A stretch of 64,000 bases of DNA from an uncultured archaeon (GTDB taxonomy: Archaea; Aenigmatarchaeota; Aenigmatarchaeia; QMZP01; JACQNV01): positions 4,955-68,954 of the forward strand of contig CAZVWU010000006.1 of assembly GCA_964631205.1 (NCBI GenBank), read 5' to 3'. Positions within the stretch are counted from its first letter, which is position 1. Every line of letters starts with the position of its first letter. This document shows positions 1 to 64,000 of this stretch, in pieces. A model generated the notes under the pieces. It did no database searches. It was not told where the DNA came from and was given only the letters and a program-made list of their open reading frames with translations. Position numbers and translations under genes: made by a program.

Positions 1-66
1 TATATAACATTGTTATATTAAGATGTCGTTTTCTTTAAATCTCTAAACATTCAAAATAGTAAGATT

Positions 67-1326
67 ATGTCCGAACAGACTGTTGTGAAAGGCTGGGTTG
101 ACAGCATAAGGGAATTAGGCGGCCTGAAATTTTTTATCGTGAGGAACAGGGAAGGCAAAACACAGGTTGTTTTGAAAAAGGGCGATGTCAAGGAAGCGCT
201 TTTTGATCTTGTCGGAAAAATGCACAGGGAAGACTGCGTGATTGTTAAAGGCTCCCTGAAAGAATCAGATCAGGCGCCTGATGGGAAAGAACTAATCCCA
301 GATTCCATTGATGTTGTGAACAAAGCAGACGTCCCGCTGCCAATTGAACCGGGTGAATCCAATAAGGACAAGAGGCTGGATTACAGGTACATGGATTTGA
401 GGGACCCTAAAGTTTTGGCTATTTTTAAAGTAAGGGCTGAAGTTCTCAGGCTGATAAGGGAATATTATACAAAGGAAGGTTTTTTTGAAGTGCAGACACC
501 TGTAATACAGGCAGCTGGCGCTGAAGGCGGCGCTGAGCTGTTCCCGCTTATCTATTATGGAAAAGAAGCATTTTTGAGGCAGAGTTCACAACTATACAAG
601 CAGATGTTAATGGCTTCCGGGTTAGATAAAATTTGGGAAGTTGGTCAAAATTTTAGAAGTGAGAAGAGTCATACGCGCAAGCATGTTTCTGAGATTACAA
701 TTGTAGATGCAGAAATTTCATGGGTTGAATCTGAAGAAGATGCGATGAAAGTTGTTGAAGGCTTAGTGCATCACGTTCTAAAAGAAGTTTCTAAAAATTG
801 TGAAGAGCAGTTAGAAACTTTGAATGTAAAAATGAAAATCCCGGAACTTCCATTCCCACGTCTCCATTACGATGAAGTTTTAGAAATGCTCCAAAAAACA
901 GAAGCAGGGAAGCATTTAAAATGGGGATCTGATTTCGCAGATGCAGAGGAAAGGGTTGTTGGAGAAATAATGGCAAAAAAAGGACACGAACTTTACTTCT
1001 TCACAAAATATCCATCACAGATAAAACCGTTCTACATAATGATGGATGGGAAATATTCAAGGGGGTTTGATTTGGATTTCAAAGGCATGGAAATAACGTC
1101 TGGCGGACAAAGGGAACATAGGGTGGATGAGTTAGTAAGAACAATGAAATCAAAGGGATTGGATCCGCACAAATTTGAATTTTATTTAAATGCCTTTAAG
1201 GTTGGTCAGCCTCCCCATGCTGGTTTTGGTCTGGGAGCTGATAGATTAGTCCAGCAAATCCTAAACTTGCCTGACATTAAGGAAGTTGTTCTGTTTCCAC
1301 GAACTGTTGAGCGTTTGGTTCCTTAA
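67..1326 (+). CDS. aspS: Aspartate--tRNA ligase, archaeal type (likely non-discriminating)
   Basis: N-terminal OB-fold, class II motifs FRSEKSHTRKHVSE, EITSGGQR, PPHAGFGLGADR and terminal LFPR. Confidence 0.9.
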   Translation: MSEQTVVKGWVDSIRELGGLKFFIVRNREGKTQVVLKKGDVKEALFDLVGKMHREDCVIVKGSLKESDQAPDGKELIPDSIDVVNKADVPLPIEPGESNKDKRLDYRYMDLRDPKVLAIFKVRAEVLRLIREYYTKEGFFEVQTPVIQAAGAEGGAELFPLIYYGKEAFLRQSSQLYKQMLMASGLDKIWEVGQNFRSEKSHTRKHVSEITIVDAEISWVESEEDAMKVVEGLVHHVLKEVSKNCEEQLETLNVKMKIPELPFPRLHYDEVLEMLQKTEAGKHLKWGSDFADAEERVVGEIMAKKGHELYFFTKYPSQIKPFYIMMDGKYSRGFDLDFKGMEITSGGQREHRVDELVRTMKSKGLDPHKFEFYLNAFKVGQPPHAGFGLGADRLVQQILNLPDIKEVVLFPRTVERLVP

Positions 1327-1477
1327 ATTGAATATGATCAACAATATAATCATGGATAAGATTGACTTACATGCCCACGTCCAGGCTATAGTTTTATAAA
1401 TTTTTAGATAATTCTATAAATAGTAAGATCTTTCTACAAATAGAAAGGTTTATAAGCCTCGAATACAAGACTTTTGT

Positions 1478-2473
1478 ATGATAGAGAGTATATTCAGTTC
1501 CAGAGTAGGCACAAAAATCCTGCTCCATTTTGGAAGGTGGCCATACAAGGAGTTTTACCTAAACGAGCTTTCCAAGGAATTAAAAATAGGCCTTGGCAGA
1601 ACTAAAACCCTTCTGGACAATTACACGAAAGAAGCCGTATTGATAAAAAGGAAAAACGGAAACAGGCTGCTCTTCAAGCTAAACCCAAACAACCAAATAA
1701 CATTTGAGATAATAAGGCTTGCCAATTTTGATTGCGTACGGGGGTTTCCAGAAAGGTTTGGAACAGCCCTCTCGAAATTTGTAACCAGGTATAGGGAGAT
1801 AATTGGAAACAATCTCTATTCTCTCGTGATATTTGGCTCTGTTGCCAAAGGGACTGCGGGAAAATGGAGCGATATGGACATATTTGTTATAGTTAAAACC
1901 AAGCCAGATAAGGGCACTTGCGACAAACTAAGGGGCGTGAATTCCGAAGTTTCAGAAGTGTTTTTAGAAACCCCCGAAGACGTGACATATACGTATAAGG
2001 ATTTTATTGAAAATTATAGTATAGGCGATGATTTTTTGATAAACATAATGAAGGACGGAATAATCCTCTTTGACAGAGACGACGTTTTCTCAAGATACCT
2101 TATAAAAGGCTTGCCATCTGTCACAAAAAAAGCAATACAGCAGAGACTGGCTTTCGCAAAACAAAGGCTTGACGAATGCATAGAGAATTTTCAAAAATTC
2201 ACTGATGTAACGGCATCCATGCTTTCCGGAGTTTCTATTAATCTTTCTAGGGGAATCCTGCTCCTGAACAACATGATCCCCGGTTCAAAACATGAAATTC
2301 CAGGCCAGTTGAAAATTGCCGGAGAAGCAAAACTTTCAGGCGTGTATAAAAAAACAAGGAAATGGTTCAATGAAGTCCATCCTGATGCCAGCAAAGATGA
2401 GGTGTGGGAAACCATAAGTTTTCTAAAAGAAAAATATAGGCAGGCAGCCAAAAATCTGGAGGCTTGGAGATGA
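1478..2473 (+). CDS. HTH + minimal nucleotidyltransferase (MNT) with HEPN-like C-terminus, putative antitoxin
   Basis: FGSVAKG..SDMDIFV MNT motif after an N-terminal wHTH; overlaps downstream HEPN gene. Confidence 0.8.
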   Translation: MIESIFSSRVGTKILLHFGRWPYKEFYLNELSKELKIGLGRTKTLLDNYTKEAVLIKRKNGNRLLFKLNPNNQITFEIIRLANFDCVRGFPERFGTALSKFVTRYREIIGNNLYSLVIFGSVAKGTAGKWSDMDIFVIVKTKPDKGTCDKLRGVNSEVSEVFLETPEDVTYTYKDFIENYSIGDDFLINIMKDGIILFDRDDVFSRYLIKGLPSVTKKAIQQRLAFAKQRLDECIENFQKFTDVTASMLSGVSINLSRGILLLNNMIPGSKHEIPGQLKIAGEAKLSGVYKKTRKWFNEVHPDASKDEVWETISFLKEKYRQAAKNLEAWR

Positions 2474-2868
2474 AAGAGGTTGTAGAGGCTTTTAAAAGAT
2501 GTGAGGAAGCCCTGAGAATATCAGAAAAAACAGTGGATATTGACCTGCCGACTTCAGCTAGCAGGCTGTATATAGCCGGTGAAAATTTAGCTGCTTGCAT
2601 GCTGCTTCTTATTGAAGGCTCTGCTTCGAGGGATCATGGGAAACTCTGGAACGGAATCCAACGCCTTTTTGAGAAGGGGGATTTGAAAAAGAATTATAGG
2701 CCTGTCCTTGAAACTTCATATCGGCTGAGGATAAAAGGGGATTATGGCAGGGATATTGAAGGGGTTGTTTTAATAAGCAGGGAGGCAATAGAAGAGCAAA
2801 TAAAATGCCTGAAGGAGTTTTCAGAAGAGGTTAGGCAAAAAATGAAGACAGAGGGCCATGTAGTCTAA
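2470..2868 (+). CDS. HEPN domain protein (UPF0332-like), putative toxin
   Basis: SRLY..A, RDHG and R..GDY pattern; ATGA overlap with MNT gene. Confidence 0.75.
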   Translation: MKEVVEAFKRCEEALRISEKTVDIDLPTSASRLYIAGENLAACMLLLIEGSASRDHGKLWNGIQRLFEKGDLKKNYRPVLETSYRLRIKGDYGRDIEGVVLISREAIEEQIKCLKEFSEEVRQKMKTEGHVV

Positions 2869-2888
2869 AGGGCTACAACCAATAAACA

Positions 2889-2944
2889 CTGACATGAAAA
2901 AAGTAGCTCTGTTCCCAAGGACCACTGAAAGGCTCGTCCCATAA
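2889..2944 (+). repeat. Diverged duplicate of the aspS 3' end (copy of 1271..1326)
   Basis: Encodes DMKKVALFPRTTERLVP* versus aspS DIKEVVLFPRTVERLVP*. Confidence 0.85.
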
Positions 2945-2945
2945 C

Positions 2946-3266
2946 CTATCCTATATAGCTTCCATCGGTTTCCTGGGGGCCGAATTTTGAAAACCTTTCC
3001 AATAATTTTTCAAGCAAAGTTTTGAGGTCGTTGTTTATCGATTCTTCTTTATGGCCTTTTTCCTTAAGGCTTGCTATTATCTCAGAGACTTCGTCGTCTT
3101 CGTTTATTGCATGAATAATACTGGATAAATTCTCTTCTGTTATTCCAGACGCAATCATTGGCTCCAGAACTTCCCTCCGAAAATCAGAATCATTTATCTT
3201 GAGTGCAAGCTTTTCCTGAAAAACTATAAGCAGCTCTATTCTCTCTTCAAGCGAATCATCAGCCAT
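2946..3266 (-). CDS. Hypothetical acidic protein
   Basis: 106-aa ORF with TATA-like sequence upstream; no motif recognised. Confidence 0.6.
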   Translation of the reverse strand: MADDSLEERIELLIVFQEKLALKINDSDFRREVLEPMIASGITEENLSSIIHAINEDDEVSEIIASLKEKGHKEESINNDLKTLLEKLLERFSKFGPQETDGSYIG

Positions 3267-3302
3267 ATTATATATTTAACAAACAGATATATAGTCGCAT
3301 AT

Positions 3303-3421
3303 GGGGCCGTAGTCTAGCTAAATTATCTTCAAGCTTCTGATTTGATAATGAAGAATTCTAGAATGGTTTAGGATTCCAGCTTGGGGTGCTGGCGACCTGA
3401 GTTCAAATCTCAGCGGCCTCA
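3303..3421 (+). tRNA. tRNA-Pro(GGG) with 44-nt D-loop intron (3320..3363)
   Basis: Acceptor GGGGCCG/CGGCCTC, anticodon arm CCAGC-TTGGGGT-GCTGG, TTCAAAT T-loop; BHB CTAG CT|A ... CTAG AA|T. Confidence 0.92.
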
Positions 3422-3559
3422 TCGGGATTTCATATAATGTTAAAAATATTCTTAACTCTATTTTGAAATAAAAATAAAAAGATAATGGAACAGAGTTCAG
3501 GCTTTGTACGTCCCACTACTCAACTAAAATTTAGATTTTTTTCCTTCCGCAAGATTTTT

Positions 3560-3727
3560 TTATCTTCCTCTTTGCTGTTTGAAGCAGTCCAGGCAATATA
3601 CTGGTCTGTCGCCTGAAGGCTTAAAGGGGACTTGTGTCTGCTTGCCGCAAGATGAGCAAACTGCGTCGTGCATTTCTCTTGGGCCGCCAAATCCGCCACC
3701 GCCACCGCCTCTCCTATCGAATCCCAT
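3560..3727 (-). CDS. CxxC-x17-CxxC zinc-ribbon protein with Gly-rich N-terminus
   Basis: REMHDAVCSSCGKQTQVPFKPSGDRPVYCLDCF; SD-like AAGGAG before ATG at 3727. Confidence 0.85.
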   Translation of the reverse strand: MGFDRRGGGGGGFGGPREMHDAVCSSCGKQTQVPFKPSGDRPVYCLDCFKQQRGR

Positions 3728-3843
3728 TTCTCTCCTTACAAAACCTGAGTCCAAAAACTTAATTCAGGTTTGTTTTACAAGTACTGTGGAACTATTCCAG
3801 TTCCGCGCCTTGTGCTAAAGAGTTGTACTGAGGCTTTATAAAC

Positions 3844-5124
3844 TTAATTGGCCTCCTCGGTTAGCACTACCTCCTTTCCTGATCCGGCCAGAACCAGCTC
3901 CCTTATTTCAGCCTTTTGCTTTTCAAGGCCTTCTTTAATAAGATTTTTCTCTTTGCCTGCCTTTTCAGCCTCGTTTTTAGCGTTCGCAAGGTCTGCTTCT
4001 ATTGATTTGATTTCAGACTCTTTCTGGCTTTTAATTTCTTCTATTGCTTTAAGGCTGCTGTATTTTGATTCTAGAATTGCTTTGTTTTCAAAAAGCCTTC
4101 TATACTGGTTTCTGGATGCGATGATTTCACCAGACTCTATTTTTTTCTTTATTCCTGCTATATTCTCCAGCTCATTTTCTTTCAAATCAAGGCTTTTAGA
4201 CGAGATTATTGGGTTAAGGGATTCCAGAACAGAATAAATAATCTCTACATTCTCCGTTTCAGCGCCTTCCGAAAACACAGTTTTCTGCTCTTTTGTTAGC
4301 ATTAAATTTTCAGAATCATGGATAAGCTTTTTCATCGGCCTCCTTATCGAAGAGATGTCGCTGATCAGGCCTGATTTTATTCTGCCTATCTCATGTTCTG
4401 TTTTTTCCAATTCTGATTTTGTTTTGTAAAGCTCATCCCACTTCGCGTCAGAACTAATTTCACGAAGCTCTTTTTTCTGGGCATCAAAGGATGCGTTATG
4501 CTTGTTTATTTCCATAGATATTTCCAATTGTAGTTTTTCTGTTTCCTTGAGTTGCCCCAGGAGTTCATTCCTCTTTCCTAGCTTTTCTCTTACATCATCA
4601 ATTAGTTTTAAAATAGTGCAACCCTGCAATTTTTTATCAAAAGAATTTAACACCTGCTCTATACTTTTTAAATTTTTGATTATATTATCGGCCTCTTTTT
4701 TGAAGTAATTGGATATTACATAGGCTTGCTTTTCATTGGCATCTTTAATTTCATTTATAATTTCAAATGTTTTATTGCATGTAGATCGCATTTCGGTAAA
4801 AGTGATGCCAGAAGATTTAGGGATCTTCTTTAGTAGCTGCGATTTTTTTGCAAACAGGTCTTTTGTCATGTTTATCGCTGAATAAGTTTTGTCTGTTGGC
4901 TCGAATTTTGCTTTTTCAAGCTCCTTTATGGCATACTCCAGATAGGAAACTAGGTCTAGCAATTCTGCCCATCTCTCTGAAAGCTCTGTGTTAATCGAGC
5001 TTATATTTTCTTTATTGGTCTCTAGCAGCCATGGAACAAGGCTGTCTATCTCTATTTCGATTTTTTCTTTAGTCTGCTTCTCCTCCATTGGCTGCTTTTT
5101 AAAGAGCTTATTTAGTAGACCCAT
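3844..5124 (-). CDS. Long coiled-coil hypothetical protein
   Basis: 426-aa K/E-rich heptad ORF. Confidence 0.7.
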   Translation of the reverse strand: MGLLNKLFKKQPMEEKQTKEKIEIEIDSLVPWLLETNKENISSINTELSERWAELLDLVSYLEYAIKELEKAKFEPTDKTYSAINMTKDLFAKKSQLLKKIPKSSGITFTEMRSTCNKTFEIINEIKDANEKQAYVISNYFKKEADNIIKNLKSIEQVLNSFDKKLQGCTILKLIDDVREKLGKRNELLGQLKETEKLQLEISMEINKHNASFDAQKKELREISSDAKWDELYKTKSELEKTEHEIGRIKSGLISDISSIRRPMKKLIHDSENLMLTKEQKTVFSEGAETENVEIIYSVLESLNPIISSKSLDLKENELENIAGIKKKIESGEIIASRNQYRRLFENKAILESKYSSLKAIEEIKSQKESEIKSIEADLANAKNEAEKAGKEKNLIKEGLEKQKAEIRELVLAGSGKEVVLTEEAN

Positions 5125-5125
5125 A

Positions 5126-5272
5126 GTATATGTTTTTCTTTTGGGTTATAAGGTCGTGAGGCTTTGACTCACGAGATGTGCCGGACTCAGCTGGAAACTG
5201 ATCTGCAGATCAGTTTCGGTCTTTAAATGTGCTGTGGCACACGACTTTTTCTTTAGAAAGAAAAAGGGTATA
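5126..5272 (-). repeat. Module A element (TATACCC-TTTTCTTT/AAAGAAAA-G[insert]CCTTATAA-CCCAAAAGAAA), intergenic copy carrying an insert that contains module C
   Basis: Same termini as 30770..30880 and the D-loop introns of both tRNA-Glu genes. Confidence 0.85.
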
Positions 5273-5392
5273 AAGCTTATAAACCATATTATTCAATCCA
5301 ATATCAGGCTATGATGACAACGCTCCAGAATGAGGCAGATTGCTGTTTGCCCTTGAATTCCGTGATAGCTGCGGAGCCCTATTTCGAGTCAT

Positions 5393-5962
5393 ATGGTGAC
5401 ATCCAAAATACAGGATCTTGGAAATCTTTTAGAAATTGATGAGATATTAATTTCTGCATTATCAAGCAGATGGAATTACAAGAGTCTGGTTACAGAAAAT
5501 GCAGAAACGGGTTTTTTGTGTATCGACCGTCCTCATTTAGAAGACAAAAAGAAAAAGGATATTTTAAAAGAATTGAGTGAAGAAGTTGAGCTAGAAGATT
5601 TGGATGAGGAGGGGAAGGAGAAGCTTGCAACTCTTGGGAATGATAATTATCTTGTACGCGTTAAATATGTTGAAGAGGATTATAAAAGAGGCGACCTCGA
5701 CAGAATAGCTCCTGGAACCTATCTCGAAGTTATCAGGGTGCACCCAATTTATATGGAAGATGGGCTTTTTGGATACACTTATCCTGAAGGCGGGCTTGCA
5801 GTCTATGTGAGGTCAGATTTGAGAGGAGAGGCATTAAGAAGGGTTATAAAACATGAAGTTGCGCATCATGCCATGAGGCTTGGTGAAGAGGCTGCGCGGG
5901 ATTTGACAGGGACGCACATGCACGAATTTTTGCCTATTTTTGAGAGGAGCAGGTATAATTAG
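5393..5962 (+). CDS. Hypothetical protein with HExxH metallopeptidase-like motif
   Basis: GLFGYT...RRVIKHEVAH..GEEAAR. Confidence 0.55.
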   Translation: MVTSKIQDLGNLLEIDEILISALSSRWNYKSLVTENAETGFLCIDRPHLEDKKKKDILKELSEEVELEDLDEEGKEKLATLGNDNYLVRVKYVEEDYKRGDLDRIAPGTYLEVIRVHPIYMEDGLFGYTYPEGGLAVYVRSDLRGEALRRVIKHEVAHHAMRLGEEAARDLTGTHMHEFLPIFERSRYN

Positions 5963-6017
5963 AGGCAGTAAGGTTTTTTGCTGAACTTGCCCTGCCATAT
6001 ATTTGGCGACTCTATAA

Positions 6018-7337
6018 TTAACCAAAAACACTTTTCTCTTTTATTGCTGAGGGGGACCCGCCAGCATGCCAGCTAAGCCTTGGCCTGATTTGGACAGAAA
6101 AGATTCGCTCTGAGTTGTCATCCAGTATAATCGCAGAGCCTTTATTTCTTGGGAGCATGTTGATGTAATCCTGTATATCCTCCATCATGTAAGTCTGCAT
6201 TATTGACCTGAGTGCTTCTAGATCCGATCTGGAAGTCAACCTATGGGAGATAATAAGGTCTGATTGCGCCAAAACATCCTCATGGAGTTTTCCTGGCCTT
6301 TGTGTGATCAATAGGACTGAGATTCCAGGTTCCCGGCCTTCTTTAATTAACGTCAATAATGGGTCTGTGGCTGCTGTGGTTTCTGCGTTTCCAACAAATT
6401 GGTGCGCTTCGTCAATCATTATCCAGACCATTGGAGCTTTTTTCTTTTTTTCGCCTGTCATTGTTTCAAATTCTTCTGATTTTCTTGCTATTAACCGTTC
6501 CATGAAAATTCTTCTGGATAGCAGCCCTACCAGCAGGGAACGCACGCTCCAGCCGCCAGAAACCCTCATATAATGCGAGACGTCTATGACAGAAACTATG
6601 CCTGGCTGAAAAAGGTCAGAAATGGGAGTCCCTTCTTTTTCGAAAATCCCCCACTCCTGTGCAGCTTCAAACCTGTTTATAAGGGCTTCTTTCACAACAG
6701 GCTCTATTCTTTTGTCGGCTTCCAGTATTTTGGTTATATCTGAAAGATCGTATTTGGTTCCATATTTTATCTTGGCTTGCTTGATAGCGCGTTCGATGGC
6801 AATCCCGTGAGAGTCTATTGAGGTGAACCCAAAGGTGACGATCCAGTCGGCGGCAGCCAATTCGCCGCATGCAAGCGTAAGGCTATGGTCGACCTCTACT
6901 CCCGAATCTTTGTATGAATTGGCATAGGCTTTTGGGACAAAGAGTTTTGCAGGCATTCCCATGGGTTCAAGGGGCTTTTTTTCATCAGGTCTTTTCCAGT
7001 CCCTGAGAAGGCTTCTTCCTTTTTCGTTGGGACTTTTCATACTCCAGAAGATTCCCATAGTGTCTATCATCAGGACTGAAAGGTTTTCCCTGATATCTTT
7101 TGGGAGTAGGGCCATCTCTTCGGAAATCACAGCCGCCGAGTAGGATTTTCCTGTCCCTCTTTTGCCGACAATCAAAACAACATGCGGTTTAGTCACATCC
7201 ATTAAAACAGCATTTGTAAGCTTTGATTCCTCCCCCTCGCCAACAATATGCATCCCTATAAAAGCAGTCCCTTTGTCGCCGAACTTTGCAAGGTCATCTT
7301 GGTCTCTTCCAACAACAATGTTTTCTAGAACAGGCAT
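6018..7337 (-). CDS. HerA/FtsK-like P-loop ATPase (DUF87)
   Basis: GKRGTGKS, IDEAH, EGREPG, TQRP motifs. Confidence 0.85.
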   Translation of the reverse strand: MPVLENIVVGRDQDDLAKFGDKGTAFIGMHIVGEGEESKLTNAVLMDVTKPHVVLIVGKRGTGKSYSAAVISEEMALLPKDIRENLSVLMIDTMGIFWSMKSPNEKGRSLLRDWKRPDEKKPLEPMGMPAKLFVPKAYANSYKDSGVEVDHSLTLACGELAAADWIVTFGFTSIDSHGIAIERAIKQAKIKYGTKYDLSDITKILEADKRIEPVVKEALINRFEAAQEWGIFEKEGTPISDLFQPGIVSVIDVSHYMRVSGGWSVRSLLVGLLSRRIFMERLIARKSEEFETMTGEKKKKAPMVWIMIDEAHQFVGNAETTAATDPLLTLIKEGREPGISVLLITQRPGKLHEDVLAQSDLIISHRLTSRSDLEALRSIMQTYMMEDIQDYINMLPRNKGSAIILDDNSERIFSVQIRPRLSWHAGGSPSAIKEKSVFG

Positions 7338-7384
7338 ATGACTTATATATTGTTTACGTCTATAATATAATTAGAGGGATTATT

Positions 7385-7585
7385 ATGACATTGGTGGACG
7401 AAGTAATAAAAAACAAAGAGGAGATTCTCATAAAGGTCCTGCAGTTTTTGGAGGGGAAGGAAGCCACAACAAAGCTCAATCTCAGTGGGATGAAGTTCAC
7501 TCTAGGCAACATGCTTGTAAAGCTCAATGGGCAAGTTGAGGTAACTGTTTTAAAGCTGGAAGAAGGCAAGAAAAAGAAAAAATAG
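7385..7585 (+). CDS. Small hypothetical protein
   Basis: ATG at 7385 after TATA-like sequence; protein-like composition. Confidence 0.6.
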   Translation: MTLVDEVIKNKEEILIKVLQFLEGKEATTKLNLSGMKFTLGNMLVKLNGQVEVTVLKLEEGKKKKK

Positions 7586-7652
7586 ACTTTCTTATTAAAA
7601 CAGGCGGCGGAAGTGAGAATAAGCTTAAAAACCTCCACCTCGTAGATAATCC

Positions 7653-7913
7653 ATGCCTATTCTTGAAGATATCCTCAAAAGCGTGGACGGGAGTCTGGAT
7701 TGTTCAATTCATTTCCACGGAAAGCAGGCCGCGATTATTTCTCTTGAGAATAAGGAGATAGTTTTTGATGTGAAGGACCCCTTTGCCTTTATGGACTTCG
7801 GGCTGATGAAGGAATTTATGAAAAGGCGCGGGGATTCAGGGGCAATGAAAAGGCTGAAAGATGCCGGGTTCAAGGTTAGCCTAAAGTACAAGGGATTTAA
7901 GGTGGATTTGTAG
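7653..7913 (+). CDS. Small hypothetical protein
   Basis: 86-aa ORF co-oriented with neighbours. Confidence 0.6.
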   Translation: MPILEDILKSVDGSLDCSIHFHGKQAAIISLENKEIVFDVKDPFAFMDFGLMKEFMKRRGDSGAMKRLKDAGFKVSLKYKGFKVDL

Positions 7914-7923
7914 TGGGTTGTTT

Positions 7924-8766
7924 ATGAAAGCGCTTGCAATAAGCTACATGCATGGCACAATGCCTGCAGGATTAAAAAAGTTTGTAAAAAATAATTCTAT
8001 CGATCTTATAATCTCTATGGGCGACCATGCAGATGGCGATGAAAGAAGAAAATTAATTTTCAAAAATTGGGGATACTTTAAAAAGAAAGATAATTATTAT
8101 AAGGCTTTTGAAAATCTTATAGGGAAAAATAAATGCACTGTCCTGCATAAAAGATATGCTTTATCCGGAAAAAATTTATTAGAAAAATTGGATTCTATCG
8201 GTGTTCCAGTCTTAATTCTGGATGGAAACAATGATTTTACAGAGAAAGACAGGAAAGACTCTGGTTACAATTTTCCTACTTTAGAAAAAACTGTGAAATG
8301 TTCAAAAAACCTAAAGTTGGTTGATGGGGAAAAATTCAAGATACAAGGCTATACTTTAGTTGGGATCGGCGGATATAGGGATGTTCCTCGATCAGATACT
8401 AAAGCTTCTCAAAAGAAAAAATATGACGAATCAAATAATTTTTTCAGGAAAAAGCTGGGAAAACTTTTAAAAAATTTAGACCAGAGAAAAACAATCTTAA
8501 TAGGCCATGACCAGCCAAGGAATACTGTTTTCGATAAGGTCAATTATCCATCGAGCCCTAATAATGGGAGATCAGTAGGCGATCCAATTATAAGGGAATT
8601 CCTCGGCAGTTTTCGTCCAGCACTCTATATCGGCGGCCATATGCATGAACATCACGGGGTATCAAAATTGGGGGAAACCACACTTGCTGCAGCAGGTCAT
8701 GGGAGAGAAGGCCAGTGCCTGATTTTAGAAATACCATCTTTAAAAATTGAAAAGGTTGTTTTATGA
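7924..8766 (+). CDS. Calcineurin-like metallophosphoesterase (Icc-like)
   Basis: S.MHG, GD, GNND, GH.P and GHMHE motifs. Confidence 0.8.
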   Translation: MKALAISYMHGTMPAGLKKFVKNNSIDLIISMGDHADGDERRKLIFKNWGYFKKKDNYYKAFENLIGKNKCTVLHKRYALSGKNLLEKLDSIGVPVLILDGNNDFTEKDRKDSGYNFPTLEKTVKCSKNLKLVDGEKFKIQGYTLVGIGGYRDVPRSDTKASQKKKYDESNNFFRKKLGKLLKNLDQRKTILIGHDQPRNTVFDKVNYPSSPNNGRSVGDPIIREFLGSFRPALYIGGHMHEHHGVSKLGETTLAAAGHGREGQCLILEIPSLKIEKVVL

Positions 8767-9230
8767 ACACACTAGAAAATGTTTTGAAAATTCTGGATGA
8801 GAACAAAATAGAATATAAAAAATTCGACCATGAGCCTGTCAAAACAAGCGAGGAGGCAGCCAAAGTCAGGGGTGTTGAATTAAAAACAGGTGTAAAGGCT
8901 ATGCTGCTCAAGACGTCAGAAGAAAAGTTCATAATGGTCCTTATAGAAGCTGATAAAAAGGTTGATTTGAAAAAGATAGCTGGGATGGAGAATACTAAAA
9001 AAGTTCAGTTTGCCAAAACAGATGAGGTTTTGGCTGAAACAGGCTGTGATACAGGAGCTGTTCCTCCCTTCGGCCACACCAAAAATGGCGCGCCAAATAA
9101 AATAAAGACTTATCTTGACAAAAATATTTTGCTGAATGGATCTGTTAATTTTAATGCAGGGAACAGAACGGTTTCTGTTTCAATGGAGGGCAAGGACCTT
9201 GAAAATGTTGTTGACTATGTGCCTTTCTAG
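8763..9230 (+). CDS. YbaK/ProX aminoacyl-tRNA editing domain protein
   Basis: HEPVKTSEEAA, VKAMLLK, GAVPPFG, FNAG motifs. Confidence 0.85.
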   Translation: MNTLENVLKILDENKIEYKKFDHEPVKTSEEAAKVRGVELKTGVKAMLLKTSEEKFIMVLIEADKKVDLKKIAGMENTKKVQFAKTDEVLAETGCDTGAVPPFGHTKNGAPNKIKTYLDKNILLNGSVNFNAGNRTVSVSMEGKDLENVVDYVPF

Positions 9231-9970
9231 CCTACAAAATAAAATTTGTCTTTTCCTTCTTCCTGCTTTAAAAATTTGCAGGATTTGAGGAAAAGAAGGG
9301 CTTCCTCTTTTTTGAGGCCAAATTTTTCTGAGGCCTGTTTTATTGTTATTGCTTGCTTGCCATGCGCTTTTTCTTTTGCAAATTCCTTCAATATCTCTTT
9401 AAGCTTTTGCGGTGCCTTTGATGAATCAAGCCAAGCAGAATACATTTTCGTTACCGGCTTTTCATCCATAAAAATGACATGTTTTGAGGGCTCAACCAGA
9501 AAAAGCGAAGCATTAGGGTTTTTGAAAGAATCTGCGTACTGCAGGGCTCCCAGATCAAATTCTTTTCCTATAACTACAAGAAGATGGTATATGCCTGGTT
9601 CATTTTTTATTGATGAGAGCATGAGGTCCAAATCTTTTTCATGAGTTCCGTCAACTGTTTTTACAACGATTTTAACCTTGTCTTTTTTTGACATTAGGCT
9701 TTTTTCTGAAACAGTTATTTCAGCTCCATTTCCATGCCTGATAAATCTTGTTTTGGGGTTTTGTATTTGGCCGTCTGCGCACCAGTCTGGAGACCATCCT
9801 GAAAACCTTTGGTTCAGGAATTCTATATATGTTTCTGCGAGGTTCTCTATATTTGGTTTCTTATTTTCTTCTTTTTGATTAACCTTTTTAAGGAAAAGGT
9901 TATTTTCTTCAGTTTTTCTTTTATCTTCATCCATATTCTGTATATCATTTCTTTTTCGGTACAGTAGCAT
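9227..9970 (-). CDS. Hypothetical protein (true start may be 9934)
   Basis: Long ORF in a minus-strand run; no motif recognised. Confidence 0.6.
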   Translation of the reverse strand: MLLYRKRNDIQNMDEDKRKTEENNLFLKKVNQKEENKKPNIENLAETYIEFLNQRFSGWSPDWCADGQIQNPKTRFIRHGNGAEITVSEKSLMSKKDKVKIVVKTVDGTHEKDLDLMLSSIKNEPGIYHLLVVIGKEFDLGALQYADSFKNPNASLFLVEPSKHVIFMDEKPVTKMYSAWLDSSKAPQKLKEILKEFAKEKAHGKQAITIKQASEKFGLKKEEALLFLKSCKFLKQEEGKDKFYFVG

Positions 9971-9976
9971 TTTTCT

Positions 9977-10051
9977 TTTCTAGTGCAGGTCTTTGCTAAA
10001 GGGACGAAACTGGTCTGCAGACCAGTTTCCATTCTTCCTTCAAAGAAGTGC
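9977..10051 (-). repeat. Module B element (GCACTTCTTT-[stem-loop]-AAAGACCTGCACTAGAAA), intergenic copy carrying module C palindrome at 10006..10029
   Basis: Identical termini to two copies in the tRNA-Ile intron and one in the tRNA-Ser 37/38 intron. Confidence 0.88.
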
Positions 10052-10055
10052 AAGG

Positions 10056-10544
10056 CTACCTTTTTAATTTGATTATTTCAGCTCTCTCGAGGAATATTAC
10101 TCTGGAACTGCTCAAAAGCTTCCTGAAATTTTCAAATTTGGCTGGAAAATTTTTCTCCTCTGGAGTCCCTGTTTGCGAGTGGAGGCTTTTTGCCGCATTT
10201 GCAAGCGAGTCGAGATTTCCCAGCAATACAAGATCGGCTTTAATTATTTTACCCAAAAGCTGCTCATCTTCCGGAAACTTCCAGTAAGCAAGCGTTTCCA
10301 TTTCTTCCATTGCAAAATTGATGTCGTCGATTATTCTTTTTGTTTTTTCCTGCTGGCTGGCTTTTTGTTTTTTAGCCACATCCTCGAGCAATGCCTTCAT
10401 TTCCTTCAGCTTCGAAATCCATAATCTTCTGGCCTTTTCATCTGTTTGGTTGGCTTGGATGTCTGAGTATTTATAGGGGTAAATGAACCTTTTCATTATT
10501 GAAATCTCTTTCGAATATTCCGGTTCTATTTTTTCCCAGCCCAT
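10056..10544 (-). CDS. Hypothetical helical protein
   Basis: 162-aa ORF, operon-like spacing. Confidence 0.6.
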   Translation of the reverse strand: MGWEKIEPEYSKEISIMKRFIYPYKYSDIQANQTDEKARRLWISKLKEMKALLEDVAKKQKASQQEKTKRIIDDINFAMEEMETLAYWKFPEDEQLLGKIIKADLVLLGNLDSLANAAKSLHSQTGTPEEKNFPAKFENFRKLLSSSRVIFLERAEIIKLKR

Positions 10545-10548
10545 ATGA

Positions 10549-11142
10549 TTAATTTTCCTCCCCTTTTTCTTGGATTTCTTTTTTATCTGGCTTCATTTTC
10601 TTGTTCTTTTGGTATTCTTTTGTATTGCCTTTTTCAGCTTTATTTTCTTCAGGATCCAGGTTGATGGAAAAATTCAACAGTTCGATCCCCCATTCCTGGA
10701 GTGTTTTCTTGATTTCTTCTTTCAGGAAGGTTTCAATATCTTGATTTTTCTGGCTGCCTTCAAGGATTTTTGGAATTGCCTGTTCATATAATTCTGAATA
10801 AATTTCATCAACGGTAAGCAGGGCTTTGCCTGCCATGAGGGTTCTTGCGAGCTTTTCTGGAAGGTAGACTGCAAAACGTATTTCGATATTTGAACCATTC
10901 TCTGTTGGCAAATTTTCAATCCTTTTGGTGATAATTTTTTCTGCAGTGTCTACAAGAATTATTTCTGAGAAGTCTTTTATCGAATGTTTTCCAGCTTCCA
11001 GCTCCTCTTCAACCGAGCCTTTCCTGATCACAAGGGCAATTTCCTTTTCTTCAAGAAATATATTTTTATGCAGAACTCCAGGTATCTGGCTTGCATGTAT
11101 CCTCTGCGCCACTACTTCGTCTGGTTTTCCCCATTTTTTCAT
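10549..11142 (-). CDS. SPFH/band-7-like hypothetical protein
   Basis: EKEIALVIRKG..LEAGKH and LQEWGIELLNFSI resemble SPFH; start chosen from TATA spacing. Confidence 0.55.
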   Translation of the reverse strand: MKKWGKPDEVVAQRIHASQIPGVLHKNIFLEEKEIALVIRKGSVEEELEAGKHSIKDFSEIILVDTAEKIITKRIENLPTENGSNIEIRFAVYLPEKLARTLMAGKALLTVDEIYSELYEQAIPKILEGSQKNQDIETFLKEEIKKTLQEWGIELLNFSINLDPEENKAEKGNTKEYQKNKKMKPDKKEIQEKGEEN

Positions 11143-11183
11143 GCTTGTATTATGGTGTTTAGTTTTATATTTGGGGCCTTGAT

Positions 11184-11196
11184 ATAACAGTGTTAT
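11184..11196 (-). promoter_or_regulatory. Palindromic operator candidate ATAACACTGTTAT (copy 1)
   Basis: Identical 13-mer at 14384, 37758 and 46366; lies just upstream of a TATA-like box. Confidence 0.6.
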
Positions 11197-11241
11197 ATTC
11201 AAGAGCATCAATTTAAATAACTTGCAATATTTTATTTACAC

Positions 11242-12003
11242 ATGGTTTACTCTGCAATTGTTTCAGACTGGAACGGAACTTTATTTCAATATCCTGCAGA
11301 CGACGTGCAAAACAAAAAATTGGCTGTTGCTGCTTCAATTAATGATGTCCTGTATTTAAGATTAGGAAGCTTTTATAGGCTTCTCAAAACAAAAAAGAGG
11401 CTTCACCTGATGTTAGAAGAATATCGTGCAGGGAAAAGGCCTTTGCAGGATCTTTATGATGTTTTCAATAGGGAGGTTCTGGCTGGTAGGTCCCCTGAAT
11501 TTGTACATAGGGTTATCGATCAGTATGCGAGAGAGTCTGCAGATAAAGTAGATGGCAGGGTTCTCAGGCCAATTAGAAGTGAGAAATCAAGAGGGAAAAC
11601 TACTGCTATTCTGTCTGTCTCATACGACAGAAGCATACTTAAAATTTTAGAGCGAGCTGGCTTTTCAGACGTCTTCGGACCCGGAGATGTAGTAGCCAAC
11701 ACCCTTAAATTGGATGGCGATGGAAAAGTTGAAGGATTAACCCTCGGTATTTACGGGAAAAAACCTGAAATAATGGAAGCGGAGTTTTTTAGGGGAAGGG
11801 GTCTAAGGCCTGAAACAACAGTTTATCTGGACGATACTGCAGACGGTGAAGGTGTTGCTCAGATGTTGCCGGAAGGGAATTTTATTGTCCCGTTCCTTGC
11901 TTCTGAAACTTCTCCTGACTTTGCGCAGCGGATGGCTTCCAGACACGGGGCTTTTGTTCCTGCAAGCGAAGAGGATCTTGCCAGATATTTAAAATCCAGA
12001 TAA
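11242..12003 (+). CDS. HAD-superfamily hydrolase
   Basis: SDWNGT motif I, LS motif II, K, YLDDTADG motif IV. Confidence 0.7.
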   Translation: MVYSAIVSDWNGTLFQYPADDVQNKKLAVAASINDVLYLRLGSFYRLLKTKKRLHLMLEEYRAGKRPLQDLYDVFNREVLAGRSPEFVHRVIDQYARESADKVDGRVLRPIRSEKSRGKTTAILSVSYDRSILKILERAGFSDVFGPGDVVANTLKLDGDGKVEGLTLGIYGKKPEIMEAEFFRGRGLRPETTVYLDDTADGEGVAQMLPEGNFIVPFLASETSPDFAQRMASRHGAFVPASEEDLARYLKSR

Positions 12004-12121
12004 ATATGGGATTTTTAAAAAGGCTTGTATTTTTTCTCTTCATCGTTGTGGCTGGTTTTAATCCCAGAATTAAACAAATCCATGTTTATTTGTTAGAAGC
12101 AAGGTTTAAGAAATGCGATCC

Positions 12122-14215
12122 TTACACCATTATCTTCAGTTTTTTTGCAGCCAGACCCTGCAAAATCTTTGCGCCTATATCAGAGTTTTTGCGGACACTT
12201 ATCCTGCCTTCTTTTCCTACCATAGGTGATAAGAGGAATTCATCTCCGTAATATATATCAACTTGTTTACCTGTGAGGCTGGGTTCTACGAGCAAATTGA
12301 ACTTTCCTCCTGTTTCTTCGTAAACAAAGCTGACAGGTTTTTTGAAGGTTTTCTCTTTCGGCTCCACGTTTATATGGATTCCTCCCAGATGCCTTTCAAC
12401 AGCTTCTATGTTAGATCCCCCCTTCCCGATAAGAGGCGCTATTGAATCGTTTCTTACTCTTACGATAACTTCATTATCAGAGATTATTTCGACTTCTGGA
12501 TCTTTGTCATATTTCCTTAGCTCATATTTTATAACCTCTTGTGCAAGGGTTTTCACAGCAGAACTTTGCTGTTTTATTTCTCCTATAGGGATGACTACAT
12601 TCTCTTCGCCATAGCTGTAGATTTCGTATTCTGGTTTCTTTGTCTCGAAATCCCTTATCTCGACTACAGGCCTTGCAAGGTCAGCTTCTGTCATACCGTG
12701 AGGAACTTTGACTGTCAATGCGAGTTCGTACACCTGGACTATCTTCCCATCCTTGATGTAAATAACGACATCTATTACATGGGGTATTACGCCAAGCTCA
12801 ATCCTTCCAATAAATCTCTGTATTGCGTTGATGGGGTCTGTTGCATGCATGACTCCAATCATCCCTACTCCAGCCAACCTCATGTCCGAGAAGACGCGGA
12901 AATCTGTTGTTTTCCTAATTTCATCGAAGATTGTGTAATCTGGCCTGACTAACAAAAGTATCTCAGATGTTTTTTCCCAGCTGCCTTCCAAAGGAGCATA
13001 TTGCGTCACTTCTGCCCCAACTTGCAAGTCCCTTGGCTGTTCAAATGTTTTGACTATTTTATTTTTCTTCACAAGCATTTCTGCAACGCTGGCTGCGAAT
13101 GTGGACTTTCCTGAACCAGGGGGACCTGCTATAAGGACTCCTGCTGACTGGTCTGAAAGCATTTCCTCTAGTTTTTTGTGCAGTTTGTATTCTGAAAGGT
13201 CGACTTTTGCAATTGGCCTTACAGCTGTGACTTCCACGCCATCTGAAAATGGAGGCCGTGCAATAGAGATCCTAAACCTGCCTAGCTGGATTATCAAAGA
13301 ACCATAGCTGCTCATCTCGATAAACGCATCTTTTTCAGATCTTGCTTTCAAGGCTATCTGGTCTGTTATTGACCTCATCTCAAGTTCTGTCATCAGCTCT
13401 TCCCGCAATTTTACTAATTTCATTGAGCCTGGCTTCCCTTTTTTAGCAAAAGGGGCTACACCCTCTTTTAGATGGACAGATTGTGTGTCTTCTGTAAAGA
13501 AATCGTCTAGCTTGAGCTTCTGTTCCCTCAAAGGGACTGGAGTGTATTCAACTGAAATCCCTTCAACTTCTGCAATCAAAGCCTGCACATAATCAGAAGT
13601 CATTAAGATTGCTTTTTCCCTCGCAGCTGTATCCCTTATCAAGGCATCAATACGGCCTTTCTTTGCAAGCTGTATCTCCTCCATTGTAGGCCTTCTTCCT
13701 GTGAAAGAGATTGTGATCCCTTTGTCTTTTCCAAGTTCCCTTATCCTTTTTATTTCTTCTAGACCTTCGAAACCAATATCACGGCTCCTGCTTGCCTGAG
13801 CCTGGAGTTCATCAAGGACCATCACAGGTATGACTATTCTTGTATCCTTGAATTTCCCTTCCTTAATAAGCTTGGAAATTTTCCCCTGTATAAGAACAGA
13901 TGTGTCTGGCACAATTGTTTTTTTTGTTTGTTTTAGTTCCAGCCTGTCCTCTGGTTTTCCTGGCTGTTTTGTCTCATTTTTTTCCAGTTTTTTGTCCTCT
14001 GGTTTTTTCTCTTCAGTTTTATTTTCTTTTATTTCTGTTTTTTGTTCCTTTTTTTCTTCCTGTTTTTCGGTTATATTTTTCTTTGGGATCTCAACACTTT
14101 CTTTTTTTAAAAGAAAGGGCTGATTCTCTTCTGGAATTTTTATAGAGGTTTCAGAACCCTCTTTTTCTACAGGTTTTATAGAAGCTGTAGAGCCTTCATT
14201 TTCTATTTTTTTCAT
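12122..14215 (-). CDS. PIN-domain/PilT-like ATPase with KH domain (PINA-type)
   Basis: VPDTSVLI PIN start, GPPGSGKS, DEIR, GMIGVMHA, LIGKGG KH motif; K/E-rich N-terminal extension. Confidence 0.88.
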   Translation of the reverse strand: MKKIENEGSTASIKPVEKEGSETSIKIPEENQPFLLKKESVEIPKKNITEKQEEKKEQKTEIKENKTEEKKPEDKKLEKNETKQPGKPEDRLELKQTKKTIVPDTSVLIQGKISKLIKEGKFKDTRIVIPVMVLDELQAQASRSRDIGFEGLEEIKRIRELGKDKGITISFTGRRPTMEEIQLAKKGRIDALIRDTAAREKAILMTSDYVQALIAEVEGISVEYTPVPLREQKLKLDDFFTEDTQSVHLKEGVAPFAKKGKPGSMKLVKLREELMTELEMRSITDQIALKARSEKDAFIEMSSYGSLIIQLGRFRISIARPPFSDGVEVTAVRPIAKVDLSEYKLHKKLEEMLSDQSAGVLIAGPPGSGKSTFAASVAEMLVKKNKIVKTFEQPRDLQVGAEVTQYAPLEGSWEKTSEILLLVRPDYTIFDEIRKTTDFRVFSDMRLAGVGMIGVMHATDPINAIQRFIGRIELGVIPHVIDVVIYIKDGKIVQVYELALTVKVPHGMTEADLARPVVEIRDFETKKPEYEIYSYGEENVVIPIGEIKQQSSAVKTLAQEVIKYELRKYDKDPEVEIISDNEVIVRVRNDSIAPLIGKGGSNIEAVERHLGGIHINVEPKEKTFKKPVSFVYEETGGKFNLLVEPSLTGKQVDIYYGDEFLLSPMVGKEGRISVRKNSDIGAKILQGLAAKKLKIMV

Positions 14216-14383
14216 ATTAAATTACTCTCTTAATTCATCCGGCGCTCAAAAGCAGCCAGTGAGTTGATTTATTTTAAAATACTAGGTTAAATATCACAGA
14301 ATCAGACTGTTTGTCTGTGTTCCTTATTTGCCTGTATTCATCTAGATATAGTAATAACTAGTATATAAAGGTTGGCCTCATTA

Positions 14384-14396
14384 ATAACAGTGTTAT
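14384..14396 (-). promoter_or_regulatory. Palindromic operator candidate ATAACACTGTTAT (copy 2)
   Basis: 14 bp upstream of TTTATATA box on the minus strand. Confidence 0.6.
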
Positions 14397-14710
14397 TTTC
14401 TCTCTCTTGTTTCCCTCTCAACGCTATCCAGAAATGTATTCCTGCTTTCAGAAGTTGATTGCCTTAATGGGCTATAGAATGGCAAACCCCTCTTTCTGCA
14501 GAATTCCTTAAGCTCAGTATCGCTTGCAATCCCGTCACAATTGCCTTCCTCGTCAGCAATTTTCAAGGCTTTTCTGTAAATCTCTTCCCTTTCAGCCCTA
14601 TGGGCATTGGAATCGTAGCTGTAAAAAGCGCCCAAAAAAGCCAAATAGCCTGCTACCAGCCCTGTTATCACTTTTTCAGGCTGCCTTTCCTGCAATGAAT
14701 AGTTTGCCAT
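14393..14710 (-). CDS. Small membrane-anchored hypothetical protein, EF-hand-like motif
   Basis: N-terminal TM segment; DEEGNCDGIASDTE. Confidence 0.55.
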   Translation of the reverse strand: MANYSLQERQPEKVITGLVAGYLAFLGAFYSYDSNAHRAEREEIYRKALKIADEEGNCDGIASDTELKEFCRKRGLPFYSPLRQSTSESRNTFLDSVERETRERK

Positions 14711-14796
14711 CCATAGTATTGGAACAAGCCTTTATAAAGCTTTATATAGCATTACTACATAGTAACATTATGAGCCTCCAAGTATAACAGGGGATT

Positions 14797-16080
14797 ATGC
14801 AAGAGGCGAGGAAGAGTTTATTAGAGAACTGGATGAATTGGGAGTTTAATATGGAAATAGATAAAATCGGTGCATTAGCGGCTGAAAACAAGCAGCCTGA
14901 AAAAGAAGGGTGGGGCAGATATTTAGGCAGGAAGGCTTTAGATTACGGAGTTTCTGCAACAGCAGGGCTTGCAGCAGGATATGCAGCACTTGGATTAACT
15001 GATATTTCCAGATTTGATTTTAATGACCTTACATTTGAATTAGAACAGTATAAAGCTTCTGCAATGGTCGCCGCATCTTTGGCAGCTGGTTATGCGACTC
15101 ACAGGCTGTTGCCCAAGATTTTGAGGAAAACAAAAGAGTCTGCCAAAAGGGTAGCAGGCTATCTTTTTGAAGATGAAGTTCCATTAAAAACTAGAAAGCC
15201 AAGGGTAGGTTGCATTATAGGCCTGGCTGGATTGATTGGTTCATGTTCGTTGCCTTTCTTCGGGGCAAAAATGCCTTATATTGACCATGTGCCGTATGTG
15301 AAAAAAGCAGTTGACAAAATAGATGAGCCAAATCCTGTGAGGAAAAGGAACATCCATTTTTTCAGGTATTATATAAACCCTCTAGAAAGAATACCAATAC
15401 CCCCCGACGATTTCTCTAAATTTCAGGATTGGCATAGAGAGAACTATGGGCACACAGGCTTACCTATGGGATCAGACACTATAAGGGGAAATGTGGAACT
15501 TAAAATTAGGAAAAACTCCAGGACAGGGACGTGGGTACCTCGTAGCCTAGTCAATGCTAAACCAGTATATGAAGTATATAAAGCGACAGGAGATGAAGAC
15601 TCAAACCACAGTATCTTTGCAGGCTACTACTCTGGGCACTTTTTTATACTCTATGACAATCTAATGTGGAACCATCCTGACGTTGTTGATATTGACTATC
15701 CATCTATCGAAGCCCGTGAAAATTCTGGAACAGTTTTTTATCATATGCGTAAACTTAAAGGTGAGAGGGCAGTGGTAGACACTATTGGCCCTTTGTCTGC
15801 AGACAACTGGACTGCCTTAATAAAAATTATAGGGAAACCCGGATTGGCTTTTGGGGGACCTATTGATAATTTAATTTTGTCGATTCAGTATAAAAATCGG
15901 CAGCCTGAAAGATGTTCGGTGAAATACGAAGAAGTTGACGGTAAGACAACAATTTTATATCACACATATAGAGATAATCGTATAATGCGTTTAAGGAGAT
16001 TACAATCGGGGGAGGAAAAAGAAATAGATCTAGAGGGTAGGTTAAAAAAATTTATAGACGACGTGAATCAACAGAAATAA
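14797..16080 (+). CDS. Membrane-anchored hypothetical protein
   Basis: 427-aa ORF with several hydrophobic segments. Confidence 0.65.
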   Translation: MQEARKSLLENWMNWEFNMEIDKIGALAAENKQPEKEGWGRYLGRKALDYGVSATAGLAAGYAALGLTDISRFDFNDLTFELEQYKASAMVAASLAAGYATHRLLPKILRKTKESAKRVAGYLFEDEVPLKTRKPRVGCIIGLAGLIGSCSLPFFGAKMPYIDHVPYVKKAVDKIDEPNPVRKRNIHFFRYYINPLERIPIPPDDFSKFQDWHRENYGHTGLPMGSDTIRGNVELKIRKNSRTGTWVPRSLVNAKPVYEVYKATGDEDSNHSIFAGYYSGHFFILYDNLMWNHPDVVDIDYPSIEARENSGTVFYHMRKLKGERAVVDTIGPLSADNWTALIKIIGKPGLAFGGPIDNLILSIQYKNRQPERCSVKYEEVDGKTTILYHTYRDNRIMRLRRLQSGEEKEIDLEGRLKKFIDDVNQQK

Positions 16081-16147
16081 CTAAGATTATGAAACCTGAA
16101 GAATTGATTAAACTGTGCAAGGGAGCCCCCGAATTTCTGCTAAAAAC

Positions 16148-16224
16148 CAAATGAATCTGTATATTCTAATTTTAAGCTTCCAGAACAATTATGATTATAT
16201 AAACTACTCCACCCTTGTCCAACC
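16148..16224 (+). repeat. Degenerate duplicate of the lig promoter and 5' end (copy of 16735..16812)
   Basis: caaatga.tctg.at...aattttaa...aacaattat...aactactccacccttg.ccaa in both; ATG is ATA in this copy. Confidence 0.8.
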
Positions 16225-16273
16225 AAAGACTCAGTTTGCTGACCTATTTAAAGGGCAAATTCGTATGTTAATT

Positions 16274-16507
16274 ATGGTATCGCTGACAGCAGTGCTTCAT
16301 AAGGATGAAGATATGTATGTGGCAAGGTGCCCGGAAGTAGGCACAGCCAGCCAGGGCAAAACAGTGGATGAAGCTCTGTCAAACCTAAAAGAGGCAACTG
16401 AGCTATACCTAGAAGAATTTCCTCTCAAGGAGACCGATAAACCGATTCTTACTGTTTTTGAGATAACTGGATATGGCCAACCAACTAAAGAAGCAATCAG
16501 GGCATGA
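16274..16507 (+). CDS. hicB: HicB-family antitoxin (UPF0150)
   Basis: YVARCPEVGTASQGKTVDEALSNLKEATELYLE. Confidence 0.85.
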   Translation: MVSLTAVLHKDEDMYVARCPEVGTASQGKTVDEALSNLKEATELYLEEFPLKETDKPILTVFEITGYGQPTKEAIRA

Positions 16508-16706
16508 TGTCATTAAAATTCTTGCCAATAAATTTGGGTTCACTCCAAGAAAAACCAAAGGCAGCCATGTTGTACTGGTCAAATTTCTAAACAACGAAAA
16601 GATAGGAACAGTAGTTCCATTGCACAAAGAACTGAAATTTTCAATGCTAAAAGAAATTCTTAAACAGGCGAAGTTGACTGAAGATGAATTTGCCCAGCAC
16701 CAATAA
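16473..16706 (+). CDS. hicA: HicA-family toxin
   Basis: FGF...KGSHVVL...TVVPLHKEL..ILKQA. Confidence 0.85.
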   Translation: MANQLKKQSGHDVIKILANKFGFTPRKTKGSHVVLVKFLNNEKIGTVVPLHKELKFSMLKEILKQAKLTEDEFAQHQ

Positions 16707-16785
16707 ACTGGCAGATGGAATTTAATATAACAATCAAATGAGTCTGCATGCTTCAATTTTAAACTCCAAAACAATTATTTAGGAT

Positions 16786-18474
16786 ATGAACTACTCCACC
16801 CTTGCCCAAACCTATGAAAAGCTTGAGGAGACTTCCGGCAGGCTTGGCAAGGTTGATATTATTTCTGAGCTTCTAAAAGAGGCGGATACAGGGATCCTCC
16901 CGAAAGTTGCGCTTCTAATACAGGGGAGAATTTTCCCGTCTTGGGATGAGCGAGTTATTGGAATTGCAAGGCAGCTGGTCATAAAAATAATTGCGCAGAC
17001 AACTGGTTTTGGGGACAAGGAAATTGTAAGCAGGTTTAATAAAATTGGGGATCTGGGCTTGGTTGTGGAAGAATTAATTTCTGAAAAAAAACAAAAAACA
17101 TTTTTGAAAAAATCCTTGACGGTTGAGAAGGTTTTTGAAAACCTGCAGTCTGTTGCAGGGATAGAGGGAGCCGGCTCGCAGGATAGGAAGATTGGTTTGA
17201 TCTCAGAGCTTTTGAGTTCAGCTTCGCCTAAAGAAGCAAAATACATAATCAGGACTGTTCTTGAAGAGCTCAGGGTTGGGGTTGCAGAAGGTGTTTTGAG
17301 GGATTCTATTGGAAAGGCGTTTGATGTGGATCCAACCGATGTTGAAAATGCATGGTTTATACTTCCTGATTATGGTGAGATTGCAAAGATTGCGAAATTG
17401 AAAGGTGAAAAGGGGTTAAAAAACGTAGAGATAGAACTTGGAACACCAATAAATGTTTTACTTGCAGAAAAATCACCAACACTGGAAGAGGCCCTCAACA
17501 CTTTTGAAAATCTCGCTTTAGAATTCAAGTATGACGGGGCAAGGACAATAATACACAAAAAAGGGAATAAAATCTGGGTTTTCACAAGGCGGCTGGAAGA
17601 TGTCACGAAAGCGTTCCCTGATATTGTTGAGCTTGTGAAGAAAAATGTAAAAGCAGGGGATTGCATACTCGACTCTGAAACAATTGGGACCGAGCCAAAA
17701 ACAGGCAGGCCTGTCCCTTTTCAGGTTTTGTCAACACGGATAAAAAGGAAATATGACATTGAAAAGGCTGCAAAAGAAATCCCTCTTAAAGTTAATTTAT
17801 TTGACATAGTTTATTTAGAAGGAAAGAGTTTATTTGATTTGCCTTTGAAAGAAAGATATGATTTATTAAAAAAATCAATCAAGTTAACAGACAGGTTTAG
17901 GCTTGCTGACCGCTTGGAAACAAAAGACCTAAAGGAAGCTGAAAAATTCTACAAAAAATCATTGGATGCAGGCGAGGAAGGGTTGATTGTAAAAAACCTT
18001 GATGCAAAATACCAGCCTGGAAGAAGGGTCGGATATTGGCTAAAAGTCAAGCCAACTTTAGAAAACCTGGATTTGGCAATAATCGGCGGTGTTTGGGGAA
18101 CTGGTAAAAGAACTGGCTGGATAGGTTCGCTTATTCTAGGATGCTTAGATGAAAAAAATGAAAATCATCTAACATGTGGGATGTTAGGTACAGGCATAAA
18201 GGAGAAAAAGGAGGATGAAAGCGACCTTACATTTGAGGAATTGACAAAGTTGCTTAAACCATTAATACTTGGAGAAAAAGGCAACGAAATAAAGGTCAAG
18301 CCAAAAATAGTGATTGAAGTCGCGTATGAAGAGATACAAAAATCACCTACCTATGACAGCGGCTATGCATTGAGATTTCCCAGATTTATCAGATTACGTC
18401 CAGAAAAGAGGGCTGCAGATAATCTTGCTAGACTTAAAAAAATATACGAAATGCAGAAAGGGAGAGGCAAATAA
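16786..18474 (+). CDS. lig: ATP-dependent DNA ligase
   Basis: EFKYDGAR, EGLIVK, WLKVK, LRFPRF. Confidence 0.95.
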   Translation: MNYSTLAQTYEKLEETSGRLGKVDIISELLKEADTGILPKVALLIQGRIFPSWDERVIGIARQLVIKIIAQTTGFGDKEIVSRFNKIGDLGLVVEELISEKKQKTFLKKSLTVEKVFENLQSVAGIEGAGSQDRKIGLISELLSSASPKEAKYIIRTVLEELRVGVAEGVLRDSIGKAFDVDPTDVENAWFILPDYGEIAKIAKLKGEKGLKNVEIELGTPINVLLAEKSPTLEEALNTFENLALEFKYDGARTIIHKKGNKIWVFTRRLEDVTKAFPDIVELVKKNVKAGDCILDSETIGTEPKTGRPVPFQVLSTRIKRKYDIEKAAKEIPLKVNLFDIVYLEGKSLFDLPLKERYDLLKKSIKLTDRFRLADRLETKDLKEAEKFYKKSLDAGEEGLIVKNLDAKYQPGRRVGYWLKVKPTLENLDLAIIGGVWGTGKRTGWIGSLILGCLDEKNENHLTCGMLGTGIKEKKEDESDLTFEELTKLLKPLILGEKGNEIKVKPKIVIEVAYEEIQKSPTYDSGYALRFPRFIRLRPEKRAADNLARLKKIYEMQKGRGK

Positions 18475-18499
18475 ATACCCCTATTCACAACAACATACT

Positions 18500-19624
18500 A
18501 TGCCAGAAACAAAAGCAGATTTTAAAGTCACGCCTTGGGAAGTTGAAGGGGAGGTTGATTATGATAAACTTATACAACAATTTGGGATTGAAAAGTTTCC
18601 GTATCAAAAACTAAAAAATGCTCCAACTTTCATGAGGAGGGGGTTGGTTTTCGGGTCTAGGGACTTTGCGCCTATTCTGAATAAAATTTCTAAAAAAGAG
18701 CCATTTGTTGTCTTAACTGGTTTAATGCCTTCCGGAAAATTCCATATAGGGCATAAAATGGTCGCAGACCAACTTATTTATTATCAAAGCCTAGGTGCCC
18801 ACATTTACTTGCTAGTTGCTGATATTGAAGCTTACAACATGAGAAACAAGTCCTTAGAGGAACTTAGGGAAACAGCAATAGAAGAATATCTTATCAATTA
18901 TATTGCATTGGGGCTCAAGCCGAAAAACTGCGATTTTTATTTTCAAGGATCAAGATCGGATGACGCAAAAAAATCAAACGCTTATTATAGATTAGTTGGA
19001 TTGGTTTCAAGAAAAGTTACAGCAAATGAGTTTCAAGGAATATATGGGGATTTGATGCCTGGAAAAATAGTTTCAGTTTTTACTCAAATAGCCGATATTC
19101 TTCATCCACAGCTTCCAGAGTTTGGGGGGCCAAAACCGGTTCTAGTTCCAGTAGGCATAGATCAGCAACCACACATCAATCTAACAAGAGAAGTTGCGTC
19201 AAGGATGAAGGAATTTGGCTTCGTCCAGCCTAGCGCCACTTACCACAAGTTTATGGTTGGTTTGAAAGGTGATAAGATGAGCTCTTCTGATCCTTATTCA
19301 TATATAGCGTTAACCGATAGCCCGGAAGACGCCAAACATAAAATATTTAAATATGCTTTCTCAGGCGGCCAAGATAGTGTGGAAAAACACAGGAAGTTAG
19401 GCGGGAATCCTGAGGTAGATGTTGCATTCCAGATGCTCTACTACATGTTTGAGCCAGATGACAAAAAGATTGAAAAAATAAGGCAAGATTACAAATCGGG
19501 CAAGCTTTTGACAGGCGAATTAAAACAAATCTTGATAGAAAAACTTACAAAATTTTTGGAAGATCATCAGAAAAAAAGGAAGAAAGCTAAATCGCAGATA
19601 GACAAATTTTTGAATTTGGGTTGA
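18500..19624 (+). CDS. trpS: Tryptophan--tRNA ligase
   Basis: VTPWEV, PSGKFHIGH, GIDQQPH, KMSSS. Confidence 0.93.
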   Translation: MPETKADFKVTPWEVEGEVDYDKLIQQFGIEKFPYQKLKNAPTFMRRGLVFGSRDFAPILNKISKKEPFVVLTGLMPSGKFHIGHKMVADQLIYYQSLGAHIYLLVADIEAYNMRNKSLEELRETAIEEYLINYIALGLKPKNCDFYFQGSRSDDAKKSNAYYRLVGLVSRKVTANEFQGIYGDLMPGKIVSVFTQIADILHPQLPEFGGPKPVLVPVGIDQQPHINLTREVASRMKEFGFVQPSATYHKFMVGLKGDKMSSSDPYSYIALTDSPEDAKHKIFKYAFSGGQDSVEKHRKLGGNPEVDVAFQMLYYMFEPDDKKIEKIRQDYKSGKLLTGELKQILIEKLTKFLEDHQKKRKKAKSQIDKFLNLG

Positions 19625-19697
19625 GAGGTATCTGAAAGAAAGTTTTATTTCTTAAAGCAGCCTTGGACGCCAGTTCGCTATCCATATTAATCTTTAG

Positions 19698-19913
19698 TGC
19701 GGGAGATGGGATTCGAACCCACGAAGGCACTACTCACCCTTTTCCGTGAACGCTTTTGTGATTTATGCACGGCAAAAGGGTTCTAAGCCACAGGATAACT
19801 TATCATAGTCAGCTTTAGCCAACTCAAAACTTAAAATTTTGACCTTAAGTGTAGCAATTATTCAACAATAAGTCGAATACTACCTGCCCCTTTGGCCACT
19901 CGGGAACCCCCGC
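19698..19913 (-). tRNA. tRNA-Leu(TAA) with three introns: 30/31 (19851..19882), 37/38 (19797..19843), variable arm (19730..19782)
   Basis: Spliced product GCGGGGG...CAGGA CTTAAGA TCCTG TGGCTTAGTGCC...TTCGAAT...CTCCCGCA; each junction forms a BHB-like motif. Confidence 0.88.
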
Positions 19914-19960
19914 ATCTTGTATTATTATAAATACCTATTTATTATACTATTAGTGTTTTT

Positions 19961-21022
19961 ATGAAAGCGTACATAGCGACCTGCATGATCGGCGTGTTTG
20001 CATTTGATGAGAAAAAGAACATGCTTACTTATAGGTTTTTCCCTAAAATCCCTGAGGAGATTGCTGAGGCACTCGATTCCGAGAAACTCTGCCCTGAAGA
20101 AAAGCAGGTAATAAAGGACCTTATTAATTCAGGATATACGCAGGCAGTGCTGAATAAAAAAGCAGACTACGAGGGCATAGAACTTATTTTTGAAAAGGAA
20201 AATATCGCTTCAGACATCTTAAAGGAAGGGATGAGAAAGTTTGCAACAGACCTTGGGTTTGTAGAATCCCAGCAAGAACTGAATGAGCTTCTTTCAAAAA
20301 TAAATATTGCGATAAACCAGGCAAAACTCCAGAAGCCGAAAAAAGACAAAATTCTCATGGGCGTTATCGGGATAATAGACGAACTGGATAAAACAACAAA
20401 CACTTTTGTAGAGAGAGTAAGGGAATGGTATGGGCTTCACTCCCCTGAAATTGTGAGGGCTATACCTTCAAATGAAAAGTTTGTAGAGCTGGTTTCAAAG
20501 TATGGCCACAGGGACCAGATAAAAGATGAGAAAGTCAAAGTTAAATCGGCTTCTGGGATGGATTTCGAAGACACGGATATAGAAGCAATAAAAACGATTT
20601 CAAAATCAGTTGAAAGCATGTACGAGGCTAGAAAAAAACTTGAAAAATATCTGGAATCTGTTGCAAAAGAGGTTATACCAAATACATCTGCGGTTGCTGG
20701 CCCTTTGCTTGCATCAAGACTTCTACAATTGGCTGGTGGTCTTGAAAAACTGTCAAGGATGCCTTCTTCAACAGTCCAATTACTGGGAGCTGAGAAGGCC
20801 TTGTTCAGGCATCTGAAGCAAGGTGGAAAGCCTCCTAAATTCGGTGTTTTATTTGCACATCCATACATACAAAATGCGAAGCAAGAGTTTAGGGGAAAAG
20901 TTGCAAGGCTGATTGCCGCAAAAATAACAATTGCAGCAAGGGTTGACATGTATTCTCAGAGGGACGACGGCGAGAAGATGAAAAACGAATTGGAGGAGGA
21001 AGTTAAAAAGGCTACAGGTTAA
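19961..21022 (+). CDS. nop5: Box C/D sRNP protein Nop5/Nop56/58
   Basis: RVREWYGLHSPE, PSSTVQLLGAEKALFRHL, PPKFG. Confidence 0.93.
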   Translation: MKAYIATCMIGVFAFDEKKNMLTYRFFPKIPEEIAEALDSEKLCPEEKQVIKDLINSGYTQAVLNKKADYEGIELIFEKENIASDILKEGMRKFATDLGFVESQQELNELLSKINIAINQAKLQKPKKDKILMGVIGIIDELDKTTNTFVERVREWYGLHSPEIVRAIPSNEKFVELVSKYGHRDQIKDEKVKVKSASGMDFEDTDIEAIKTISKSVESMYEARKKLEKYLESVAKEVIPNTSAVAGPLLASRLLQLAGGLEKLSRMPSSTVQLLGAEKALFRHLKQGGKPPKFGVLFAHPYIQNAKQEFRGKVARLIAAKITIAARVDMYSQRDDGEKMKNELEEEVKKATG

Positions 21023-21638
21023 CACTGCTGACAGTTAAACTTTTCCCTGACTTTTTTAATTTCCAGCTTCCGAAAACAACAAGCAGGATGCCTATTGTAA
21101 TAATCATAATAGATATTAAAGGTAAATCGATTTTTTTGATTTTTAATTCCTCTATTTTGGTCGCTTCAGGCAAACCGGCTTGTGGAATTATTTGGGAACT
21201 TGTTAAAACCTCTTCTGGACTTGTTGGCTTGGCGACAGCTTGCTGTACTTCTGAAATCTGTTTTTGTTCAACTATAGTCTCTGTTCCAGGAGAAGTTAAT
21301 TGTGTTTGAAAGCCGGAAGTCAAATAATAAGAAAATCCCCCGATTATAAAAATTAATCCTATTCCCAAAGTTAATAAAATATTCACTGGGTATCTGGGCT
21401 GGACAATATTGGATCCTTTTGCTGACAGTTCATAATATATCCACTTGTGCCCAGTGTCTTTTTTCTGCACCAATCCCACACTTTCAAGATTCTTCAGGTG
21501 TTCTGCAATGGTGGAAGGGGCGAGATTTAATTCTTTGGCCAGCTCCGCAGGCATTTTCCTTCTGGATTTCAGGCTCTTCAATATATCTATTCTAGTGTCA
21601 GCTGACAGCGCCCTTATTGTCTGCTTATCTAACTCCAT
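21012..21638 (-). CDS. ArsR-type wHTH regulator with two TM segments
   Basis: ALSADTRIDILKSL...STIAEHLKNL..GLV...WIYYEL followed by hydrophobic helices. Confidence 0.8.
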   Translation of the reverse strand: MELDKQTIRALSADTRIDILKSLKSRRKMPAELAKELNLAPSTIAEHLKNLESVGLVQKKDTGHKWIYYELSAKGSNIVQPRYPVNILLTLGIGLIFIIGGFSYYLTSGFQTQLTSPGTETIVEQKQISEVQQAVAKPTSPEEVLTSSQIIPQAGLPEATKIEELKIKKIDLPLISIMIITIGILLVVFGSWKLKKSGKSLTVSSVNL

Positions 21639-21742
21639 AAACTAAATTCTATTTGATTGATTAATATACTATTCCTGTTTGTTTCGGCCAAAACCTAACA
21701 AAAACTGCCCTTTTTAATATGCAGGATAGGCAAAGTATAAGC

Positions 21743-23956
21743 ATGAAAATGAAACTCGCGTCTTTGCTTGTAATAGCAGTGATATTGGTTAGCGGTTGCG
21801 CAATTAAACCGAATAAGCCTTCAGTATCGCCTAGCCCGACACCAGACCAGCCCAAAGTCCAGCTTGCTGATCTGAAGAAATTTTCTTCTGTGGATGAAAT
21901 TAAAAGTTTTATAAAAAACAATACAGTTGATTATTATGGGTATGAAGGAGGTTTTGGGGTAAAGGGCTCTGTGATGCCCCTTGCCGCGACAACCGGTGTT
22001 GCAGAAAGCGCAGCTGATGCTAGCAAAACATCTTCTGTTCCAGATTACTCTAAAACAAATATACAAGTAGAGGGCGTTGACGAGCCTGATATTGTAAAAA
22101 CAGACGGCAAGTATATATACACAGTTTCTGGTGGCAAGACAATAAATATAGTTCAGACTTATCCACCTGAAAATGGAAGGTTATTAGCTACTATAGAAGT
22201 AAATGGAACAGTAAAAGAGATTTTTGTGAATAAAGATAGATTGATTGTTTTTGGAAAGGAGGACAAGAATACGCAACTTGTTCCAGAAGTTATACCAGAA
22301 AAGGTTGTGGAATCTACACCTCAAAAAATTGCTGTTCCTGTCGCAGGTTTTGCTGCAAAAGAAATGATGATGCCTCAATACTATTCACAAAAACAATTCG
22401 TGAGGGTTTATGATTTGGTAGATAAGGAAAAACCTGTTTTGAAAAAGAGTGTAGAATTGGAAGGGAATTATTTTGATTCCAGAATGATTGGGAACTGGAT
22501 TTATTTTATTGTAAATACCAGAATTTATGGGGAGGATACTGTGCTTCCGCTAGCTGACCAGAAAGAGGTTTACTACATGGATATTCCTTCAGATTCCTAT
22601 ATGCTCACTCTTGTGGGGGCTTTGAACACAGAGAGCGAGGAATTCACATCAAAAATATTCCTGATACCTTCAACTCAAAGCATCTTCGCCTCTTTGGATA
22701 ATATTTACATAACACATAGAAAATTCCAGACCTATAAAGAAAGTTTGGAAGAAGATGTGGAGGTTTTGCTGTCTGCTGTCCCTGAAAATCTAGGAAATGA
22801 AATAAAAACCATAATGCAAGGCAATTCGACAGACCAGGAAAAAAGGGTTTCTATAAATCATTTAATGGTTGATTTTCATCAGAATAGATCAAGAGAACAG
22901 ACAGAAGAATTTTGGAATAAAAGTGGAGAAAAACGGAATGAGCTAAGTAATAAGAGGGAAAAAACTGCTGTCTACAAAATCTCTGTAAAAGACAGTGAAA
23001 TAGTCTTAACAGCTAAAGGAGAAGTTCCCGGAAGAGTTTTGAATCAGTTTTCCATGGATGAGTTTAATGGGAACTTCAGGATAGCCACAACAACACGGCA
23101 TCCTTGGGACAAATCTCCCAGAAATCATGTATACGTTTTGGATGGCGGCCTTAAGGTTATCGGCAAATTAGAAGACCTTGCTCCCGGAGAATCCATATTC
23201 TCTGCAAGGTTCATTGGCGAGAGAGCTTATCTTGTCACATTCAAAAAGGTTGACCCTTTGTTTGTAATAGATTTAAAGGATCCTACAAACCCTAGAGTTC
23301 TGGGCAAATTAAAAATACCCGGATTTTCAGATTATCTTCATCCTTATGACCAGAACCACATAATCGGTATAGGAAAAGAAGCAGTAGAATCTAAAGAAGG
23401 AGATTTTGCATGGTATCAGGGGGTCAAGCTCGCCTTATTTGATGTATCTGATCCAGAAAATCCAAAAGAACTTTCAAAGTTTGTGATCGGAGACAGGGGA
23501 ACAGATTCTTATGCTTTAAAGGATCACAAGGCCTTCTTGTTCAGCAAGGAGAAAAATTTGTTGGTACTTCCAGTCCTGCTTGCTGAGATAAAGGATAAAA
23601 CACAAACAACTGCTGGCTTCGAGAGTAGTGATAATGATAAAACACAGATAACTGTTGGTGACTTCCAGTATGGAGAATACACATTCCAGGGAGCCTATAT
23701 ATTTGAACTAACAAAAGAAAAAGGCTTTGTATTTAAAGGAAGAATAACCCATGTCGCAGATCCAGAAATCTTCAAAAAAAGCGGCTACTATTATTATGGA
23801 TCTGGCGACTCTGTTAAAAGATCCTTATATATCGGGGATTTCCTTTACACAATCTCAGACAAGTTTTTGAAAGCCAACAAACTTTCAGACCTTTCTGAAG
23901 TAAAGGCAATCGAACTGCCATACGAGGAAGGGGCGGGATTACTGGAGAAACGTTAG
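21743..23956 (+). CDS. Secreted beta-propeller domain lipoprotein
   Basis: Lipobox VSGC, YSKTNIQVEGVDEPDIVKTDG, NQFSMDE, DPLFVIDL, LKIPGFSDYLHP. Confidence 0.85.
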   Translation: MKMKLASLLVIAVILVSGCAIKPNKPSVSPSPTPDQPKVQLADLKKFSSVDEIKSFIKNNTVDYYGYEGGFGVKGSVMPLAATTGVAESAADASKTSSVPDYSKTNIQVEGVDEPDIVKTDGKYIYTVSGGKTINIVQTYPPENGRLLATIEVNGTVKEIFVNKDRLIVFGKEDKNTQLVPEVIPEKVVESTPQKIAVPVAGFAAKEMMMPQYYSQKQFVRVYDLVDKEKPVLKKSVELEGNYFDSRMIGNWIYFIVNTRIYGEDTVLPLADQKEVYYMDIPSDSYMLTLVGALNTESEEFTSKIFLIPSTQSIFASLDNIYITHRKFQTYKESLEEDVEVLLSAVPENLGNEIKTIMQGNSTDQEKRVSINHLMVDFHQNRSREQTEEFWNKSGEKRNELSNKREKTAVYKISVKDSEIVLTAKGEVPGRVLNQFSMDEFNGNFRIATTTRHPWDKSPRNHVYVLDGGLKVIGKLEDLAPGESIFSARFIGERAYLVTFKKVDPLFVIDLKDPTNPRVLGKLKIPGFSDYLHPYDQNHIIGIGKEAVESKEGDFAWYQGVKLALFDVSDPENPKELSKFVIGDRGTDSYALKDHKAFLFSKEKNLLVLPVLLAEIKDKTQTTAGFESSDNDKTQITVGDFQYGEYTFQGAYIFELTKEKGFVFKGRITHVADPEIFKKSGYYYYGSGDSVKRSLYIGDFLYTISDKFLKANKLSDLSEVKAIELPYEEGAGLLEKR

Positions 23957-24033
23957 ATGATTCCAGAAAGTGTGGCCGCAGAAGGCTCTATAACAGGCGA
24001 CTGATATTTAATTCTTCTTTCTTCTATATTCAT

Positions 24034-24687
24034 ATGCAAGAAATTTTCCCTGGCCTATTCAGAGAAGGCAAGAAGCTGCTTACAGAAAACCTTGTTCCCG
24101 GAAAAACCCAGTATGCAAAAAGCGTGATCAGGAAAGGCGGCAAAGAGTACAGAGAATGGGACCCTTATCATTCCAAGATGGCTGCTGCTGTTGCAAAGGG
24201 GTTGAAAAACTTTCCAATTAAAAAAGGATTAAAAATCCTTTACCTCGGCATAGCAAGCGGACAGACTGCATCCTTTTTCTCGGATATAATTGGAAAAGAT
24301 GGAATAATTTATGGAGTCGAGATCTCCGAAAGGTGCATGCAGGACCTTAACCCAGTGGCTGCAGACAGGAAAAATATCGTCCCTATACTTGCGAATGCAA
24401 AACTGCCTGAACAATATGGCTGGATAGAAAAAGTGGATGTAGTTTATCAGGATGTCGCGTCAGATGACCAGTCTGAAGTCCTTATAAGAAACTGTGAAAA
24501 ATTCCTGAAGCCTGATGGCTTTGCGGTAATGGTGATAAAAGCAAGGTCAATCGATGTTGTGAAGGATCCGAGAGAAGTGTATAAGCAGGAGTTAAAAAAA
24601 CTGGAAAAATATTTTAAAATCCTTGAAAGAATTGAACTACAGCCTTTTGAAAAAGACCATATGTTTTTGGTTATGAAATTTAGATGA
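24034..24687 (+). CDS. flpA: Fibrillarin-like rRNA/tRNA 2'-O-methyltransferase
   Basis: YREWDPYHSK, LYLGIASG, YGVE, YQDVA, KARSID. Confidence 0.93.
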   Translation: MQEIFPGLFREGKKLLTENLVPGKTQYAKSVIRKGGKEYREWDPYHSKMAAAVAKGLKNFPIKKGLKILYLGIASGQTASFFSDIIGKDGIIYGVEISERCMQDLNPVAADRKNIVPILANAKLPEQYGWIEKVDVVYQDVASDDQSEVLIRNCEKFLKPDGFAVMVIKARSIDVVKDPREVYKQELKKLEKYFKILERIELQPFEKDHMFLVMKFR

Positions 24688-24689
24688 AT

Positions 24690-25760
24690 TTACTGGACTA
24701 ATTTTGTCAATCTTTCCTTGAATTTTTCCCAGTCTTCTACAAAAGCGCCTGCTGCCTGAGGATGGCCGCCGCCGTATCCAATCCCTTCAACTGATTTTTT
24801 TACGGCCTCGGCCAAATTTAATTTTTTGCCTGCAATGTTCTTGGGGCTCCTTGCAGAGATTTTCCAGCCATCGGAAACATGCTTGCTTATTACAACTATT
24901 TTGTCTTCGTATTTTCTTGACAATATATTGGAAATGATCGAAGCAAGGTTTAATTTTGATTTTATTTCAAAAAACAAAATTCCATCCAGGATTTCTTTTT
25001 TGTCTTCCGAGTCTTTTACAACCTTTTCTATTTCCTTGTCAACTTTCTGCCTCCATCCATTAAGCGTTTTGTTCTCGCTGAAATCCTCGAATTTGCCGGC
25101 TTTCACCAGCGCATCAAGAACTTTCTTCACCCCATATTCGCCTTTCAATATTATTCCAGAATATATTGTTTTTGCCGAATCGCCTATTGTGGAGTCTATC
25201 AGTTCTTTGGAGTCGAGGAGCCCTGGATACATCTTTTTGCATGCTTCAATAAATTCCGGGTTGTCTTTTTGACCGTAATCGCTTATCACGCCTATGCAGG
25301 CTAGCCATGAATCTTTTTTGTTTTCAAGGCCAAAATAGGAAAGGATGTCAAAAACCATAAGGCTGGCCGGGATGTAGATTTCAGGATCCTGGAATCTTGG
25401 GTTTATGTGGACCATCCCTTTTTTTGAAAGATCGTTTTGTATCATGTGGTGATCTACAATGAAAAATTTTGTTTCAGGCAGAATGTCTTTCAGTTTTTCA
25501 AGCCTGTCCGCATGCTCATCTACGCCAACATCAACAAAAATAATCAGCTCTGGCTTCAGTACTTTTAATTCGCTCATTAAGTCGTCTGGAATAAAAGGGT
25601 CTTTTATTGAAAATGTCCTGAAATCAGGATAAAATTTCAGGAACTGTGCTGCGCAGCAGGAGCCATCCACATCGCGGTGCTGCACAAGAACTTTGTTTTG
25701 CGATTTCAGCAATTGTTTTAATTCGCCCAATTCTTTTTTGTAAAAATCTATCCAATTCAT
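24690..25760 (-). CDS. DHH/DHHA1 phosphoesterase (RecJ-like)
   Basis: HRDVDG, VDHH, ISAR, GGGHPQAAGA. Confidence 0.88.
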   Translation of the reverse strand: MNWIDFYKKELGELKQLLKSQNKVLVQHRDVDGSCCAAQFLKFYPDFRTFSIKDPFIPDDLMSELKVLKPELIIFVDVGVDEHADRLEKLKDILPETKFFIVDHHMIQNDLSKKGMVHINPRFQDPEIYIPASLMVFDILSYFGLENKKDSWLACIGVISDYGQKDNPEFIEACKKMYPGLLDSKELIDSTIGDSAKTIYSGIILKGEYGVKKVLDALVKAGKFEDFSENKTLNGWRQKVDKEIEKVVKDSEDKKEILDGILFFEIKSKLNLASIISNILSRKYEDKIVVISKHVSDGWKISARSPKNIAGKKLNLAEAVKKSVEGIGYGGGHPQAAGAFVEDWEKFKERLTKLVQ

Positions 25761-25774
25761 TTCAAATATTAAAC

Positions 25775-28627
25775 CTATATCTTAATAAAGCCTATTTCAA
25801 CCCTCTTTCCTTCAAATTCCAGCTCGCCTTTTTTGGCCCTGATTTCTTTCAATAGAATTTGTTTAGCGCCTACAGCAGCCAAAAGCTCTTTTTCAAATTT
25901 CTTGAGTATTTCAAGCGTGGCTTTATCGGAATTAAACTGAGCTTCTATTGCATCGCGAACCTGAAGGTTGTTTTGTTTTCTCAGTTCTTGGACCTTCCTT
26001 GTAAGCTCTCTTATCATTGCTTCGTCTTTTAAAATTGAACCCAGTTTGATTTTCCCCCATTCAAATTCTTTGCCATCTTTTAACTCTCTAACAAAATTTA
26101 CTTCCCTGGCATTGCTGAGGGTTTTTATTATCTCAACTGCAGTATCCGTCTCCGTAGACTCTTTGAGCGATATGGAAACGTCGGCCAGAGGCCATCTTAT
26201 GGGAATTTTCAAGTCCTGCCTGCACGAGTTAACGCCTTCCACAATTTTTCTTGCAAAATCTACTTGTCCTTCTAATTTTGCATCGATTTTTTTGTTGTCT
26301 GGCCTAGGCCATTTGAAAAGATGTATGCTTTCCTCTTTCTCGAATTTTTTAAAGAAATCCTGGTATATATGCTCTGTTATGAAAGGTGCAAAAGGCGCAA
26401 GCATTTTAAGGGTCTCCAGCATCCCTGAATACAAAGATTGCAAAACCTCATTTTTATCCTGATCTGAATAGGCCATCTTCATTTTGCCCCTTATGAGATG
26501 CACATAGAATCTTGAAAAATCATTCAGGAAAAAATTTTCTAAACTCTCGGCTGCCTTATGCGGCTGGAGCGAATCCATTTTTTCTGCCACAGATTTCTTG
26601 ACTGATTCTATCCTTGAAAAAAACCATTTTGCCAGTACATCCCTGCTCTCCACTTTCTTTTTCCTGAAATTATTTGCTTCTAGGTATGTCTTCACGTAGT
26701 TTGCCAGATGTTGGAGTATATCTATTTTTTTCCTGGCTTCATCAGCGATGCCAAAGCCAAATCTTAAATTGTATTGGGGATTTTGGGAAGCATAGACCCA
26801 TCGCATTACGTCCGCGCCCATTTTTTCAACTGCATCATCAAACCATATGGCATTGCCAGCGCTCTTGTGCATTGGCTTGCCTTTTTCATCCCTGACCTCT
26901 TCGTAAGCAAGAACAGATTTATATGGGGATTTGTTTTCTAATGTTACCGACATGAAGAGCATTGAATAAAACCACAATCTGACTTGCGCCCTCATCTCGC
27001 AGATAAAATCTGCTGGATACCATTTTTCCCAATATCCCCTGTCTTCTAAATATTTTAATGTTGAAAATGGAACTATTCCGGCATCCAGCCAGCAATCCCC
27101 TACATCTGGTATCCTATTCACTTCTGCATGGCATTTGATGCATAATATTTTTATTTTATCTACCCATGGCCTGTGTAGTTCAGGGAGCTTATCAACTTCT
27201 CCAGGGTTTTTGGCTTTTTGTTTTAGCTCTTCAATGGACCCTATAATATCCACGTGTCCGCAAGCACACTCAAAAAACATTAGAGGTAGGCCCCAGAATC
27301 TTTTTCTGCTTATGCACCAGTCTGCCATGTTATCCAGCCAGTCCTGCATCAGCTTGCCAACATGCTCTGGATACCAGTCAACTGTTTTTGCGGCCTTCTT
27401 CATTTTTGGCCTTATTTCCTCTGCTGATATAAACCATTCAGAAACCAGCCTGAATACCAATTCATGCTTGCACCTCCAGCAAACAGGATACCTGTGCGTG
27501 TAGTTTTCTGTCTTATACAAGATATTCCTGTTTTTAAGATCGTCTATTATTTTTTCAGCCACGTTCCTAACATTTTGTCCAGTGAGCCAGTCAAACCCCT
27601 CAATATAATTCCCAGATTCGTCCAGCGGAGCTATCTCAGCTAATTTTTGTTTTTTTCCAAGTTCGTTGTCCTCTTGCCCGCAGCCTGGCGCAATGTGCAC
27701 AATTCCAGTCCCTTCAGCATCCCCTACAGCATCCCACATAATGACTTTATGGGCGATATTTTTTTGCGCTGGCAAATGATCATAAGGGCCTGTATACTCA
27801 AGCCCTATTAGATCTTTTCCTGTTATCTCTTGGAGAATGGAATAACCCTCTTTTAAGACTTTAGCAGATCCTTTTGAAAGATAATATATCTCTTCTCCCT
27901 GTTTGACTTTGACATAAGTGAGTTCTGGATGCACAGCCGCAGCCACATTGGAAGTCAAGGTCCATCCTGTAGTTGTCCATACCAGAAGGTATTCTTTTTC
28001 TCTACCGCGTATTGGAAATTTGGCAAAAATTCCTGGGTGGGTAAGCTCTTTCCATCCCTCATCGCTCTGCTCGTGGTTGGATAATGAAGTCCCGCATCGT
28101 ATGCACCAAGGCATTACTTTTGTGCCTTTGTACAGCCAACCGTTTTCATGGCATTTTTTCAGAAAGTGCCAGATATATTTTATATTCGTGTCAGAAAAAG
28201 TATAGTAGCTGTTTTCCCAGTCCATCCATTGGCCTAATCTTATAGACTGGCTTGTCTGGATCTTGGAGAATTTATCCACTCTCACCCTGCAGGCTTTGGA
28301 GAATTTATCCAGGCCAAAGTTCAGGATATCTTTCTTGGAATTAAATCCGAGATCCTTTTCAACCTCCACTTCCACCCACAAGCCCTGGCAATCAAAGCCG
28401 TTCTGGAATCTCTGGTCAAAACCCTGCATTGCCTTGAATCTCTGATAAATGTCTTTATAGGTTCTGCCCCAAGCATGGTGGACGCCCATTGGGTTGTTTG
28501 CGGTTATCGGCCCGTCCAGGAAAAACCATTTCCTTTTTCCTTTATTTCTTTCCCTAAGTTTATCAAAGATATTATTTCTTTCCCAGTATTCCAATACTTT
28601 TTTCTCAATTCCCTCTGCATTGTACAT
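25775..28627 (-). CDS. ileS: Isoleucine--tRNA ligase (type 2; GVHH and PMHKS signatures)
   Basis: DGPITAN, WTTT editing motif, GTGIVHIAPG, DWCISR, C-terminal anticodon domain. Confidence 0.92.
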   Translation of the reverse strand: MYNAEGIEKKVLEYWERNNIFDKLRERNKGKRKWFFLDGPITANNPMGVHHAWGRTYKDIYQRFKAMQGFDQRFQNGFDCQGLWVEVEVEKDLGFNSKKDILNFGLDKFSKACRVRVDKFSKIQTSQSIRLGQWMDWENSYYTFSDTNIKYIWHFLKKCHENGWLYKGTKVMPWCIRCGTSLSNHEQSDEGWKELTHPGIFAKFPIRGREKEYLLVWTTTGWTLTSNVAAAVHPELTYVKVKQGEEIYYLSKGSAKVLKEGYSILQEITGKDLIGLEYTGPYDHLPAQKNIAHKVIMWDAVGDAEGTGIVHIAPGCGQEDNELGKKQKLAEIAPLDESGNYIEGFDWLTGQNVRNVAEKIIDDLKNRNILYKTENYTHRYPVCWRCKHELVFRLVSEWFISAEEIRPKMKKAAKTVDWYPEHVGKLMQDWLDNMADWCISRKRFWGLPLMFFECACGHVDIIGSIEELKQKAKNPGEVDKLPELHRPWVDKIKILCIKCHAEVNRIPDVGDCWLDAGIVPFSTLKYLEDRGYWEKWYPADFICEMRAQVRLWFYSMLFMSVTLENKSPYKSVLAYEEVRDEKGKPMHKSAGNAIWFDDAVEKMGADVMRWVYASQNPQYNLRFGFGIADEARKKIDILQHLANYVKTYLEANNFRKKKVESRDVLAKWFFSRIESVKKSVAEKMDSLQPHKAAESLENFFLNDFSRFYVHLIRGKMKMAYSDQDKNEVLQSLYSGMLETLKMLAPFAPFITEHIYQDFFKKFEKEESIHLFKWPRPDNKKIDAKLEGQVDFARKIVEGVNSCRQDLKIPIRWPLADVSISLKESTETDTAVEIIKTLSNAREVNFVRELKDGKEFEWGKIKLGSILKDEAMIRELTRKVQELRKQNNLQVRDAIEAQFNSDKATLEILKKFEKELLAAVGAKQILLKEIRAKKGELEFEGKRVEIGFIKI

Positions 28628-28693
28628 AAAATTAATAGAATTAGTATGTCTATTGATTATTTAAATAAAAGGCTGGATACCAAATATATCGCT

Positions 28694-29296
28694 ATGAAAA
28701 AGTCAAAGGTTCTCCTTGATGTCCCGCATGTCCAGCAGATATCCGCTAATACATCTCTAGCGGCATGCGCCGAGATGGTTCTGCGGCATAATGGGACTGA
28801 GCTTAGCCAGAGGGAGATCTACCAAACAGCGAAATCCGGGGATAGGGGGCCTGCCACAGATGTCGGCATTTCCCTTGCAGTAAAGGATCTCGGATATAAA
28901 GTCGTCAGCTGGTGGGATGAGAACAAGAATGCCCCAGATGGGTGGGCGGACATGATGCAGAATTTTTATTGGCCGATTTACTGGAGGGCTGTGCAGCTTG
29001 GTGTGCTTGAAAAAAAGGAGGACGCAGATCTATTTTTGATAAAGGAGATGATAGATAAAGGTCTGCCTGTTATTGTTGAGGTGGATAGCGGAAAGCTGCA
29101 TAATAAGAAAACTTCCCTGAACCATGCTATAGTTATTAAAGGCTACAGCAGAACGCACTTTACTTACAATGATCCCTACCTTGCAAATGGCGCGAACAAA
29201 AGGATGGATTTGAAGAAATTTGAAGAAATCTGGGTTGATACGCCATTTGTTAACAGGTCCATGTTTGTGATTTTGAAGAATGACAGGAGCGTTTAA
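28694..29296 (+). CDS. Peptidase C39-like protein (expected catalytic Cys appears to be Ser)
   Basis: LDVPHVQQ..TSLAACAEM, GLPVIV, HAIVIKGY, NDP. Confidence 0.7.
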   Translation: MKKSKVLLDVPHVQQISANTSLAACAEMVLRHNGTELSQREIYQTAKSGDRGPATDVGISLAVKDLGYKVVSWWDENKNAPDGWADMMQNFYWPIYWRAVQLGVLEKKEDADLFLIKEMIDKGLPVIVEVDSGKLHNKKTSLNHAIVIKGYSRTHFTYNDPYLANGANKRMDLKKFEEIWVDTPFVNRSMFVILKNDRSV

Positions 29297-29601
29297 CTTA
29301 GTATCTTTGCCTGTTTTTTATAAAAATCCAGGACTTTCTGTAGCTCATTTTTCCCTTTTTGCGTAATCCTGTAAATCTTTTTCCTGCCATCTTTTGTTTT
29401 TTCCACAAGGCCCTGATTTTTAAGCAAGTATAAAACTTTATAGCAAGTTACAGGTCCGACTTTAAAGCCAAACCTTTTTTCTATAGCTGTTCTCAAAGTA
29501 TAAGCATGTGTAGGGCTTCCTGATATTATTTTCAGAATATAAGGGTAGAGGCATTCTACAGTATTGTTAATTCTCAACCGCTCAAACCCTCCTTTAGGCA
29601 T
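29293..29601 (-). CDS. PadR-family transcriptional regulator
   Basis: YILKII..PTHAY..Y.VL..L...GLV..RKKIYRITQKG. Confidence 0.8.
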   Translation of the reverse strand: MPKGGFERLRINNTVECLYPYILKIISGSPTHAYTLRTAIEKRFGFKVGPVTCYKVLYLLKNQGLVEKTKDGRKKIYRITQKGKNELQKVLDFYKKQAKILS

Positions 29602-29653
29602 ACTATTTCCCCATGGGAAAATATATAAACTTGCTGGTATAAATATCTTAGAT

Positions 29654-30757
29654 ATGGGCAAGGAGATAAGGCTGGCTATCACGGGCATAGGCAATTGCTG
29701 TTCGAGCCTAATCCAGGGCTTATTTTATTACAAAAATGTGTCCACAAATAATGAGCTTGTTCCAGGATTAATGCACAATGTTTTAGGCGGTTACAAAATC
29801 TCGGATGTCAAGCCTGTTGCTGCTTTTGACATCGATTCAAGGAAAGTTGGAAAGGATTTGTCAGAAGCTGTCTTTGAAAAACCAAACTGCACAAAAATCT
29901 TTCAAAAGGAAATGGCAAAAATGGATGTTGAAGTAAAAATGGGGCCTGTATTGGACGGTGTCGCTTCCCACATGAAAGATTATCCGGAAGACAGGACATT
30001 TGTTGTTTCAAAGGAGAAGCCGGTTGATGTTGCAAAAGAGCTGAAGAAATCTGGAGCAGAAATCCTGGTAAATTATCTCCCTGTCGGCTCTGAAGAGGCT
30101 GTAAGATATTATGCTCAGGCAGCTTTGGATGCGGGATGCGCATTCGTGAACTGCATGCCTGTTTTTATCGCATCAAATTCAGAGTGGGCTAAAAGATTCC
30201 AGGATAAAGGTTTGCCTGTTGTTGGTGACGATATAAAAAGCCAGGTTGGAGCAACTATAGTCCACAGGGTGCTTACTAAATTGTTTTCTGACCGAGGTGT
30301 CAAGATCGACAGGACTTACCAGCTTAATACCGGAGGGAATACGGATTTTCTAAATATGTTAGAGAGATCAAGGCTAAAATCCAAAAAAATAAGCAAAACC
30401 CAGTCTGTCCAGTCGCAGCTTCCTGTCCCGCTTGAACCGGAAAATGTGCATATAGGGCCGTCAGATTACGTCCCTTGGCAGAAAGACAATAAAATATTTT
30501 TTATCAGGATTGAAGGGAGGAAATTTGGCGATGTGCCAATAGAATTGGAATTAAGAGGCTCTGTTGAAGATTCTCCTAACTCAGCAGGCGTCGCAATAGA
30601 TGCAATCAGGTGCGCAAAGCTGGCTTTGGACAGGAAAGTGGCCGGGCCTTTAACTTCCATAGCCTCCTACACAATGAAATCCCCGCCGCAACAGTATCCT
30701 GACTCTGTGGCAAGGCAGATGGTGGAAGATTTTATTAAGGGAGAAAGGGAAAGATAA
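29654..30757 (+). CDS. ino1: myo-inositol-1(3)-phosphate synthase
   Basis: GIGNCCSSL, NYLPVGS, GDDIKSQVGAT, QLNTGGNTDFLNM, DSPNSAG. Confidence 0.93.
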   Translation: MGKEIRLAITGIGNCCSSLIQGLFYYKNVSTNNELVPGLMHNVLGGYKISDVKPVAAFDIDSRKVGKDLSEAVFEKPNCTKIFQKEMAKMDVEVKMGPVLDGVASHMKDYPEDRTFVVSKEKPVDVAKELKKSGAEILVNYLPVGSEEAVRYYAQAALDAGCAFVNCMPVFIASNSEWAKRFQDKGLPVVGDDIKSQVGATIVHRVLTKLFSDRGVKIDRTYQLNTGGNTDFLNMLERSRLKSKKISKTQSVQSQLPVPLEPENVHIGPSDYVPWQKDNKIFFIRIEGRKFGDVPIELELRGSVEDSPNSAGVAIDAIRCAKLALDRKVAGPLTSIASYTMKSPPQQYPDSVARQMVEDFIKGERER

Positions 30758-30769
30758 TATTATAGTCTT

Positions 30770-30880
30770 GTAAATTCCTTTCTTTTGGGTTATAAGGTCG
30801 TGTCTGGTAGACACGCGACATCTCATCACCCATCAGAATAGAAGATTATGACTTTTCTTTCTCGAAAGAAAAGGGTATAT
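30770..30880 (-). repeat. Module A element, intergenic copy with insert 30798..30851
   Basis: Same termini as 5126..5272 and the tRNA-Glu D-loop introns; abuts ATG of next gene. Confidence 0.85.
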
Positions 30881-31505
30881 GGTCTTATCAAAAAACCGTG
30901 ACAAATTCGCCGGCTTCACAGTAAAGGTAGGAATAGTTTTCAGTAAGCTCGGGCTTTCCCCAAACCAATGGACACTAATAAGTTTAATCCCTACTTTTAT
31001 TGCACTCTATTTTTTAATAAAAGAGTCTTTTTTGGCAGCTGCAATACTGTTTATTGTGGCCTCGTTCATCGATATTGTGGACGGATCTGTTGCAAAAGTG
31101 ACAGGGAGGGTCACAAAATTCGGTGGATACTTAGATAATATAGTTGATAGATATGTAGAAGGGATAATTATATTTGGTTTACTTTTTGCGTCTCTTCCTA
31201 ATTTAGTTATTTCAGGATTCACAATCCCGATATCAGCACTCATTGTTATTTACTTGTTTGGGGGGATGATGACTACTTATACAAAAGCCGCAGCAAAGGA
31301 GAGGGAGATTGTAGAAAAAGAGATGAGAGGAGGTTTGCTTGAAAGGGCTGAAAGGCTGATAATACTTTTTGTCGGAATTTTGTTGGCGATCTTTGATCCT
31401 TTATATCTAACTTATGTAATTGCGCTTCTTGCTGTTTTGACTAATATAACGGCTATACAGAGAATTTTTATGGCTTTCAGATTGTCAAAAGAAAATAAAA
31501 ATTAG
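30879..31505 (+). CDS. CDP-alcohol phosphatidyltransferase (probable archaetidylinositol phosphate synthase)
   Basis: DIVDGSVAK....TKFGGYLDNIVDR motif; adjacent to ino1. Confidence 0.85.
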   Translation: MVLSKNRDKFAGFTVKVGIVFSKLGLSPNQWTLISLIPTFIALYFLIKESFLAAAILFIVASFIDIVDGSVAKVTGRVTKFGGYLDNIVDRYVEGIIIFGLLFASLPNLVISGFTIPISALIVIYLFGGMMTTYTKAAAKEREIVEKEMRGGLLERAERLIILFVGILLAIFDPLYLTYVIALLAVLTNITAIQRIFMAFRLSKENKN

Positions 31506-31506
31506 A

Positions 31507-32175
31507 TTAACTGTACAGTTTTATAATGGCCGGGAGTTCTTCAAAACTTGTAATAACATGTGTTGCTCCAGCTGATCTTAATTCAGCTTCGCTAAGCATA
31601 CCCTTTCCTTTCCCTGTTCTTCCGACAGTGATAATCTTGTCTTCGTCTATCTTGCTAAGTTCAACATCTTTCCCCGAATCTCCTGTAAAGACAATTCTTC
31701 TAGGAACCCAAAGCTCGTCAGCTCTTTTTATATGGTCGCTTTTAACTCCGTATTCTGTTCCCCAAACAGCATCGAAATGGGTAAGTATTCCGTGCCTCTT
31801 CAGAAGAGCTGATGTAACATCTGTCTCTGTGCCTGTGTTAATCAAAATTGGAAATCCATATCTTTTTAGTTCAGGTAGTATTTCCTTTATTTCTGGGAAA
31901 AGCTCAGCAGCTTTGTAAACTTCCCGAATTTTCCTTCTGTGGTATTCTGCAGCACAAGCATCTCTAAATCGTTTCTCATATCCTTGGAAAATTGATCCGA
32001 GCTGTTTATCAAAAGAAATGCCTGTAGTTGCATGATATTTTTCTTCAGCTTCATCTTTAGGCATGCCAAAACATTGGTTCATGCAATCAGCAGCCAGTCT
32101 CCCGTGAGCTTCCATTGTGTTTAGTACGTTCCCATCAAAATCGTTCATCAAGACTAACTGTGTTTTGTAACCCAT
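31507..32175 (-). CDS. HAD-superfamily hydrolase (phosphoglycolate phosphatase-like)
   Basis: DFDGN, NTG, K, GDSGKD motifs. Confidence 0.8.
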   Translation of the reverse strand: MGYKTQLVLMNDFDGNVLNTMEAHGRLAADCMNQCFGMPKDEAEEKYHATTGISFDKQLGSIFQGYEKRFRDACAAEYHRRKIREVYKAAELFPEIKEILPELKRYGFPILINTGTETDVTSALLKRHGILTHFDAVWGTEYGVKSDHIKRADELWVPRRIVFTGDSGKDVELSKIDEDKIITVGRTGKGKGMLSEAELRSAGATHVITSFEELPAIIKLYS

Positions 32176-32203
32176 TACACAAATAATACGACAAGACATT
32201 TAA

Positions 32204-32296
32204 GCGCATACCACAGGGGAGCTTATGGACGCAGGCGCTGCTTATGTTACAAATGATTTTAGAACCCTCCTGGAATTTTTAAAGAGTTATGCTTAA
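32204..32296 (+). pseudogene. Orphan 3' fragment of a HAD paralog
   Basis: TGELMDAGAAYVTNDFRTLLEFLKSYA* resembles neighbour's EAELRSAGATHVITSFEELPAIIKLYS*. Confidence 0.55.
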
Positions 32297-32337
32297 GCTT
32301 TATTTTTGGATTTAAACTAAAATCACAATATCTTATC

Positions 32338-33471
32338 ATGAAAACTCTTTACAGTCTTTATGCAATCTTCTCAACAGGCTTTAATCTCGTCTGGAAAATT
32401 TTGCCTGCTTTTCTCGCAGCGTTTCTAGGCGCATTCGATATCTCCCTGATATTCACAGCCTTTTTTGCATCGAGGGTTTTGATTATACCAATTGGGATGA
32501 CCTCTGATAAAATAGGTGCTGTGAAAAGCATAAGGCTGTCTTTTTCTCTAATGATCTTACTGATTTTAGGGTTCCTGTTTTTCTTTGGTGTAAAAAGTTT
32601 CGCTGGCTGGATTCTTTTTGCTCTGGTCGCAGGTGTTATTGTGAACCTGATAGAGATTGCAGCAAATACCATAGCTGCCAGAGAAAAAAAGAAAACTAAG
32701 GCGCTTTTTGGTCTCGAAAGCATGTATCAGGTTGGTGTTGTTCTGGGGCCTATTTTAGGTGGTCTGCTTGCAGCTTCTTTTGGTATGGAGGCTGCTTTGT
32801 TAACCTGGGCTGTTCTCAATATTTTAGGCATCTTTACAACTACCAGATTGAATGTTGAGACTGAGAAGAAAGAAAGGCTTTCAGGCGGATTGTGGCAAGC
32901 AATCAAGGAAAAGAGACTTCTTTTTATTATTGTTCTTATTATAGGCTCTTTTATGACTGGTTTCCTGCAGTCAATGCAGGAACTTATTTTGCCGCTATTT
33001 GCAAAAGAAATTGGTTTCGATATTGCGCAGATAGGTCTGATGATAGGATTGGCTTCTGTTATAACAATTTTTGGGCTTCTGGTGATAGGCAAAAAAGTCG
33101 ATAATGCTCCCAGATTCCATCTTCTATTTATCTTTTTTCTTCTGATGCTGAGCTTCCCTTTAGTAGTCCCTGTTTTTAATGATTTTATTACACTAACAGT
33201 CATAGGCGGGATTTTCCTTATAGGAAGAGCATCCAACCTCAACATCTCCCGCGGCTTTTTCTCAGAATTCAGCGACAAGTACAAGGCGACTGCTATTGGA
33301 ATAGGAGAGACGGTATATTATTTATCAAGGTCTGTTGGCTCGGTCTCAACAGGATTATTGATAAAAGATGTAGGTTATCTTGGAACTTTGTTCTCTATGG
33401 TTGGTATAACTTTTGTTGCACTGATTGGATCGCTAGTTCTGATAGTTTACTCGAAAAGAAAGGGGGTTTAA
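32338..33471 (+). CDS. MFS transporter
   Basis: ~12 TM segments, GMTSDKIG motif, GPILGGLLA. Confidence 0.85.
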   Translation: MKTLYSLYAIFSTGFNLVWKILPAFLAAFLGAFDISLIFTAFFASRVLIIPIGMTSDKIGAVKSIRLSFSLMILLILGFLFFFGVKSFAGWILFALVAGVIVNLIEIAANTIAAREKKKTKALFGLESMYQVGVVLGPILGGLLAASFGMEAALLTWAVLNILGIFTTTRLNVETEKKERLSGGLWQAIKEKRLLFIIVLIIGSFMTGFLQSMQELILPLFAKEIGFDIAQIGLMIGLASVITIFGLLVIGKKVDNAPRFHLLFIFFLLMLSFPLVVPVFNDFITLTVIGGIFLIGRASNLNISRGFFSEFSDKYKATAIGIGETVYYLSRSVGSVSTGLLIKDVGYLGTLFSMVGITFVALIGSLVLIVYSKRKGV

Positions 33472-33495
33472 ATTATTTTCTGTCTAAAAAGACAT

Positions 33496-33846
33496 ATGAT
33501 CAAAGTCCTCTGCGGCGGCAGGTTTAATTTTCTCCATGAAGGCCATGAGTATTTTCTGAAAAAAGCGAAATCTCATGGAGATTATTTAATTGTTGTGATA
33601 GCCCATGATGTTCACAATATAAAAAAATCAGAAACAATCGAGATGGAGAAAAGAAAAGAGAATATAGAGAAATTAAAAATAGCAGATGAAGTTGTGATTG
33701 GGGATTCGGATGATTTTTTCAAAGTTGTTGAAAAATATAAGCCGCAGGTGATTGCGTTGGGTTGGGACCAGAGATTGCCTTTTGATGAAAATAAAATAAA
33801 AAATTTAGGGATAAAGGTTGTGAGTATAGGCAGGCTTGATTATTAG
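33496..33846 (+). CDS. Cytidylyltransferase-family protein (FAD synthase RibL-like)
   Basis: GGRFNFLHEGH, LIVVIAHD, PQVIALGWDQ. Confidence 0.8.
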   Translation: MIKVLCGGRFNFLHEGHEYFLKKAKSHGDYLIVVIAHDVHNIKKSETIEMEKRKENIEKLKIADEVVIGDSDDFFKVVEKYKPQVIALGWDQRLPFDENKIKNLGIKVVSIGRLDY

Positions 33847-34145
33847 CTGGATTTTACATTGGGGTTTATTATTTTGAATCCTCCGTCTGCTTCTATATAC
33901 TCTATCCTGCAGCCTTCTAGGAGTTTCAAATTCCCTTTTGGAATAAAAATTTTCAGGCCATTTTCTTCTAAAACAATTTCATCTTTTGTCGCCTTTTTTT
34001 CAAAATCCATATTGTATACATAAGACACGTGGCCAGCCTTTTCTATTGAGAACCTAAGGCCATATCCTGCAAGTCCTTTTGATTCCATCAGCTCCTTTAT
34101 TTTTTTGGTCGCCTCAGGAGTTATTTCAAGGGTTTTTCCTTCCAT
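33843..34145 (-). CDS. HesB/IscA-fold protein lacking the conserved Fe-S cysteines
   Basis: LEITPEA..KIKEL, GLRF, Y.MDF, GFKIINPN; no GGCxG or CGCG. Confidence 0.75.
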   Translation of the reverse strand: MEGKTLEITPEATKKIKELMESKGLAGYGLRFSIEKAGHVSYVYNMDFEKKATKDEIVLEENGLKIFIPKGNLKLLEGCRIEYIEADGGFKIINPNVKSS

Positions 34146-34198
34146 ATTTATTTCTAACATGTGTTATATGTAAATCAAATCTTTAAATTTGGGTATAG

Positions 34199-35137
34199 AT
34201 GAAAACAATTCTTGTTGCCGGCGGGGGAGGGTTTTTGGGGAGCCACCTCTGTGATTACCTTATAAACAAAGGTGAAAACGTGATTTGTATAGACAACCTG
34301 TTTACAGGCAATAGGAAAAATATTGAACATCTCATAGGGAAGGAAAATTTCCAGTTTCTGATGCATGACATAATAGACCCGCTTTACATGGATGGAATGA
34401 AAATAGACCAGATATACAACCTTGCATGTCCTGCCTCGCCTGTCCATTACCAGTTCAACCCGATCAGGACAGTCAAAGCAAATACTATCGGCGTAATCAA
34501 CATGCTTGGGCTTGCAAAAAGGCAGAAGGCAAGGATTTTGCAGGCATCAACATCGGAAGTTTACGGAGACCCTATAGAACATCCGCAAAAAGAAAGTTAC
34601 AGGGGGAATGTGAACACTATCGGGCCGCGGGCAAATTATGATGAAGGGAAAAGGGTTGCGGAGACCTTGTTTTTTGATTATCATAGGGCACATTCCATGG
34701 AAATAAGGGTTGCGAGAATTTTCAACACATATGGACCCAGGATGGCAGTAAATGATGGAAGGGTTGTCTCCAATTTTATTGTCCAGGCGTTGAAAGGGGA
34801 GGATATTACAATTTATGGCGACGGAAAGCAGACAAGGTCTTTTTGCTATTATTCTGACCTTATAGAAGGGCTTTACAGGTTGATGAATGCTGAAAATTTC
34901 ACAGGGCCTGTGAATTTAGGGAATCCCGGGGAATTTACTATAATGGAGCTTGCAGAAAAAATAATTAAATTAACCGAGTCAAAATCAAAAATAATTTTCC
35001 GCCCGCTCCCTACCGACGACCCCAAACAGAGAAGGCCTGATATAGGGTTGGCAAAAGAAAAGCTTGGCTGGGAGCCGAAAGTTTTTTTGGATCAAGGGCT
35101 TCCTGCTACAATAGAATATTTCAGGAAGGTTTTGTAA
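34199..35137 (+). CDS. UDP-glucuronate decarboxylase-family SDR
   Basis: [40 protein letters not shown]. Confidence 0.9.
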
Positions 35138-35138
35138 T

Positions 35139-35456
35139 ATGAAAATTCTCTGCCTTTTCACTGATATTTTCTTTTTACCTGCAATAAGGGAAGCGTTCAA
35201 GGATCATGAAGTGCAGGTTTTGGAAAATTATAAAGATGAAAAATTCGACCTTCTTATTATAGATATGGACCATTTCCAGAGTTATGACGTGTGCAAAAAA
35301 TTCCCTGAGAAATCTTTCTGCTTTGGGTCTCACATGGATACAAAGAAAATGAAAAAATTCAGGGAAACTGGCTGCAAAAATGTATATCCGAGATCGGTGT
35401 TTTTGAAAAAATTAGAACAGCTTAAGCAATCTTTTCCCCAGTCCCAACATTTGTAA
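35139..35456 (+). CDS. Small hypothetical protein (receiver-like fold possible)
   Basis: DLLIIDM...FGSHMD pattern. Confidence 0.55.
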   Translation: MKILCLFTDIFFLPAIREAFKDHEVQVLENYKDEKFDLLIIDMDHFQSYDVCKKFPEKSFCFGSHMDTKKMKKFRETGCKNVYPRSVFLKKLEQLKQSFPQSQHL

Positions 35457-35682
35457 TGTGTATCACTTTTTTGGGACAGCCGTCTGCGGCCTTTTTGTTT
35501 GAGTCGAAATCTTTTTCTTCGATTAATTTTTCAAACATCTGCGTCTGCTCATTAAAAACAGAAGAACCTTTCATTTTGGCTTTCCCTGTCGGCTCCATCT
35601 CCCATTGGTCTGGCGCGACTGCTGCGCAAGTCCCTGCGCCTATGCATTTTTTCCTGTTATATTCTATTTTGAAAGTTGCCAT
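35422..35682 (-). CDS. Monocluster ferredoxin
   Basis: CIGAGTC...AADGCP. Confidence 0.85.
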   Translation of the reverse strand: MATFKIEYNRKKCIGAGTCAAVAPDQWEMEPTGKAKMKGSSVFNEQTQMFEKLIEEKDFDSNKKAADGCPKKVIHITNVGTGEKIA

Positions 35683-35725
35683 AGATAAAATTAAAATAAA
35701 TTAGTAGATAGGAAATAAAAATTAA

Positions 35726-37675
35726 CTAGCCGCATCCACAGCCGCCAGAAGACTTTTCAGGCTGGCCCCCGCCGCAACAGCCTGTTTCAGGATGCTGTTC
35801 AGAAACTGCTTTGCCTATTTGTATCAAATCTGCTGGTGATGAAGTGTGATTATGGCCTGCTGAGAAGGCTTCCTGTTCAGCTATTGCTTTGTGGCCCCAG
35901 TCAGGCTCTAATTTTGGCTTTTCCTTGAATTTTCTGTATTGGTCGTAATTGGCCTTTATTGCTTTCATCTGCTCTGGTGTCAGCTTCCTGTGATGTTTGT
36001 CGTCAACAAGCTTCTTGCCTGTTTTTGTTTCCCATTGGGATGCGGGTATGCTGTATTTTCTCTGGATTGCGTCCCTGTAAAGCTCTGGGATCACATTGAA
36101 TGTGCAGAACGGCAGGATCCTTCCGTCTGGCGATGCATAATGGATATCACATTTATGGATTCTGTCAATGTCCCAGTTGTAGGGATCCTGGAAGTGCATC
36201 ATCCCTAGGAACAGGGAATTGTGGTGGAAGTCTGCAAGGCCGTGATAATTTCCGCCCTGCATTGCCCCCATGAGCATCTTTTTGATGTGCATCCCTTTTG
36301 GGACATATTTTTTGTCAACAAATTTGTCAAACTTGAACATCAGTCTTGTGAGAGCCCAGCTCTTGCCTATTTTTTTGAATCTTGCTGTCTGGATGTCCCT
36401 TGTCAATTCCCCCAAATAGTTGAAGAATCCTTCCACATCAAAGAACTTTGGCAAAGGTATCATCTTTCCTGTTTCTTTTTCCTTGAAAACATAGGTTGCC
36501 ATTCCACATGCGAAGTGGATGCTCAGCCTGTATTTTGGCTCTGACTTCAGGGCTTCTATAAAGTCTGTGACCTGTTTTGCGCAAGGCACAGGGAACCAGA
36601 ACTCCCTTCCTATCTGGCCATCTGTCTGCTCTTCTATTCTTTTGATTGCTCCGGGTATTGTGATTCTTTGTTCCATTCTTAGCTTCTCGGGCATCCTCCC
36701 TACCAAGGACACTGGCTGGAAATTTACTGAACGAACAACATCTATGTTGCCCATTCCAAACCTGATAATGTCGCCCATTTCATGGTCGTTTACGTTGCCG
36801 ATAACTGTTGGGACCAAAACAACCCCAAGATTGGCCTGCCTGCAGGAGTCTAAAGCGCTCTGGGCTTCCCAGTAATTTTTTGGGTTTGTTGAGGGGCTCA
36901 TTCCGTCAAAGCTCATGTAAAGAACATGCGAGCCTGCTTCCCTTATTTTTTTTGCAAGCTCAACACTTCTTGATAAGTTTATTCCGTTGGTGTTTAACTG
37001 GACATGCTCATATCCTATCTCCCTTGCCGCTTTTATAATGTCAGCCAAGTCCTCCCTTAATGTCGGCTCTCCGCCTGTCAGCTGGACAGCATTTGCGCCT
37101 ACTGGCTTCTCATCCCTCATTCTCTGAAGCATGAATTTTATCTGGTCAAGCGTAGGCTCGTAAATCGGCTCGCCTTCTTTTGCATAGAAGAAGCAATACC
37201 AGCAAGTCAGGTCGCATCGGTTTGTAAGGACAATATTTCCCAATCCTGTATGGGATTCGTGCTCAACGCACAGACCACAGTCATTTGGGCAGTCAATCTC
37301 AAACTCGTTCTTGTCTATATTAGGATTCAAAATCTTTATTCCGGGGTCTTGGAACTTCTCGGCTTTCTTGAACATTCCGTAATCCCCCCAGTACAGTTCC
37401 CTGAATGGGCCGTGTTCTTTGCACTGCTTTGCAAGCCAGACTTTGTCGTCCCTTGCATAAGTCACAGAATCAATCTTCATTTTGTCCCATTTCTCTTCGT
37501 CCACGCATCCCGGACAGAGAGACTGGTGGAATTTGAGTAGCATTCCGCCTTCAGGCACAAGAGGCACTAACGCCTGTTTTCTTTCAATTGTGTAATCCTT
37601 TACATAAGGCGAGGTCGCAACCTCCAGAAATTGCTGTGGTGTCTTTTCAATTGCCTGCGGATATGCGGTTCCCAT
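35726..37675 (-). CDS. tes: Radical SAM protein of the tetraether lipid synthase (Tes/GDGT-MAS, MJ0619) family
   Basis: SLCPGC..CKEHG, CPNDCGLC..H.SH, TNRCDLTCWYCF, HFACG, MHFQD.YN.D..RI.KC.IHY.SPDGRILPFC. Confidence 0.8.
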   Translation of the reverse strand: MGTAYPQAIEKTPQQFLEVATSPYVKDYTIERKQALVPLVPEGGMLLKFHQSLCPGCVDEEKWDKMKIDSVTYARDDKVWLAKQCKEHGPFRELYWGDYGMFKKAEKFQDPGIKILNPNIDKNEFEIDCPNDCGLCVEHESHTGLGNIVLTNRCDLTCWYCFFYAKEGEPIYEPTLDQIKFMLQRMRDEKPVGANAVQLTGGEPTLREDLADIIKAAREIGYEHVQLNTNGINLSRSVELAKKIREAGSHVLYMSFDGMSPSTNPKNYWEAQSALDSCRQANLGVVLVPTVIGNVNDHEMGDIIRFGMGNIDVVRSVNFQPVSLVGRMPEKLRMEQRITIPGAIKRIEEQTDGQIGREFWFPVPCAKQVTDFIEALKSEPKYRLSIHFACGMATYVFKEKETGKMIPLPKFFDVEGFFNYLGELTRDIQTARFKKIGKSWALTRLMFKFDKFVDKKYVPKGMHIKKMLMGAMQGGNYHGLADFHHNSLFLGMMHFQDPYNWDIDRIHKCDIHYASPDGRILPFCTFNVIPELYRDAIQRKYSIPASQWETKTGKKLVDDKHHRKLTPEQMKAIKANYDQYRKFKEKPKLEPDWGHKAIAEQEAFSAGHNHTSSPADLIQIGKAVSEQHPETGCCGGGQPEKSSGGCGCG

Positions 37676-37757
37676 ACTAACCAGCTCCTTAATAACTAGT
37701 TTTAGAAGTTTTAATAAGTATTAAATACTGGGGTTTGGGGATATATAAACCTGTCAG

Positions 37758-37770
37758 ATAACAGTGTTAT
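37758..37770 (-). promoter_or_regulatory. Palindromic operator candidate ATAACACTGTTAT (copy 3)
   Basis: 8 bp upstream of TTTATATA on the minus strand, before the tes-like gene. Confidence 0.6.
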
Positions 37771-37852
37771 TTATGCCAACTTTCTTTAGATAATTATGCA
37801 TGTCAGAGTAACAAAGCCAAACCTTTTAAAATCCAGAATTCAAAGAGTTAAC

Positions 37853-38121
37853 ATGTTAGATGAAGATCTAAGTCCACTTAAGAGGCGCTTCAGGGAAACA
37901 CCAAATGATGCAGGTCTTGCTCTAGAGTATTCAAGAGCTTTGGAGCGAATAGGGAATAGAGATGATGCTCTAATGGTATTACTTGACGCATATTAATGGT
38001 ATTACTTGACGCATATTATAGGTCAAACAAAGATGACCCACTTTTAGGGGAGTTAACCCGAAGGATGGATGATATACACCCATCTGCATATTTGTTACGC
38101 GAGGCCCGCAATTGGGATTAG
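37853..38121 (+). pseudogene. Small TPR-like gene frameshifted by a 23-bp tandem duplication
   Basis: taatggtattacttgacgcatat at 37971..37993 and 37994..38016; removing one copy restores an 81-aa ORF. Confidence 0.65.
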
Positions 38122-38468
38122 TGAGATAATCAAACCCGCATATTTTGTCTCACGTTCAACAGCTCATTCAGGCTGCTCAGGAAGGCCAGAATGCTAGAAT
38201 TTAAGGGGTCAAAATATATTCCCCCTAACCTTGTATAAACATTTGTTATTGGTAAAAGCCAACTAATTTTCCCAAGCCAAATATATTTTGGAAATTCTCG
38301 GATATACAAGCTTTTTCTCACTTTTGAAAAACGATTTCTGCGAAGTTCCGAAAAAAAATTCTGCATTTATAAAGGGCTGAAACTAAAATATTATCAGTTG
38401 TTTTTGAAAAACAAAATTTTATTTTGAAGAGGCTATGTATAGCGGTTTTAAAAGGAAATAGGTAAACA

Positions 38469-41400
38469 GTGGCTATGATTACCAAGATTCAGAAAAGGGA
38501 TGGCAGGATTGTTGATTTTGACAAGGCGAAAATTGCGGATGCTATTTTTAATGCGGCAAAGGCTGTTGGCGGCAGCGACCGTTCGAAAGCAGAGAGGTTG
38601 GCTGAGCAGGTTGTTGTGCTTCTCCACAACAAAGGGTTTGGGTTTGAGAAGATCCCGGATGTTGAAACTCTTCAAGATTCTGTTGAGAAAGTTTTGATAG
38701 AAAACGGGCATGCAAGGACTGCGAAGGCGTATATTTTGTATAGGGAAGAAAGGTCGCGTGCAAGGTTCGAAAGGCAGAAGATAAGGAAAGAATCAAAGGT
38801 CATAGAAGAGATAAAGGAGCGGATTGAAGGGCCTGCTGACGATCCTCTTGAGATGATGTTCCGCCACAAGAGCAAGATGGCAAAGCTGATTTCGCAGAAA
38901 ACGCTGAACACATACAAAGAGCTTCTTTTCATGCTGAGGAAGATGCAGAAGAACAGGGAGATCCCGACGCATCCTGAAAACTCTTACCTCGGCGACAATG
39001 TGCTGGCAAAGGATATTTACTTAAGGAAATATTATGTGAAGGATTTGGATGGCAAGCCGATAGAGACAAGGCCGGAAGAAGTGTTTGCAAGGCTTGCGGC
39101 ATTTATGGCGGCTGTTGAAGATGCCGAGGAGAAAAGGGTCGCTTATGCAGTGAAGTTTTACAGGCATCTCTATGAAGGGCATTTCCTCCCAGGCGGACGT
39201 GTTATAGCTGGCGCAGGCGACCTTTACAGGCTGAAAACTCTGGCCAACTGTTTTGTTTCAATGATAGAGTCTGACAATATGGAGTCGATTTACAAGACTG
39301 CATACGAGTGCGCAAGGACATATTCCTATGGCGGCGGGATTGGGGTTGACATGTCAACTTTAAGGCCAAGGAATTCTGTTGTCCATAATGCGTCTGATTT
39401 CTCGACCGGATCAGTCTCCTTCATGGAATTATATTCGCTTACAACAGGCCTGATCGGGCAGTCAGGAAGACGAGGCGCGCTAATGCTGACTCTGGATGTA
39501 AAGCATCCTGATGTTTTCAATTTCATCAAAATAAAACAGGACTCGAATTGGGTCACAAGGCAGATAGTTGACCAGTGCAGCTGGTCTGGCATGTTTGACA
39601 AGGTCCAGCTTTCTGAAGTTGAAAGGCAGGTAAGGGAAAACACCCAGGTAAGGTTTGCCAACATCAGCCTCAAGGTTTGCGATGAGTTCATGAATGCAGT
39701 GGAGGAGCAGGCGAAATACAGCCAGAACACAATCCTTGTTTACAGGAGGCTGAAAGACGACACACCTGAAAAAACAAAGCAGGGCGAGATAAGGTATTCG
39801 ATTGGCATACCTTCAAAAGACCTTAATAATTATCAGATTGCTTACAAGGCTGAAAATATTGGCGACCTGAATTTGTTTTTAAAGGAGTATGGGAAGACTG
39901 TCGCGGAAGAGGAATTGAAGGATTTGAAGAACAGGACAATCTTCGGGGATTATATTGTGAAGGCTGCTGACGGGAAGGATCTCGCAATACATTATGCAGG
40001 GGATTTCATACTCTATTTCAATTCAGACCAGACAGGCGAAGTCAAAAAGCTTGTCAAGGCGCGGGAGATATGGAACCAGTTTGTCGCAAGCAATTACAAG
40101 ACAGCTGAGCCCGGCCTTATATTCTGGTCAAGGATGACAAAATATTCCCCGACAAATTACATTGGAAGGCCGATAATTTCGACGAACCCTTGTGGTGAGA
40201 TTCCTTTGCAAGACGGCGGCGCATGCAATTTGGGAAGTGTGAATTTGTCAAGGTTTGTAAATAATGGCTATACAAAGGGGGCTGAGGTTGATTGGGAAAG
40301 GCTGAGGACAGCTGTCCATGAGTTCACGAGATTTTTGGACAATACAATAACATGGAATGAGCAGCTTAATCCGCTTGAGAAGCAGCGGATTGCAACAGGC
40401 GAGACAAGGAGGCTTGGCCTTGGTGTGATGGGGATTGCTGACATGATGAACCAGCTTGGAATTGGGTATGACAGCGAGGAAGCTTTGGAGCTTCTTGAAA
40501 AGGTAATGAAGTTTATTGCAAATGAGTCTTACCGGTCATCTGCTGCGCTGGCAAAGGAGAAGGCGCCTGCGCCTTTGTGGGATTATCAGGCATATTCAAT
40601 GGGGCCTTTTTTCAGGGAATCCCTGACAGAGGATGTGAAAGATTTGATAAAGGACAACGGGCTGAGGAACCTTGCTATCCTGACAATAGCGCCTACTGGG
40701 ACCCTGTCCAATATAGTTTTAGGGTTTGTCAATGGGGTAAGGCATTATGCAGGCGTAAGCTCAGGCGTTGAGCCTGTATTTGCGTTATACTACAGGAGAA
40801 GATCGGAGACCCTTAACAAGGAAGAGAGCAGCAAGTTCTACACTGTTTTCCATCCAATTGTCGAGGCTTATGTTGAGATGGCAGGCCTCAAAGATTCGCT
40901 TGCGGACATCGAGGATTTGGAAGAGATGAGGAAAGTCCTGCCTGAGCATTTTTTCAGGACAGCGCATTTTATCGACCCTATGAAAAGGGTGCAGATTCAG
41001 GGGATCTGCCAGAAATACATAGACCATAGCATCTCTTCAACTGTCAACTTGCCTGAAAGCATAAAGCCTGATATTGTGTCGCAGATTTATTTTGAGGCGT
41101 GGAAAAAAGGTCTGAAGGGGATAACAATTTACAGGGACGGCAGCAGGTATCCGATACTTAGCGTTGCGACACAGCAGTCTGAATTCCAGAAAATGAAATC
41201 AAAGCCTTTCAAGGTAGTCACAGCTTCAGGCGAGCTTTTCGTAAAAGGGGATGAGGTGTTTGCAATGGACGATGGATCTCTAAGCACAGTCTTCCATTCG
41301 CTTGAGATGAACCATCCTGTGGAAATCATACATTTGGATCCAATCACACTGGAGCCTATTGGAAGCAACCTTGACAAATTTTTCACCCAGCAAAAACAGG

Positions 41401-41474
41401 GGACTTCCTCAGACCCGGCAATCTGCAAAATCGAGCTGAAGGACGGGAAGGTTGTGAAGACGTGCGAGGAATAG
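38469..41474 (+). CDS. nrdJ: Class II (B12-dependent) ribonucleotide reductase, ATP cone, with insertions
   Basis: IQKRDG ATP cone, LANCFV, RRGALM, TNPCGE, CNLGS, IAPTGT, SISST, GLKGITIYRDGSR. Confidence 0.88.
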   Translation: MAMITKIQKRDGRIVDFDKAKIADAIFNAAKAVGGSDRSKAERLAEQVVVLLHNKGFGFEKIPDVETLQDSVEKVLIENGHARTAKAYILYREERSRARFERQKIRKESKVIEEIKERIEGPADDPLEMMFRHKSKMAKLISQKTLNTYKELLFMLRKMQKNREIPTHPENSYLGDNVLAKDIYLRKYYVKDLDGKPIETRPEEVFARLAAFMAAVEDAEEKRVAYAVKFYRHLYEGHFLPGGRVIAGAGDLYRLKTLANCFVSMIESDNMESIYKTAYECARTYSYGGGIGVDMSTLRPRNSVVHNASDFSTGSVSFMELYSLTTGLIGQSGRRGALMLTLDVKHPDVFNFIKIKQDSNWVTRQIVDQCSWSGMFDKVQLSEVERQVRENTQVRFANISLKVCDEFMNAVEEQAKYSQNTILVYRRLKDDTPEKTKQGEIRYSIGIPSKDLNNYQIAYKAENIGDLNLFLKEYGKTVAEEELKDLKNRTIFGDYIVKAADGKDLAIHYAGDFILYFNSDQTGEVKKLVKAREIWNQFVASNYKTAEPGLIFWSRMTKYSPTNYIGRPIISTNPCGEIPLQDGGACNLGSVNLSRFVNNGYTKGAEVDWERLRTAVHEFTRFLDNTITWNEQLNPLEKQRIATGETRRLGLGVMGIADMMNQLGIGYDSEEALELLEKVMKFIANESYRSSAALAKEKAPAPLWDYQAYSMGPFFRESLTEDVKDLIKDNGLRNLAILTIAPTGTLSNIVLGFVNGVRHYAGVSSGVEPVFALYYRRRSETLNKEESSKFYTVFHPIVEAYVEMAGLKDSLADIEDLEEMRKVLPEHFFRTAHFIDPMKRVQIQGICQKYIDHSISSTVNLPESIKPDIVSQIYFEAWKKGLKGITIYRDGSRYPILSVATQQSEFQKMKSKPFKVVTASGELFVKGDEVFAMDDGSLSTVFHSLEMNHPVEIIHLDPITLEPIGSNLDKFFTQQKQGTSSDPAICKIELKDGKVVKTCEE

Positions 41475-41521
41475 GATTATAAGGTTCTCTTTCTTGTTGT
41501 TGGAAAACTTATCTCGCTTAA

Positions 41522-41677
41522 TTAATCCAATTGGACAAACCTGTCTCCTTCTTTCCTTACCACCATTTCTGCACCATATCGTCTTCTAATATCTTTATAA
41601 ATTGTTTCAGGAAGGTCCCACGTTTCCTGTTCAGCTTCACGACCCAAATTGCGCCATTGCCCTTGACAGAGTCGCAT
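41522..41677 (-). CDS. Possible 51-aa ORF starting inside site 1
   Basis: MRLCQGQWRNLGREAEQETWDLPETIYKDIRRRYGAEMVVRKEGDRFVQLD*; below ORF-track cutoff. Confidence 0.3.
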   Translation of the reverse strand: MRLCQGQWRNLGREAEQETWDLPETIYKDIRRRYGAEMVVRKEGDRFVQLD

Positions 41678-41695
41678 AACACACTTATGTGCAAT
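41669..41695 (+). other. dif/Xer-like site 1: GAGTCGCATAA-CACAC-TTATGTGCAAT
   Basis: Resembles E. coli dif (GGTGCGCATAA-TGTATA-TTATGTTAAAT) but with a 5-bp spacer. Confidence 0.65.
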
Positions 41696-41709
41696 ATTAC
41701 TCGGGCTTG

Positions 41710-42258
41710 CTAAGAAATGTGCGCAAAAATATCACTTAATTTTTTGATGGTTCTCTTTACATGTGTCCTCATTGGCTCGTATTCTGATTCAATTAGCAAA
41801 GCATCCACTCCTACATCTTCTGCAGATCGGTAATCCCACTTGTAACTGTCTCCCACCATCAGCGCTTTTGATTTTGGTATTTTTTTCTGTTTCAAAATCT
41901 TTAAAATAAGTTCTCCTTTCGACCTGGGGTCTACTCTTGTTGCATGGATTTCATCAAACAATTTTTCTAATCCAAAGTGTTTTATTTTGTGTTTGATGAT
42001 TGCATCTGCTTCTTTTGGTGGATGCGGGTGGGTCGAAAGAACTATGGTAATTATTCCAATTAGTTTTAGTTTCTTTAGTGTTGACAGCGCTGATGGTGTC
42101 ATGATAAGATGATTTGTATGATTTTTGAACCTGCGATCTTTGTAAAGCCAAACTGGATGCTTTGCATACTTTGTTTTCTGTGGATACCAAAGAGTTCCAT
42201 CACCATCAAAAAATATTATTTTCTTTTTCATGTTTATCATATTGATATTTTTGCGCAT
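41710..42258 (-). CDS. HAD-superfamily hydrolase (cassette 1 cargo)
   Basis: FFDGDGTLW, LST, K, MVGDSYKWD. Confidence 0.8.
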   Translation of the reverse strand: MRKNINMINMKKKIIFFDGDGTLWYPQKTKYAKHPVWLYKDRRFKNHTNHLIMTPSALSTLKKLKLIGIITIVLSTHPHPPKEADAIIKHKIKHFGLEKLFDEIHATRVDPRSKGELILKILKQKKIPKSKALMVGDSYKWDYRSAEDVGVDALLIESEYEPMRTHVKRTIKKLSDIFAHIS

Positions 42259-42327
42259 TGATAAATTTAACGCAAGCCCTGCGTCATACTGTGCCTACGC
42301 TTCGCTTCGGCATTTTTTCTTGCAGAA

Positions 42328-42355
42328 AAAACACATAACAGCGATTAAATGCAAT
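42328..42355 (+). other. dif/Xer-like site 2: AAAACACATAA-CAGCGA-TTAAATGCAAT
   Basis: 11-6-11 TAA-N6-TTA architecture. Confidence 0.65.
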
Positions 42356-42427
42356 CGCTGGCTCGCTAACTAATGCAAAGAAATCTAAGAAAATATTAAA
42401 AGGCTGGGCGTCTTAAAAGAAAACAAT

Positions 42428-42817
42428 TTATTTCCTTCTTTGTTCAATATAACGCCTTGCACCTTCACTTCCTTCTTGTGATGCAATTTGTCCTGCTTTG
42501 AAAGCATCTTCTGGAGAAACTGAGAACATATCTCTTCCGAAAATTGGATGACTTACATCAGGAAGAGCTCCAAACCATTTATCAGCAGTTGCTTTATCAT
42601 AATATCCAACAATATATCCTATGTTGCTATTTGCACATGCTTCTGGATTTGCTCTTACATTTTCAGAATCTCCGTGTTGTCTGAGATATCCAACATATTC
42701 TTGATAGAATTGTATCATTTCTGTTGGGTCTCTTAATGTTTCAACTGCTGTAAACACAGGGTTTCTTCCAGGTTTTGCTTTTTCAAGCCTTTCTAATAGA
42801 CTCATTTTGTATGCCAT
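42428..42817 (-). CDS. Hypothetical protein (cassette 2 cargo)
   Basis: 129-aa ORF with its own TTTATAAA box at ~42839..42846. Confidence 0.7.
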   Translation of the reverse strand: MAYKMSLLERLEKAKPGRNPVFTAVETLRDPTEMIQFYQEYVGYLRQHGDSENVRANPEACANSNIGYIVGYYDKATADKWFGALPDVSHPIFGRDMFSVSPEDAFKAGQIASQEGSEGARRYIEQRRK

Positions 42818-42972
42818 ACATTTAGTAGTAGGTTAAGCTTTATAAAGCTTTCGGTTGTTCACTACTCTTACGATACGATGCCCCGCCCTAAAACGAACGC
42901 TCGCCAGCGACTTCTTCGTCGGGCTTCGCCCTCCTCGACCACGTTGCACTCTCCTCAGCCTTCGGCTTCTTC

Positions 42973-43000
42973 GGGGCATTTAACAGGCATTAGTCGACAT
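42973..43000 (+). other. dif/Xer-like site 3: GGGGCATTTAA-CAGGCA-TTAGTCGACAT
   Basis: 11-6-11 TAA-N6-TTA architecture. Confidence 0.65.
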
Positions 43001-43016
43001 AAGCCTCCTAAAGGGC

Positions 43017-43274
43017 TCACAATCCTTTGTATATTCTTGAGCGGTGATCTACAACAAGAATTTCCAATGCTTTGGTTTTCTGATCGACGTCTATGAGAAC
43101 ACGCCAATCACCGACTCGCAGTTTGTACATCTTAAGATTTGGATAGTAATCCAAATAAATTAATGGGTCATCTTTGATGCTGTCTACCTTTTTGACAATT
43201 CGGCTAGAAACAGTAGGGTCACATTTGCGAAGAAATTCTTGGGTTCTTGGATGCCATTTAATCGTGTATGTCAT
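43017..43274 (-). CDS. relE: RelE/ParE-family toxin (cassette 3 cargo)
   Basis: YTIKW...RIVKKV..IKDDP...YKLRVGDWRVL...VDHRSRIY. Confidence 0.85.
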   Translation of the reverse strand: MTYTIKWHPRTQEFLRKCDPTVSSRIVKKVDSIKDDPLIYLDYYPNLKMYKLRVGDWRVLIDVDQKTKALEILVVDHRSRIYKGL

Positions 43275-43277
43275 CTG

Positions 43278-43478
43278 TTATTTTGCAAACTCCTTCATCA
43301 TTTCTTCATGTGCGACAAACTTTGTTTTGATCTCTTTGCGGGCTTGTTTTATCTGTTCAATCGCTTCTTCTCTTAGCTCAGGTTCGTGGAGAAGAAGTTC
43401 CCTTATTTCATGCACGTCTTTTTTTACCTCTGCGACTTCCCTATGAAGCTGTTCCAATGTAGTTTGCATAATTTTCAC
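43278..43478 (-). CDS. Putative antitoxin of the RelE-type pair
   Basis: Small helical ORF directly upstream of the toxin, ending FVAHEEMMKEF. Confidence 0.7.
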   Translation of the reverse strand: MKIMQTTLEQLHREVAEVKKDVHEIRELLLHEPELREEAIEQIKQARKEIKTKFVAHEEMMKEFAK

Positions 43479-43562
43479 CTTTTTATAGTTGGTTTGGAGT
43501 ATTTAAAAGTTCGCCCTTTCTCCGGCTTAGCTCTGCTGAAACCCCTTAAAGAGATCCCATAG

Positions 43563-43590
43563 GTGTTGCATGACAGAGGAAAGAGGCAAT
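43563..43590 (+). other. Degenerate site 4: GTGTTGCATGA-CAGAGG-AAAGAGGCAAT
   Basis: Left arm matches site 1 left arm at 8/11; right arm ends GCAAT like sites 1 and 2. Confidence 0.5.
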
Positions 43591-43650
43591 TCTTAGTTAT
43601 TTGAACGGGATTTTATAAACCATTGAAGAATATTATAGTATGGCTAATTT

Positions 43651-45789
43651 ATGCCCAGCATAAAGCAGATCAGGAAAAGGGACGGGAGGATTGTAAAGTT
43701 TGAGAAATCGAAAATTACAGACGCTGTGCTGAAGGCGCTGACTGCGACTGGGGAACAGGACGGAATACTTGCAGACAGGTTGGCAGGCAAAGTTGTTGAG
43801 CATCTGGAAAGCCAGACTCCGAAAAACAGGATCCCGAATGTTGAGGAGATACAGGATATTGTTGAGCATGTGCTTATGTCTGAAGGGCACGCGAAGACTG
43901 CGAAAGCGTATATTTTGTACAGGAGAGAGAGGGCTAAGATAAGGGAGGCGAAAGCCCTTCTAGGTGTGCAGGATGACCTGAAGCTGACTATAAATGCGGC
44001 AAAGGTTCTGGAAAAAAGGTATTTGAAAAGGGATGGGGATGGCAAGGTTGCAGAAACCCCAAGCCAGATGTTCAGGAGGGTTGCGGACAATGTCGCAAAG
44101 GCAGATGAGTTTTATGGGGCAAAAAAAGAGGAGATAAAAAAAATTGCTGATGAGTTTTATGGCATCATGTCTAAACTAGAGTTCCTGCCAAATTCCCCCA
44201 CCCTGATGAATGCAGGGACTCCAATACAGCAGCTGTCTGCTTGCTATGTGATGCCTATAGAGGATTCCATTGCAGGGATTTTCGACACGCTAAAAAATAC
44301 AGCCCTGCTCCAGCAGACAGGCGCAGGCACTGGGTTTTCTTTTTCAAGGATAAGGCCAAGGGGGAGCCTTGTCAGGTCAACAGGCGGATCGTCGTCAGGC
44401 CCTGTTTCCTTCCTGAAAGTTTACAATTCTGTGACAGACGCAATAAAATCCGGTGGCAAGAGAAGGGGAGCGAACATGGGCATATTAAGGGTTGACCATC
44501 CTGACATAGTCGAGTTCATAATCTCAAAAGAAAAGGATGAGAGCCTTGCAAGCTTCAACATCTCTGTTGCAATTACGGATAAGTTTATGAAAGCTGTCCA
44601 GGAAAATAAAACTTATAATTTAATTGATCCCCATACAGGGGAGCTTGTAAATAAATTGGATGCTGGGAGAGTTTGGGACCTGCTTATGACAATGGCATGG
44701 AAGTCAGGAGATCCTGGGATTGTTTTCATTGACAGGATAAACCAGACAGAGTCAAACCCAACACCGAAGCTCGGGATGATAGAATCAACTAACCCGTGTG
44801 GTGAAACTCCATTATTGCCGTACGAGTCCTGCAATTTGGGTTCGATAAATCTTTCCAAGATGGTGAAGGAGGAAGCAGGCAAAAGCGCCGTAGACTGGGA
44901 TAAAATAAAGGATGTTGTCTGGAAGGCCGTCCATTTTCTGGATAATGTGATCGACATGAACAAATACCTTATGCCGGATATTGAGAGCATCACAAAGGCT
45001 AACAGGAAAATAGGGCTGGGTGTGATGGGATTTGCAGATCTGCTTATAGAGCTCTGGATTCCTTACAATTCTGAGGAGGCTGTGAAAATAGCTGAAAAAG
45101 TGATGAAGTTTATAGACGAGGAGTCTAAAAATGCGTCAGCTGAATTGGCAAAGGGAAGGGGACAGTTCCCCAACTTCAGAAAAAGCATCTGGCCAAAGAA
45201 AGGGTTTAAAATGTTAAGGAACGCTGTGACAACAACAATTGCCCCAACAGGGACAATTTCAATCATCGCCGGCTGCTCTTCCAGCATAGAGCCGCTTTTT
45301 GCTGTCTCGTATGTCAGGAATATTCTCGACCAGACAGAGCTTCTGGAAGTGAACCCTATATTTGAAAAGGTTGCCAAGGAAAAGGGTTTCTATTCAGAAG
45401 AGCTTATGAGGCTTGTTGCAAGGCAAGGGTCTATACAGCATATAAAGGAAATTCCAGAAGATGTAAAGAAGATTTTTGTGACTGCCCATGACATAGGGCC
45501 TGAAGACCATGTGAACATACAGGCTGCTTTCCAGAAGCATATTGATCTGGGGGTTTCAAAAACAGTTAACTTCCCGAACGAGGCTACTGTTGAGGATGTT
45601 GAAAAGGTTTTCCTGATGGCGTACAAGAGCGGATGCAAAGGCATAACAATTTACAGGGACAGGAGCAAAAGCGAACAAGTCCTGAATATTGAACTGGTCA
45701 GGAGTAAGATCAGGCCAAGGATGAGGAGATTAAAAACCGGGAAAAACAAGCCTTCTGATTTATCTGCCAACAAGTGCGACGTGTGTTGA
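43651..45789 (+). CDS. nrdJ: Class II ribonucleotide reductase with ATP cone (second copy)
   Basis: IRKRDG, PNSPTLMNAG, LSACYV, RRGANM, TNPCGE, IAPTGT, KGITIYRD, terminal CxxC. Confidence 0.92.
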   Translation: MPSIKQIRKRDGRIVKFEKSKITDAVLKALTATGEQDGILADRLAGKVVEHLESQTPKNRIPNVEEIQDIVEHVLMSEGHAKTAKAYILYRRERAKIREAKALLGVQDDLKLTINAAKVLEKRYLKRDGDGKVAETPSQMFRRVADNVAKADEFYGAKKEEIKKIADEFYGIMSKLEFLPNSPTLMNAGTPIQQLSACYVMPIEDSIAGIFDTLKNTALLQQTGAGTGFSFSRIRPRGSLVRSTGGSSSGPVSFLKVYNSVTDAIKSGGKRRGANMGILRVDHPDIVEFIISKEKDESLASFNISVAITDKFMKAVQENKTYNLIDPHTGELVNKLDAGRVWDLLMTMAWKSGDPGIVFIDRINQTESNPTPKLGMIESTNPCGETPLLPYESCNLGSINLSKMVKEEAGKSAVDWDKIKDVVWKAVHFLDNVIDMNKYLMPDIESITKANRKIGLGVMGFADLLIELWIPYNSEEAVKIAEKVMKFIDEESKNASAELAKGRGQFPNFRKSIWPKKGFKMLRNAVTTTIAPTGTISIIAGCSSSIEPLFAVSYVRNILDQTELLEVNPIFEKVAKEKGFYSEELMRLVARQGSIQHIKEIPEDVKKIFVTAHDIGPEDHVNIQAAFQKHIDLGVSKTVNFPNEATVEDVEKVFLMAYKSGCKGITIYRDRSKSEQVLNIELVRSKIRPRMRRLKTGKNKPSDLSANKCDVC

Positions 45790-45793
45790 TTCT

Positions 45794-46369
45794 ATGAAAA
45801 CTGCGATTAAAGTTTACATAGCAGGCAAGGTCAATCCTAATTCAGTTTTTGGAACTCATAAATGGCGGGATAAATTCTGCGAAGTGCTATCAAAAAAATC
45901 TGGGTTTGAAATAATAAATTTGGATCCAACTAAACACGAAAAGGATTTTGATCTTGACGAAGGAAACGCAAAGCTTATTTTTGGACGAGATAGTTTCATG
46001 ATAAAGATATCTGATATGGTGGTGGTAAATCTTACAGACGATATCAGTGTTGGCGGCTCCCAGGAGATGTTGATAGCCAAATATTACAAAAAACCGCTTG
46101 TCGGGTTGGCTCCCAAAGGAGGGAAATTCAACAAGGAAGAAAAAGAAATTCTAGGCAGAACTTACAAAAACTGGGTACATCCATTTGTGGCAATCCCCTG
46201 CGATAAAGTCGTTGAAGATATTGATCAGTTGGCTTTTTTTATCAAAACTTTCTTTTCAGGCGAAAACGATACTAAAACAAAGAACATCTCTGTCATAGAC
46301 GATGCTGAGGCGTATTACAAGAAAAAACATTATAAAAAAGACAAGCAACTCCATGTAAAGGAGAAATAA
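45794..46369 (+). CDS. Nucleoside 2-deoxyribosyltransferase-like protein
   Basis: VYIAG, WR, RD..IK.SDMVV, SVGGSQEM.IA...KP. Confidence 0.6.
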   Translation: MKTAIKVYIAGKVNPNSVFGTHKWRDKFCEVLSKKSGFEIINLDPTKHEKDFDLDEGNAKLIFGRDSFMIKISDMVVVNLTDDISVGGSQEMLIAKYYKKPLVGLAPKGGKFNKEEKEILGRTYKNWVHPFVAIPCDKVVEDIDQLAFFIKTFFSGENDTKTKNISVIDDAEAYYKKKHYKKDKQLHVKEK

Positions 46370-46378
46370 CACTGTTAT
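46366..46378 (+). promoter_or_regulatory. Palindromic operator candidate ATAACACTGTTAT (copy 4)
   Basis: Upstream of the TrmB-family regulator gene. Confidence 0.55.
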
Positions 46379-46531
46379 TCCACATTTAGGCAAAAAGGAC
46401 ATCACCTTTAGGTGACAAAAAGCTTTATAAAGCTTACTGCCTTAACTTGTGCATGGGAAAATTGTTCCCAGCAGTAAGTGGTTACCCTGAATAAGTATTT
46501 AAATACAGGAATTTAATAATATTAAACGGTT

Positions 46532-47311
46532 ATGGTAGTTACAAATGAAGTGTTGGATGCGCTGAAAAGCATTGGTTTGAACCTTTACGAGAGGAAAATT
46601 TATGTCTCTCTTTTAGCCAAAGGCATAGCCACAGCCGGTGAAGTTTCAGGCATTGCAAAAGTCCCCAGATCACGTTCCTATGATATTCTTGAAAGCCTTG
46701 CTGACAAGGGGTTTGTTGTCTTGCAGCCAGCCAAGCCAATAAGGTATGTTGCTTTGGAACCGAGGGATGCTTTGGAAAGGATGAAGGTAACACTAGAAAG
46801 GAAGCACACTGAATTGCAGGAAAGAGTCGATAGGCTTGCAGCTTCTCCTATTTTGACTCAGCTTGAAGCTGTATACAAAGAAGGGTTAAGCCTTGTCCAG
46901 CCATTCGAGATGACAGGCACAATTAAAGGCAAGGATTCAGTAAACCAGCACCTTAGGTCTCTATTCAAGAAAGCAAAAGGCAGCATAACAATTGTCACAA
47001 CAAAAAATGGCCTCGCAGACCTTCATTCTTCGCAGCACACAATTCTAAAGAAAATCGCAAAGAAAGGGGTCAAGATAAAGATTTATGCCCCTTTGGACAA
47101 GGCATCTCCTGATTTTGGCGGGATTGCAGAGGTTAATCATATTGAACAGCCTGCAGGAAGGATATGCACAATAGACAACGACCATGTTGTCCTCGCTTTG
47201 ACAGACGACACCAAAACGCACACATCCCAGGACGTTGTTTTCTGGGCCCAATCTCCCCATGTCGTGAAAGATATAATGGAGCCTTTCTTCAACCAAGTTG
47301 TGAAGAAATAG
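46532..47311 (+). CDS. TrmB-family transcriptional regulator
   Basis: LKSIGLNLYERKIYVSLL...VPRSRSYDILESL..KGFV. Confidence 0.9.
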   Translation: MVVTNEVLDALKSIGLNLYERKIYVSLLAKGIATAGEVSGIAKVPRSRSYDILESLADKGFVVLQPAKPIRYVALEPRDALERMKVTLERKHTELQERVDRLAASPILTQLEAVYKEGLSLVQPFEMTGTIKGKDSVNQHLRSLFKKAKGSITIVTTKNGLADLHSSQHTILKKIAKKGVKIKIYAPLDKASPDFGGIAEVNHIEQPAGRICTIDNDHVVLALTDDTKTHTSQDVVFWAQSPHVVKDIMEPFFNQVVKK

Positions 47312-47462
47312 TACTTTTTCTTTCTATGCACTCTATCCAAAGAAAACCTACACTAAAAGAAAACATGCAATTGGTTTCAGATAATTTTTTCTTTAAGAGA
47401 TGAATTAGAAAAAACAATAAACTTATAAGCCTACTTGCTCCTAACTTAAAAACTATTGAAGT

Positions 47463-49523
47463 ATGTATACCCTCATAATCAGCGAAAAGCCGTCAGCTGC
47501 AAAGAAACTAGCCGAATCGCTGGCTGAAGGGAGCGTCAGTGAGCAGCCAAAAAATGGGGCGGTTGTGTATAAAATAAAGAGGGGCGGCAAAGACATAATC
47601 ATAGCCTCTGCTGCAGGCCATTTGTTTGTTCTGGCTGAAAAAAATTCGGGCAGGGATTGGACTTATCCTGTATTTAATATAGACTGGGTTCCGATTTTTG
47701 TCGCAAATAAAAACAACACATGGTCGAGAAAGTACTTCGAGGCTCTCCAATCGCTTTCAAATGAAGCGGTTGATGTTGTCTCTGCGACAGACTATGATAT
47801 TGAAGGGAGCGTGATAGCATACAATATAATCAGGTTCATCTGCAACAAAACAAACGGGAGGAGGATGAAGTTTTCCACATTGACGAAATCCGACCTTATT
47901 GAAGCATATGAAAACTCTTCGCCCAACCTCGATTTCCCCCAGATAGAAGCCGGAATTGCCAGGCACTTTCTCGATTATTTCTGGGGAATTAATATTTCAA
48001 GGGCTTTGACGCTTGCGTTAAGGGCAGCAAGCGGTTATAAGATCCTGTCAACAGGCCGTGTGCAGGGACCGACCCTTGAAATACTTGAAAAAAGGCAGAG
48101 GGAGATTGAAATATTCAAGCCTGAACCCTATTGGGAAATCCTTGCAAAAACGCCTGATTTCACAGCAGAGCATGAGAAAGGGAAATTCTGGAAAAAGGAA
48201 GAGGCCGACCTGGTATTCCAAAAAATAAAGGGGGTTGAAAAAGCCTCTGTAGAACGGGTTGAAAAAAAAGAAAGCAAGCTGCAGCCTCCGTTCCCATTCG
48301 ACCTTACAACACTACAGAGGGAGGCATACAGCCTTTTCGGTTTCTCCCCAAAACAGACCCTTGACACAGCGCAGTCGCTTTATGAGAGGGGATCCATATC
48401 CTATCCGCGAACATCATCCCAAAAGCTTCCTGCAAAACTAGGCTATGTGGAAATAATAAAAACCCTGTCCAAAAAAATCCAATATTCCAGTCTCTGCGAA
48501 AAGTTGCTGGCAAAACCCCAGATAAAGCCAAACGAAGGCCTGAAAGACGACCCTGCCCACCCGTCTATTTTCCCGACTCAGGACATTCCAAATATGAAAG
48601 AGCTTACCCATCAGCAGGCAAAATTATACGACCTGATTGTGAAAAGGTTTTTGTCTGTGTTTGCGGACGCTGCTGTCAGGGAATCTGTAACAGCAATCCT
48701 TGACATCAAAGGCGAGAAATTTATTGCAAGGGGGGTGAGGACCGTTCAGGCCAATTGGATAGACTTCTACAAGCCTTATGCAAAGTTTAAAGAGCAAACG
48801 CTCCCTCCAATGAAAAAGGGGGATTGTATAGCCATAAAAAAAATCGAGATGCTGCAAAAACAGACTCAACCGCCTGCAAGGTTTACACAGGGCACGATAC
48901 TTAAAGAGCTTGAAGATTTGGGGCTGGGAACAAAAGCCACAAGAGCCCTCATATTGCAAACCCTTTATGACCGCGGCTACATTAAAGACAAGTCAATAAC
49001 CGTGACCAAGCTTGGTGAAGCTGTTGTCACTTCTCTTGAAAGATATTGTCCGGACATAGTTTCTGTTGACCTTACAAAGCAGTTTGAAGAAGGCATGGAA
49101 GCAATACAGGATGAAAAGAAAACCAAAGAAGAGATCATAAAGTCTGCCCAGGAGGCTCTGGCAAAAACACTGAAAATTTTCAAGAAGAATGAAAAAAATA
49201 TAGGCTCTGACCTTATGAAGGGGATAAAGGAAGTTATGAGGGAAGAATCTACGATAGGAAAATGCGTATGCTCAGGCGACCTTGTCATAAGGATGTCAAA
49301 GGACAAAAAGAGGTTTGTGGGCTGCACTGGTTACCCAAACTGCACACAGACATTCTCGCTGCCGCATAAGGGCACAGTGGCAATAATAAGGGAGACCTGT
49401 TTGAAATGCGGCCTCAAGGTTGTTTCAGTGAAATTATACAAAAAACGCCCATGGAAGCTTTGCGTCAGGTGCGGATTTGTGAATAAAAAGAAAGGTGAAG
49501 AAAAACCTCCAGAAAATCCGTAA
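47463..49523 (+). CDS. topA: DNA topoisomerase I (type IA)
   Basis: LIISEKPSAA, ATDYDIEG, STGRVQGPTL, ISYPRT, GLGTKATR, C-terminal zinc ribbons. Confidence 0.95.
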   Translation: MYTLIISEKPSAAKKLAESLAEGSVSEQPKNGAVVYKIKRGGKDIIIASAAGHLFVLAEKNSGRDWTYPVFNIDWVPIFVANKNNTWSRKYFEALQSLSNEAVDVVSATDYDIEGSVIAYNIIRFICNKTNGRRMKFSTLTKSDLIEAYENSSPNLDFPQIEAGIARHFLDYFWGINISRALTLALRAASGYKILSTGRVQGPTLEILEKRQREIEIFKPEPYWEILAKTPDFTAEHEKGKFWKKEEADLVFQKIKGVEKASVERVEKKESKLQPPFPFDLTTLQREAYSLFGFSPKQTLDTAQSLYERGSISYPRTSSQKLPAKLGYVEIIKTLSKKIQYSSLCEKLLAKPQIKPNEGLKDDPAHPSIFPTQDIPNMKELTHQQAKLYDLIVKRFLSVFADAAVRESVTAILDIKGEKFIARGVRTVQANWIDFYKPYAKFKEQTLPPMKKGDCIAIKKIEMLQKQTQPPARFTQGTILKELEDLGLGTKATRALILQTLYDRGYIKDKSITVTKLGEAVVTSLERYCPDIVSVDLTKQFEEGMEAIQDEKKTKEEIIKSAQEALAKTLKIFKKNEKNIGSDLMKGIKEVMREESTIGKCVCSGDLVIRMSKDKKRFVGCTGYPNCTQTFSLPHKGTVAIIRETCLKCGLKVVSVKLYKKRPWKLCVRCGFVNKKKGEEKPPENP

Positions 49524-49718
49524 TCACAGCTGCCTTTTTCTTGCTTCTATTGGTATGAGGCCTTCTTTCCATTCAAGATTGGCTATATCAATGGGGTTTG
49601 AGGCTCCTTTTGGAACCTTTACCAATGGGGGCGCGCCCTGAGCTATTTGCAAAGCCCTGGATGAAATAATCCTCACCTTCTCATATTTCGAACTGATATT
49701 TCCATTTGGCATATTCAT
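49524..49718 (-). CDS. rpoK: RNA polymerase subunit K (Rpo6)
   Basis: SKYEKVRIISSRALQIAQGAP. Confidence 0.9.
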   Translation of the reverse strand: MNMPNGNISSKYEKVRIISSRALQIAQGAPPLVKVPKGASNPIDIANLEWKEGLIPIEARKRQL

Positions 49719-49767
49719 ATAACCCTTACCTTCTAAATAACCAGCATATAAATATAAACCTTTTAGA

Positions 49768-50553
49768 TCAGCCTATATACCTTGTCTCGTCTTTTGCAGG
49801 CTTCCCTTCCTTTGTCAGCTGCACAAGGGCCTTTTTCTGGAGGGATTCAACTTTCTTTATGAAGTTTTCCATTTCCTTTACTCTCTGGTCTAGCTTGCCC
49901 ATGTCTATTTTCAAATCCATTAGCTTTACCAAAGTTGATAATACCACCTCAGCTGATTTTGGATCTGTAACTATCGGGAATCCAGAAGTCTCGCCAAGCA
50001 GGCACATCCCTTTCATTCCACGTTCCTTTCCAAGGCCAAGAAGCAGGCCTGCTGCGCCCACAATATAACCTACCTTTTCACCTGCATTGAAATCTATTCC
50101 ATGCTTTTTATAATTTTCAATAAGCTCTTTATGGGTCACTGCCCCAACAACTTTTGGGGTTTCCTCTATTTCGCCTGTTGCCAGGCCTCCGACAGTTATT
50201 ATCTCAGAGCAGCCAAAGGTTGTTGCCAGTTCAAGAATTTTTTCAGAGACCTCATAATGTCCTTGGGGGGTTAGAGACTGGCAATCTCCAACCAATAATA
50301 CAAGGTCCCTCTCGCCCTTTTTCCTTGCCTTATAATAATAGAACTCGTTGTTCGGGAGGTGTATCATGTAATTATCATGCAGCATCACAAAAGGGAAAAA
50401 CCATTTCGAATACATTGTTGCAAACTTTTTAGCTTTCAGTTCTTCAACTAAATAGCCGACAGCGACCCTCCCTATATTCCCTACACCAGGAAGCCCTTCA
50501 ATCAGAACAGGGTTTGCCAGCTTCGGCTTTTCCTTGTAGATTATTTGAGTCAT
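49768..50553 (-). CDS. PAC2-family proteasome assembly chaperone
   Basis: LIEGLPGVGNIG, GDCQ, IVGAAGLLL, LLGETSG..DP, C-terminal YIG. Confidence 0.88.
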   Translation of the reverse strand: MTQIIYKEKPKLANPVLIEGLPGVGNIGRVAVGYLVEELKAKKFATMYSKWFFPFVMLHDNYMIHLPNNEFYYYKARKKGERDLVLLVGDCQSLTPQGHYEVSEKILELATTFGCSEIITVGGLATGEIEETPKVVGAVTHKELIENYKKHGIDFNAGEKVGYIVGAAGLLLGLGKERGMKGMCLLGETSGFPIVTDPKSAEVVLSTLVKLMDLKIDMGKLDQRVKEMENFIKKVESLQKKALVQLTKEGKPAKDETRYIG

Positions 50554-50600
50554 AAAAATCAGTCAATCAGTCTAATATTGCTTTTCAACATTAATAAATG

Positions 50601-50915
50601 CTATTTGGCATCCTCACCAGGGTATTTGCCTCTTTTTGCAAGGGAGAGATAGACTCTAAGATTGTATTCCCTCCATTGAACCATAAACTCCAGCATTTCT
50701 CTTTCTTCATCAGGTATTTCAGTTTCCGATAAGCGGTTCCTGAAATCTTTGATATATTCCAGGCAGCCATTTATGGTTCTGGCAGTATACTGTCTTCCTT
50801 CTTCTGTTGACACGTTATATCTTCTCTCCAGAATCGGGGCTTCCACTCTTGAAACGCATTCCCTTAATTCTGATGCAAGAGACCCTGCATTTTCAGACCA
50901 TTTGTAAAGTTCCAT
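50601..50915 (-). CDS. Hypothetical protein
   Basis: ATG 3 nt after the tRNA-Glu(CTC) 3' end; the longer track start overlaps the tRNA. Confidence 0.55.
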   Translation of the reverse strand: MELYKWSENAGSLASELRECVSRVEAPILERRYNVSTEEGRQYTARTINGCLEYIKDFRNRLSETEIPDEEREMLEFMVQWREYNLRVYLSLAKRGKYPGEDAK

Positions 50916-50918
50916 TGA

Positions 50919-51204
50919 TGCTCCCAACGGGATTTTCAAATGCTGGATCCACTTCGGTTATGTAAACCTTCTTTTGGGATCTCAAACCTTTTCTTGGAAG
51001 AAAAGGGCTGAATTTGAACCCGTGTCAGGGGATCGAGAATCCCCTATCCTTGCCGGTTCCTATATTTCTTATAATCCTGCAACTTTTCTTTCTTGGGTTA
51101 TAAGGTCAGCATCTCATCAGAGATGATGAGATGTCTCGTGTCTACGAGACACGACTTCTTTCTTTTTTTAAAAGAAAGAAGGGTATATGCTAGACGATGG
51201 GAGC
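50919..51204 (-). tRNA. tRNA-Glu(CTC) with 132-nt D-loop intron (51057..51188) and 80-nt T-loop intron (50933..51012)
   Basis: GCTCCCA/TGGGAGC acceptor, GGGGA-TTCTCGA-TCCCC arm; BHBs TCTA/TAGG and TTCA/TGAA. Confidence 0.88.
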
Positions 51205-51213
51205 ACTTAAATT

Positions 51214-51429
51214 TTATTTCTTCTCTGGTATGAATATGGACCTCACTGCCATGATAACACCTGCAACCAACAAATAGATTAAAGGGGATAAAGCGTCTGC
51301 TATATCATAGCCAGAAATTACCATCCTTATAATAAAGGAAGCCAGAGCCATGCCTAAAATAAAAACTGTTGCTTCTCTCCATGTCCTTCTGTCAAGATGT
51401 TGTTTCTGCTTTTTTCTCATATTTATCAT
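51214..51429 (-). CDS. Small 2-TM protein (LDRRTW paralog)
   Basis: Basic N-terminus, LDRRTW, two hydrophobic helices. Confidence 0.6.
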   Translation of the reverse strand: MINMRKKQKQHLDRRTWREATVFILGMALASFIIRMVISGYDIADALSPLIYLLVAGVIMAVRSIFIPEKK

Positions 51430-51700
51430 AAGCCCTAGGTTTTTTGCCTTTGGTCACAATAAAGCCTAATATTATTAGTATAATACCGCTTATAACATGG
51501 GACTTTACAGCAAGATCGAAGGCTTGCTCGAGTTTATAGCCCAAAATCATCATGTTTACTGCAAACGCTATTATACCGAAGAGTATCACCAAAACCGAGA
51601 CGTACATCCATGTCCTTCTGTCAAGCTCATTTTCCTTCTTCTTACTTTCTTGCGGATCACTTTGCTGTTTTGGGACTTTTTTAGGTTTATTTTGCGCCAT
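51392..51700 (-). CDS. Small 2-TM protein (LDRRTW paralog)
   Basis: Shares ccatgtccttctgtcaag and topology with the neighbour. Confidence 0.6.
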   Translation of the reverse strand: MAQNKPKKVPKQQSDPQESKKKENELDRRTWMYVSVLVILFGIIAFAVNMMILGYKLEQAFDLAVKSHVISGIILIILGFIVTKGKKPRAYDKYEKKAETTS

Positions 51701-51736
51701 ACTCCACCACCGAAGACTCGACACTCAATACTGTTA

Positions 51737-51903
51737 TGGGCCCGCTGAGGATTGAACTCAGGGCCTCTGCATTATCAGTGCAGCGCGCTACCAATACGCA
51801 CGTTCTTTCTAGTGCAGGTCTTTGCCTCAGCAAAGAAGTGCTTTCTAGTGCAGGTCTTTCTTGGGTTTATGCCCTGAAGAAAGAAGTGCTGCGCCACGGG
51901 CCC
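51737..51903 (-). tRNA. tRNA-Ile(GAT) with 93-nt D-loop intron (51795..51887) made of two tandem module B copies
   Basis: GGGCCCG/CGGGCCC, CTGCA-CTGATAA-TGCAG; BHB CGCA GC|A ... TGCG TA|T. Confidence 0.92.
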
Positions 51904-51939
51904 GCAATCTATGATTCTATTCTAACTTTATATAAATAA

Positions 51940-52022
51940 TGGACCCGCTGGGATTTGAACCCAGAGTCACTTGGATTCCCGTACATTGCGAACCAAGCGT
52001 GTTGCCGTTACACCACGAGCCC
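51940..52022 (-). tRNA. tRNA-Ala(CGC) with 11-nt 37/38 intron (51976..51986)
   Basis: G3:U70 pair, CTTGG-TTCGCA|ATGTACGGGAA|T-CCAAG. Confidence 0.88.
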
Positions 52023-52060
52023 ATTACTATTAATTCTATCAATATATTATATACAAAAAT

Positions 52061-52621
52061 ATGTCACTAATGGAGATATTCGGCATTTTCAATGTGATTG
52101 AGGCCTTTTGGATAATTATTCCAGCTTATGCCGCAAATGGGTTGGCGCCTCTTGCAAAATTCACTGCTAGGCACCCTTTGGATGGAGGGAAAAAACTTTC
52201 TGACGGCAGGCCTGTTTTCGGGAACGGAAAGACTTGGGAAGGGTCAATTCTTGGAATTTTAATCGGAACCCTAATAGGGAGCTTTATGGGTTTTGCTTAT
52301 TTTTTCCTTCCATGGGATCTTTCACCTATTCCCCTTCAAACAGCAAAAATGGGCATTGTTTTAGGCTTAATGCTGTCTGCAGGCGCGATCGTTGGCGATT
52401 TATGCGGCAGCTTTATAAAAAGGAGGATTGGGTTGGAAAGGGGCCGGCCTTTCCCTGTTTTAGACCAGCTGGATTTTATTTTAGGCGCTTTTATTTTTGC
52501 GAGCTTTGTAACACCAATAAAAATTAACTGGATAATCCTGATCGCAATCGCCACGCCGCTATTACACTTGTCCGCGAATTACATGGCTTATCTTCTTGGT
52601 GTGAAGAAGGAGCCTTGGTGA
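52061..52621 (+). CDS. carS: CDP-archaeol synthase
   Basis: PAYAAN, PLDGG...DGRPVFGNGKTWEG, GDLCGSFIKRR, LDQLDF, KKEPW. Confidence 0.9.
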   Translation: MSLMEIFGIFNVIEAFWIIIPAYAANGLAPLAKFTARHPLDGGKKLSDGRPVFGNGKTWEGSILGILIGTLIGSFMGFAYFFLPWDLSPIPLQTAKMGIVLGLMLSAGAIVGDLCGSFIKRRIGLERGRPFPVLDQLDFILGAFIFASFVTPIKINWIILIAIATPLLHLSANYMAYLLGVKKEPW

Positions 52622-52629
52622 ACTAATTT

Positions 52630-53040
52630 ATGGTAAAAAAGATGAAGTGTATCCCAATAGCATGCGGTGTAATAAGAGACGGAAACAAGTTTCTTATTTT
52701 AAAAAGATCATCAGACTCCAGAATGCCTACTATCTGGGAATTTCCAGGAGGAAAAGTCGAACTAAATGAAAATGTAGTTAACTGCTTAAAAAGAGAGGTC
52801 AAGGAGGAAACTAATTTAGATGTAAATAATATATCTTTTTTAGGTTTTCATGACAGATATGATGGTAATATGTATAAAATTATATTTGGATATATTGTAG
52901 AGAGCTATGCTGGGCAGATCAGATTATCTGAAGAGCATCGGGAGCATAAATGGGAAACCCTGTTAGAAATTTTAAAGATGGATATAGGAATTGACACTAA
53001 ATTTTTCATTGAAAATTTTTTGCTTAATAAGCAATTATAG
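52630..53040 (+). CDS. NUDIX hydrolase
   Basis: WEFPGGKVE......LKREVKEETNL. Confidence 0.88.
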   Translation: MVKKMKCIPIACGVIRDGNKFLILKRSSDSRMPTIWEFPGGKVELNENVVNCLKREVKEETNLDVNNISFLGFHDRYDGNMYKIIFGYIVESYAGQIRLSEEHREHKWETLLEILKMDIGIDTKFFIENFLLNKQL

Positions 53041-53046
53041 TCAATC

Positions 53047-55485
53047 TTAGTTCTCAGGCAGCTTGACAGACATCACTTTCGACTCGCCGTCGTCCATGCT
53101 GATCCCATAGACTTGGTCTGCATTTTTTATAATTTCGTCGTTGTGTGAGATGAGCAGGAACTGTGTATATTTGGATTGTTTTTTTATCAGCTCTCCAAGC
53201 TTCTGCGAGTTTGTCTTGTCAAGAGCTGCGTCCGCCTCATCCAAAATATAGAACGGGCATGGTTTGTATCTTTGAATTGCAAAAAGGAATGCTATAGCTG
53301 TGAGCGTTTTTTCCCCTCCTGACATCGCATCCAGATTCAAGAGCTTTTTCCCGCTTGGTGAAGCTGATATTACCAGGCCAGATTCAAGATTTTCGGGGTT
53401 CTCCAGTCCCAAATCAGCTTCGCCTTTTGTAAGATCAACCCAGATTTCTTTGAAGCCTCTGACAACTTTGTTCAGGGCATTCATAAAGACTTCCCTTCTT
53501 TTCTGCTCTATTTCATTTACAGAGGCCTCAACAACCTGCTTCTCCTCAACAATCTTGTCAAATTTCTGCTTGAAAATCTCAAAGTCTTTTATCAGGCTGT
53601 CAAACTCATCTGTTGCCTTAAGATTAACAGGACCGAGAGAGTCAATCCTTTGTATAATTGATTTCTGCCTCTCCTTTAGGTGCCCTTCTTTCTGGTTGAG
53701 GAAAGTCCCAAGTTTTTTCTCCCACCCCTGGTATTTCTCCCACTGCTGTTTGACATTTTCAAGATTAGCCTCGATCCTGGCTCCGCCTATTTTTGTCTCA
53801 TTCAATTTTTGCAGCAAGTTAAGTCTCGTTTCGTAAAGTTCTTTTCTCCTCTCCCTGAACTTTTTCATCTTGTCATCGAATTTTATTTTCCTGACTTCAG
53901 CGCTTATTGATTCGGATTTTGTTTCTTCCTTTGAAAGCTTTGAAAGATCCGCTTCCAGTTTTGTCGTCTCTGCTTGTAAATTCTGGTTTTCCCTTTCCAA
54001 TCTTTCGATATCCTGCAAAAATTTTGAGTCCTCTATCTTTTTCCTGTAAAAGCCGCCTGTTATCGAACCTGATGGCTCTATCAGATCGCCGTCGAGGCTG
54101 ACTAACCTTAACCGTTCCCTGTCAAAGATCCTTTTTGCTTTTTCTATATTTTCTACACAGGCTGTCTGGCCAAAAACAAAATTTGCAATATTCACATATC
54201 TTGGATCGAATTTTATCAGGTCTGAAACCCATCCGATCGCATCTTTTGGGAGGGTCTTTTTTCCAGGCGAATTTATTTTGTCAAGAGGCAAAAACCGCGA
54301 CCTACCAAGCCTGTTTTGCTTAAGGTGGTTTACACATTTTAAAACATTTTCTGCTGTATCAACAACAATATCCTGCATGTGCCCCCCGCCAGCGATCTCT
54401 GCGGCTATCCTATATTTTGGAGGCACAGTTATCAGGCTGTCTAGAGTTCCTTCCACTCCCTTGAAAGTTTTTAACTCTTTTAAAAAAGGGGAGCTGCTTT
54501 CTTTTATCCTGCTCATGACCTCCCTGATCCTTTCAATCTCCCTTATATTCAGATTTATCCTGTCTTCCTTCCTCTCCAGCTCAGATTTTAACTGTGTAAT
54601 TTTTTTGACAGATTCTATTCTGCTCGAGGCCTTCATGACCTCACTTGTGATGTTTTCTATTGCCTTTTCCTCCTGTTCCAACCCCGTATCAAGCTCTTTT
54701 AATTCAGAATCTATCTTTGTTATTTCTTTTTCTTGTATGGCTGCTTTCACATTAACATCTTTTAATCCCTCTTCCAACCTCTGATATTCCTTCCAGATTA
54801 CAGTAGCCCTTATAAATTCTAGCTCTTCTTGAAGCTGCTTGTGCTCCTGCGCAGCGTCCTTGTCTTTTTTTATCCTGTCCAGAATCTGCATCCTCTCATT
54901 CAATATGATCTCAGCTTCCCTTAACTTCTCGGCAACTGTCTCCAATTCCTTATTCGCCTTCTGCTTCTTGTCCTCATATTCAGCAATGCCTGAAATCTCA
55001 TCAATAACCTGCCTTCTTTGTATCGGGTTCATCTCAACTATCTGCGCAACATCACCTTGGTGGATTATGTTGTGGCCTCCGGGTGTTATCCTGATCTGCG
55101 CGAACATGTCAACAAGCTGCTGTTTTGTGACAGTCTCCCCGTTAATTTTATATGTGCTGACCCCATTCGTGTTTATCTTTCTGGATATGACAATTTCGGG
55201 ATCGTCTATAGGCAGGGTCTTTTTCGAGTTGTCAAAATGGACAGACACCCTCGCATGATCAGATCCAGATTTCGCCTTGCTGCCATGGAAAATAAGCTCC
55301 TCTGCTTTCTTGGCCCTAATCGACCGCGACTGCAGGCCAAAAACAAAAGACAGGCTCTCTGCTATATTTGACTTTCCAGATCCATTCGGGCCAGTGAACA
55401 CAGTGAAACCTGGAAGTACAGGTATGGCAACCTTTCGTTTGAATGACTTGAAGCCTTCCATTGAAATTTTTTGGATGTAAGTCAT
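53047..55485 (-). CDS. smc: SMC protein with short coiled-coil arms (~812 aa)
   Basis: GFKSF, GPNGSGKSN, Q-loop, hinge (G..RFLPLD, LDGD..G.ITGG), MSGGEK, LDEADAALD. Confidence 0.9.
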   Translation of the reverse strand: MTYIQKISMEGFKSFKRKVAIPVLPGFTVFTGPNGSGKSNIAESLSFVFGLQSRSIRAKKAEELIFHGSKAKSGSDHARVSVHFDNSKKTLPIDDPEIVISRKINTNGVSTYKINGETVTKQQLVDMFAQIRITPGGHNIIHQGDVAQIVEMNPIQRRQVIDEISGIAEYEDKKQKANKELETVAEKLREAEIILNERMQILDRIKKDKDAAQEHKQLQEELEFIRATVIWKEYQRLEEGLKDVNVKAAIQEKEITKIDSELKELDTGLEQEEKAIENITSEVMKASSRIESVKKITQLKSELERKEDRINLNIREIERIREVMSRIKESSSPFLKELKTFKGVEGTLDSLITVPPKYRIAAEIAGGGHMQDIVVDTAENVLKCVNHLKQNRLGRSRFLPLDKINSPGKKTLPKDAIGWVSDLIKFDPRYVNIANFVFGQTACVENIEKAKRIFDRERLRLVSLDGDLIEPSGSITGGFYRKKIEDSKFLQDIERLERENQNLQAETTKLEADLSKLSKEETKSESISAEVRKIKFDDKMKKFRERRKELYETRLNLLQKLNETKIGGARIEANLENVKQQWEKYQGWEKKLGTFLNQKEGHLKERQKSIIQRIDSLGPVNLKATDEFDSLIKDFEIFKQKFDKIVEEKQVVEASVNEIEQKRREVFMNALNKVVRGFKEIWVDLTKGEADLGLENPENLESGLVISASPSGKKLLNLDAMSGGEKTLTAIAFLFAIQRYKPCPFYILDEADAALDKTNSQKLGELIKKQSKYTQFLLISHNDEIIKNADQVYGISMDDGESKVMSVKLPEN

Positions 55486-55589
55486 AACAGGCATAAATGC
55501 TAAAAACACAGATTCATCTTTCGACCTGTTTTAGCAAGCTCTCTTGAAATATTAAGTATATTTAGCTGTCCCCATTTAATAATATAGAT

Positions 55590-55886
55590 ATGAGTAAAAT
55601 AGTGAAGCCTAATATAACCCAGAAGCAGAGGCTAAAAAGGCTGGCAGCCGGCTTTGTTTTTATTATTTTGGTATTCTATTTCTGGCTGGTTTTGGAGGTT
55701 AATAGCCTTTCTTCGCTTTACAGACTAGTTTTAATAATTCCCATATATCTAGCAGCCCTCTCATTCTTAGAATCTTTTTTCAGCTATTGTGTCTTAAAAA
55801 AGAAGACAAGCAAAGTTTCCATGAAAATTCATTTAATTTCTTTGTTGGTTGCTGCAATAATAGCTGTAATAGCAGTTTTTGTTTAA
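55590..55886 (+). CDS. Small membrane protein
   Basis: Three hydrophobic segments. Confidence 0.6.
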   Translation: MSKIVKPNITQKQRLKRLAAGFVFIILVFYFWLVLEVNSLSSLYRLVLIIPIYLAALSFLESFFSYCVLKKKTSKVSMKIHLISLLVAAIIAVIAVFV

Positions 55887-55955
55887 TTCATCAATAACTA
55901 TAAATTTCAATGTCTTCGGATAATCTTTAAAAGGGGGGAGTCTATTATAATCTGT

Positions 55956-56588
55956 ATGGCCCAATGCGAAAACTGCGGTTCCAAGGCTGACAAGAGCTGG
56001 GAGTTCTGCCCTAGCTGTGGAGCTAGCCTAAGGGTAGCAGATGCTGGCGATCTGTTTTCTGAAATTTTTGAGAGGTTTGGACAGGAATTTGCTGAGATGA
56101 ACAAAATGTTTGAAAGGCAGATTGAGGCTGTTGACATAACCCCGATGTTCAGGAAACCAAAAGGGATCCAGCGTGGTGGCGGGTTTATAATAAGCATAGG
56201 TTCTTCCGGGGATAAGCAGCCCCAGGTTTCTGTAAGGGCATTTGGTGATGTGGATGAAAGAAAAATAAAACAACAGGTTTACAATCAACTGGGACAAGTT
56301 GAAGAAAAGCCGTTTGAACAGAAGGCGCCTAAAAAAGTGAAAGCTTATGGAGAAACAGAGGAACCTAAAACAAGGGTTGAGAAGGTTGGAGATAAGGTTG
56401 TTGTTGAAATGGAATTGCCCGGGGTTAAAAAAGACAGTGATATAGAGATAAATGAATTGGAGAGTTCAGTCGAAGTCAAAGCCATTGCAGATAAAAAAGC
56501 TTTTTTCAAAATATTGAAAAAGCCAGGGGATAGAAGAATACTAAGAACTGGATTTAATAAGGGAATTCTAAAACTAGAATTTTCTTAA
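55956..56588 (+). CDS. Zinc-ribbon + Hsp20/alpha-crystallin protein
   Basis: CENCG...FCPSCG; EEP..VVVEMELPGVK...FNKGILKL. Confidence 0.8.
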   Translation: MAQCENCGSKADKSWEFCPSCGASLRVADAGDLFSEIFERFGQEFAEMNKMFERQIEAVDITPMFRKPKGIQRGGGFIISIGSSGDKQPQVSVRAFGDVDERKIKQQVYNQLGQVEEKPFEQKAPKKVKAYGETEEPKTRVEKVGDKVVVEMELPGVKKDSDIEINELESSVEVKAIADKKAFFKILKKPGDRRILRTGFNKGILKLEFS

Positions 56589-56612
56589 GATAGGAAACCG
56601 GAAAATAAAAAG

Positions 56613-56861
56613 CTATTTTTTTGGCTCAGCTGTTTTGCTAAATGCCTTGTTCGCTTTCATCTCATCCATTTCAAGCCAGAGTATAAACAATCCGACAAGA
56701 ATCAAAAAGATTGGTAATGTGCCTGTCAAGACCACAACAAAATTCTGCCACCACTGGATATTCCCAGGCAGCCTGTTCCACCCTAACGCTGAATCTGCAA
56801 ATAGATATAATCCTACCAGAAGGATTACCAAACCAAGCAAAAGCTTTGTTGTGGCTGCCAT
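56613..56861 (-). CDS. Small 2-TM protein
   Basis: Two hydrophobic helices followed by WLEMDEMK. Confidence 0.65.
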   Translation of the reverse strand: MAATTKLLLGLVILLVGLYLFADSALGWNRLPGNIQWWQNFVVVLTGTLPIFLILVGLFILWLEMDEMKANKAFSKTAEPKK

Positions 56862-56926
56862 ATTGATATAAGATTAGACGGTTATATTTATAAGTATTAC
56901 TGCTTTAAATATTCCACCAGTATATA

Positions 56927-57505
56927 ATGGATATGAAACGGTTAGATTATTTTTCCAGCATGAATAGTGATGAGTTCAGGCAAATTCAGAGCCAGAGGCT
57001 CATTCGGTGGAGGTCTGAGGATGTTGTCAAAAGGGTTGATGGCCCGACAAATCCGGCAAGAGCCCACAGATTGGGATACAAGGCAAAGCAGGGCTTTGTT
57101 ATTGTCAGGGCAAGAGTCCCGAAAGGTGGACGGAAGTCACGGAAACCGGCAGGGGGCAGGAAGCCTTCTGCTGCAGGAAGATTTTTTACACCAGCGAAAT
57201 CTAAGCAGTGGATAGCGGAGGAGAGGACCGCAGATAGATTTCCAAATCTTGAAGTATTAAATTCTTATTTTGTGGGAGAGGATGGAGTCTCAAAATGGTT
57301 CGAAGTCATACTTGTCGACAAGAACCATCCTGCAATCCAGAAAAATAAGGAAACCAGGTGGATTGCAGAGAAACAGCATAAAGGCCGTGTTTATAGAGGA
57401 TTGACCGGCGCAGGGAAAAAATCGCGGGGCCTTGCGAGGAGCAGGGGCAAAGGGGCCGAAAAGTTAAGGCCTTCTTTAAGAGCGCACGAGAAATCGGGGA
57501 AATAA
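56927..57505 (+). CDS. rpl15e: 50S ribosomal protein L15e
   Basis: [27 protein letters not shown]. Confidence 0.95.
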
Positions 57506-57545
57506 TTTTTGCTTCTTTTTTATAAACTGGATACAAATCTAATCT

Positions 57546-58784
57546 ATGTTCGATCTCCTAAAGGAAAAGCTGAAAGAGTCTATACAGAAGCTGAGTTCTA
57601 AGGGAAAGGAAACTGAGAAAACTGTAGTTGTTGAAAAAGTTCAGGGAGCGGAGAAAAGGACCAGCATAGACGATCTTCTTAAAAAAATAAAAGAGTCAAC
57701 TGAAGAAATAAAAAAAGAAGTTGAGCATATTTCTGAAGAGCAGCGAGGGGTTGGGGAAGAAGAAAGTGGAGAAGATGTTATTGAGGAACTCACAGAAGAG
57801 GAGCAGGAATCTGTCAAGGAACCTGTTGCTGAGCCTGTCCCAGTTGAGCCGGAAGAAAGGATTGAAGGAGATCTTCACATAAAACCTCAGGGGCCAAAAG
57901 CAGGCTTCAGGCAAAGGTTTTTGAAAAAAATAAAGGTAAAAACGCTTTCTGAACAGGACATAGAGGATTTTTTTGCTGAAATAGAGCCCGGGCTGCTTGA
58001 AGCGAATATTGCGGTTGAAGTTGTTGATTTTATAAAAATTGCGATGAAGAAGGAGCTTTCTGGGAAAGAGGCTAGGAGGATAAGATCGGCGGAAGATATT
58101 GGAAAGGCTTTTGGGGACGCTTTGGTTAAAGCAGTTGACCAAGGAGGTGTTAATATTGAAGATTTGATAAGAGAATCTAAGGGAAAAAACAAGCCTGCTG
58201 TTGTCTTGTTTTTGGGCTTTAATGGATCCGGAAAAACAACAAGCATAGCAAAATTGGCTAATTATCTGAACAATAAAGGGTTCAAGCCTGTGTTAGCTGC
58301 TGGCGACACTTTCCGTGCTGCGGCGATTGACCAGCTGGAAACACATGGCAACAAGATCGGCGTTAAAGTAATCAAGCACCAATATGGGGCTGATTCTGCG
58401 GCTGTAATTTTTGATGCAGTAAAGCATGCTCAGGCAAAAGGGTTGGATATTGTGTTGGCGGACACAGCTGGAAGGACGCACACAAATGTGAATCTGGTCG
58501 ATGAATTGAAAAAGGTTGTCCGTGTGAACAAACCAGACCTGAAGATTTTAGTTATAGACGGGCTGACAGGGAATGATGCAGTTGAGCAGGCGAAGCAGTT
58601 TAATTCAGAAATAGGGGTTGATGCAGTTGTGATAACAAAAGTAGATGTTGATGAGAAAGGGGGAGCAATATTATCTGTTGCTTACACAATCAAAAAACCA
58701 ATTTTGTTTTTGGGTGTGGGTCAGGGATATGAGGATTTCAAAAAATTTGAGCCAAGGGAGTTTGTAAAAACTTTATTGGAATAG
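57546..58784 (+). CDS. ftsY: SRP receptor FtsY
   Basis: Acidic A domain, GFNGSGKTT, DTFRAAA, DTAGR, GQGY. Confidence 0.95.
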   Translation: MFDLLKEKLKESIQKLSSKGKETEKTVVVEKVQGAEKRTSIDDLLKKIKESTEEIKKEVEHISEEQRGVGEEESGEDVIEELTEEEQESVKEPVAEPVPVEPEERIEGDLHIKPQGPKAGFRQRFLKKIKVKTLSEQDIEDFFAEIEPGLLEANIAVEVVDFIKIAMKKELSGKEARRIRSAEDIGKAFGDALVKAVDQGGVNIEDLIRESKGKNKPAVVLFLGFNGSGKTTSIAKLANYLNNKGFKPVLAAGDTFRAAAIDQLETHGNKIGVKVIKHQYGADSAAVIFDAVKHAQAKGLDIVLADTAGRTHTNVNLVDELKKVVRVNKPDLKILVIDGLTGNDAVEQAKQFNSEIGVDAVVITKVDVDEKGGAILSVAYTIKKPILFLGVGQGYEDFKKFEPREFVKTLLE

Positions 58785-58785
58785 T

Positions 58786-59256
58786 ATGAATATATCAAAA
58801 CTTACGCCAAGAGATGTGGATGAGTTCTCAAGACTTGTCACCGATGTAATCCAAAACACACCATATTATTCAGAATGGGGCAGAATAAGTGAATGCAGCG
58901 GGTACAAGTTTGAATCTATAAAAAATAGGATGTTGGATAAAAATTTTCTTTTTCTTGCGGCAAAAATCAATAAAAGGATAGTCGGTTTCAGTGCAGGCCA
59001 TCATGATTTCGGCACTTTCTGGTTAGACTGGATAGGCATAGACAAAAATTTTAGAAAAAGATGTATAGGAACCGGATTGCTGGTTTTTCTGGAAAAGTAT
59101 CTGAAAGGCAAAGGCGTCCATAAGATATGGCTTGATACTATCCAAACCAACAATGAAGCTATCAATTTCTTTAGGAAAGCAAAATTCAAAAGAATCTGTT
59201 CATTGAAAAATCATTGGTACAATCAGGACTTCTATCTTTGGGGGAAATTTCTTTAA
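58786..59256 (+). CDS. GNAT acetyltransferase
   Basis: IGIDKNFRKRCIGTGLL, N.EAINFF.K. Confidence 0.82.
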   Translation: MNISKLTPRDVDEFSRLVTDVIQNTPYYSEWGRISECSGYKFESIKNRMLDKNFLFLAAKINKRIVGFSAGHHDFGTFWLDWIGIDKNFRKRCIGTGLLVFLEKYLKGKGVHKIWLDTIQTNNEAINFFRKAKFKRICSLKNHWYNQDFYLWGKFL

Positions 59257-60074
59257 TCGGCTCCAAAAAAGTATTGCGTTGCTTGCTGTATATTCGCAAC
59301 TTCCCTTACCTCTATCCCGACATCTTTTGAAATGAAAATTTTTTCTCCGACTGTACGGGTTTCGCAGATTTGGAATCCTGCTTCAGAATAGCATGACCTT
59401 TCCGGCCTATAAATCTTTGAGCTGCCCTGTCCTATTGGGACAAGAAACAGGCTGGCACCGACTTCTTTTGCGCCTATTGCTTTTGCAACAACTTCCCCAA
59501 TCGGGCCGATTGTCCCGTCCTCCTCTATAGTTCCTGTAATCATTACGCTGTTGTTTATTGTTTTGTTTTGCAGGCCGGCAATTGTTGCAATTGTGAGCGC
59601 TGCGCCTGCAGAACCGCCTTCAATCACGCTTGCATTTGCTCTCACTGTATAGACTATGTCATATTTCGAGATATCTTTCCCTGTTATATCCTCGGCGACT
59701 TTGGTTGCCTTTCTTATGGAGTTTTGCGTGTCCACCCAAAAGAACAGCTTGTCTATGTTTGTCAATATTTTGCCTGATCCTGGGGAAACCTGCACATCCA
59801 ATGACGTCACGACCCCGCTCCCTTCTTCATCAACAGCAGGCACATAGATTGAAGTAAAAGTTGACTCGGTGCTAACAGGTGCATATTCTTTAATTATTTT
59901 TTGATCTGTTATCTCGTATGCCTTAATAGTAGGTTCTTTCAATCCGCCGACACTCTTAAAGTAGGCATTTTCTATGTTCAGCCCTATAAAGATGCCTAAA
60001 AGGAAAACTATTATTATTGAGCCTACAACAACGGTAAGGCTTACGCCCAACTCTGTATCCTTTTGTTTTGCCAT
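59253..60074 (-). CDS. Membrane-anchored Lon C-terminal (S16) protease domain protein
   Basis: IEGGSAGA, MITGTI..DG.IGPIG.V..K (Ser-Lys dyad). Confidence 0.85.
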   Translation of the reverse strand: MAKQKDTELGVSLTVVVGSIIIVFLLGIFIGLNIENAYFKSVGGLKEPTIKAYEITDQKIIKEYAPVSTESTFTSIYVPAVDEEGSGVVTSLDVQVSPGSGKILTNIDKLFFWVDTQNSIRKATKVAEDITGKDISKYDIVYTVRANASVIEGGSAGAALTIATIAGLQNKTINNSVMITGTIEEDGTIGPIGEVVAKAIGAKEVGASLFLVPIGQGSSKIYRPERSCYSEAGFQICETRTVGEKIFISKDVGIEVREVANIQQATQYFFGAD

Positions 60075-60156
60075 ATCTTAACTTAAACCAGCTGTTTATT
60101 AATTTATGCCATCCCCTCTTGCTAATATTTAAATTGAGATAGTAAATAATACAGTT

Positions 60157-60924
60157 ATGCTCGCGGATAAGAACGACTATTTGTCTGCAGGGATCCACAT
60201 AGGGATGAAAGCGTGCACTGCCTACATGAAGCGATTTGTTTACAAGACAAGGGAGGACGGTCTCTGTGTATTCAACCTTCAGGAAGTGGATGAAAGGATA
60301 GCCAAAGCAATAAGCATGCTTTCGAAATACAATAAAGTTCTGGTCGTCTCCCATAAAGACGCTTCTGCTGAAGCTATAAGGAAATTTGCAGAATTGGCTG
60401 GCGGAAAGGCTGTTTCAACAAGGTTTTCACCAGGGACACTAACTAACCCCTCTTACAGGGAGTTTTATGAGCCTGACATAATCCTTGTAGTTGACCCTTT
60501 AGTTGACAGGCAGGCCATTGAGGAGGCAAAAAAGAAAAGGATTCCTATAGTAAGCCTCTGCGGGACTTCCAGTGAAGCTGTGGATATAGACTTGGTTGTT
60601 CCGATAAATAACAACAGCAAAAAATCTCTGGCATTATTTTTCTGGATACTGGCGAAAGGTGTGATGAAATCAAAAGGGATCATAAAGGAGGATAGCGAGT
60701 TCACGGCCACACTTAAAGACTTCGGCGACATAGGCAAGGAAAAGAGGATCGGCCAACCAGGCCTGGATTTGGACAGCGGACTTGATGTAGATATAGATAT
60801 TGAGATAGAATCTGGTGATAGCAAAAAAGAGACGCCAAGAAAAGGCAGGCCTAAAAAAGCTACAACAGGGAAGAAATCTTCCAAGCAAATAAAGATTGAA
60901 AGCGGTGGAGCAGATGCTAAATAA
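60157..60924 (+). CDS. rps2: 30S ribosomal protein S2
   Basis: YLSAGIHIG, RFSPGTLTNP, PINN..KKSLAL. Confidence 0.95.
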   Translation: MLADKNDYLSAGIHIGMKACTAYMKRFVYKTREDGLCVFNLQEVDERIAKAISMLSKYNKVLVVSHKDASAEAIRKFAELAGGKAVSTRFSPGTLTNPSYREFYEPDIILVVDPLVDRQAIEEAKKKRIPIVSLCGTSSEAVDIDLVVPINNNSKKSLALFFWILAKGVMKSKGIIKEDSEFTATLKDFGDIGKEKRIGQPGLDLDSGLDVDIDIEIESGDSKKETPRKGRPKKATTGKKSSKQIKIESGGADAK

Positions 60925-61375
60925 AAAAAAGATTGCAGCGGACATTCTGAAGTGCGGTGTCAGCAGGGTCAGGATTCTTGATGAAAAGCAGGTAGGGGAA
61001 GCAATAACACGGCAGGATATAAGGAATTCCATAAGAAAAGGCCTTATTGTAAAAATCCAGAAAAAAGGGACATCGAAAGGGTTTTCAAAACAGCTTTACA
61101 GGCAGAAAAGGAAAGGCAGGCGAAGCGGTGTAGGGACAAGGAGAGGGACTTTTAGAGCGCGAAACCCCAAAAAATATCTGTGGATGAAGACTATCAGGCC
61201 GCTCCGAAAGCTGTTAAAAGAACTTCTCAGGAACGGCCAGCTTGAGAAAAAAGACTGGAAGCTGCTCTATTCAATGGCCAAAGGCGGCTCATTCAGAAGC
61301 AGAGGGCACATGCTTACTTACCTAAAAGACCACGACATGCTGAAGAAGAAAGAGGTTAAGAAGGCCAAGAAATAA
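60914..61375 (+). CDS. rpl19e: 50S ribosomal protein L19e
   Basis: IAADILKCGVSRV, AITRQDIR, WM..IR.LR, AKGG.F. Confidence 0.93.
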   Translation: MLNKKKIAADILKCGVSRVRILDEKQVGEAITRQDIRNSIRKGLIVKIQKKGTSKGFSKQLYRQKRKGRRSGVGTRRGTFRARNPKKYLWMKTIRPLRKLLKELLRNGQLEKKDWKLLYSMAKGGSFRSRGHMLTYLKDHDMLKKKEVKKAKK

Positions 61376-61609
61376 TTAAGAATACTCTTTTATTTTCGCT
61401 TCAAGATAGGCCGATGCCTGTGGAGATAATTTTGGGATTAATCTTTTTGCTTCCCTGAGATAAAATTCTCTTATGTTATGCAGCCCAAAGCCACATGGAT
61501 TATCCAGATGGTAGCCTATCCTTGCTGCTATCTCAAGGTCATCCATATCTTCAAGGGTTTTCCCGAGCAGATCCCTGATACCCTGTTCATTAGCGCCTGT
61601 TTTGTCCAT
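61376..61609 (-). CDS. Small hypothetical protein inserted between rpl19e and rpl18
   Basis: 77-aa ORF with its own TATA-like box. Confidence 0.6.
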   Translation of the reverse strand: MDKTGANEQGIRDLLGKTLEDMDDLEIAARIGYHLDNPCGFGLHNIREFYLREAKRLIPKLSPQASAYLEAKIKEYS

Positions 61610-61691
61610 AATCTTACAATACTCCGGAATTTATAAGCTTGATTCCATTCAAATTTATAGTATTTAAGTCATGTATTCAATATTCTGAGAT

Positions 61692-62273
61692 ATGCCATTG
61701 ATTATTGTCCCGCACAGGAGAAGAAGGGAAGGGAAGACTAACTACAGGAAAAGGCTGAAAACAGTAAAATCCAAAAAGCTCAGGTTTGTTGTAAGGAAAT
61801 CTTCAAGGCAAATCTATTGCCAGCTTATTGAATATCAGACAAAAGGCGACAAGACCCTTTTATCTTCGAATTCCCTTGAACTTGCAAAATTTGGCTGGAA
61901 CGCTGACGGCGGGAATTTGCCTGCGGCTTATCTGACCGGATTTCTCTGCGGCCTGAAGGCAAAGAAAAATAAAATTGAATCCGCAATCATGGATACAGGA
62001 TTGTATACTTCTGTCCATGGGTCAAGGCTTTACGCCACCTTAAAGGGGGCTGTAGACGCCGGTTTGCAGATCCCGCATTCAGAGGAGGCCTTCCCTTCAA
62101 CAGAAAGGATTTCAGGCAGCCACATTGCAAATTATGCAGCAAAGCTGAAGAAAGAGAAGCCTACTGTGTACAAAAAACAATTTTCAAAGTACCTTTCTTC
62201 GAAAGTAAATCCTGAAGACTTGACGAAGCTTTTCGAGGCTACAAAGGCGAAGATTCTTGCAGAAGGAACATAA
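61692..62273 (+). CDS. rpl18: 50S ribosomal protein L18
   Basis: RRRREGKTNYRKRL, NLPAAYLTG, KGAVDAGL.IPH. Confidence 0.95.
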   Translation: MPLIIVPHRRRREGKTNYRKRLKTVKSKKLRFVVRKSSRQIYCQLIEYQTKGDKTLLSSNSLELAKFGWNADGGNLPAAYLTGFLCGLKAKKNKIESAIMDTGLYTSVHGSRLYATLKGAVDAGLQIPHSEEAFPSTERISGSHIANYAAKLKKEKPTVYKKQFSKYLSSKVNPEDLTKLFEATKAKILAEGT

Positions 62274-62310
62274 AGTTAGTTTTTTAATTCTCTACATAAC
62301 TATATTCTAT

Positions 62311-62547
62311 GCCGAGGTGGCAGAGTGGCTAATGCACTAGTCTATCCTTTCTTTTCCAAAAAGAAAGGATACAGTACCCAAAGAAAAGGATTTACAAATT
62401 GGGCGTGAATCTCGAAAAGCACTTCTTTCGGTTCAAACGGACAAAAGACCTGCACTAGAAAACTAGCATCCGAAAGGATATACAGGTTCGAAAGAGTTGG
62501 AAGTTGATTTGCAAATCAACTTCAGTCTGAAACTCCTGTCCTCGGCG
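62311..62547 (+). tRNA. tRNA-Ser(CGA) with three introns: ~30/31 (62341..62409), 37/38 (62417..62460), 59/60 (62493..62533)
   Basis: GCCGAGG/CCTCGGC, spliced arm CTAGT-CTCGAAA-ACTAG, long V arm, G discriminator; first intron boundary uncertain by 1-3 nt. Confidence 0.85.
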
Positions 62548-62548
62548 C

Positions 62549-62619
62549 GGGCCCATAGTCTATCGGCAGGACGCGACCCTCACACGGTTGAGAGGGGAGT
62601 TCAATTCTCTCTGGGCCCA
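62549..62619 (+). tRNA. tRNA-Val(CAC), no intron
   Basis: GGGCCCA/TGGGCCC, CGACC-CTCACAC-GGTTG. Confidence 0.9.
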
Positions 62620-62621
62620 TT

Positions 62622-63069
62622 ATGAAAGGGGAAAATCTTATCAAGGGGGCAGATTTTACAGGGGTCGCTATAGTCTTCTTCTGCCACCATGGAAAGGGGA
62701 ATTTTATAATGGCAAAAAGGTCGCAGAATGCCAGAGATGAGCAAGGAAAATGGGACATTGGTGGTGGGGGATTAGATTTTGGGATTTCAGTTGAAGAAAC
62801 TTTAAAAAAGGAAATAAAAGAAGAATACTAGACAGATGTTTTGTCTTTTGAGTTTTTGGGATTCAGGGATGTGCACAGAGAACATGACGGATAAAAAACA
62901 CATTGGATTGCACTTGATTCCAAAGTGCTGATAGACCCTTCGAAAGTCAAAATAGGCGAGCCCCATAAATTTGATGAAATAAAGTGGTTTACTTTAGATA
63001 AACTGCCGGAAAACTTGCATTCACAGCTTCCTGTGTTTTTTGGAAAAATATAAAGAGGAGTTTATGTGA
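62622..63069 (+). pseudogene. NUDIX hydrolase pseudogene
   Basis: NUDIX box GGG.....SVEETLKKEIKEE; frame continues past TAG (62829) and TAA (62892); probable +1 slip in T-run near 63036..63041. Confidence 0.8.
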
Positions 63070-63099
63070 TTTAAGTATTAAGTTGGAAATAATGTCAGT

Positions 63100-63171
63100 G
63101 GGCTGGTGGTCTAGTGGCATGATGTCGCGTTGACGTCGCGAAGATTGCAGGTTCGATTCCTGCCCGGCCCA
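63100..63171 (+). tRNA. tRNA-Val(GAC), no intron
   Basis: GGGCTGG/CCGGCCC, TCGCG-TTGACGT-CGCGA. Confidence 0.93.
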
Positions 63172-63224
63172 TCTAGCTCCCTGTTTCTTAAAGGTTTTAA
63201 TATAAATAAGGTAAATATACGAAT

Positions 63225-63435
63225 GCTCCCATCGTCTAGCATATACCCCTTTCTTTTCCAAAAAGAAAGGCCTTATAACCCGAAAAAAAGGAGTTACAAA
63301 TACAGGCGGGTAGTATATAGGAACCGGTCAAGGATCCCGGACTTTCGATAATCATTTTAATTGGAAGTGATGAGTAGATTATATCTACAATGAAAAAGCA
63401 ATCCGGTAACGCGGGTTCAAATCCCGCTGGGAGCA
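63225..63435 (+). tRNA. tRNA-Glu(TTC) with D-loop intron (63241..63323) and 37/38 intron (63348..63400)
   Basis: GCTCCCA/TGGGAGC, CCGGA-CTTTCG|A-TCCGG; BHBs TCTA/TAGG and CTTT/AAAG. Confidence 0.9.
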
Positions 63436-63436
63436 C

Positions 63437-63557
63437 GCGGGGGTACCCAAGTGGTCAAAGGGGCTAGGCTTAGGTATCTAAGAGCCATGCTCAGAAATTA
63501 GCTATTAAGAAACCTAGTGCTTTAGTAGCTTCGCAGGTTCGAATCCTGCCTCCCGCA
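63437..63557 (+). tRNA. tRNA-Leu(TAG) with 37-nt 37/38 intron (63475..63511)
   Basis: CTAGG-CTTAGG|A-CCTAG; BHB CTTA/TAAG. Confidence 0.92.
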
Positions 63558-63601
63558 TCCCACTTTTTTTATTTATATAATACTAATAATAGATGTACGA
63601 T

Positions 63602-63836
63602 GGCCGCTATGGTGTAATGGTAGCATACGGGCCAGACGATTAGAAAAAATCTAGCTGTCCCCGAATGTGGAGCCTTTGGTCCGAGTTCGAATGCGCCCCT
63701 TTTCTTCAGAGGGATGACATAGATCCTAAACAATTGGATAAGATCTATGTCCGCCTGAATCAGAAAAGGCCCGCGGGTTCAAAAGAAAACATTTACTGAA
63801 CCACGGTAAGGTGATATGGGAATCTCGGTAGCGGCC
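63602..63836 (+). tRNA. tRNA-His(GTG), encoded G-1, introns at 32/33 (63634..63665) and 59/60 (63692..63822)
   Basis: GGCCGCTA/TAGCGGCC acceptor, loop C|TGTGGA, CCGAG/CTCGG T stem; anticodon stem weak. Confidence 0.82.
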
Positions 63837-64000
63837 CTATGATAATCCACATAGCGCTTTTTAGGTGGAAAAAAAATATCAGTAAAAATCATGTTGGAAA
63901 AATTGCCAGTGAGCTCAGGCTGTTGAAAAGAAAATCTGAAGGTTTAATTGATATTTTCTGTGGGGAGAATTTTTCTAACTATTCTAAAGGGTTTGATTAT

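Follow-up and report, generated by a model that had tools for sequence, protein, structure and literature searches.

The window analysed here is a 64,000-nt stretch of a very small (897-kb) archaeal genome (G000) with Candidatus Aenigmatarchaeota MAGs as its nearest named relatives. It carries eight copies of a short element, Module A, in tRNA introns, in intergenic DNA and within an open reading frame (ORF) (Table 1). All seven copies listed in a preliminary description were recovered, and the copy inside the ORF is an addition. Unsplit copies in the window were scored with covariance model R1, and split copies were read directly from the sequence. The genome is 94% complete and approximately 89% coding according to longest-ORF gene calls, which are crude; tRNA contexts were read by eye.

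Table 1. Module A copies and associated features in the window
Feature	Positions	Strand	Basis and remarks
tRNA-Glu(TTC) D-loop, Module A core	63241-63298	+	Covariance model, 73.5 bits
tRNA-Glu(TTC) D-loop intron, entire (83 nt): core plus 25-nt tail	63241-63323	+	Gene 63225-63435
tRNA 62311-62547 (putative isotype; Ser, 30/31, in the preliminary description), Module A at intron 5' end	62340-62396	+	63.9 bits
tRNA-Glu(CTC) T-loop, Module A at intron 5' end	50959-51013	-	56.4 bits; intron about 51011-50933, gene 51204-50919
tRNA-Glu(CTC) D-loop intron (51188-51057), split Module A	about 51081-51188	-	Sequence reading
tRNA about 63602-63837 (putative; His in the preliminary description), split Module A at T-loop intron 5' end	about 63693-63796	+	Sequence reading; intron about 63693-63823
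Module A inside ORF 12122-14215 (-)	14068-14125	-	60.1 bits; PIN-domain/ATPase protein by Pfam
Free-standing split Module A between divergent genes	5126-5272	-	Sequence reading
Free-standing split Module A in a 121-nt gap	30770-30880	-	Sequence reading; Y TTTTCTTTC, tail AAAAGAAAG

The core of Module A is approximately 55-65 nt long. It starts with a foot of 3-5 nt (ATA, CAG, TAG, CTA and others). Next come CCC and a pyrimidine arm (Y), which a short loop connects to its pairing partner, a purine arm (R1). A spacer of 7-14 nt, the first bases of which pair with the foot, leads to CCC and a further purine tract (R2) that mirrors R1 and is thus complementary to Y in parallel register; the element closes with C-N-N-TTAC/ATAC and a variable tail. 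Among 93 unique parsed copies, the spacers fell into discrete classes that co-varied with the 3 nt located 5' of the hairpin (ATA with ..TAT.., ATG with ..CAT.., CAG with ..TTG/CTG.. and TGA with ..TCA..), and their range of lengths contradicts the constant 8-nt spacer given in the preliminary description.

Several copies in the window are interrupted. A roughly 50-nt insert separates the purine arm from the spacer in the tRNA-Glu(CTC) D-loop copy, which obeys the mirror rule (Y TTCTTTCTTTT, tail AAGAAAGAAAA). In the putative tRNA gene at about 63602-63837, for which Rfam gives no tRNA call, the insert lies within the hairpin loop (spacer CCCGCGGG, tail AAAAGAAAACATTTAC). Both free-standing copies are on the minus strand, with inserts of 50-95 nt between hairpin and spacer, and both lie beside start codons, as previously described. 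In one, 11 nt separate the end of the tail from the ATG (5124, -) of ORF 3844-5124 (-), and the mirror rule is degenerate (Y T5CT3CT vs tail A4GA5); by eye, a second, weak version of the first roughly 20 nt of this ORF could be read 5' of the element. The other lies between the genes for myo-inositol-1-phosphate synthase (29564-30757, +) and CDP-alcohol phosphatidyltransferase (30879-31505, +), where it abuts the plus-strand ATG at 30879. The copy within the PIN/ATPase ORF lies on the sense strand, is open in frame and reads ..NQPFLLKKESVEIPKKNI...

We searched this and related genomes with the covariance model and found 46 matches in G000 (E<=0.01). These lie in tRNA introns, in two protein-coding genes, in intergenic DNA and beside a 5S rRNA gene. 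The other four genomes of the same family (f1) contained 43, 20, 51 and 26 matches. Matches, in lower numbers, also occurred in some sister families (5/11 genomes of f5, 3/12 of f2 and 1/1 of f3), and none was found with this model in f4 (0/1) or f6 (0/11). Module A appears to be specific to a single clade, of order rank, among Aenigmatarchaeota-like DPANN archaea. No Rfam family matched it, in agreement with the preliminary description, which did not recognise it as a described family. In the window, the pattern CTTTYYTT-N0-8-AARRAAAG matched eight times (six loci), compared with a mean of 0.08 in 100 dinucleotide-preserving shuffles of the window, none of which reached eight.

We then compared the three tracts in 88 unique copies anchored on CCC, using no alignment. 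R2 was the parallel, not the antiparallel, complement of Y at 732/802 positions. Where Y had C, R2 had G at 157/190 positions in the parallel register, and this dropped to 58/195 and 60/181 when the register was shifted by one position; antiparallel registers reached at best 75/190 informative positions and showed no covariation. At least one perfect copy existed for 17 of the 25 Y haplotypes. Of the 35 G000 copies compared, 22 had a longer parallel than antiparallel match, 11 had matches of equal length and two had a shorter parallel match, and when R2 was shuffled among them none of 5000 shuffles reached the observed sum, a statistic that overstates independence because the copies share descent. 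The tRNA-Glu(CTC) D-loop copy has an ortholog in the same-genus genome G001 (L188; Y TCTTCTTTC, tail AGAAGAAAG), in which Y differs and R2 differs to match. Such parallel complementarity between R2 and Y is characteristic of an intrastrand triplex. The covariation supports this predicted fold, which the preliminary description had raised as a possibility, and does not support its two alternative Watson-Crick partners.

A precedent is the BoxC/TM_ECO group of class II (pyrimidine-purine-purine) intrastrand repeats, which adopt triplexes in vitro and, in E. coli, mark loci that are unstable (PMC4666352, Holder et al. 2015). Module A shares with the repeats described there a single strand with this tract order, the complement of which can form class III, as well as a multi-copy, interspersed and mostly intergenic distribution and a link to rearranged loci (PMC4666352). 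TM_ECO differs in being bacterial and G/C-rich (CCCTCNCCC-N3-6-GGGNGAGGG-N3-GGGNGAGGG) with a second loop of 3 nt, and a connection with mobile elements, introns or RNA genes is not reported for it (PMC4666352). The paper also states that RNA does not form purine-motif triplexes and that the pyrimidine motif favours acid pH (PMC4666352). Module A, in contrast, is A/T-rich and archaeal, has a second loop of 7-14 nt that pairs with the 5' foot, occurs in tRNA genes, in ORFs and beside a 5S rRNA gene, and has filled and empty alleles. This loop exceeds the 1-6 nt in the definition of such triplex motifs, and the foot:spacer pairing may compete with the third strand of the predicted triplex. ENE/MALAT1-type RNA triple helices clamp the 3' A-rich end of a long transcript inside a stem-loop. 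The complementary strand of Module A resembles them in having U-rich, U-rich and A-rich tracts interrupted by C/G, an order that could give U.A-U and C+.G-C triples; tRNA genes, however, carry the other strand.

Comparisons with relatives revealed empty sites. The tRNA-Glu(TTC) orthologs of G001 and of G004 have an intact, insertion-free D-loop (GTCTAGC|CCGGTCAAGG), and the core of the G000 intron (63246-63292) differs at only 1/47 positions from an intergenic copy (G000 C2:96367-96413), which bears out the claim that tRNA introns and intergenic DNA share one element. In G001, 29 nt separate the inositol-1-P synthase gene from the CDP-alcohol transferase gene, and in L094-L100 the distance is about 2-60 nt; Module A is absent from all of these gaps. 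A metallophosphoesterase gene (G000 C1:151248-151306) contains a 63-nt in-frame copy that is missing from 3/3 orthologs found (G003, G004 and G011; the search gave no match in G001 or G002), and the G001 ortholog of the PIN/ATPase ORF has an N-terminal region without Module A. Conversely, of 63 copies of at least 20 bits in relatives' loci, 10 had both flanks side by side in G000, and 9/10 of these sites, filled in the sister genus, were empty in G000.

The insertion signature is inconsistent across copies: the two best-defined insertions have a target duplication of 0-1 nt, and flanking direct repeats exceeded the 95th percentile of mismatched pairs in only 5/35 copies, where they were 9-40 nt long. 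No mobilising enzyme was found in G000, in which neither PF01797 nor PF00078 had a match. With 46 copies in G000 and empty alleles in same-genus and sister-genus genomes, Module A nonetheless behaves like the non-autonomous mobile DNA initially proposed. Prokaryotic MITEs and REP/PATE elements are short, non-coding, structured, multi-copy and polymorphic for presence or absence. Module A resembles them in all these respects, but it has no clear terminal inverted repeats or fixed-length target duplication, its partner transposase was not found, and its constraint involves three strands rather than a simple hairpin.

In tRNA genes, 17/17 copies lie on the tRNA strand, with at most 5 nt (0-5) between the 5' exon and the start of the element (by-eye reading); a same-strand T-arm motif was present within 250 nt of 14/46 copies, and an opposite-strand one near 0/46. 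The tRNA-Glu(TTC) intron consists wholly of one Module A insertion. Its absence from G001 and G004 supports the earlier suggestion that the element can explain intron gain. The companion idea of introns as safe sites needs modification: given the start positions read by eye and the Glu-TTC intron, the copies do not look like passengers in old introns. Two tRNA_int_endo (EndA) genes are present, and RNA MFE folds of the introns gave only relaxed, partial bulge-helix-bulge (BHB) motifs; in the tRNA-Glu(CTC) T-loop intron, the T-loop pairs with the intron 3' end, so that 3 nt bulge out at the 3' junction. Transposition of tRNA introns has reportedly occurred in Thermoproteales (Sugahara 2008 and Fujishima 2010, as cited in bioRxiv 10.64898/2026.10.13.758758 and PMC3293823). 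Both systems have related introns in different tRNAs at non-canonical positions and intron gain over short evolutionary distances. Module A differs in also being intergenic, in ORFs and beside a 5S rRNA gene, in that its new intron is closest to an intergenic copy, and in its triplex-type three-tract rule.

The uniform sense orientation and start position would also be expected if Module A were a structured RNA module working within introns and spread only by intron copying between tRNA genes, with intergenic copies as dead relics. Its hairpin would be the outer helix at the 5' splice site, where the MFE fold does place it, and the A-rich tail would pack against the hairpin in an H-type pseudoknot held by base pairs between C's of the loop and the G's following R2; loop C count indeed tracks this G count (CCC/GGG, CC/GG, none/C). 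Copying of this kind has been proposed for Thermoproteales in work cited in bioRxiv 10.64898/2026.10.13.758758. We nevertheless consider this explanation unlikely. By-eye reading placed about 25/46 copies outside RNA genes in both orientations, at least six of them with an opposite-strand ATG abutting the foot; the closest relative of the new Glu-TTC intron is intergenic, and intergenic copies look as mirror-rule-conserved as intronic ones. Moreover, minor-groove A contacts need no G opposite each C-G pair, and the pseudoknot would be sterically strained, as a linker from Y to the loop C's is absent.

Many copies are flush with start codons (opposite-strand CAT-ATA|CCC; same-strand TTAC-N-ATG) or lie right after stops, and in some copies by-eye reading put the CCTTATAA spacer about 24-30 nt upstream of the ATG. 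Such positions might indicate a recruited host signal at gene boundaries, for example a promoter/BRE-TATA, a purine tract for ribosome binding, a terminator or a 5' structure that stabilises the mRNA. However, because the genome is so densely coding, any tolerated insertion must sit at a gene boundary. The same element occurs inside tRNA genes and two ORFs, close relatives have orthologs that manage without it, the spacer classes TGTTGAGAT and CCCGAACG are not TATA-like, and the mirror rule is left unexplained, which makes a regulatory role distinctly improbable.

The IS200/IS605 or REP affinity suggested in the preliminary description was not supported, and we regard it as very improbable. 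A miniature element of this type (PATE or REP-like), with a hairpin recognised by a Y1 HUH transposase cutting at TTAC, would accord with the subterminal hairpin, the TTAC/ATAC after the tail and the 0-1-nt duplications at the two well-defined insertions; IS200/IS605 family insertions typically have no target duplication. One Y1_Tnp gene does exist in G001, but its locus has different end hairpins and no Module A at E<=10 within 4.5 kb (nhmmer), so that the expected TnpA gene flanked by the motif was not seen there. PF01797 had no match in G000, G002, G004 or G011, nor in G003, a 7-contig genome that is 96% complete and carries 51 copies; four of the five high-copy genomes thus gave no TnpA. 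PF07282 occurred in 0/5 f1 genomes. A single hairpin rather than one per end, and the long flanking repeats on some copies, also disagree with this family. Finally, chance similarity among low-complexity purine/pyrimidine tracts, with which the non-significant short tail pattern (three matches vs 1.12 expected) would agree, was rejected as practically impossible on the basis of the 46 genome matches and the shuffle control, as well as scores of up to 73 bits, a conserved spacer and TTAC, and the occurrence of the family in many genomes.

The original observation was thus confirmed, and of its interpretation mobility and the triplex gained support. The best explanation, which we consider probably correct, is that Module A is a small non-autonomous mobile element with a triplex fold that is recognised or stalls replication, and that it becomes an intron in tRNA genes. 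Selection would keep the three-tract rule because the element would fold into a triple helix within one strand: the strand as written would adopt the class II form, a Y:R1 hairpin with R2 bound by reverse Hoogsteen pairing, and the complementary strand the class III T.A-T/C+.G-C form. This fold might be the recognition target of some mobilising activity or, alternatively, might stall replication and lead to copy-choice insertion. The landing site would then determine the fate of each copy. A sense copy in a tRNA gene, beside sequence forming a relaxed BHB, would be expected to be excised by the host splicing endonuclease, and the insertion would become a new intron; a copy in an ORF would survive only if in frame and stop-free; copies elsewhere would persist flush against start or stop codons. 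Because of its diverse settings, the presence and absence of sites in close relatives and its triple-helix-like symmetry, Module A may show how archaeal tRNA introns arise.

Module A is a family of related sequences, distributed over the genome that holds the window (G000) and over the genomes of its relatives. The G000 assembly comprises 897 kb in 17 contigs, has a G+C content of about 41%, and is 94% complete and 3.5% contaminated. Because the closest named public records of its inositol-1-phosphate synthase are Candidatus Aenigmatarchaeota MAGs (73-81% identity), we assigned the organism to the DPANN archaea of the Candidatus Aenigmatarchaeota group. Only 3 tRNAs were called by ARAGORN in the window, and Rfam at its gathering threshold returned 5 tRNA matches and no other family; further tRNA genes are present, split by introns at unusual sites. 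As ARAGORN cannot handle multi-intron genes, tRNA contexts were assigned by eye, and the contexts of other copies come from a reading of printed flanks combined with crude ORF calls. One ARAGORN tRNA, of unknown type and with a four-base anticodon (cgca), scored 54.8 bits with the Rfam tRNA model; a short intron or an unusual loop probably accounts for this. Coordinates of the features discussed here are listed in the table.

In the window sequence, the motif that the preliminary description had reported is present at all 7 places named there, and we found an eighth copy. The window has 8 matches (6 loci) to the hairpin pattern CTTTYYTT-N0-8-AARRAAAG, compared with a mean of 0.08 in 100 shuffles, none of which reached 8, so that the concern about low-complexity sequence raised at the outset falls away. 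Both copies that had been called free-standing lie on the minus strand, and in each another short structured insert splits the purine arm from the spacer. Three rounds of nhmmer on G000 gave 104 strand hits, corresponding to 64 loci, and a covariance model trained on 25 copies (model R1, a label separate from the purine arm R1 below) gave 46 matches at E<=0.01. We scanned 40 other genomes of the same order with this model. The four other genomes of the same family had 43, 20, 51 and 26 matches; among the sister families, matches were found in 5/11 genomes of f5, 3/12 of f2 (one or two each) and the single genome of f3, and none in f4 (0/1) or f6 (0/11). No Rfam 15 family fits Module A: nothing overlaps it at E<=1 over window positions 50500-64000, which contain five copies, no matching family appeared at five further loci at E<=0.01, and the only models above gathering at the searched loci were tRNA and 5S. 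A viral origin was considered, and the pattern CCCTTTYYTTT-N1-7-AAARRAAAG-N6-13-CCCRAARRAAA was found in 0 IMG/VR contigs; this search is insensitive, because the same pattern recovers just 11/46 of the G000 copies. In four DNA contig runs on window positions 12001-32000, contigs broke off or had loose ends at 14086/14123, and a 'skip' spanned 30797-30852; we set these aside as allele evidence and read them as cross-mapping of other genomic copies.

The layout was parsed in 41 of the 64 G000 loci and in 71 copies from relatives' loci. From 5' to 3', a copy consists of a foot of 3-5 nt, CCC followed by a pyrimidine arm (Y), a loop of 0-6 nt in unsplit copies, a purine arm (R1) that pairs with Y, a spacer ending in CCC or CC/TCC, a tail purine tract (R2), and then C-N-N-TTAC or ATAC. 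The spacer, or loop 2, had been described as variable in sequence and constant at 8 nt; its sequence does vary, in discrete classes, but its length ranges from 7 to 14 nt in 93/93 parsed unique copies. Folded as single-stranded DNA with ViennaRNA, 6/6 copies were predicted to form the Y:R1 hairpin, and this hairpin alone (z-scores -1.4 to -4.3); for 3/6, none of 200 shuffles folded as well. Foot and spacer covary. Among the 93 unique copies, the foot ATA accompanies the spacer CCTTATAA in 15, CAG accompanies TGTTGAGAT or TTTGAGAT in 11, TAG accompanies TCTACCGTA in 6 and TAA accompanies CGTTAAC in 4. Since the changes are complementary (ATA-TAT, ATG-CAT, TGA-TCA, GCA-TGC), the foot would pair with the start of the spacer and is part of Module A. 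A promoter reading of CCTTATAA was considered and set aside.

A second covariation links the three tracts: R2 is the complement of Y in the same reading direction, and is thus the mirror image of R1. Examples of Y and R2 in G000 are TTTCTTTT with AAAGAAAA, TTTTCTT with AAAAGAA, TTCTTTCTTT with AAGAAAGAAA, TCTTTCTTTT with AGAAAGAAAA and TTTCTCTTTT with AAAGAGAAAA; in the relatives, they include TCTTCTTTT/AGAAGAAAA, TCTTTTTCC/AGAAAAAGG and TTCTCTTT/AAGAGAAA. Because MAFFT and covariance-model alignments place the pyrimidine tract in different registers in different copies, we counted parallel pairs in 88 unique copies without alignment, anchored on the CCC before each tract. In the parallel register, 732/802 positions fit. 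Where Y has C, R2 has G at 157/190 positions, compared with 58/195 and 60/181 after a shift of one position. Seventeen of the 25 distinct Y cores have at least one mismatch-free copy, and the number of C's opening the loop tracks the number of G's closing R2. In the orthologous tRNA-Glu(CTC) D-loop copies of G000 and the same-genus genome G001, Y is TTCTTTCTTTT and TCTTCTTTC, respectively, and R2 changes accordingly. Across 35 G000 copies, the longest run that R2 shares with the parallel complement of Y was longer than the one it shares with the reverse complement in 22; the two were equal in 11, where the tracts are symmetric, and in 2 the parallel run was the shorter. The summed run score was 313, compared with 252.8 +/- 5.9 when R2 was shuffled among copies, and 0/5000 shuffles reached 313; as the copies share descent, these shuffle figures are not probabilities.

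Two readings of the doubled purine tract had been proposed, namely that the pyrimidine tract has two alternative Watson-Crick partners or that it could form a triplex. The first is not supported by the register comparison, since antiparallel registers fit at no more than 75/190 of the C positions against 157/190 in parallel; nor is R2 a reverse complement of Y or a direct repeat of R1. The triplex suggestion agrees with the layout at 732/802 positions overall and at 157/190 informative ones. No polymerase-based copying yields mirror repeats, and the three-tract rule is therefore most readily read as selection on a three-stranded structure; on this pattern of covariation, Module A would form a triple helix. 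The pyrimidine tract, its complementary purine tract and the mirror tract of an intrastrand triplex all lie on one strand. Holder et al. describe a class II layout that Module A shares, with the complementary strand of Module A corresponding to class III (PMC4666352). The ITxF motif search rule stated there takes loops of 1-6 nt, and loop 2 of Module A lies outside this range. According to the same paper, RNA does not form purine-motif triplexes (PMC4666352); if so, the sense transcript in tRNA introns could not adopt the fold, and it would be single-stranded DNA, or the other strand, that is constrained.

tRNA genes hold 17/46 of the G000 model matches, as judged by eye from the flanks: the T-loop accounts for 8 of them and the D-loop for 6, 2 are in or close to the anticodon stem, and one occupies the canonical 37/38 site, where the Rfam tRNA model spans the locus with a 116-nt gap. 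All 17 lie on the tRNA strand and start 0-5 nt past the 5' exon. A T-arm motif occurs within 250 nt on the same strand in 14/46 copies and on the opposite strand in 0/46. Two copies lie 3' of an 87-nt 5S rRNA model match (44.6 bits; gathering 38) that ends at Module A. At this locus (L174), a sequence like the 5S 3' end comes some 100 nt further on and precedes the second Module A, so that the locus may represent a 5S rRNA gene that has been interrupted. Two copies are internal to ORFs, both in sense and in frame. The remaining G000 copies are intergenic and tight against gene ends: in at least six, the foot is 2-5 nt away from an opposite-strand start codon (CAT-ATA|CCC); for several, a same-strand ATG comes 10-50 nt downstream, and several follow immediately after a stop codon.

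Mobility had been proposed at the outset, and comparison of filled and empty loci bears it out: sites without Module A were found in the same-genus G001 and in other relatives. The clearest case is tRNA-Glu(TTC), in which G000 has an 83-nt insertion between GTCTAGC and CCGGTCAAGG. The D-loop is unbroken at GTCTAGC|CCGGTCAAGG in G001 and in the sister-genus genome G004, and the canonical intron of the gene is homologous in G001 and G000. G003 and G011 had no match to the pattern, and after the single match in G009 (2 mismatches) no tRNA sequence can be recognised. Gain of the D-loop intron in the G000 lineage would be a simpler reading of these sequences than two losses. The core of this intron differs from an intergenic copy at 1/47 positions and from a further copy at 2/47, and its likeness to the Glu-CTC D-loop copy is lower. 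Because the intron is absent in a same-genus relative and its core is 46/47 identical to an intergenic repeat, the gain can be tied to a traceable interspersed mobile element.

Other sites point the same way. Two genes of one pathway lie 121 nt apart in G000, and the 30770-30880 copy fills this gap; it is 29 nt in G001, without Module A, and about 2-60 nt in seven more distant Aenigmatarchaeota-type contigs. In a metallophosphoesterase gene, Module A forms a 63-nt, 21-codon insertion between conserved motifs, which is absent in all three orthologs found (G003, G004 and G011; nothing was matched in G001 or G002); in G004 the empty site reads GAA AAT|GTA. The G003 ortholog has its own 54-nt in-frame insertion elsewhere (..STFLGKNKTLSKRGQKPK..), in which no Module A is recognisable. 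The eighth window copy has no counterpart in the G001 ortholog, where the N-terminal region is too variable for the exact site to be placed. In the reverse comparison, 63 copies in relatives' loci scored at least 20 bits. Ten of these, all from G003, have both flanks adjacent in G000, and 9 of the corresponding G000 sites lack Module A, while one is filled (L041). We infer the direction of each gain or loss from these comparisons.

In tRNA genes, Module A interrupts the mature tRNA, as seen in the Glu(TTC) insertion and in the 116-nt gap at the canonical site. Archaeal bulge-helix-bulge (BHB) junctions lie in two 3-nt bulges with a 4-bp helix between them, or take the relaxed HBh' form. In the minimum free energy (MFE) fold of the Glu-CTC T-loop intron, the T-loop is paired with the 3' end of the intron and a 3-nt bulge is predicted at the 3' junction; there is none at the 5' junction, where the Module A hairpin lies directly. 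The MFE fold of the D-loop intron was uninformative, with no clear BHB. G000 has two matches to the splicing endonuclease profile PF01974 above cut-off. An endonuclease able to cut relaxed motifs has been described for other archaea (PMC5829648), and by analogy the two EndA genes of G000 would fit such an enzyme. Copies in tRNA genes would accordingly be predicted to be spliced out. In three T-loop introns, a degenerate second copy of the T-arm (GGTTCAAT, GGTTAAAT) lies past TTAC and precedes TTTGAAAA, which pairs with the real T-loop; this second copy could be a relic of target duplication.

The marks left at insertion sites are mixed. Two insertions with conserved coding or tRNA flanks have a target duplication of 0-1 nt. 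Flanking direct repeats exceed the 95th percentile of mismatched pairs in 5/35 copies, at lengths of 9-40 nt: one of 13 nt, perfect, with complementary termini TTCAG/CTGAA, one of 40 nt, perfect, one of 38 nt, imperfect, and others of 9 and 12 nt. With so few copies above the percentile, and with two cleanly mapped insertions lacking a duplication, target duplication was rejected as a general signature. Judged by eye, AAT or CAT frequently closes the 5' flank. Several of the flanking repeats duplicate the beginning (20-66 nt) of the downstream gene, which restores an intact gene start after the element. Four such gene-start brackets were noted, with the upstream copy partly decayed; in one example, ATGACTAAACGAATTGCA.. 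stands ahead of the element and ATGTCTAAACGAATTGCA.. behind it. We could not account for this mixture by any one known transposition chemistry. Copy-choice at a stalled fork could be the insertion route, which is a guess, and the triple helix may have a role in mobility.

IS200/IS605-like ends had been suggested for Module A, and a search for a HUH/TnpA gene flanked by the motif had been proposed. Profiles of Y1 transposase and reverse transcriptase had no match in G000. Across 41 genomes, PF01797 was found in 6; among the five high-copy genomes of the family (f1), it has one match, in G001, and none in G000, G002, G003 or G004, nor was there a match in G011. PF07282 has none in the f1 genomes. 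A Y1 gene thus exists in G001, but it is not bounded by Module A: nhmmer detected no copy at E<=10 in 4.5 kb around it, and the hairpins at this locus are other than Module A. The suggestion of IS200/IS605 ends is accordingly not supported. A transposase between the direct copies at C5:47171 and C5:49687 was also sought, and none was recognised; of the 5 ORFs there, Pfam identified one as thioredoxin/NHL and one weakly as ABC2, and three had no match.

Features in the window and in related loci (contigs C are those of G000 unless stated; L, loci and contigs)
Feature	Location	Remark
Window	C6:4955-68954
Unknown-type tRNA	window 51939-52023 (-)
Eighth window copy	window 14068-14125
Glu(TTC) D-loop insertion	window 63241-63323
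Copies compared with the Glu(TTC) core	C2:96367-96413; C1:148022-148069	1/47 (intergenic copy) and 2/47 differences, in this order
Metallophosphoesterase gene with Module A	C1:150914-151753
Insertion in G003 ortholog	L178 ~2050-2105 (G003 C1:388376-388429)
Filled site in reverse comparison	C2:14775	L041
tRNA with canonical-site copy	C4:63862-64046
Possible interrupted 5S rRNA gene	L174 235-321 and 327-500 (C8:17934-18200)
T-loop introns with degenerate T-arm copy	L002 320-360; L012 325-400; window 50935-50965
PF01974 matches	C4:3456-3728; C8:64-312	100 and 73 bits
Perfect 13-nt flanking repeat	C4:55467-55525	CAG-type copy
Perfect 40-nt flanking repeat	C5:49687
Imperfect 38-nt flanking repeat	C5:47171
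Gene-start brackets	C2:14680-14912; C5:47171-47330; C5:49687-49830; window 5273-5300
Second repeat family	window 51800-51890 (-), 62440-62470 (+); C5:48390-48500
Third module	window 5150-5245, 30797-30852, 51105-51165; C2:14690-14775; C1:8995-9080; C4:95965-96040
Fourth module	window 63710-63755; L188 1545-1590 (G001)	in T-loop intron 63693-63823 (window copy)
Insert past inositol-1-P synthase gene	L091, L092 (2888-3010 and 4134-4260)

Other repeats accompany Module A. A second family, with the core CTTCTTT..AAAGACCTGCACTAGAAA, occupies other tRNA introns and intergenic DNA, and about 31 nt of local sequence stand as a perfect direct repeat on either side of its C5 copy. A third module consists of two small hairpins, CGTG..CACGAGA(C/T)ATCTC..GAGATG, and several Module A copies carry it at one and the same point, where it separates the purine arm from the spacer; in L088, a similar sequence lies past the inositol-1-P synthase gene. 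The fourth module (..GATCCTAAACAATTGGATAAGATC..) lies inside the Module A hairpin loop of a T-loop intron in the window, and also in the Glu-CTC D-loop copy of G001. In L091 and L092, two related contigs of which one is labelled Desulfobacteraceae, an insert of about 100 nt just past the inositol-1-P synthase gene is followed by a second copy of the last ~30 nt of that gene.

Module A resembles three known kinds of element and belongs cleanly to none. Classical MITEs have terminal inverted repeats and a fixed-length target-site duplication; complementary termini with a 13-nt duplication were seen in one Module A copy, and the others differ. IS200/IS605-derived PATE/REP elements insert 3' of a short fixed target and do not duplicate it. 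The behaviour of MITEs and PATEs is shared by Module A, for which, in contrast, no terminal inverted repeats, fixed target duplication or transposase were found. Bacterial intrastrand triplex repeats share its strand layout, whereas composition, loop lengths, host and contexts differ. Intron transposition in the Thermoproteales has the same outcome, the extragenic pool of copies being a feature of Module A. A literature search, covering abstracts and passages, found no description of such an element.

The best description of Module A is that of a mobile interspersed repeat with a triplex motif, which would become an intron on landing in a tRNA gene. A bolder reading, which we consider possible but on balance doubtful, is that it acts as a self-sufficient 'intron seed': its triplex would drive the insertion of the element, and removal by the host tRNA splicing endonuclease would create introns in tRNAs and possibly in 5S rRNA and mRNAs. 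The three-way compensatory change provides a rare comparative argument for a selected nucleic-acid triple helix in an archaeon. The intron seed, if true, would be a direct and still-active route by which archaeal tRNA introns arrive.

Follow-up and report, generated by a model that had tools for sequence, protein, structure and literature searches.

Module B, a short hairpin sequence, occurs four times in the 64,000-nucleotide stretch of an archaeal contig analysed here (the window; Table 1). The host is a tiny groundwater archaeon. We compared its genome (G000; 0.9 Mb, 94% complete) with that of a sister species (G001) and with three further genomes of the family (G002-G004). An earlier note had placed the four copies correctly, to within 1-2 bases, and had rightly read all of them as sense and as having invariant termini. 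The module's 17-mer has four exact matches in the window (0.26 expected; 0/100 shuffles reached 4), each with an exact 5' 10-mer partner. By itself the 10-mer is not significant (10 matches with at most one mismatch in the window, 8.98 expected), and it has no exact match apart from these four.

Table 1. Coordinates of module B copies and associated genes in the window.
Feature	Position	Strand	Basis
Downstream gene, 247 aa	9227..9970	-	ORF; no Pfam family matched
Module B, free copy (74 nt)	9978..10051	-	Sequence match; folds as module hairpin
Upstream gene, 162 aa	10056..10544	-	ORF; no Pfam family matched
tRNA-Ile(GAU) gene with D-loop intron	51737..51903	-	Exons read from sequence and G001 orthologue comparison
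Module B, unit 2 of tandem pair (35 nt, minimal form)	51807..51841	-	Sequence match
Module B, unit 1 of tandem pair (47 nt)	51843..51889	-	Sequence match
tRNA-Ser(CGA) gene with introns at 31/32, at 37/38 and in the T-loop	62311..62547	+	Read from sequence and G001 orthologue comparison
Module B as whole 37/38 intron of tRNA-Ser	about 62419..62461	+	Sequence match, G001 comparison
T-loop intron of tRNA-Ser, different hairpin, G000 only (boundaries approximate)	62487..62527	+	Sequence, G001 comparison

As had been noted, the free copy lies between co-oriented genes. It begins 4 nt past the stop codon of the upstream ORF and ends 7 nt ahead of the ATG of the downstream one. A second hairpin element is nested in it and makes up its long interior; this inner hairpin is oriented opposite to that of another copy (C5:43195). 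The upstream gene is conserved in relatives (165-168 aa). The downstream product lacks the Cys-rich N-terminal part (about 85-100 aa) of its 329-332 aa orthologues, and relative to G001-G004 the free copy thus lies at the junction of a deletion.

The two units in tRNA-Ile abut head to tail in the assembled sequence, as the earlier note had reported. Their interiors differ (20 nt vs 8 nt), so the pair is not one identical repeat that was collapsed or expanded; G001 carries one diverged module at this place. The G001 orthologue of tRNA-Ser(CGA) has the first intron (31/32) only and lacks exactly the 44 bases of the 37/38 intron, in agreement with the claim that the module is essentially this whole intron, with boundaries that slide within A-runs at both sides. 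The tRNA-Ser gene was missed by both tRNA programs. ARAGORN missed tRNA-Ile, and Rfam matched only its 3' part (51745-51799). Only 13 tRNA matches were obtained in the whole G000 genome, and tRNA counts in genomes with such missed or partly matched intron-bearing genes are therefore underestimates. Over the whole window, Rfam 15 at the gathering threshold returned tRNA only and no model for module B; permissive E-values gave no match over the module units within 51700-52100.

Structure and distribution of module B

The 5' arm of the module is the invariant 10-mer GCACTTCTTT, and its 3' part is the invariant AAAGACCTGCACTAGAA followed by A. Between these ends lies a stem-loop that varies in sequence and length with pairing kept, so that the whole module ranges from 31 to about 116 nt. 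Across 78 distinct modules, interiors are closed by 1.96 consecutive pairs on average (0.66 when shuffled), and the first interior pair is T-A in 35/77, G-C in 15/77 and C-G in 12/77. The hairpin, which includes a 2x2 internal loop, was the same in every copy folded. The 5' arm pairs with the subterminal AAAGACCTGC at 8 of 10 bases, and arm variants co-vary (GCACTTTTTT with AAAAACC, GCACCTCTTT with AAAGAGC). Both sequence and folds leave the final 8 nt, ACTAGAAA, as an unpaired tail without an inverted partner; thus, terminal inverted repeats are absent from the extreme ends. Short forms frequently have loops of the YNMG tetraloop type (UUCG, UGAG, UGCG, CUCG, CACG, CGCG), whose stability is specific to RNA. 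TAG is present in the module read in either orientation.

G000 contains 18 exact 17-mers, three with one mismatch and four with two (reversed-pattern control, 1), and 28 copies match a regular expression written for the complete module. These about 25-28 copies are dispersed over 12 contigs. All five genomes of the family (three genera) carry the module, as do 42/88 fetched metagenome or viral loci with GC from 0.29 to 0.61; the exact 17-mer is found in 0/366 genomes from other families of the phylum. Contigs from 29% to 61% GC share the same 27 invariant end bases.

Within tRNA genes, module B occupies introns of the D-loop, anticodon loop and T-loop, and also trailers. Other sites are one 23S rRNA intron, 5' leaders, spacers between genes and gene ends. 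Copies occur in both orientations, nested and in tandem, and some are antisense to both neighbouring genes. Among 83 copies examined with a crude ORF call, 16 lie sense and 8 antisense between co-oriented ORFs, so the copies are not sense-only. C5:48446, C11:5162 and the C4:67780 array are among the antisense cases in G000. At C1:111129 and in the metagenome locus L243, the module and a spacer that stays identical are repeated as an array. C3:23690, C1:145590 and C5:54186 hold copies that are truncated or decayed.

Six copies in G000 are tRNA-borne, and intron status applies to these, not to free copies. The module interrupts the mature tRNA sequence in tRNA-Ser (44 extra bases; continuous in G001) and in the D-arm of tRNA-Ile. 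In D-loop introns it forms part only: 9-17 further bases follow and pair with the D-stem, exon GCUCA pairing with a 3' adaptor UGAGC and, in tRNA-Ile, CGCA with UGCG. For tRNA-Ser a relaxed bulge-helix-bulge can be drawn, in which the anticodon stem is followed by an A bulge of 3 nt, a CUCG/CUAG helix containing one mismatch, an A bulge of 4 nt and GCA/UGC; the fold supports the stems, not the central helix. Inspection and folds gave no complete bulge-helix-bulge of free copies with their flanks. G000 has two EndA-type genes (PF01974), C4:3456-3728 (183 aa protein) and C8:64-312 (cut by the contig end), and relatives additionally have a 394-452 aa form.

Turnover between species and flanking duplications

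At 5/5 comparable sites G001 lacks the module. These are the tRNA-Ser 37/38 position, the interval between the endA promoter and ATG, C5:48446, C5:43195, and the junction of the two window genes, which is empty in 4/4 relatives. Orthologues of the window genes lie 1-8 nt apart in G001, G002 and G003, and 84 nt separate the called ORFs in G004, with no module. The reverse case also occurs: between the L1 and L10 genes, a copy is present in G002 and missing from G000. The tRNA-Ser(CGA) gene was not found in the other genera, and its difference is compatible with gain or loss. A 19 kb stretch compared with public contigs of three DNA runs gave no empty-site joints.

Perfect direct repeats abut copies at C1:80337 (17 bp) and C5:48446 (30 bp) in G000, and repeats of 11, 16 and 19 bp flank copies in metagenome loci. 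Flanking repeats of at least 8 bp occur at 5/87 copies, against 4/1724 mismatched-flank controls. Duplication lengths vary (10/11, 16, 17, 19, 30 bp), the majority of copies have none, and no target-site duplication of fixed length was found. Other short hairpin families in G000 also have flanking duplications, of 14-63 bp. We know of no transposase class that gives minority, variable-length (about 10-30 bp) duplications; long, variable duplications are typical of target-primed reverse transcription, not of transposases.

Enzyme searches of G000 returned no RVT_1 and 0 matches to Y1_Tnp, and DDE_Tnp_1, present within the family only in G003 and G004, is absent from it. The TnpB zinc ribbon had 0 matches in 5/5 family genomes. 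Thus, no autonomous partner with the same ends appeared among Y1_Tnp and DDE_Tnp_1 (in G000) or the TnpB ribbon (in five genomes). A tyrosine recombinase is encoded in 5/5 family genomes, and nothing connects it with module B.

Probable mobility and a possible origin of introns

Module B is probably a family of short, non-autonomous mobile hairpin elements that insert as DNA and persist where they are spliced out or harmless. The earlier note had offered a small mobile DNA element as one possibility, and this is supported by the empty orthologous sites, the perfect duplications of 11-30 bp, the nested and tandem insertions, and the copies antisense to both neighbours. Weighing against mobility are the small share of copies with a duplication, the variation in duplication length and the failure of the enzyme searches to yield a candidate. 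We infer gain rather than loss at the empty sites. New copies would enter DNA in either orientation, sometimes duplicating 10-30 bp of target. Insertion would often adjoin, or fall in the loop of, an existing hairpin element and so produce tandem arrays and nested copies. G000 is about 92% coding (crude ORF count), and copies would therefore survive only where harmless: in tRNA or rRNA introns that the splicing endonuclease would remove, in tRNA trailers, in short leaders or spacers, and at extreme ORF ends. The element's own ends may supply the intron side of a bulge-helix-bulge, namely the GCA/UGC inner helix and an A-run bulge, and its CUAG could pair with an exon 4-mer, so that insertion beside a suitable exon sequence could complete a new intron. 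The tRNA-Ser(CGA) gene appears to hold such a ready-made intron, in which exon CUCG would pair with element CUAG.

Retro-copying seems to us unlikely as the source of the copies. An abundant, stable EndA-excised intron, linear or circular, would be copied to DNA, and capture would follow at staggered breaks or through target-primed synthesis; this would yield defined ends and variable target duplications with no need for a transposase. In tRNA-Ser the module and the intron are the same thing, because the anticodon loops of G000 and G001 differ by exactly this module. This observation favours retro-copying, as do the long, variable duplications, the RNA-stable tetraloops of the short forms and the failure of the Y1, TnpB and DDE_Tnp_1 searches. 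However, G000 has no RVT_1 match, and the interiors of free copies are too diverse to come from one master intron. The D-loop form, the most widespread intron form, has a 3' adaptor that free copies lack. Module ends differ from D-loop intron ends and coincide with those of the tRNA-Ser intron only within A-run ambiguity; the ends of free copies (GCAC...AGAAA) meet canonical 37/38 cut sites only after A-run sliding. The antisense copies show insertion that did not pass through mRNA. Together with the missing RVT_1, they also speak against the earlier suggestion that an excised intron re-inserts by an RNA route, including into mRNA, from which sense-only copies would be expected. An intermediate of RNA or cDNA that is inserted either way round is conceivable, and the long and variable duplications would even fit it.

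Alternatively, module B may not be mobile at all and may be a conserved structured RNA signal for a host factor, most obviously the splicing endonuclease; we consider this distinctly improbable. In tRNA and rRNA the module would then act as the core of introns. In mRNA leaders it would be a site for processing or for control of translation: a cut after CUAGAA might release near-leaderless mRNAs, or feedback might act on endA. The identity of the ends across three genera and from 29% to 61% GC looks more like functional constraint than a selfish repeat. Two and a half module copies lie between the endA promoter and the endA ATG. Placement relative to start codons is very regular, which counts against a mobile element: the module tail is followed by 4 nt and ATG in four cases (C4:94487, C5:43195, L044, L053) and again after the partial third copy ahead of endA, and an antisense copy lies exactly between the Shine-Dalgarno sequence and ATG (ORF call) at six loci (L039, L052, L235, L262, L271, L273), with the same flanks in L226 and L276. 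Many neighbours, named by eye from translations, belong to the translation or transcription apparatus (L3, S10, aIF1A, aIF2-beta, NAC, RpoB). On the other hand, congeners conserve the module at 0/5 comparable sites, and G001 lacks even the copies in the endA leader. Perfect flanking duplications, decayed copies and both orientations also argue against a fixed signal, as does the lack of a complete bulge-helix-bulge around free copies, and the absence of the 17-mer from the 366 genomes of other families would be odd for a core signal. Assembly or binning errors are scarcely credible as the source of the repeats or the dimer: a run of N interrupts the C1:111129 array and public contigs break at module copies, but copies have unique flanks and different interiors, and the element recurs in four other genomes. 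Dozens of metagenome assemblies made independently also contain it, some with tandem copies (L236, L243, L256, L281).

Comparison with known systems

We found no description of module B in the literature searched, i.e. main texts readable without subscription. Like bacterial REP/BIME elements and MITEs, the module is short, non-coding and hairpin-forming, has conserved ends, lies in operon spacers and is sometimes clustered. It differs from both in that its ends are not inverted repeats and its duplications are long and variable instead of fixed, and neither offers a parallel to its association with introns. A MITE is not indicated, as terminal inverted repeats, fixed-length duplications and a transposase partner were not found. 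Nor is a REP element with RAYT, since the Y1 (HUH) transposase has 0 matches in G000; moreover, module B clusters are direct tandems. Integron attC sites share the conserved ends, the variable, imperfectly paired hairpin centre and the position between a stop codon and the next gene. However, the module has no GTTRRRY core and no cassette array, and is scattered among housekeeping genes and inside RNA genes.

Introners are transposon-derived spliceosomal introns of eukaryotes, with many near-identical copies and target duplications. Module B resembles them in both respects and, as a probable mobile DNA element, in that it would carry or complete splice signals, so that insertion would give a removable intron. 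It differs in its predicted use of a protein endonuclease and a bulge-helix-bulge, in its far smaller size, in the lack of an identified transposase and in the location of most copies outside protein-coding genes. We tentatively suggest that it could be an archaeal counterpart: a tiny hairpin that would bring the intron half of a bulge-helix-bulge and make new endonuclease-spliced introns beside matching 4-mers in tRNA and rRNA, possibly also in mRNA leaders. Its spread, within archaeal lineages and between them, would rely on a not yet described kind of insertion mechanism with defined ends, variable duplications of 10-30 bp and no recognisable transposase or reverse transcriptase.

Families of tRNA introns showing 'transposition' were reportedly described in Thermoproteales by Fujishima et al. 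in 2010. Module B would share with them a placement limited by the need for a bulge-helix-bulge and, going by the relevant passages of the cited sources, a mechanism thought to act at the DNA level (PMC4090602; 10.64898/2026.10.13.758758). Its host is a DPANN-like lineage, not a member of the Thermoproteales. Unlike those families, it also occurs outside RNA genes (leaders, spacers, gene ends) and in tRNA trailers, in both orientations, with flanking target duplications and empty orthologous sites, and it is conserved at its ends only, the middle being a covarying hairpin. The passage on tRNA intron transposition in a 2014 review gives its mechanism as unknown (PMC4090602), and in the pertinent parts of the cited literature how archaeal tRNA introns arrive 'remains open' (PMC4090602; 10.64898/2026.10.13.758758). 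Module B is seen in both states: as an intron (several tRNA positions, 23S rRNA) and inserted freely, with fresh duplications of the target and with orthologous sites that are empty in the sister species. It may thereby reveal the way in which tRNA introns spread in archaea. The question of intron origin becomes testable here because the element's ends are defined, recent insertions exist and the endonuclease genes are known. If true, the introner-like reading would supply the mechanism that 'tRNA intron transposition' has so far lacked.

Module B in the window and its common hairpin

Module B is a hairpin with an invariant 5' arm, a variable stem-loop and an invariant 3' 17-mer followed by A. 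The earlier note had placed it in a tRNA-Ser intron, as a dimer in tRNA-Ile and as a free copy, and all four copies were confirmed, with extracted sequences that match its description within one or two bases. Exact matches to the 17-mer AAAGACCTGCACTAGAA numbered four in the window against 0.26 expected, a count that none of 100 shuffles reached, and all four have an exact GCACTTCTTT ahead of them. Neither host tRNA was recovered whole by ARAGORN or Rfam, and thus the tRNA-Ile and tRNA-Ser genes were read by hand (see table). The free copy lies 4 nt downstream of a stop and 7 nt upstream of an ATG. Its long interior (9995-10041) is a second hairpin element, with ends GCTAAAGGGACGAAA ... TTTCCA, that occurs in the opposite orientation inside module B at C5:43195 (C5:43212-43275) and has a relative inside another tRNA intron of the window (about 63700-63765). 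These second elements are nested, and are inserted in either orientation.

Coordinates of module B and associated features (contigs C1 to C8 belong to G000, the genome of the window, unless marked; bare positions are those of the window; L numbers are fetched loci)
Feature	Location	Strand	Basis or remark
AAAGACCTGCACTAGAA match	9978-9994	-	exact motif search of window
AAAGACCTGCACTAGAA match	51807-51823	-	exact motif search of window
AAAGACCTGCACTAGAA match	51843-51859	-	exact motif search of window
AAAGACCTGCACTAGAA match	62444-62460	+	exact motif search of window
tRNA-Ile(GAU)	51737-51903	-	D-loop intron is two abutting module B units; hand reading
tRNA-Ser(CGA)	62311-62547	+	three introns, the middle one (37/38) is module B; hand reading
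Tandem array	C1:110998-111400		N gap interrupts array
Tandem array	C4:67780		antisense
Tandem array	C4:4000-4084
Other hairpin families with flanking repeats (TATACCC...GGTATAACC type and others)	C4:60275-60353, C1:136924-137028, C8:11409-11501
Other hairpin families with flanking repeats (continued)	C7:7681-7786, C5:49655-49802; G001:C31 about 3790-3930 (L161)
Antisense SD-ATG subfamily	L052 (G002), L039 (G003), L226, L235, L262, L271, L273, L276
Palindrome ATATAACA(N)TGTTATAT, examples	2-18, 11182-11199, 14384-14398

Because 17 of the 18 exact copies in G000 continue with an A, we read the element as GCAC...CTAGAAA. All folded copies share one hairpin, made of GCA/UGC, a 2x2 internal loop, UCUUU/AAAGA and a variable extension, and in all of them the 3' tail ACUAGAAA is unpaired; YNMG-type tetraloops are frequent at the tips of short forms. 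In a set of 78 distinct modules drawn from all sources, variable interiors open with a mean of 1.96 consecutive pairs (0.66 when shuffled), and 63% of them open with at least two pairs (17% when shuffled). The first interior pair, in 77 modules, is T-A in 35, G-C in 15 and C-G in 12, and arm variants alter on both sides together. Interior pairing above the shuffled level, varied pair types and paired arm changes argue that the structure is under selection, acting as RNA or as single-stranded DNA. No complete bulge-helix-bulge could be drawn within the isolated module in either register, and Rfam holds no family for it. A K-turn or C/D-box RNA was ruled out on sequence, there being no tandem G-A pairs or box motifs, and a CRISPR-like array was ruled out because the array spacers are identical and the majority of copies are single.

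Distribution and placement of the family

The window spans C6:4955-68954 of a genome of 897 kb in 17 contigs, 94% complete. With HisRS as the marker, the closest named organisms are Iainarchaeum-like DPANN archaea (~50% identity). The DNA is present in groundwater metagenomes; the sequencing runs that matched were three DNA runs only, all from a single groundwater study, and one of them may be the source sample. The genome contains 18 exact 17-mers and seven with one or two mismatches, against one match for a reversed control pattern, and 28 copies of the whole-module pattern, 35-91 nt long. When as many as two mismatches are allowed, all four remaining family genomes, from three genera, give 3-9 matches each to the motif, and 36 other genomes of the order gave only two-mismatch, chance-like matches. 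Of 371 genomes of the phylum, five have the exact 17-mer. They all come from this family, and none of the 366 genomes across 39 other families has it. Beyond these, 88 loci with the exact 17-mer were fetched (at least 80 metagenomic and 8 viral), and among the matches listed 42 of the 88 carry a full module B. The viral matches are attributed to chance: none of the eight has a 5' arm or a full module. Module-bearing metagenome contigs range from 29% to 61% GC, a spread that, as the one line of evidence, suggests that several lineages carry module B.

Introns of tRNA genes hold 6 of the 28 copies in G000, and four tRNAs share one D-loop position for the module. In these D-loop introns, 9-17 bases 3' of the module pair with the D-stem (UGAGC with GCUCA; in tRNA-Ile UGCG with CGCA). 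Most tRNA genes of G000 apparently contain introns, in many cases several, that are built from a limited repertoire of recurring hairpin modules, and the same tRNA gene differs in intron content between congeners; the complete genome yields no more than 13 matches to the Rfam tRNA model, 11 above the cut-off. D-loop and anticodon-loop introns on metagenome contigs also carry module B. On L297, a metagenome contig of GC 0.46, the module (2590-2627) directly follows the conserved AAGGTAGCG of a 23S rRNA gene and makes up a putative intron or part of one. Other copies start within the last bases of a tRNA (L220/L268 and L225/L241) or one base past it (L284), and metagenome loci include dimers, a trimer and modules nested in the loop of another hairpin family.

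The other copies in G000 lie outside RNA genes. Some are squeezed between co-oriented genes with only a few bases to spare, for example at C4:94487, where 3 and 4 nt separate the copy from its neighbours. Others overlap stop codons, and in three ORFs the module starts at the G of the terminal TAG; certain ORF ends now read into a module; further copies lie between a promoter-like TATA stretch and an ATG. Neighbours named by eye from translations include L3, S10, aIF1A, aIF2-beta, NAC, RpoB and HisRS.

Several variants touch on coding and initiation sequences. At C3:9769-9803, a variant GCACTTTTTT...CTAAAA without TAG lies in frame in ORF C3:9490-9906, within the basic extension at the N-terminus of a small beta-barrel protein, and would be translated unless removed. 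A truncated module at C1:145590-145615 ends in ...TCTGAGGA with an ATG 4 nt on, and its former loop GAGG occupies the place of a Shine-Dalgarno sequence. An antisense subfamily with an interior similar to tctatgcaNtNgtctNa sits exactly between a Shine-Dalgarno sequence (AGGAGGT) and an ATG, with 0-2 spare bases on each side and unrelated genes downstream (L10, an HxlR-like gene and others), and looks like a portable SD-hairpin-ATG unit; at the L1-L10 junction of G000 both the module and a Shine-Dalgarno sequence are missing. The palindrome ATATAACA(N)TGTTATAT accounts for ~50 of 205 listed repeated-word intervals, mostly near gene starts, and a second, AAAGCTTTATAAAGCTTT, is likewise recurrent in G000; both may be operator or promoter motifs.

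Empty sites, flanking duplications and orientation

The tRNA-Ser exons are nearly identical in G000 and in its same-genus sister species (G001); the anticodon loop is uninterrupted in G001 and carries 44 extra bases in G000. These 44 bases equal the module, which bears out the earlier assignment of module B as the 37/38 intron. The T-loop intron of this gene is also in G000 and not in G001, and the gene was not found in other genera (25-mer, up to three mismatches). In tRNA-Ile, G000 has two modules and G001 one diverged module, with the helix of 5' arm and tail altered on both sides. At the site of the free copy, module B is present in none of four relatives, and ORF calls place the orthologous genes 1-8 nt apart in G001 and two further genomes of the family (G002, G003). 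The downstream gene in G000 has lost about 85-100 N-terminal residues, so that this copy marks a deletion junction. G001 has an unrelated 60-nt spacer at the C5:48446 site and no module B at the C5:43195 site. The reverse case is an antisense copy between L1 and L10 in G002, where G000 has four bases. On C5:42001-61000, public contigs from the three DNA runs break wherever a module copy lies, with no joint that passes over a module.

A perfect 30 bp flanking duplication of the upstream gene's end accompanies the C5:48446 copy, and a perfect 17 bp duplication, extending exactly from stop codon to stop codon, accompanies C1:80337, between convergent aIF2-beta and HisRS genes. In three relatives (G001, G003, G004) aIF2-beta faces a TatD-like gene instead of HisRS, and the C1:80337 copy therefore marks a synteny break. 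Over all sources, abutting or near-abutting repeats of at least 8 bp flank 5 of 87 copies (11, 16, 17, 19 and 30 bp), against 4 of 1724 mismatched-flank controls; no short fixed target duplication (TA or similar) was seen at module B. Decayed and truncated copies are present, as are arrays of module plus identical spacer, a pattern that would be expected of repeated insertion with duplication at one site. Other hairpin families of G000 have perfect flanking direct repeats of 14-63 bp, and a pilin-like gene has hairpin insertions at its very start in both G001 and G000 that duplicate the start, over 17 bp in the case of G001. The small elements of G000 thus share a general trait of long, variable duplications.

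The empty orthologous sites, the flanking duplications and the antisense copies fit a small mobile DNA element, one of two readings the earlier note had offered. Module B would be a non-autonomous mobile hairpin, inserted as DNA and tolerated in introns, trailers, leaders, spacers and gene ends. Two alternatives, passage through an RNA or cDNA intermediate and a role as an RNA signal recognised by the host, are both kept alive by the sharply defined ends beside variable duplications, by 27 bases invariant across very different genomes and by the regular placement relative to start codons.

All four window copies are indeed in sense orientation, as first described. Elsewhere, C5:48446 is antisense to both neighbours and C11:5162 is antisense in the aIF1A leader. 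ORFs of at least 110 aa were called crudely around 83 copies from all sources. Of these copies, 24 have co-oriented ORFs on both sides (16 sense, 8 antisense); the other 59 have divergent ORFs, one ORF or none. The antisense copies remove a strictly sense RNA route through mRNA, which the earlier note had itself made dependent on strand bias.

Splicing, candidate enzymes and known systems

In tRNA-Ser, the module's own ends could form a relaxed bulge-helix-bulge with the anticodon loop, consisting of the stem CUAGU/ACUAG, a 3-nt A bulge, CUCG/CUAG with one mismatch, an A bulge and GCA/UGC; it was drawn by inspection, and the fold supports the stems only. On this reading the inserted module may itself be the intron. 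The pairing would differ in D-loop introns, with the 5' arm joined to the tail and further bases, and the adaptor to the D-stem. The view that the module is the entire intron thus holds for tRNA-Ser but not for the D-loop introns, where it resides within the intron.

Neither RVT_1 nor Y1_Tnp was found in G000, a TnpB zinc ribbon was found in none of the five family genomes, and DDE_Tnp_1 occurs only in G003 and G004. All five encode a tyrosine recombinase (396 aa with a C-terminal zinc ribbon in G000), and nothing ties this enzyme to module B. Two genes of the type of EndA, the archaeal splicing endonuclease, are present in G000; one encodes 183 aa, and the other is truncated by the end of its contig (C8:1-620). 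Relatives have forms of 394-452 aa, for example L152 (G003) 1093-2277, which comprise an N-domain and a catalytic domain plus extra sequence. Multi-unit EndA enzymes that accept a broad range of substrates are reported from other ultrasmall archaea (PMC3239211), and the long protein of this family resembles them. The endA gene at C4:3429-3980 (minus strand), its identity confirmed by Pfam, neighbours module B copies: its leader (C4:3980-4100) has two full modules and one partial between a TATA-like stretch and the ATG. In G001 (L148) the promoter stretch aligns and is followed by 7 nt and then the ATG; in G000 more than 100 bases of modules intervene. These copies could provide feedback via the enzyme's own substrate-like hairpin, or be merely tolerated insertions.

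No published description of module B was found in the literature, supplements and subscription papers lying outside the scope. Among described phenomena, the tRNA intron 'transposition' of Thermoproteales, of unknown mechanism, comes closest (PMC4090602; 10.64898/2026.10.13.758758). New in module B, compared with it, are the free copies and their footprints, the orthologous sites found empty, conservation confined to the ends, and the lineage of the host. Module B stands a sizeable chance of being the first introner-like element among introns spliced by an endonuclease.

Follow-up and report, generated by a model that had tools for sequence, protein, structure and literature searches.

A candidate nested mobile hairpin element at one bond of a tRNA-intron repeat in Aenigmatarchaeota

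Results

The DNA analysed here (the window) is a 64,000-nucleotide stretch of an 897-kb genome, G000 (94% complete), from an uncultured member of the Aenigmatarchaeota, which are tiny groundwater archaea. In two of its tRNA-Glu genes, intron 1 is formed by a dispersed repeat, module A, which is also found outside tRNA genes. The tRNA-Glu(CTC) gene (50919..51204, minus strand) contains two introns, and its exons do not differ between G000 and the sister species G001; its intron 1 starts with a copy of module A at 51084..51187 (minus strand). Further minus-strand copies lie at 30777..30879, ending at the ATG (30879) of an open reading frame resembling CDP-alcohol phosphatidyltransferase, and at 5133..5272, in a divergent intergenic region. 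These three copies are filled by an insert, while the plus-strand copy in intron 1 of tRNA-Glu(TTC) (63242..63293; gene 63225-63435) is empty, with nothing between 63270 and 63271, so the empty version described in an earlier note on this DNA does exist. In the raw window neither tRNA-Glu gene was called by ARAGORN or by Rfam, whose only gathering-level hits in the window were tRNAs. ARAGORN calls the gene at 50919-51204 as tRNA-Glu(ctc) once its two introns have been removed by script, and the failure of standard tRNA finders is in part a consequence of the inserts. A metagenome scan for the joint between tRNA-Glu and the module gave no matches. Readings of CTGATGA and TGATGA as hammerhead, K-turn or C/D-box motifs were rejected, as inspection by eye places these sequences inside perfect stems, with no GAAA core or bulge.

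Module A comprises, in order, TATACCC, a Y/R hairpin, a junction, the invariant linker CCTTATAACCC and a mirror tract. This third segment mirrors the purine arm of the hairpin in register, perfectly over 9 nt in 35 of 43 copies; the mirror score averages 8.42 within copies against 6.09 between copies, a result reached in 0/10000 permutations, and mirror loci number 26 across the genome, compared with 5 for an antiparallel control. The module thus follows the hairpin-plus-mirror-tract rule that is the layout of an intrastrand triplex, and its single strand is predicted to fold as a hairpin with a third strand. The inserts sit in a connector of this structure.

On the plus strand the three inserts, of 54, 49 and 91 nt, all start with TC and end with GA, and they occupy one and the same bond, as had been noted earlier, flanked by ...GGGTTATAAGG on the left and C(T)TT... 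on the right. On the opposite strand, this bond lies between the last G of the module hairpin and CCTTATAACCC. The 49-nt insert (51106..51154, plus strand) is an intact copy of the element that we call H, with hairpin a, CATCTCATCA-GAGA-TGATGAGATG, and hairpin b, TCGTGTCT-ACG-AGACACGA; in the module frame it has orientation I, in which hairpin b adjoins the module hairpin. The 54-nt insert (30798..30851, plus strand) is an H element whose hairpin a has decayed, in orientation II, in which hairpin b adjoins CCTTATAACCC. The 91-nt insert (5154..5244, plus strand) is a composite of two H-type units and a third element, G: the H-type hairpin TCGTGAG-GCTTTGA-CTCACGA adjoins the linker, and the second H-type unit is split at about 5184-5225 by G, a GAAAC hairpin. 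All 49 nucleotides of the 49-mer recur in an identical copy elsewhere in G000 (C4:95755-95803); positions 1-24 of the 91-mer are identical to C4:96063-96086, and its positions 39-69 match copies of G on contigs C1, C2, C6 and C8.

The two orientations are evident from a 32-nt inverted pair, 30797-30828 and 51124-51155, for which the reported 94% complementarity was confirmed by direct count (30/32); about 5e-7 such pairs would be expected in 64 kb at equal base frequencies. Over the whole inserts, alignment of the 54-mer scores 28.5 against the reverse-complemented 49-mer and -2 against the 49-mer itself. The earlier note had read this as either a mini-element with inverted ends, specific to module A and inserting in either orientation, or an invertible segment. 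Two parts of the first proposal stand, namely that the insert is a separate element and that the module A bond takes it in both orientations: in G002, which belongs to another genus, the identical 49-mer lies reversed at this very bond. The inverted ends do not stand, since the TC...GA termini are the closing pairs of the terminal hairpins and the ends otherwise share only a weak TCTC, rather than a classical terminal inverted repeat.

The second proposal, in which a recombinase would flip the insert in place, accords with the finding of both orientations at one bond, but nothing else was found in its favour. The inverted repeats at the borders are only 3 nt long (GTC...GAC), no serine recombinase (Resolvase-family) gene was found in G000, and its sole tyrosine recombinase, a single Phage_integrase match, lies on contig C1 and not on the contig of the window. 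Oppositely oriented copies have diverged and sit in different loci or genomes. Independent unitigs from what is likely the source sample extend 8 and 17 nt into the 49-mer and contain the assembled junctions only, with the caveat that contigs hide rare forms: the read-level data are assembled contigs of three runs from one study, with breaks at 51021, 51113 and 51138, and the 20-nt sides of contig 'joints' at 51105 fit other module copies too. An invertible segment is therefore most improbable, and the two orientations in the window are best read as separate insertion events rather than a switch.

H is a non-coding element of 43-60 nt with two hairpins: hairpin a, TC-nn-CATCTC...GAGATG, with a variable interior, and hairpin b, TCGTGTC-loop-GAGACACGA. 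When folded as single-stranded DNA, the 49-mer (z -5.55/-4.89) and the 91-mer (z -4.76/-4.82) were each matched by 0/200 shuffles, and the 54-mer, with its decayed second hairpin, gave z -2.62/-1.22. No long open frame runs through 24 two-hairpin copies in relatives, the longest stop-free stretch being 561 nt. G000 contains 12 H loci, six of them at the module A bond. The other six include the coding sequence of a permease, where the 54-nt insert (C1:145345-145398) is in frame and stop-free; the vapB/vapC spacer; a second class of module; hairpin loops of other tRNA introns; and a position that follows a stop codon. The specificity for module A that had been supposed is thus not borne out. Even at module A the empty state is the majority, with six of 18 exact copies in G000 filled at the bond.

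The 27-nt core of H, with up to three mismatches allowed, was found in 10 of the order's 91 genomes and is absent from the other 81, and reversed-pattern controls gave no hits. GA|CCTTATAACCC occurs at 10 places in the same 91 genomes, eight of which are real insertions (six in G000, the others in G002 and G003) and two are chance hits in coding sequence. An exact core is present in 16 stretches of a 185,579-species collection, all titled 'archaeon', 'uncultured archaeon' or Ca. Aenigmatarchaeota MAG, and in 31 metagenome stretches; a search of viral contigs gave no match, and full-text searches of the literature found no description of the family. In locus L118, one TCGTG...CACGA hairpin lies about 1 kb from a Y1 transposase gene. 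On balance we lean towards H being a family of mobile DNA elements, found to date in Aenigmatarchaeota-type archaea alone.

tRNA introns contain half of the H copies of G000, and one copy is in frame in coding sequence, as might be expected if H were instead a nested RNA intron removed from RNA by the archaeal splicing endonuclease. Against this, RNA folds of eight insert-plus-flank sequences gave independent hairpins on either strand, with no bulge-helix-bulge (defined as two 3-nt bulges with a 4-bp helix between them) at the borders, where the motif was sought at both, and no reverse transcriptase was found in G000 that could fix an insertion made at the RNA level. We regard such splicing as very improbable.

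Comparison of close relatives bears directly on movement. In the sister species G001, the sites of both the permease insert (..CACAAA|AGGCTAC) and the vapB/vapC insert are precisely empty; in its orthologous tRNA-Glu(CTC) intron the module A junction is empty and the loop holds another element; and in place of the module at 30777-30879 it has a 29-nt spacer. No target-site duplication was seen in the filled/empty pairs for module A, the permease or vapB/vapC. On the other side, an identical 27-nt core, with variation confined to the loops, is shared by genomes of two families whose coding DNA is about 70% identical, which could be a sign of function and not of recent movement. H hairpins would then be functional sites under selection, for example for protein binding or as a processing signal, with their spread secondary. 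Covariation fits such a role: of 18 distinct copies of hairpin a, 8 have both partners exchanged at one base pair and 4 at another. However, at three loci one sister species has an insert that the other lacks, copies lie in unrelated surroundings (coding sequence, introns and spacers, on either strand), a decayed copy exists at 30798-30851, and most genomes of the order lack H altogether; this account of H appears quite improbable.

It is also conceivable that a single ancestral insertion spread, gene conversion through the flanking module sequence having carried it from filled into empty modules. The 51-kb copy in the window and C4:95804 carry the identical insert in nearly identical outer modules and are the only filled modules that are mutually nearest, and an identical 24-nt hairpin adjoining the linker is common to the copies at 5154-5244 and C4:96087. 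Conversion cannot reverse orientation, however; the inserts vary in content and length (49, 54, 64, 91, 119 and 120 nt); and filled modules retain their own Y/R and mirror variants. For six of the eight filled modules the nearest outer sequence is that of an empty module, which argues that insertion recurred independently, and makes conversion an improbable source of the pattern.

Of 23 distinct insertion contexts, 18 are purine|pyrimidine steps, for which the background is 0.215 (binomial p about 1e-8), although these contexts are not all independent, six of the 23 lying inside similar composite arrays. The preference holds outside modules too, and the left flanks of H vary (AAAG, GGGA, GAAA, GTAG and others), with no fixed tetra- or pentanucleotide. 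In hand tabulations, the class B module site GGGA|TCTCAAC is used recurrently and in one orientation by 7/7 copies; at hairpin|linker junctions of module classes B and C, H lies in orientation I (L131, L070, L135); and H occupies hairpin loops in L061, L064, L072, L146 and L149.

These regularities could also arise by random insertion followed by selection, if copies persist only where they disturb neither the folding nor the function of module A, at the edge of the invariant linker and in the hairpin loop; the shared insertion point would then be a matter of survivorship. Both nested kinds of insert do occupy the module's two connectors (the hairpin|linker junction and the Y/R loop), the linker may be constrained, given its invariance, and an in-frame, stop-free coding copy is typical of filtered insertions. 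Yet all eight filled copies of module A use one bond, with none at, for example, the junction of linker and mirror tract, the purine|pyrimidine preference persists outside modules, and the uniform orientation at the class B site is not predicted by selection alone. This explanation is unlikely.

A mobilising enzyme was sought in G000, where no match was found to Y1_Tnp (PF01797), TnpB-type, DDE_Tnp_1, rve, Resolvase, RVT_1 or DUF559, nor any terminal repeat matching a resident transposase element of the DDE_Tnp_1, rve, Y1 or TnpB-type families. A Y1 transposase occurs in three of the 10 H-positive and 14 of the 81 H-negative genomes of the order, and at three Y1 loci (in G001, G070 and G029) there is no TCGTG...CACGA hairpin or GAGATG beside the gene. 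With neither co-occurrence nor shared ends, Y1 transposase was rejected as the partner of H. The want of a mobilising enzyme among the searched families counts against reading H as a mobile element, as does the finding of no polymorphism inside a single population in the assembled contigs.

Discussion

The explanation we put forward, as one that is somewhat more probable than its negation, is that the insert in module A is a nested REP/MITE-like mobile hairpin element of the H family. The filled and empty sites indicate that H moves as DNA without duplicating its target. Its favoured landing points are purine|pyrimidine steps where other structured repeats have single-stranded connectors or loops, and one of them, the hot spot, is the bond at which the module A hairpin meets the CCTTATAACCC linker. 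The sequence AAAG|CCTT at this bond is nearly its own reverse complement, so insertion would be possible in either direction. The landing site would be picked by the insertion machinery, presumably acting on folded or single-stranded DNA, and not by later selection; the hot spot could instead reflect survival in harmless positions. Inside a tRNA intron H should leave with the intron and hence cost nothing, and elsewhere it may persist where it is tolerated, as in frame in a loop of the permease.

A bolder and rather doubtful extension is a structure-guided nesting at three levels that builds and remodels tRNA introns. Module A would itself be a mobile repeat, its single strand forming an intrastrand triplex of hairpin and third strand; H would recognise folded junctions and loops in single-stranded or extruded DNA and integrate in either direction without a conventional transposase; and G would likewise enter hairpin loops, including those inside H-type units, while H could land in the loop of G. 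If true, such nesting would be a concrete route for the origin and growth of protein-less archaeal introns.

These observations bear on how archaeal tRNA introns arrive. States before and after insertion are seen in the same intron of sister species, so that intron growth by nested selfish DNA would be directly observable, and the 49-mer with its roughly 60-nt target, for which a triplex fold is predicted, offers defined substrates for an enzyme search. In practical terms, nested inserts contribute to the escape of tRNA genes from standard finders.

Several known systems resemble H in part. The REP, BIME and REPIN sequences of proteobacteria are short imperfect palindromes, mobilised by RAYT and bearing a conserved GTAG flank. 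H, too, is a short imperfect palindrome with a conserved stem and variable loop, non-coding, found singly or in arrays and in both orientations, and it comes and goes between close relatives; it differs in lacking a Y1/RAYT gene in G000, in its flank (GATG / TC...GA instead of GTAG), in its archaeal host, and in its presence inside tRNA introns and once inside coding sequence. Insertion sequences of the IS1397 and ISKpn1 type insert into loops of the palindromic units of BIMEs, and H likewise has its preferred target at one set position within a different small structured repeat, with nested repeats as the outcome; those are full insertion sequences with transposase and target duplications, whereas H is 43-60 nt, non-coding and without duplication. 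The PATE elements of haloarchaea are miniature elements derived from IS200/IS605, and share with H hairpin-bearing ends, the absence of target duplication and an archaeal host; unlike them, H has no fixed target tetranucleotide, and TnpA is missing from G000 and, across the order, its presence does not follow that of H. Rickettsia palindromic elements can sit in frame in protein genes, as the 54-nt H copy does in the permease gene, but H is much shorter and only one of its 12 G000 loci is in coding sequence.

In Thermoproteales, Fujishima et al. in 2010 reportedly found related introns at differing positions of differing tRNA genes, which implied intron mobility. The case described here differs in that the core of the intron is a dispersed repeat found outside tRNA genes too, with a second and a third element nested in it. 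MITE-Tracker requires target duplications. The census in which this program was used describes a high MITE density in some DPANN genomes (PMC11602168), and given that requirement it may not list H. For module A itself the closest parallel is provided by BoxC and TMECO, bacterial intrastrand triplex repeats (Holder et al. 2015, PMC4666352). The class II purine motif of that study combines one pyrimidine arm with two purine arms, the second mirroring the first, and the search made there allowed connectors of 1-6 nt. Module A has the same three segments on one strand, and differs in being A/T-rich and in a second connector of 9-12 nt. It differs further in being archaeal, in forming the starts of tRNA introns and in playing host to nested elements.

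Structure of module A

Read on the tRNA-sense strand, the dispersed repeat module A consists of TATACCC, a pyrimidine run (Y), a short loop, the reverse complement of Y (R), a G, the linker CCTTATAACCC and a further tract, X''. The source genome (G000), of which the window covers C6:4955–68954, has 18 exact copies, and CCTTATAACCC sites number 16, 7, 8 and 8 in the four other genomes of the family, against 0–1 for the reversed control. Copies either form the beginning of a tRNA intron or lie on the other strand and end exactly at a start codon (GGGTATATG). The start-codon copies, at 30787–30881 in the window and at C1:9120, C1:148047, C5:11638 and C9:17527 in G000, are all outside tRNA genes and have TTATAA about 29 nt upstream of the start codon, a spacing that resembles the archaeal promoter of a near-leaderless mRNA. 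An insert displaces TTATAA in the 30.8-kb copy, where the decayed insert end supplies TTATGA at nearly equal distance.

Rather than pairing with Y, X'' complements it in parallel and in register, and so is the mirror image of R. Of 43 copies, 35 mirror R without error over 9 nt, and these span nine different Y variants; for an antiparallel match, taken in whichever register fits best, the figure is only 15. Agreement is 8.42 within copies and 6.09 between copies, and the observed value was attained in 0 of 10000 permutations. Genome-wide, 26 loci in G000 follow the mirror rule (antiparallel control, 5), and they fall into four linker classes: CCTTATAACCC; GGTATAACC; (T)GTTGAGATCCC; and TATACCGTACCC or ATACAGTACCC. 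In every class the Y/R hairpin is followed by a purine tract that mirrors R in register; those in the window lie at 5133–5272, 14077–14119, 30777–30879, 50955–51015, 51084–51187, 62346–62399 and 63242–63293. This layout is that of a class II purine-motif intrastrand triplex, a fold predicted from sequence, and as a layout it is present on both strands. Holder et al. (2015, PMC4666352) state that the complementary pyrimidine-rich strand of TMECO might form a pyrimidine-motif triplex, and that RNA does not form triplexes of the purine motif. By geometry, the former possibility might extend to the complementary strand of the module.

The tRNA genes of the window contain several large introns. The multi-intron genes at 50919–51204 (minus strand, Glu), 63225–63435 (plus strand, Glu) and about 62313–62548 (plus strand, Ser/Leu-like) receive no ARAGORN call and an absent or partial Rfam call, both tRNA-Glu genes of the window being uncalled by either. 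After removal of two introns ARAGORN calls the gene at 50919–51204 tRNA-Glu(ctc); its exons are unchanged between G000 and its sister species, G001. The G001 gene (L089, G001:C34) has an additional 60-nt intron directly after the anticodon loop, absent from G000 (50919–51204), and a T-loop intron with a module of a different linker class. A short repeat, GTnCTTTCTAGTGCAGGTCTTT, occurs at 51802–51859, 62435–62461 and 9973–9994, as tandem copies close to one tRNA and, in inverted orientation, in the intron of another.

Inserts in two orientations

An earlier note had pointed to an inverted match between two inserts in module A, and this is borne out: 30797–30828 and 51124–51155 form a 32-nt inverted pair (30/32), with a chance expectation of about 5e-7 pairs in the window. 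As it also described, TC...GA inserts occupy the same point in three copies, and the module in the tRNA-Glu(TTC) intron is indeed empty, between 63270 and 63271. The inserts lie at 30798–30851 (54 nt), 51106–51154 (49 nt, within intron 1 of tRNA-Glu(ctc)) and 5154–5244 (91 nt), each with GGGTTATAAGG on one side and a hairpin's pyrimidine arm on the other. Over its full length the 54-mer can be aligned to the 49-mer once the latter is reverse-complemented (score 28.5; −2 for direct alignment). The two hairpins therefore stand in truly opposite order, and this is not a palindrome read twice. Within the 91-mer, an H-type unit contains a third element, G (a GAAAC hairpin, about 5184–5225), which brings the nesting to three levels. 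G, of the form GGAC-GAAAC hairpin GTTTC-CAGC, is found facing either way in the Y/R loop of module A, with further copies at G000:C1:-48426 and C2:-7013 and at loci L030, L034, L042–L044, L046 and L051; in metagenome locus L149, H lies within G's own loop.

The proposal of a separate mini-element, inserted in either orientation at the module A bond, stands, but its restriction to module A does not: of the 12 loci of this family (H) in G000, six are at the bond (the three window inserts, C1:9001–9119, C4:95755–95803 and C4:95966–96086) and six elsewhere. The latter lie in a tRNA intron (C1:94943), in a module-hairpin loop of a different tRNA intron (C4:85894), in a class B module on C2 (GGGA/TCTCAA, the slash marking the bond), in a vapB/vapC spacer (C3:73747), after a stop codon (C10:26121), and in an amino-acid permease-like ORF (C1:145345–145398). 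The insert in this ORF is 54 nt long, keeps the reading frame and contains no stop; its tandem hairpins add 18 residues (SCAPAHEMQRTSRADAAR), and the G001 ortholog has no insert.

Ten genomes supply 18 distinct copies of H, whose consensus is TC-nn-CATCTC...GAGATG-TC-TCGTGTC-loop-GAGACACGA. Two pairs of the first hairpin are changed on both sides, in 8/18 and 4/18 copies; the second hairpin is nearly invariant outside its loop, and longer inserts are chains of such hairpins, each closed by TC...GA, with GATG or TC as the links. All exact matches come from MAGs with the title 'archaeon', 'uncultured archaeon' or Candidatus Aenigmatarchaeota, and the viral contig collection contained no H.

Movement and choice of target

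H moves as DNA. G001 provides exact empty sites, without duplication, for both the permease and the vapB/vapC inserts. In the orthologous tRNA-Glu(CTC) intron, within the same module, G001 has an empty junction and G in the Y/R loop, whereas G000 has a filled junction and an empty loop. At the 30.8-kb locus G001 has a 29-nt spacer and the whole module is absent.

Among 91 genomes of the order, GA followed by CCTTATAACCC is found at 10 places, eight of them real (six in G000, and in G002 and G003) and two chance occurrences in coding sequence. The identical 49-mer is at the module A bond in G002, which belongs to a different genus, in the orientation opposite to that of the 51-kb copy. Of the eight filled modules, six are closest in outer sequence to an empty one, and insertions are therefore largely independent. 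Six module variants show orientation II, in which the second hairpin adjoins the linker. Orientation I, with that hairpin beside the module hairpin, is represented within module A by one lineage (51 kb and C4:95804), and also occurs at the corresponding boundary between hairpin and linker in classes B and C (L131, L070 and L135, tabulated by hand).

H prefers purine–pyrimidine steps where other structured repeats have connectors or loops, and in G000 it has landed most often at the module A junction. Such steps account for 18 of 23 distinct insertion contexts (background 0.215), although the p of about 1e-8 is overstated, since six of the 23 are similar composite arrays. Positions −4 to −1 are mostly purines, and +1, +3 and +4 mostly pyrimidines. 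AAAG/CCTT reads almost alike on both strands, and this can account for the two orientations; at the class B site, GGGA/TCTCAAC, a single orientation is used in 7/7 cases (tabulated by hand). We infer that the site bias reflects targeting rather than survivorship, and H probably acts on folded DNA.

Nested bulge-helix-bulge splicing was considered as an alternative, and rejected: RNA folds of the insert with its flanks gave separate hairpins and no bulge-helix-bulge. In G000 (897 kb, 17 contigs, about 41% G+C, 94% complete), searches for Y1_Tnp, TnpB-type, DDE_Tnp_1, rve, Resolvase, RVT_1 and DUF559 returned zero matches; the genome has one tyrosine recombinase, on C1. A Y1 transposase does not track with H, being present in 3/10 H-positive and 14/81 H-negative genomes (17/91 in the order), and at three Y1 loci inspected H-like hairpins were absent beside the gene. 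With its mobilising activity putative, H is a non-autonomous hairpin element of the REP/MITE-like kind.
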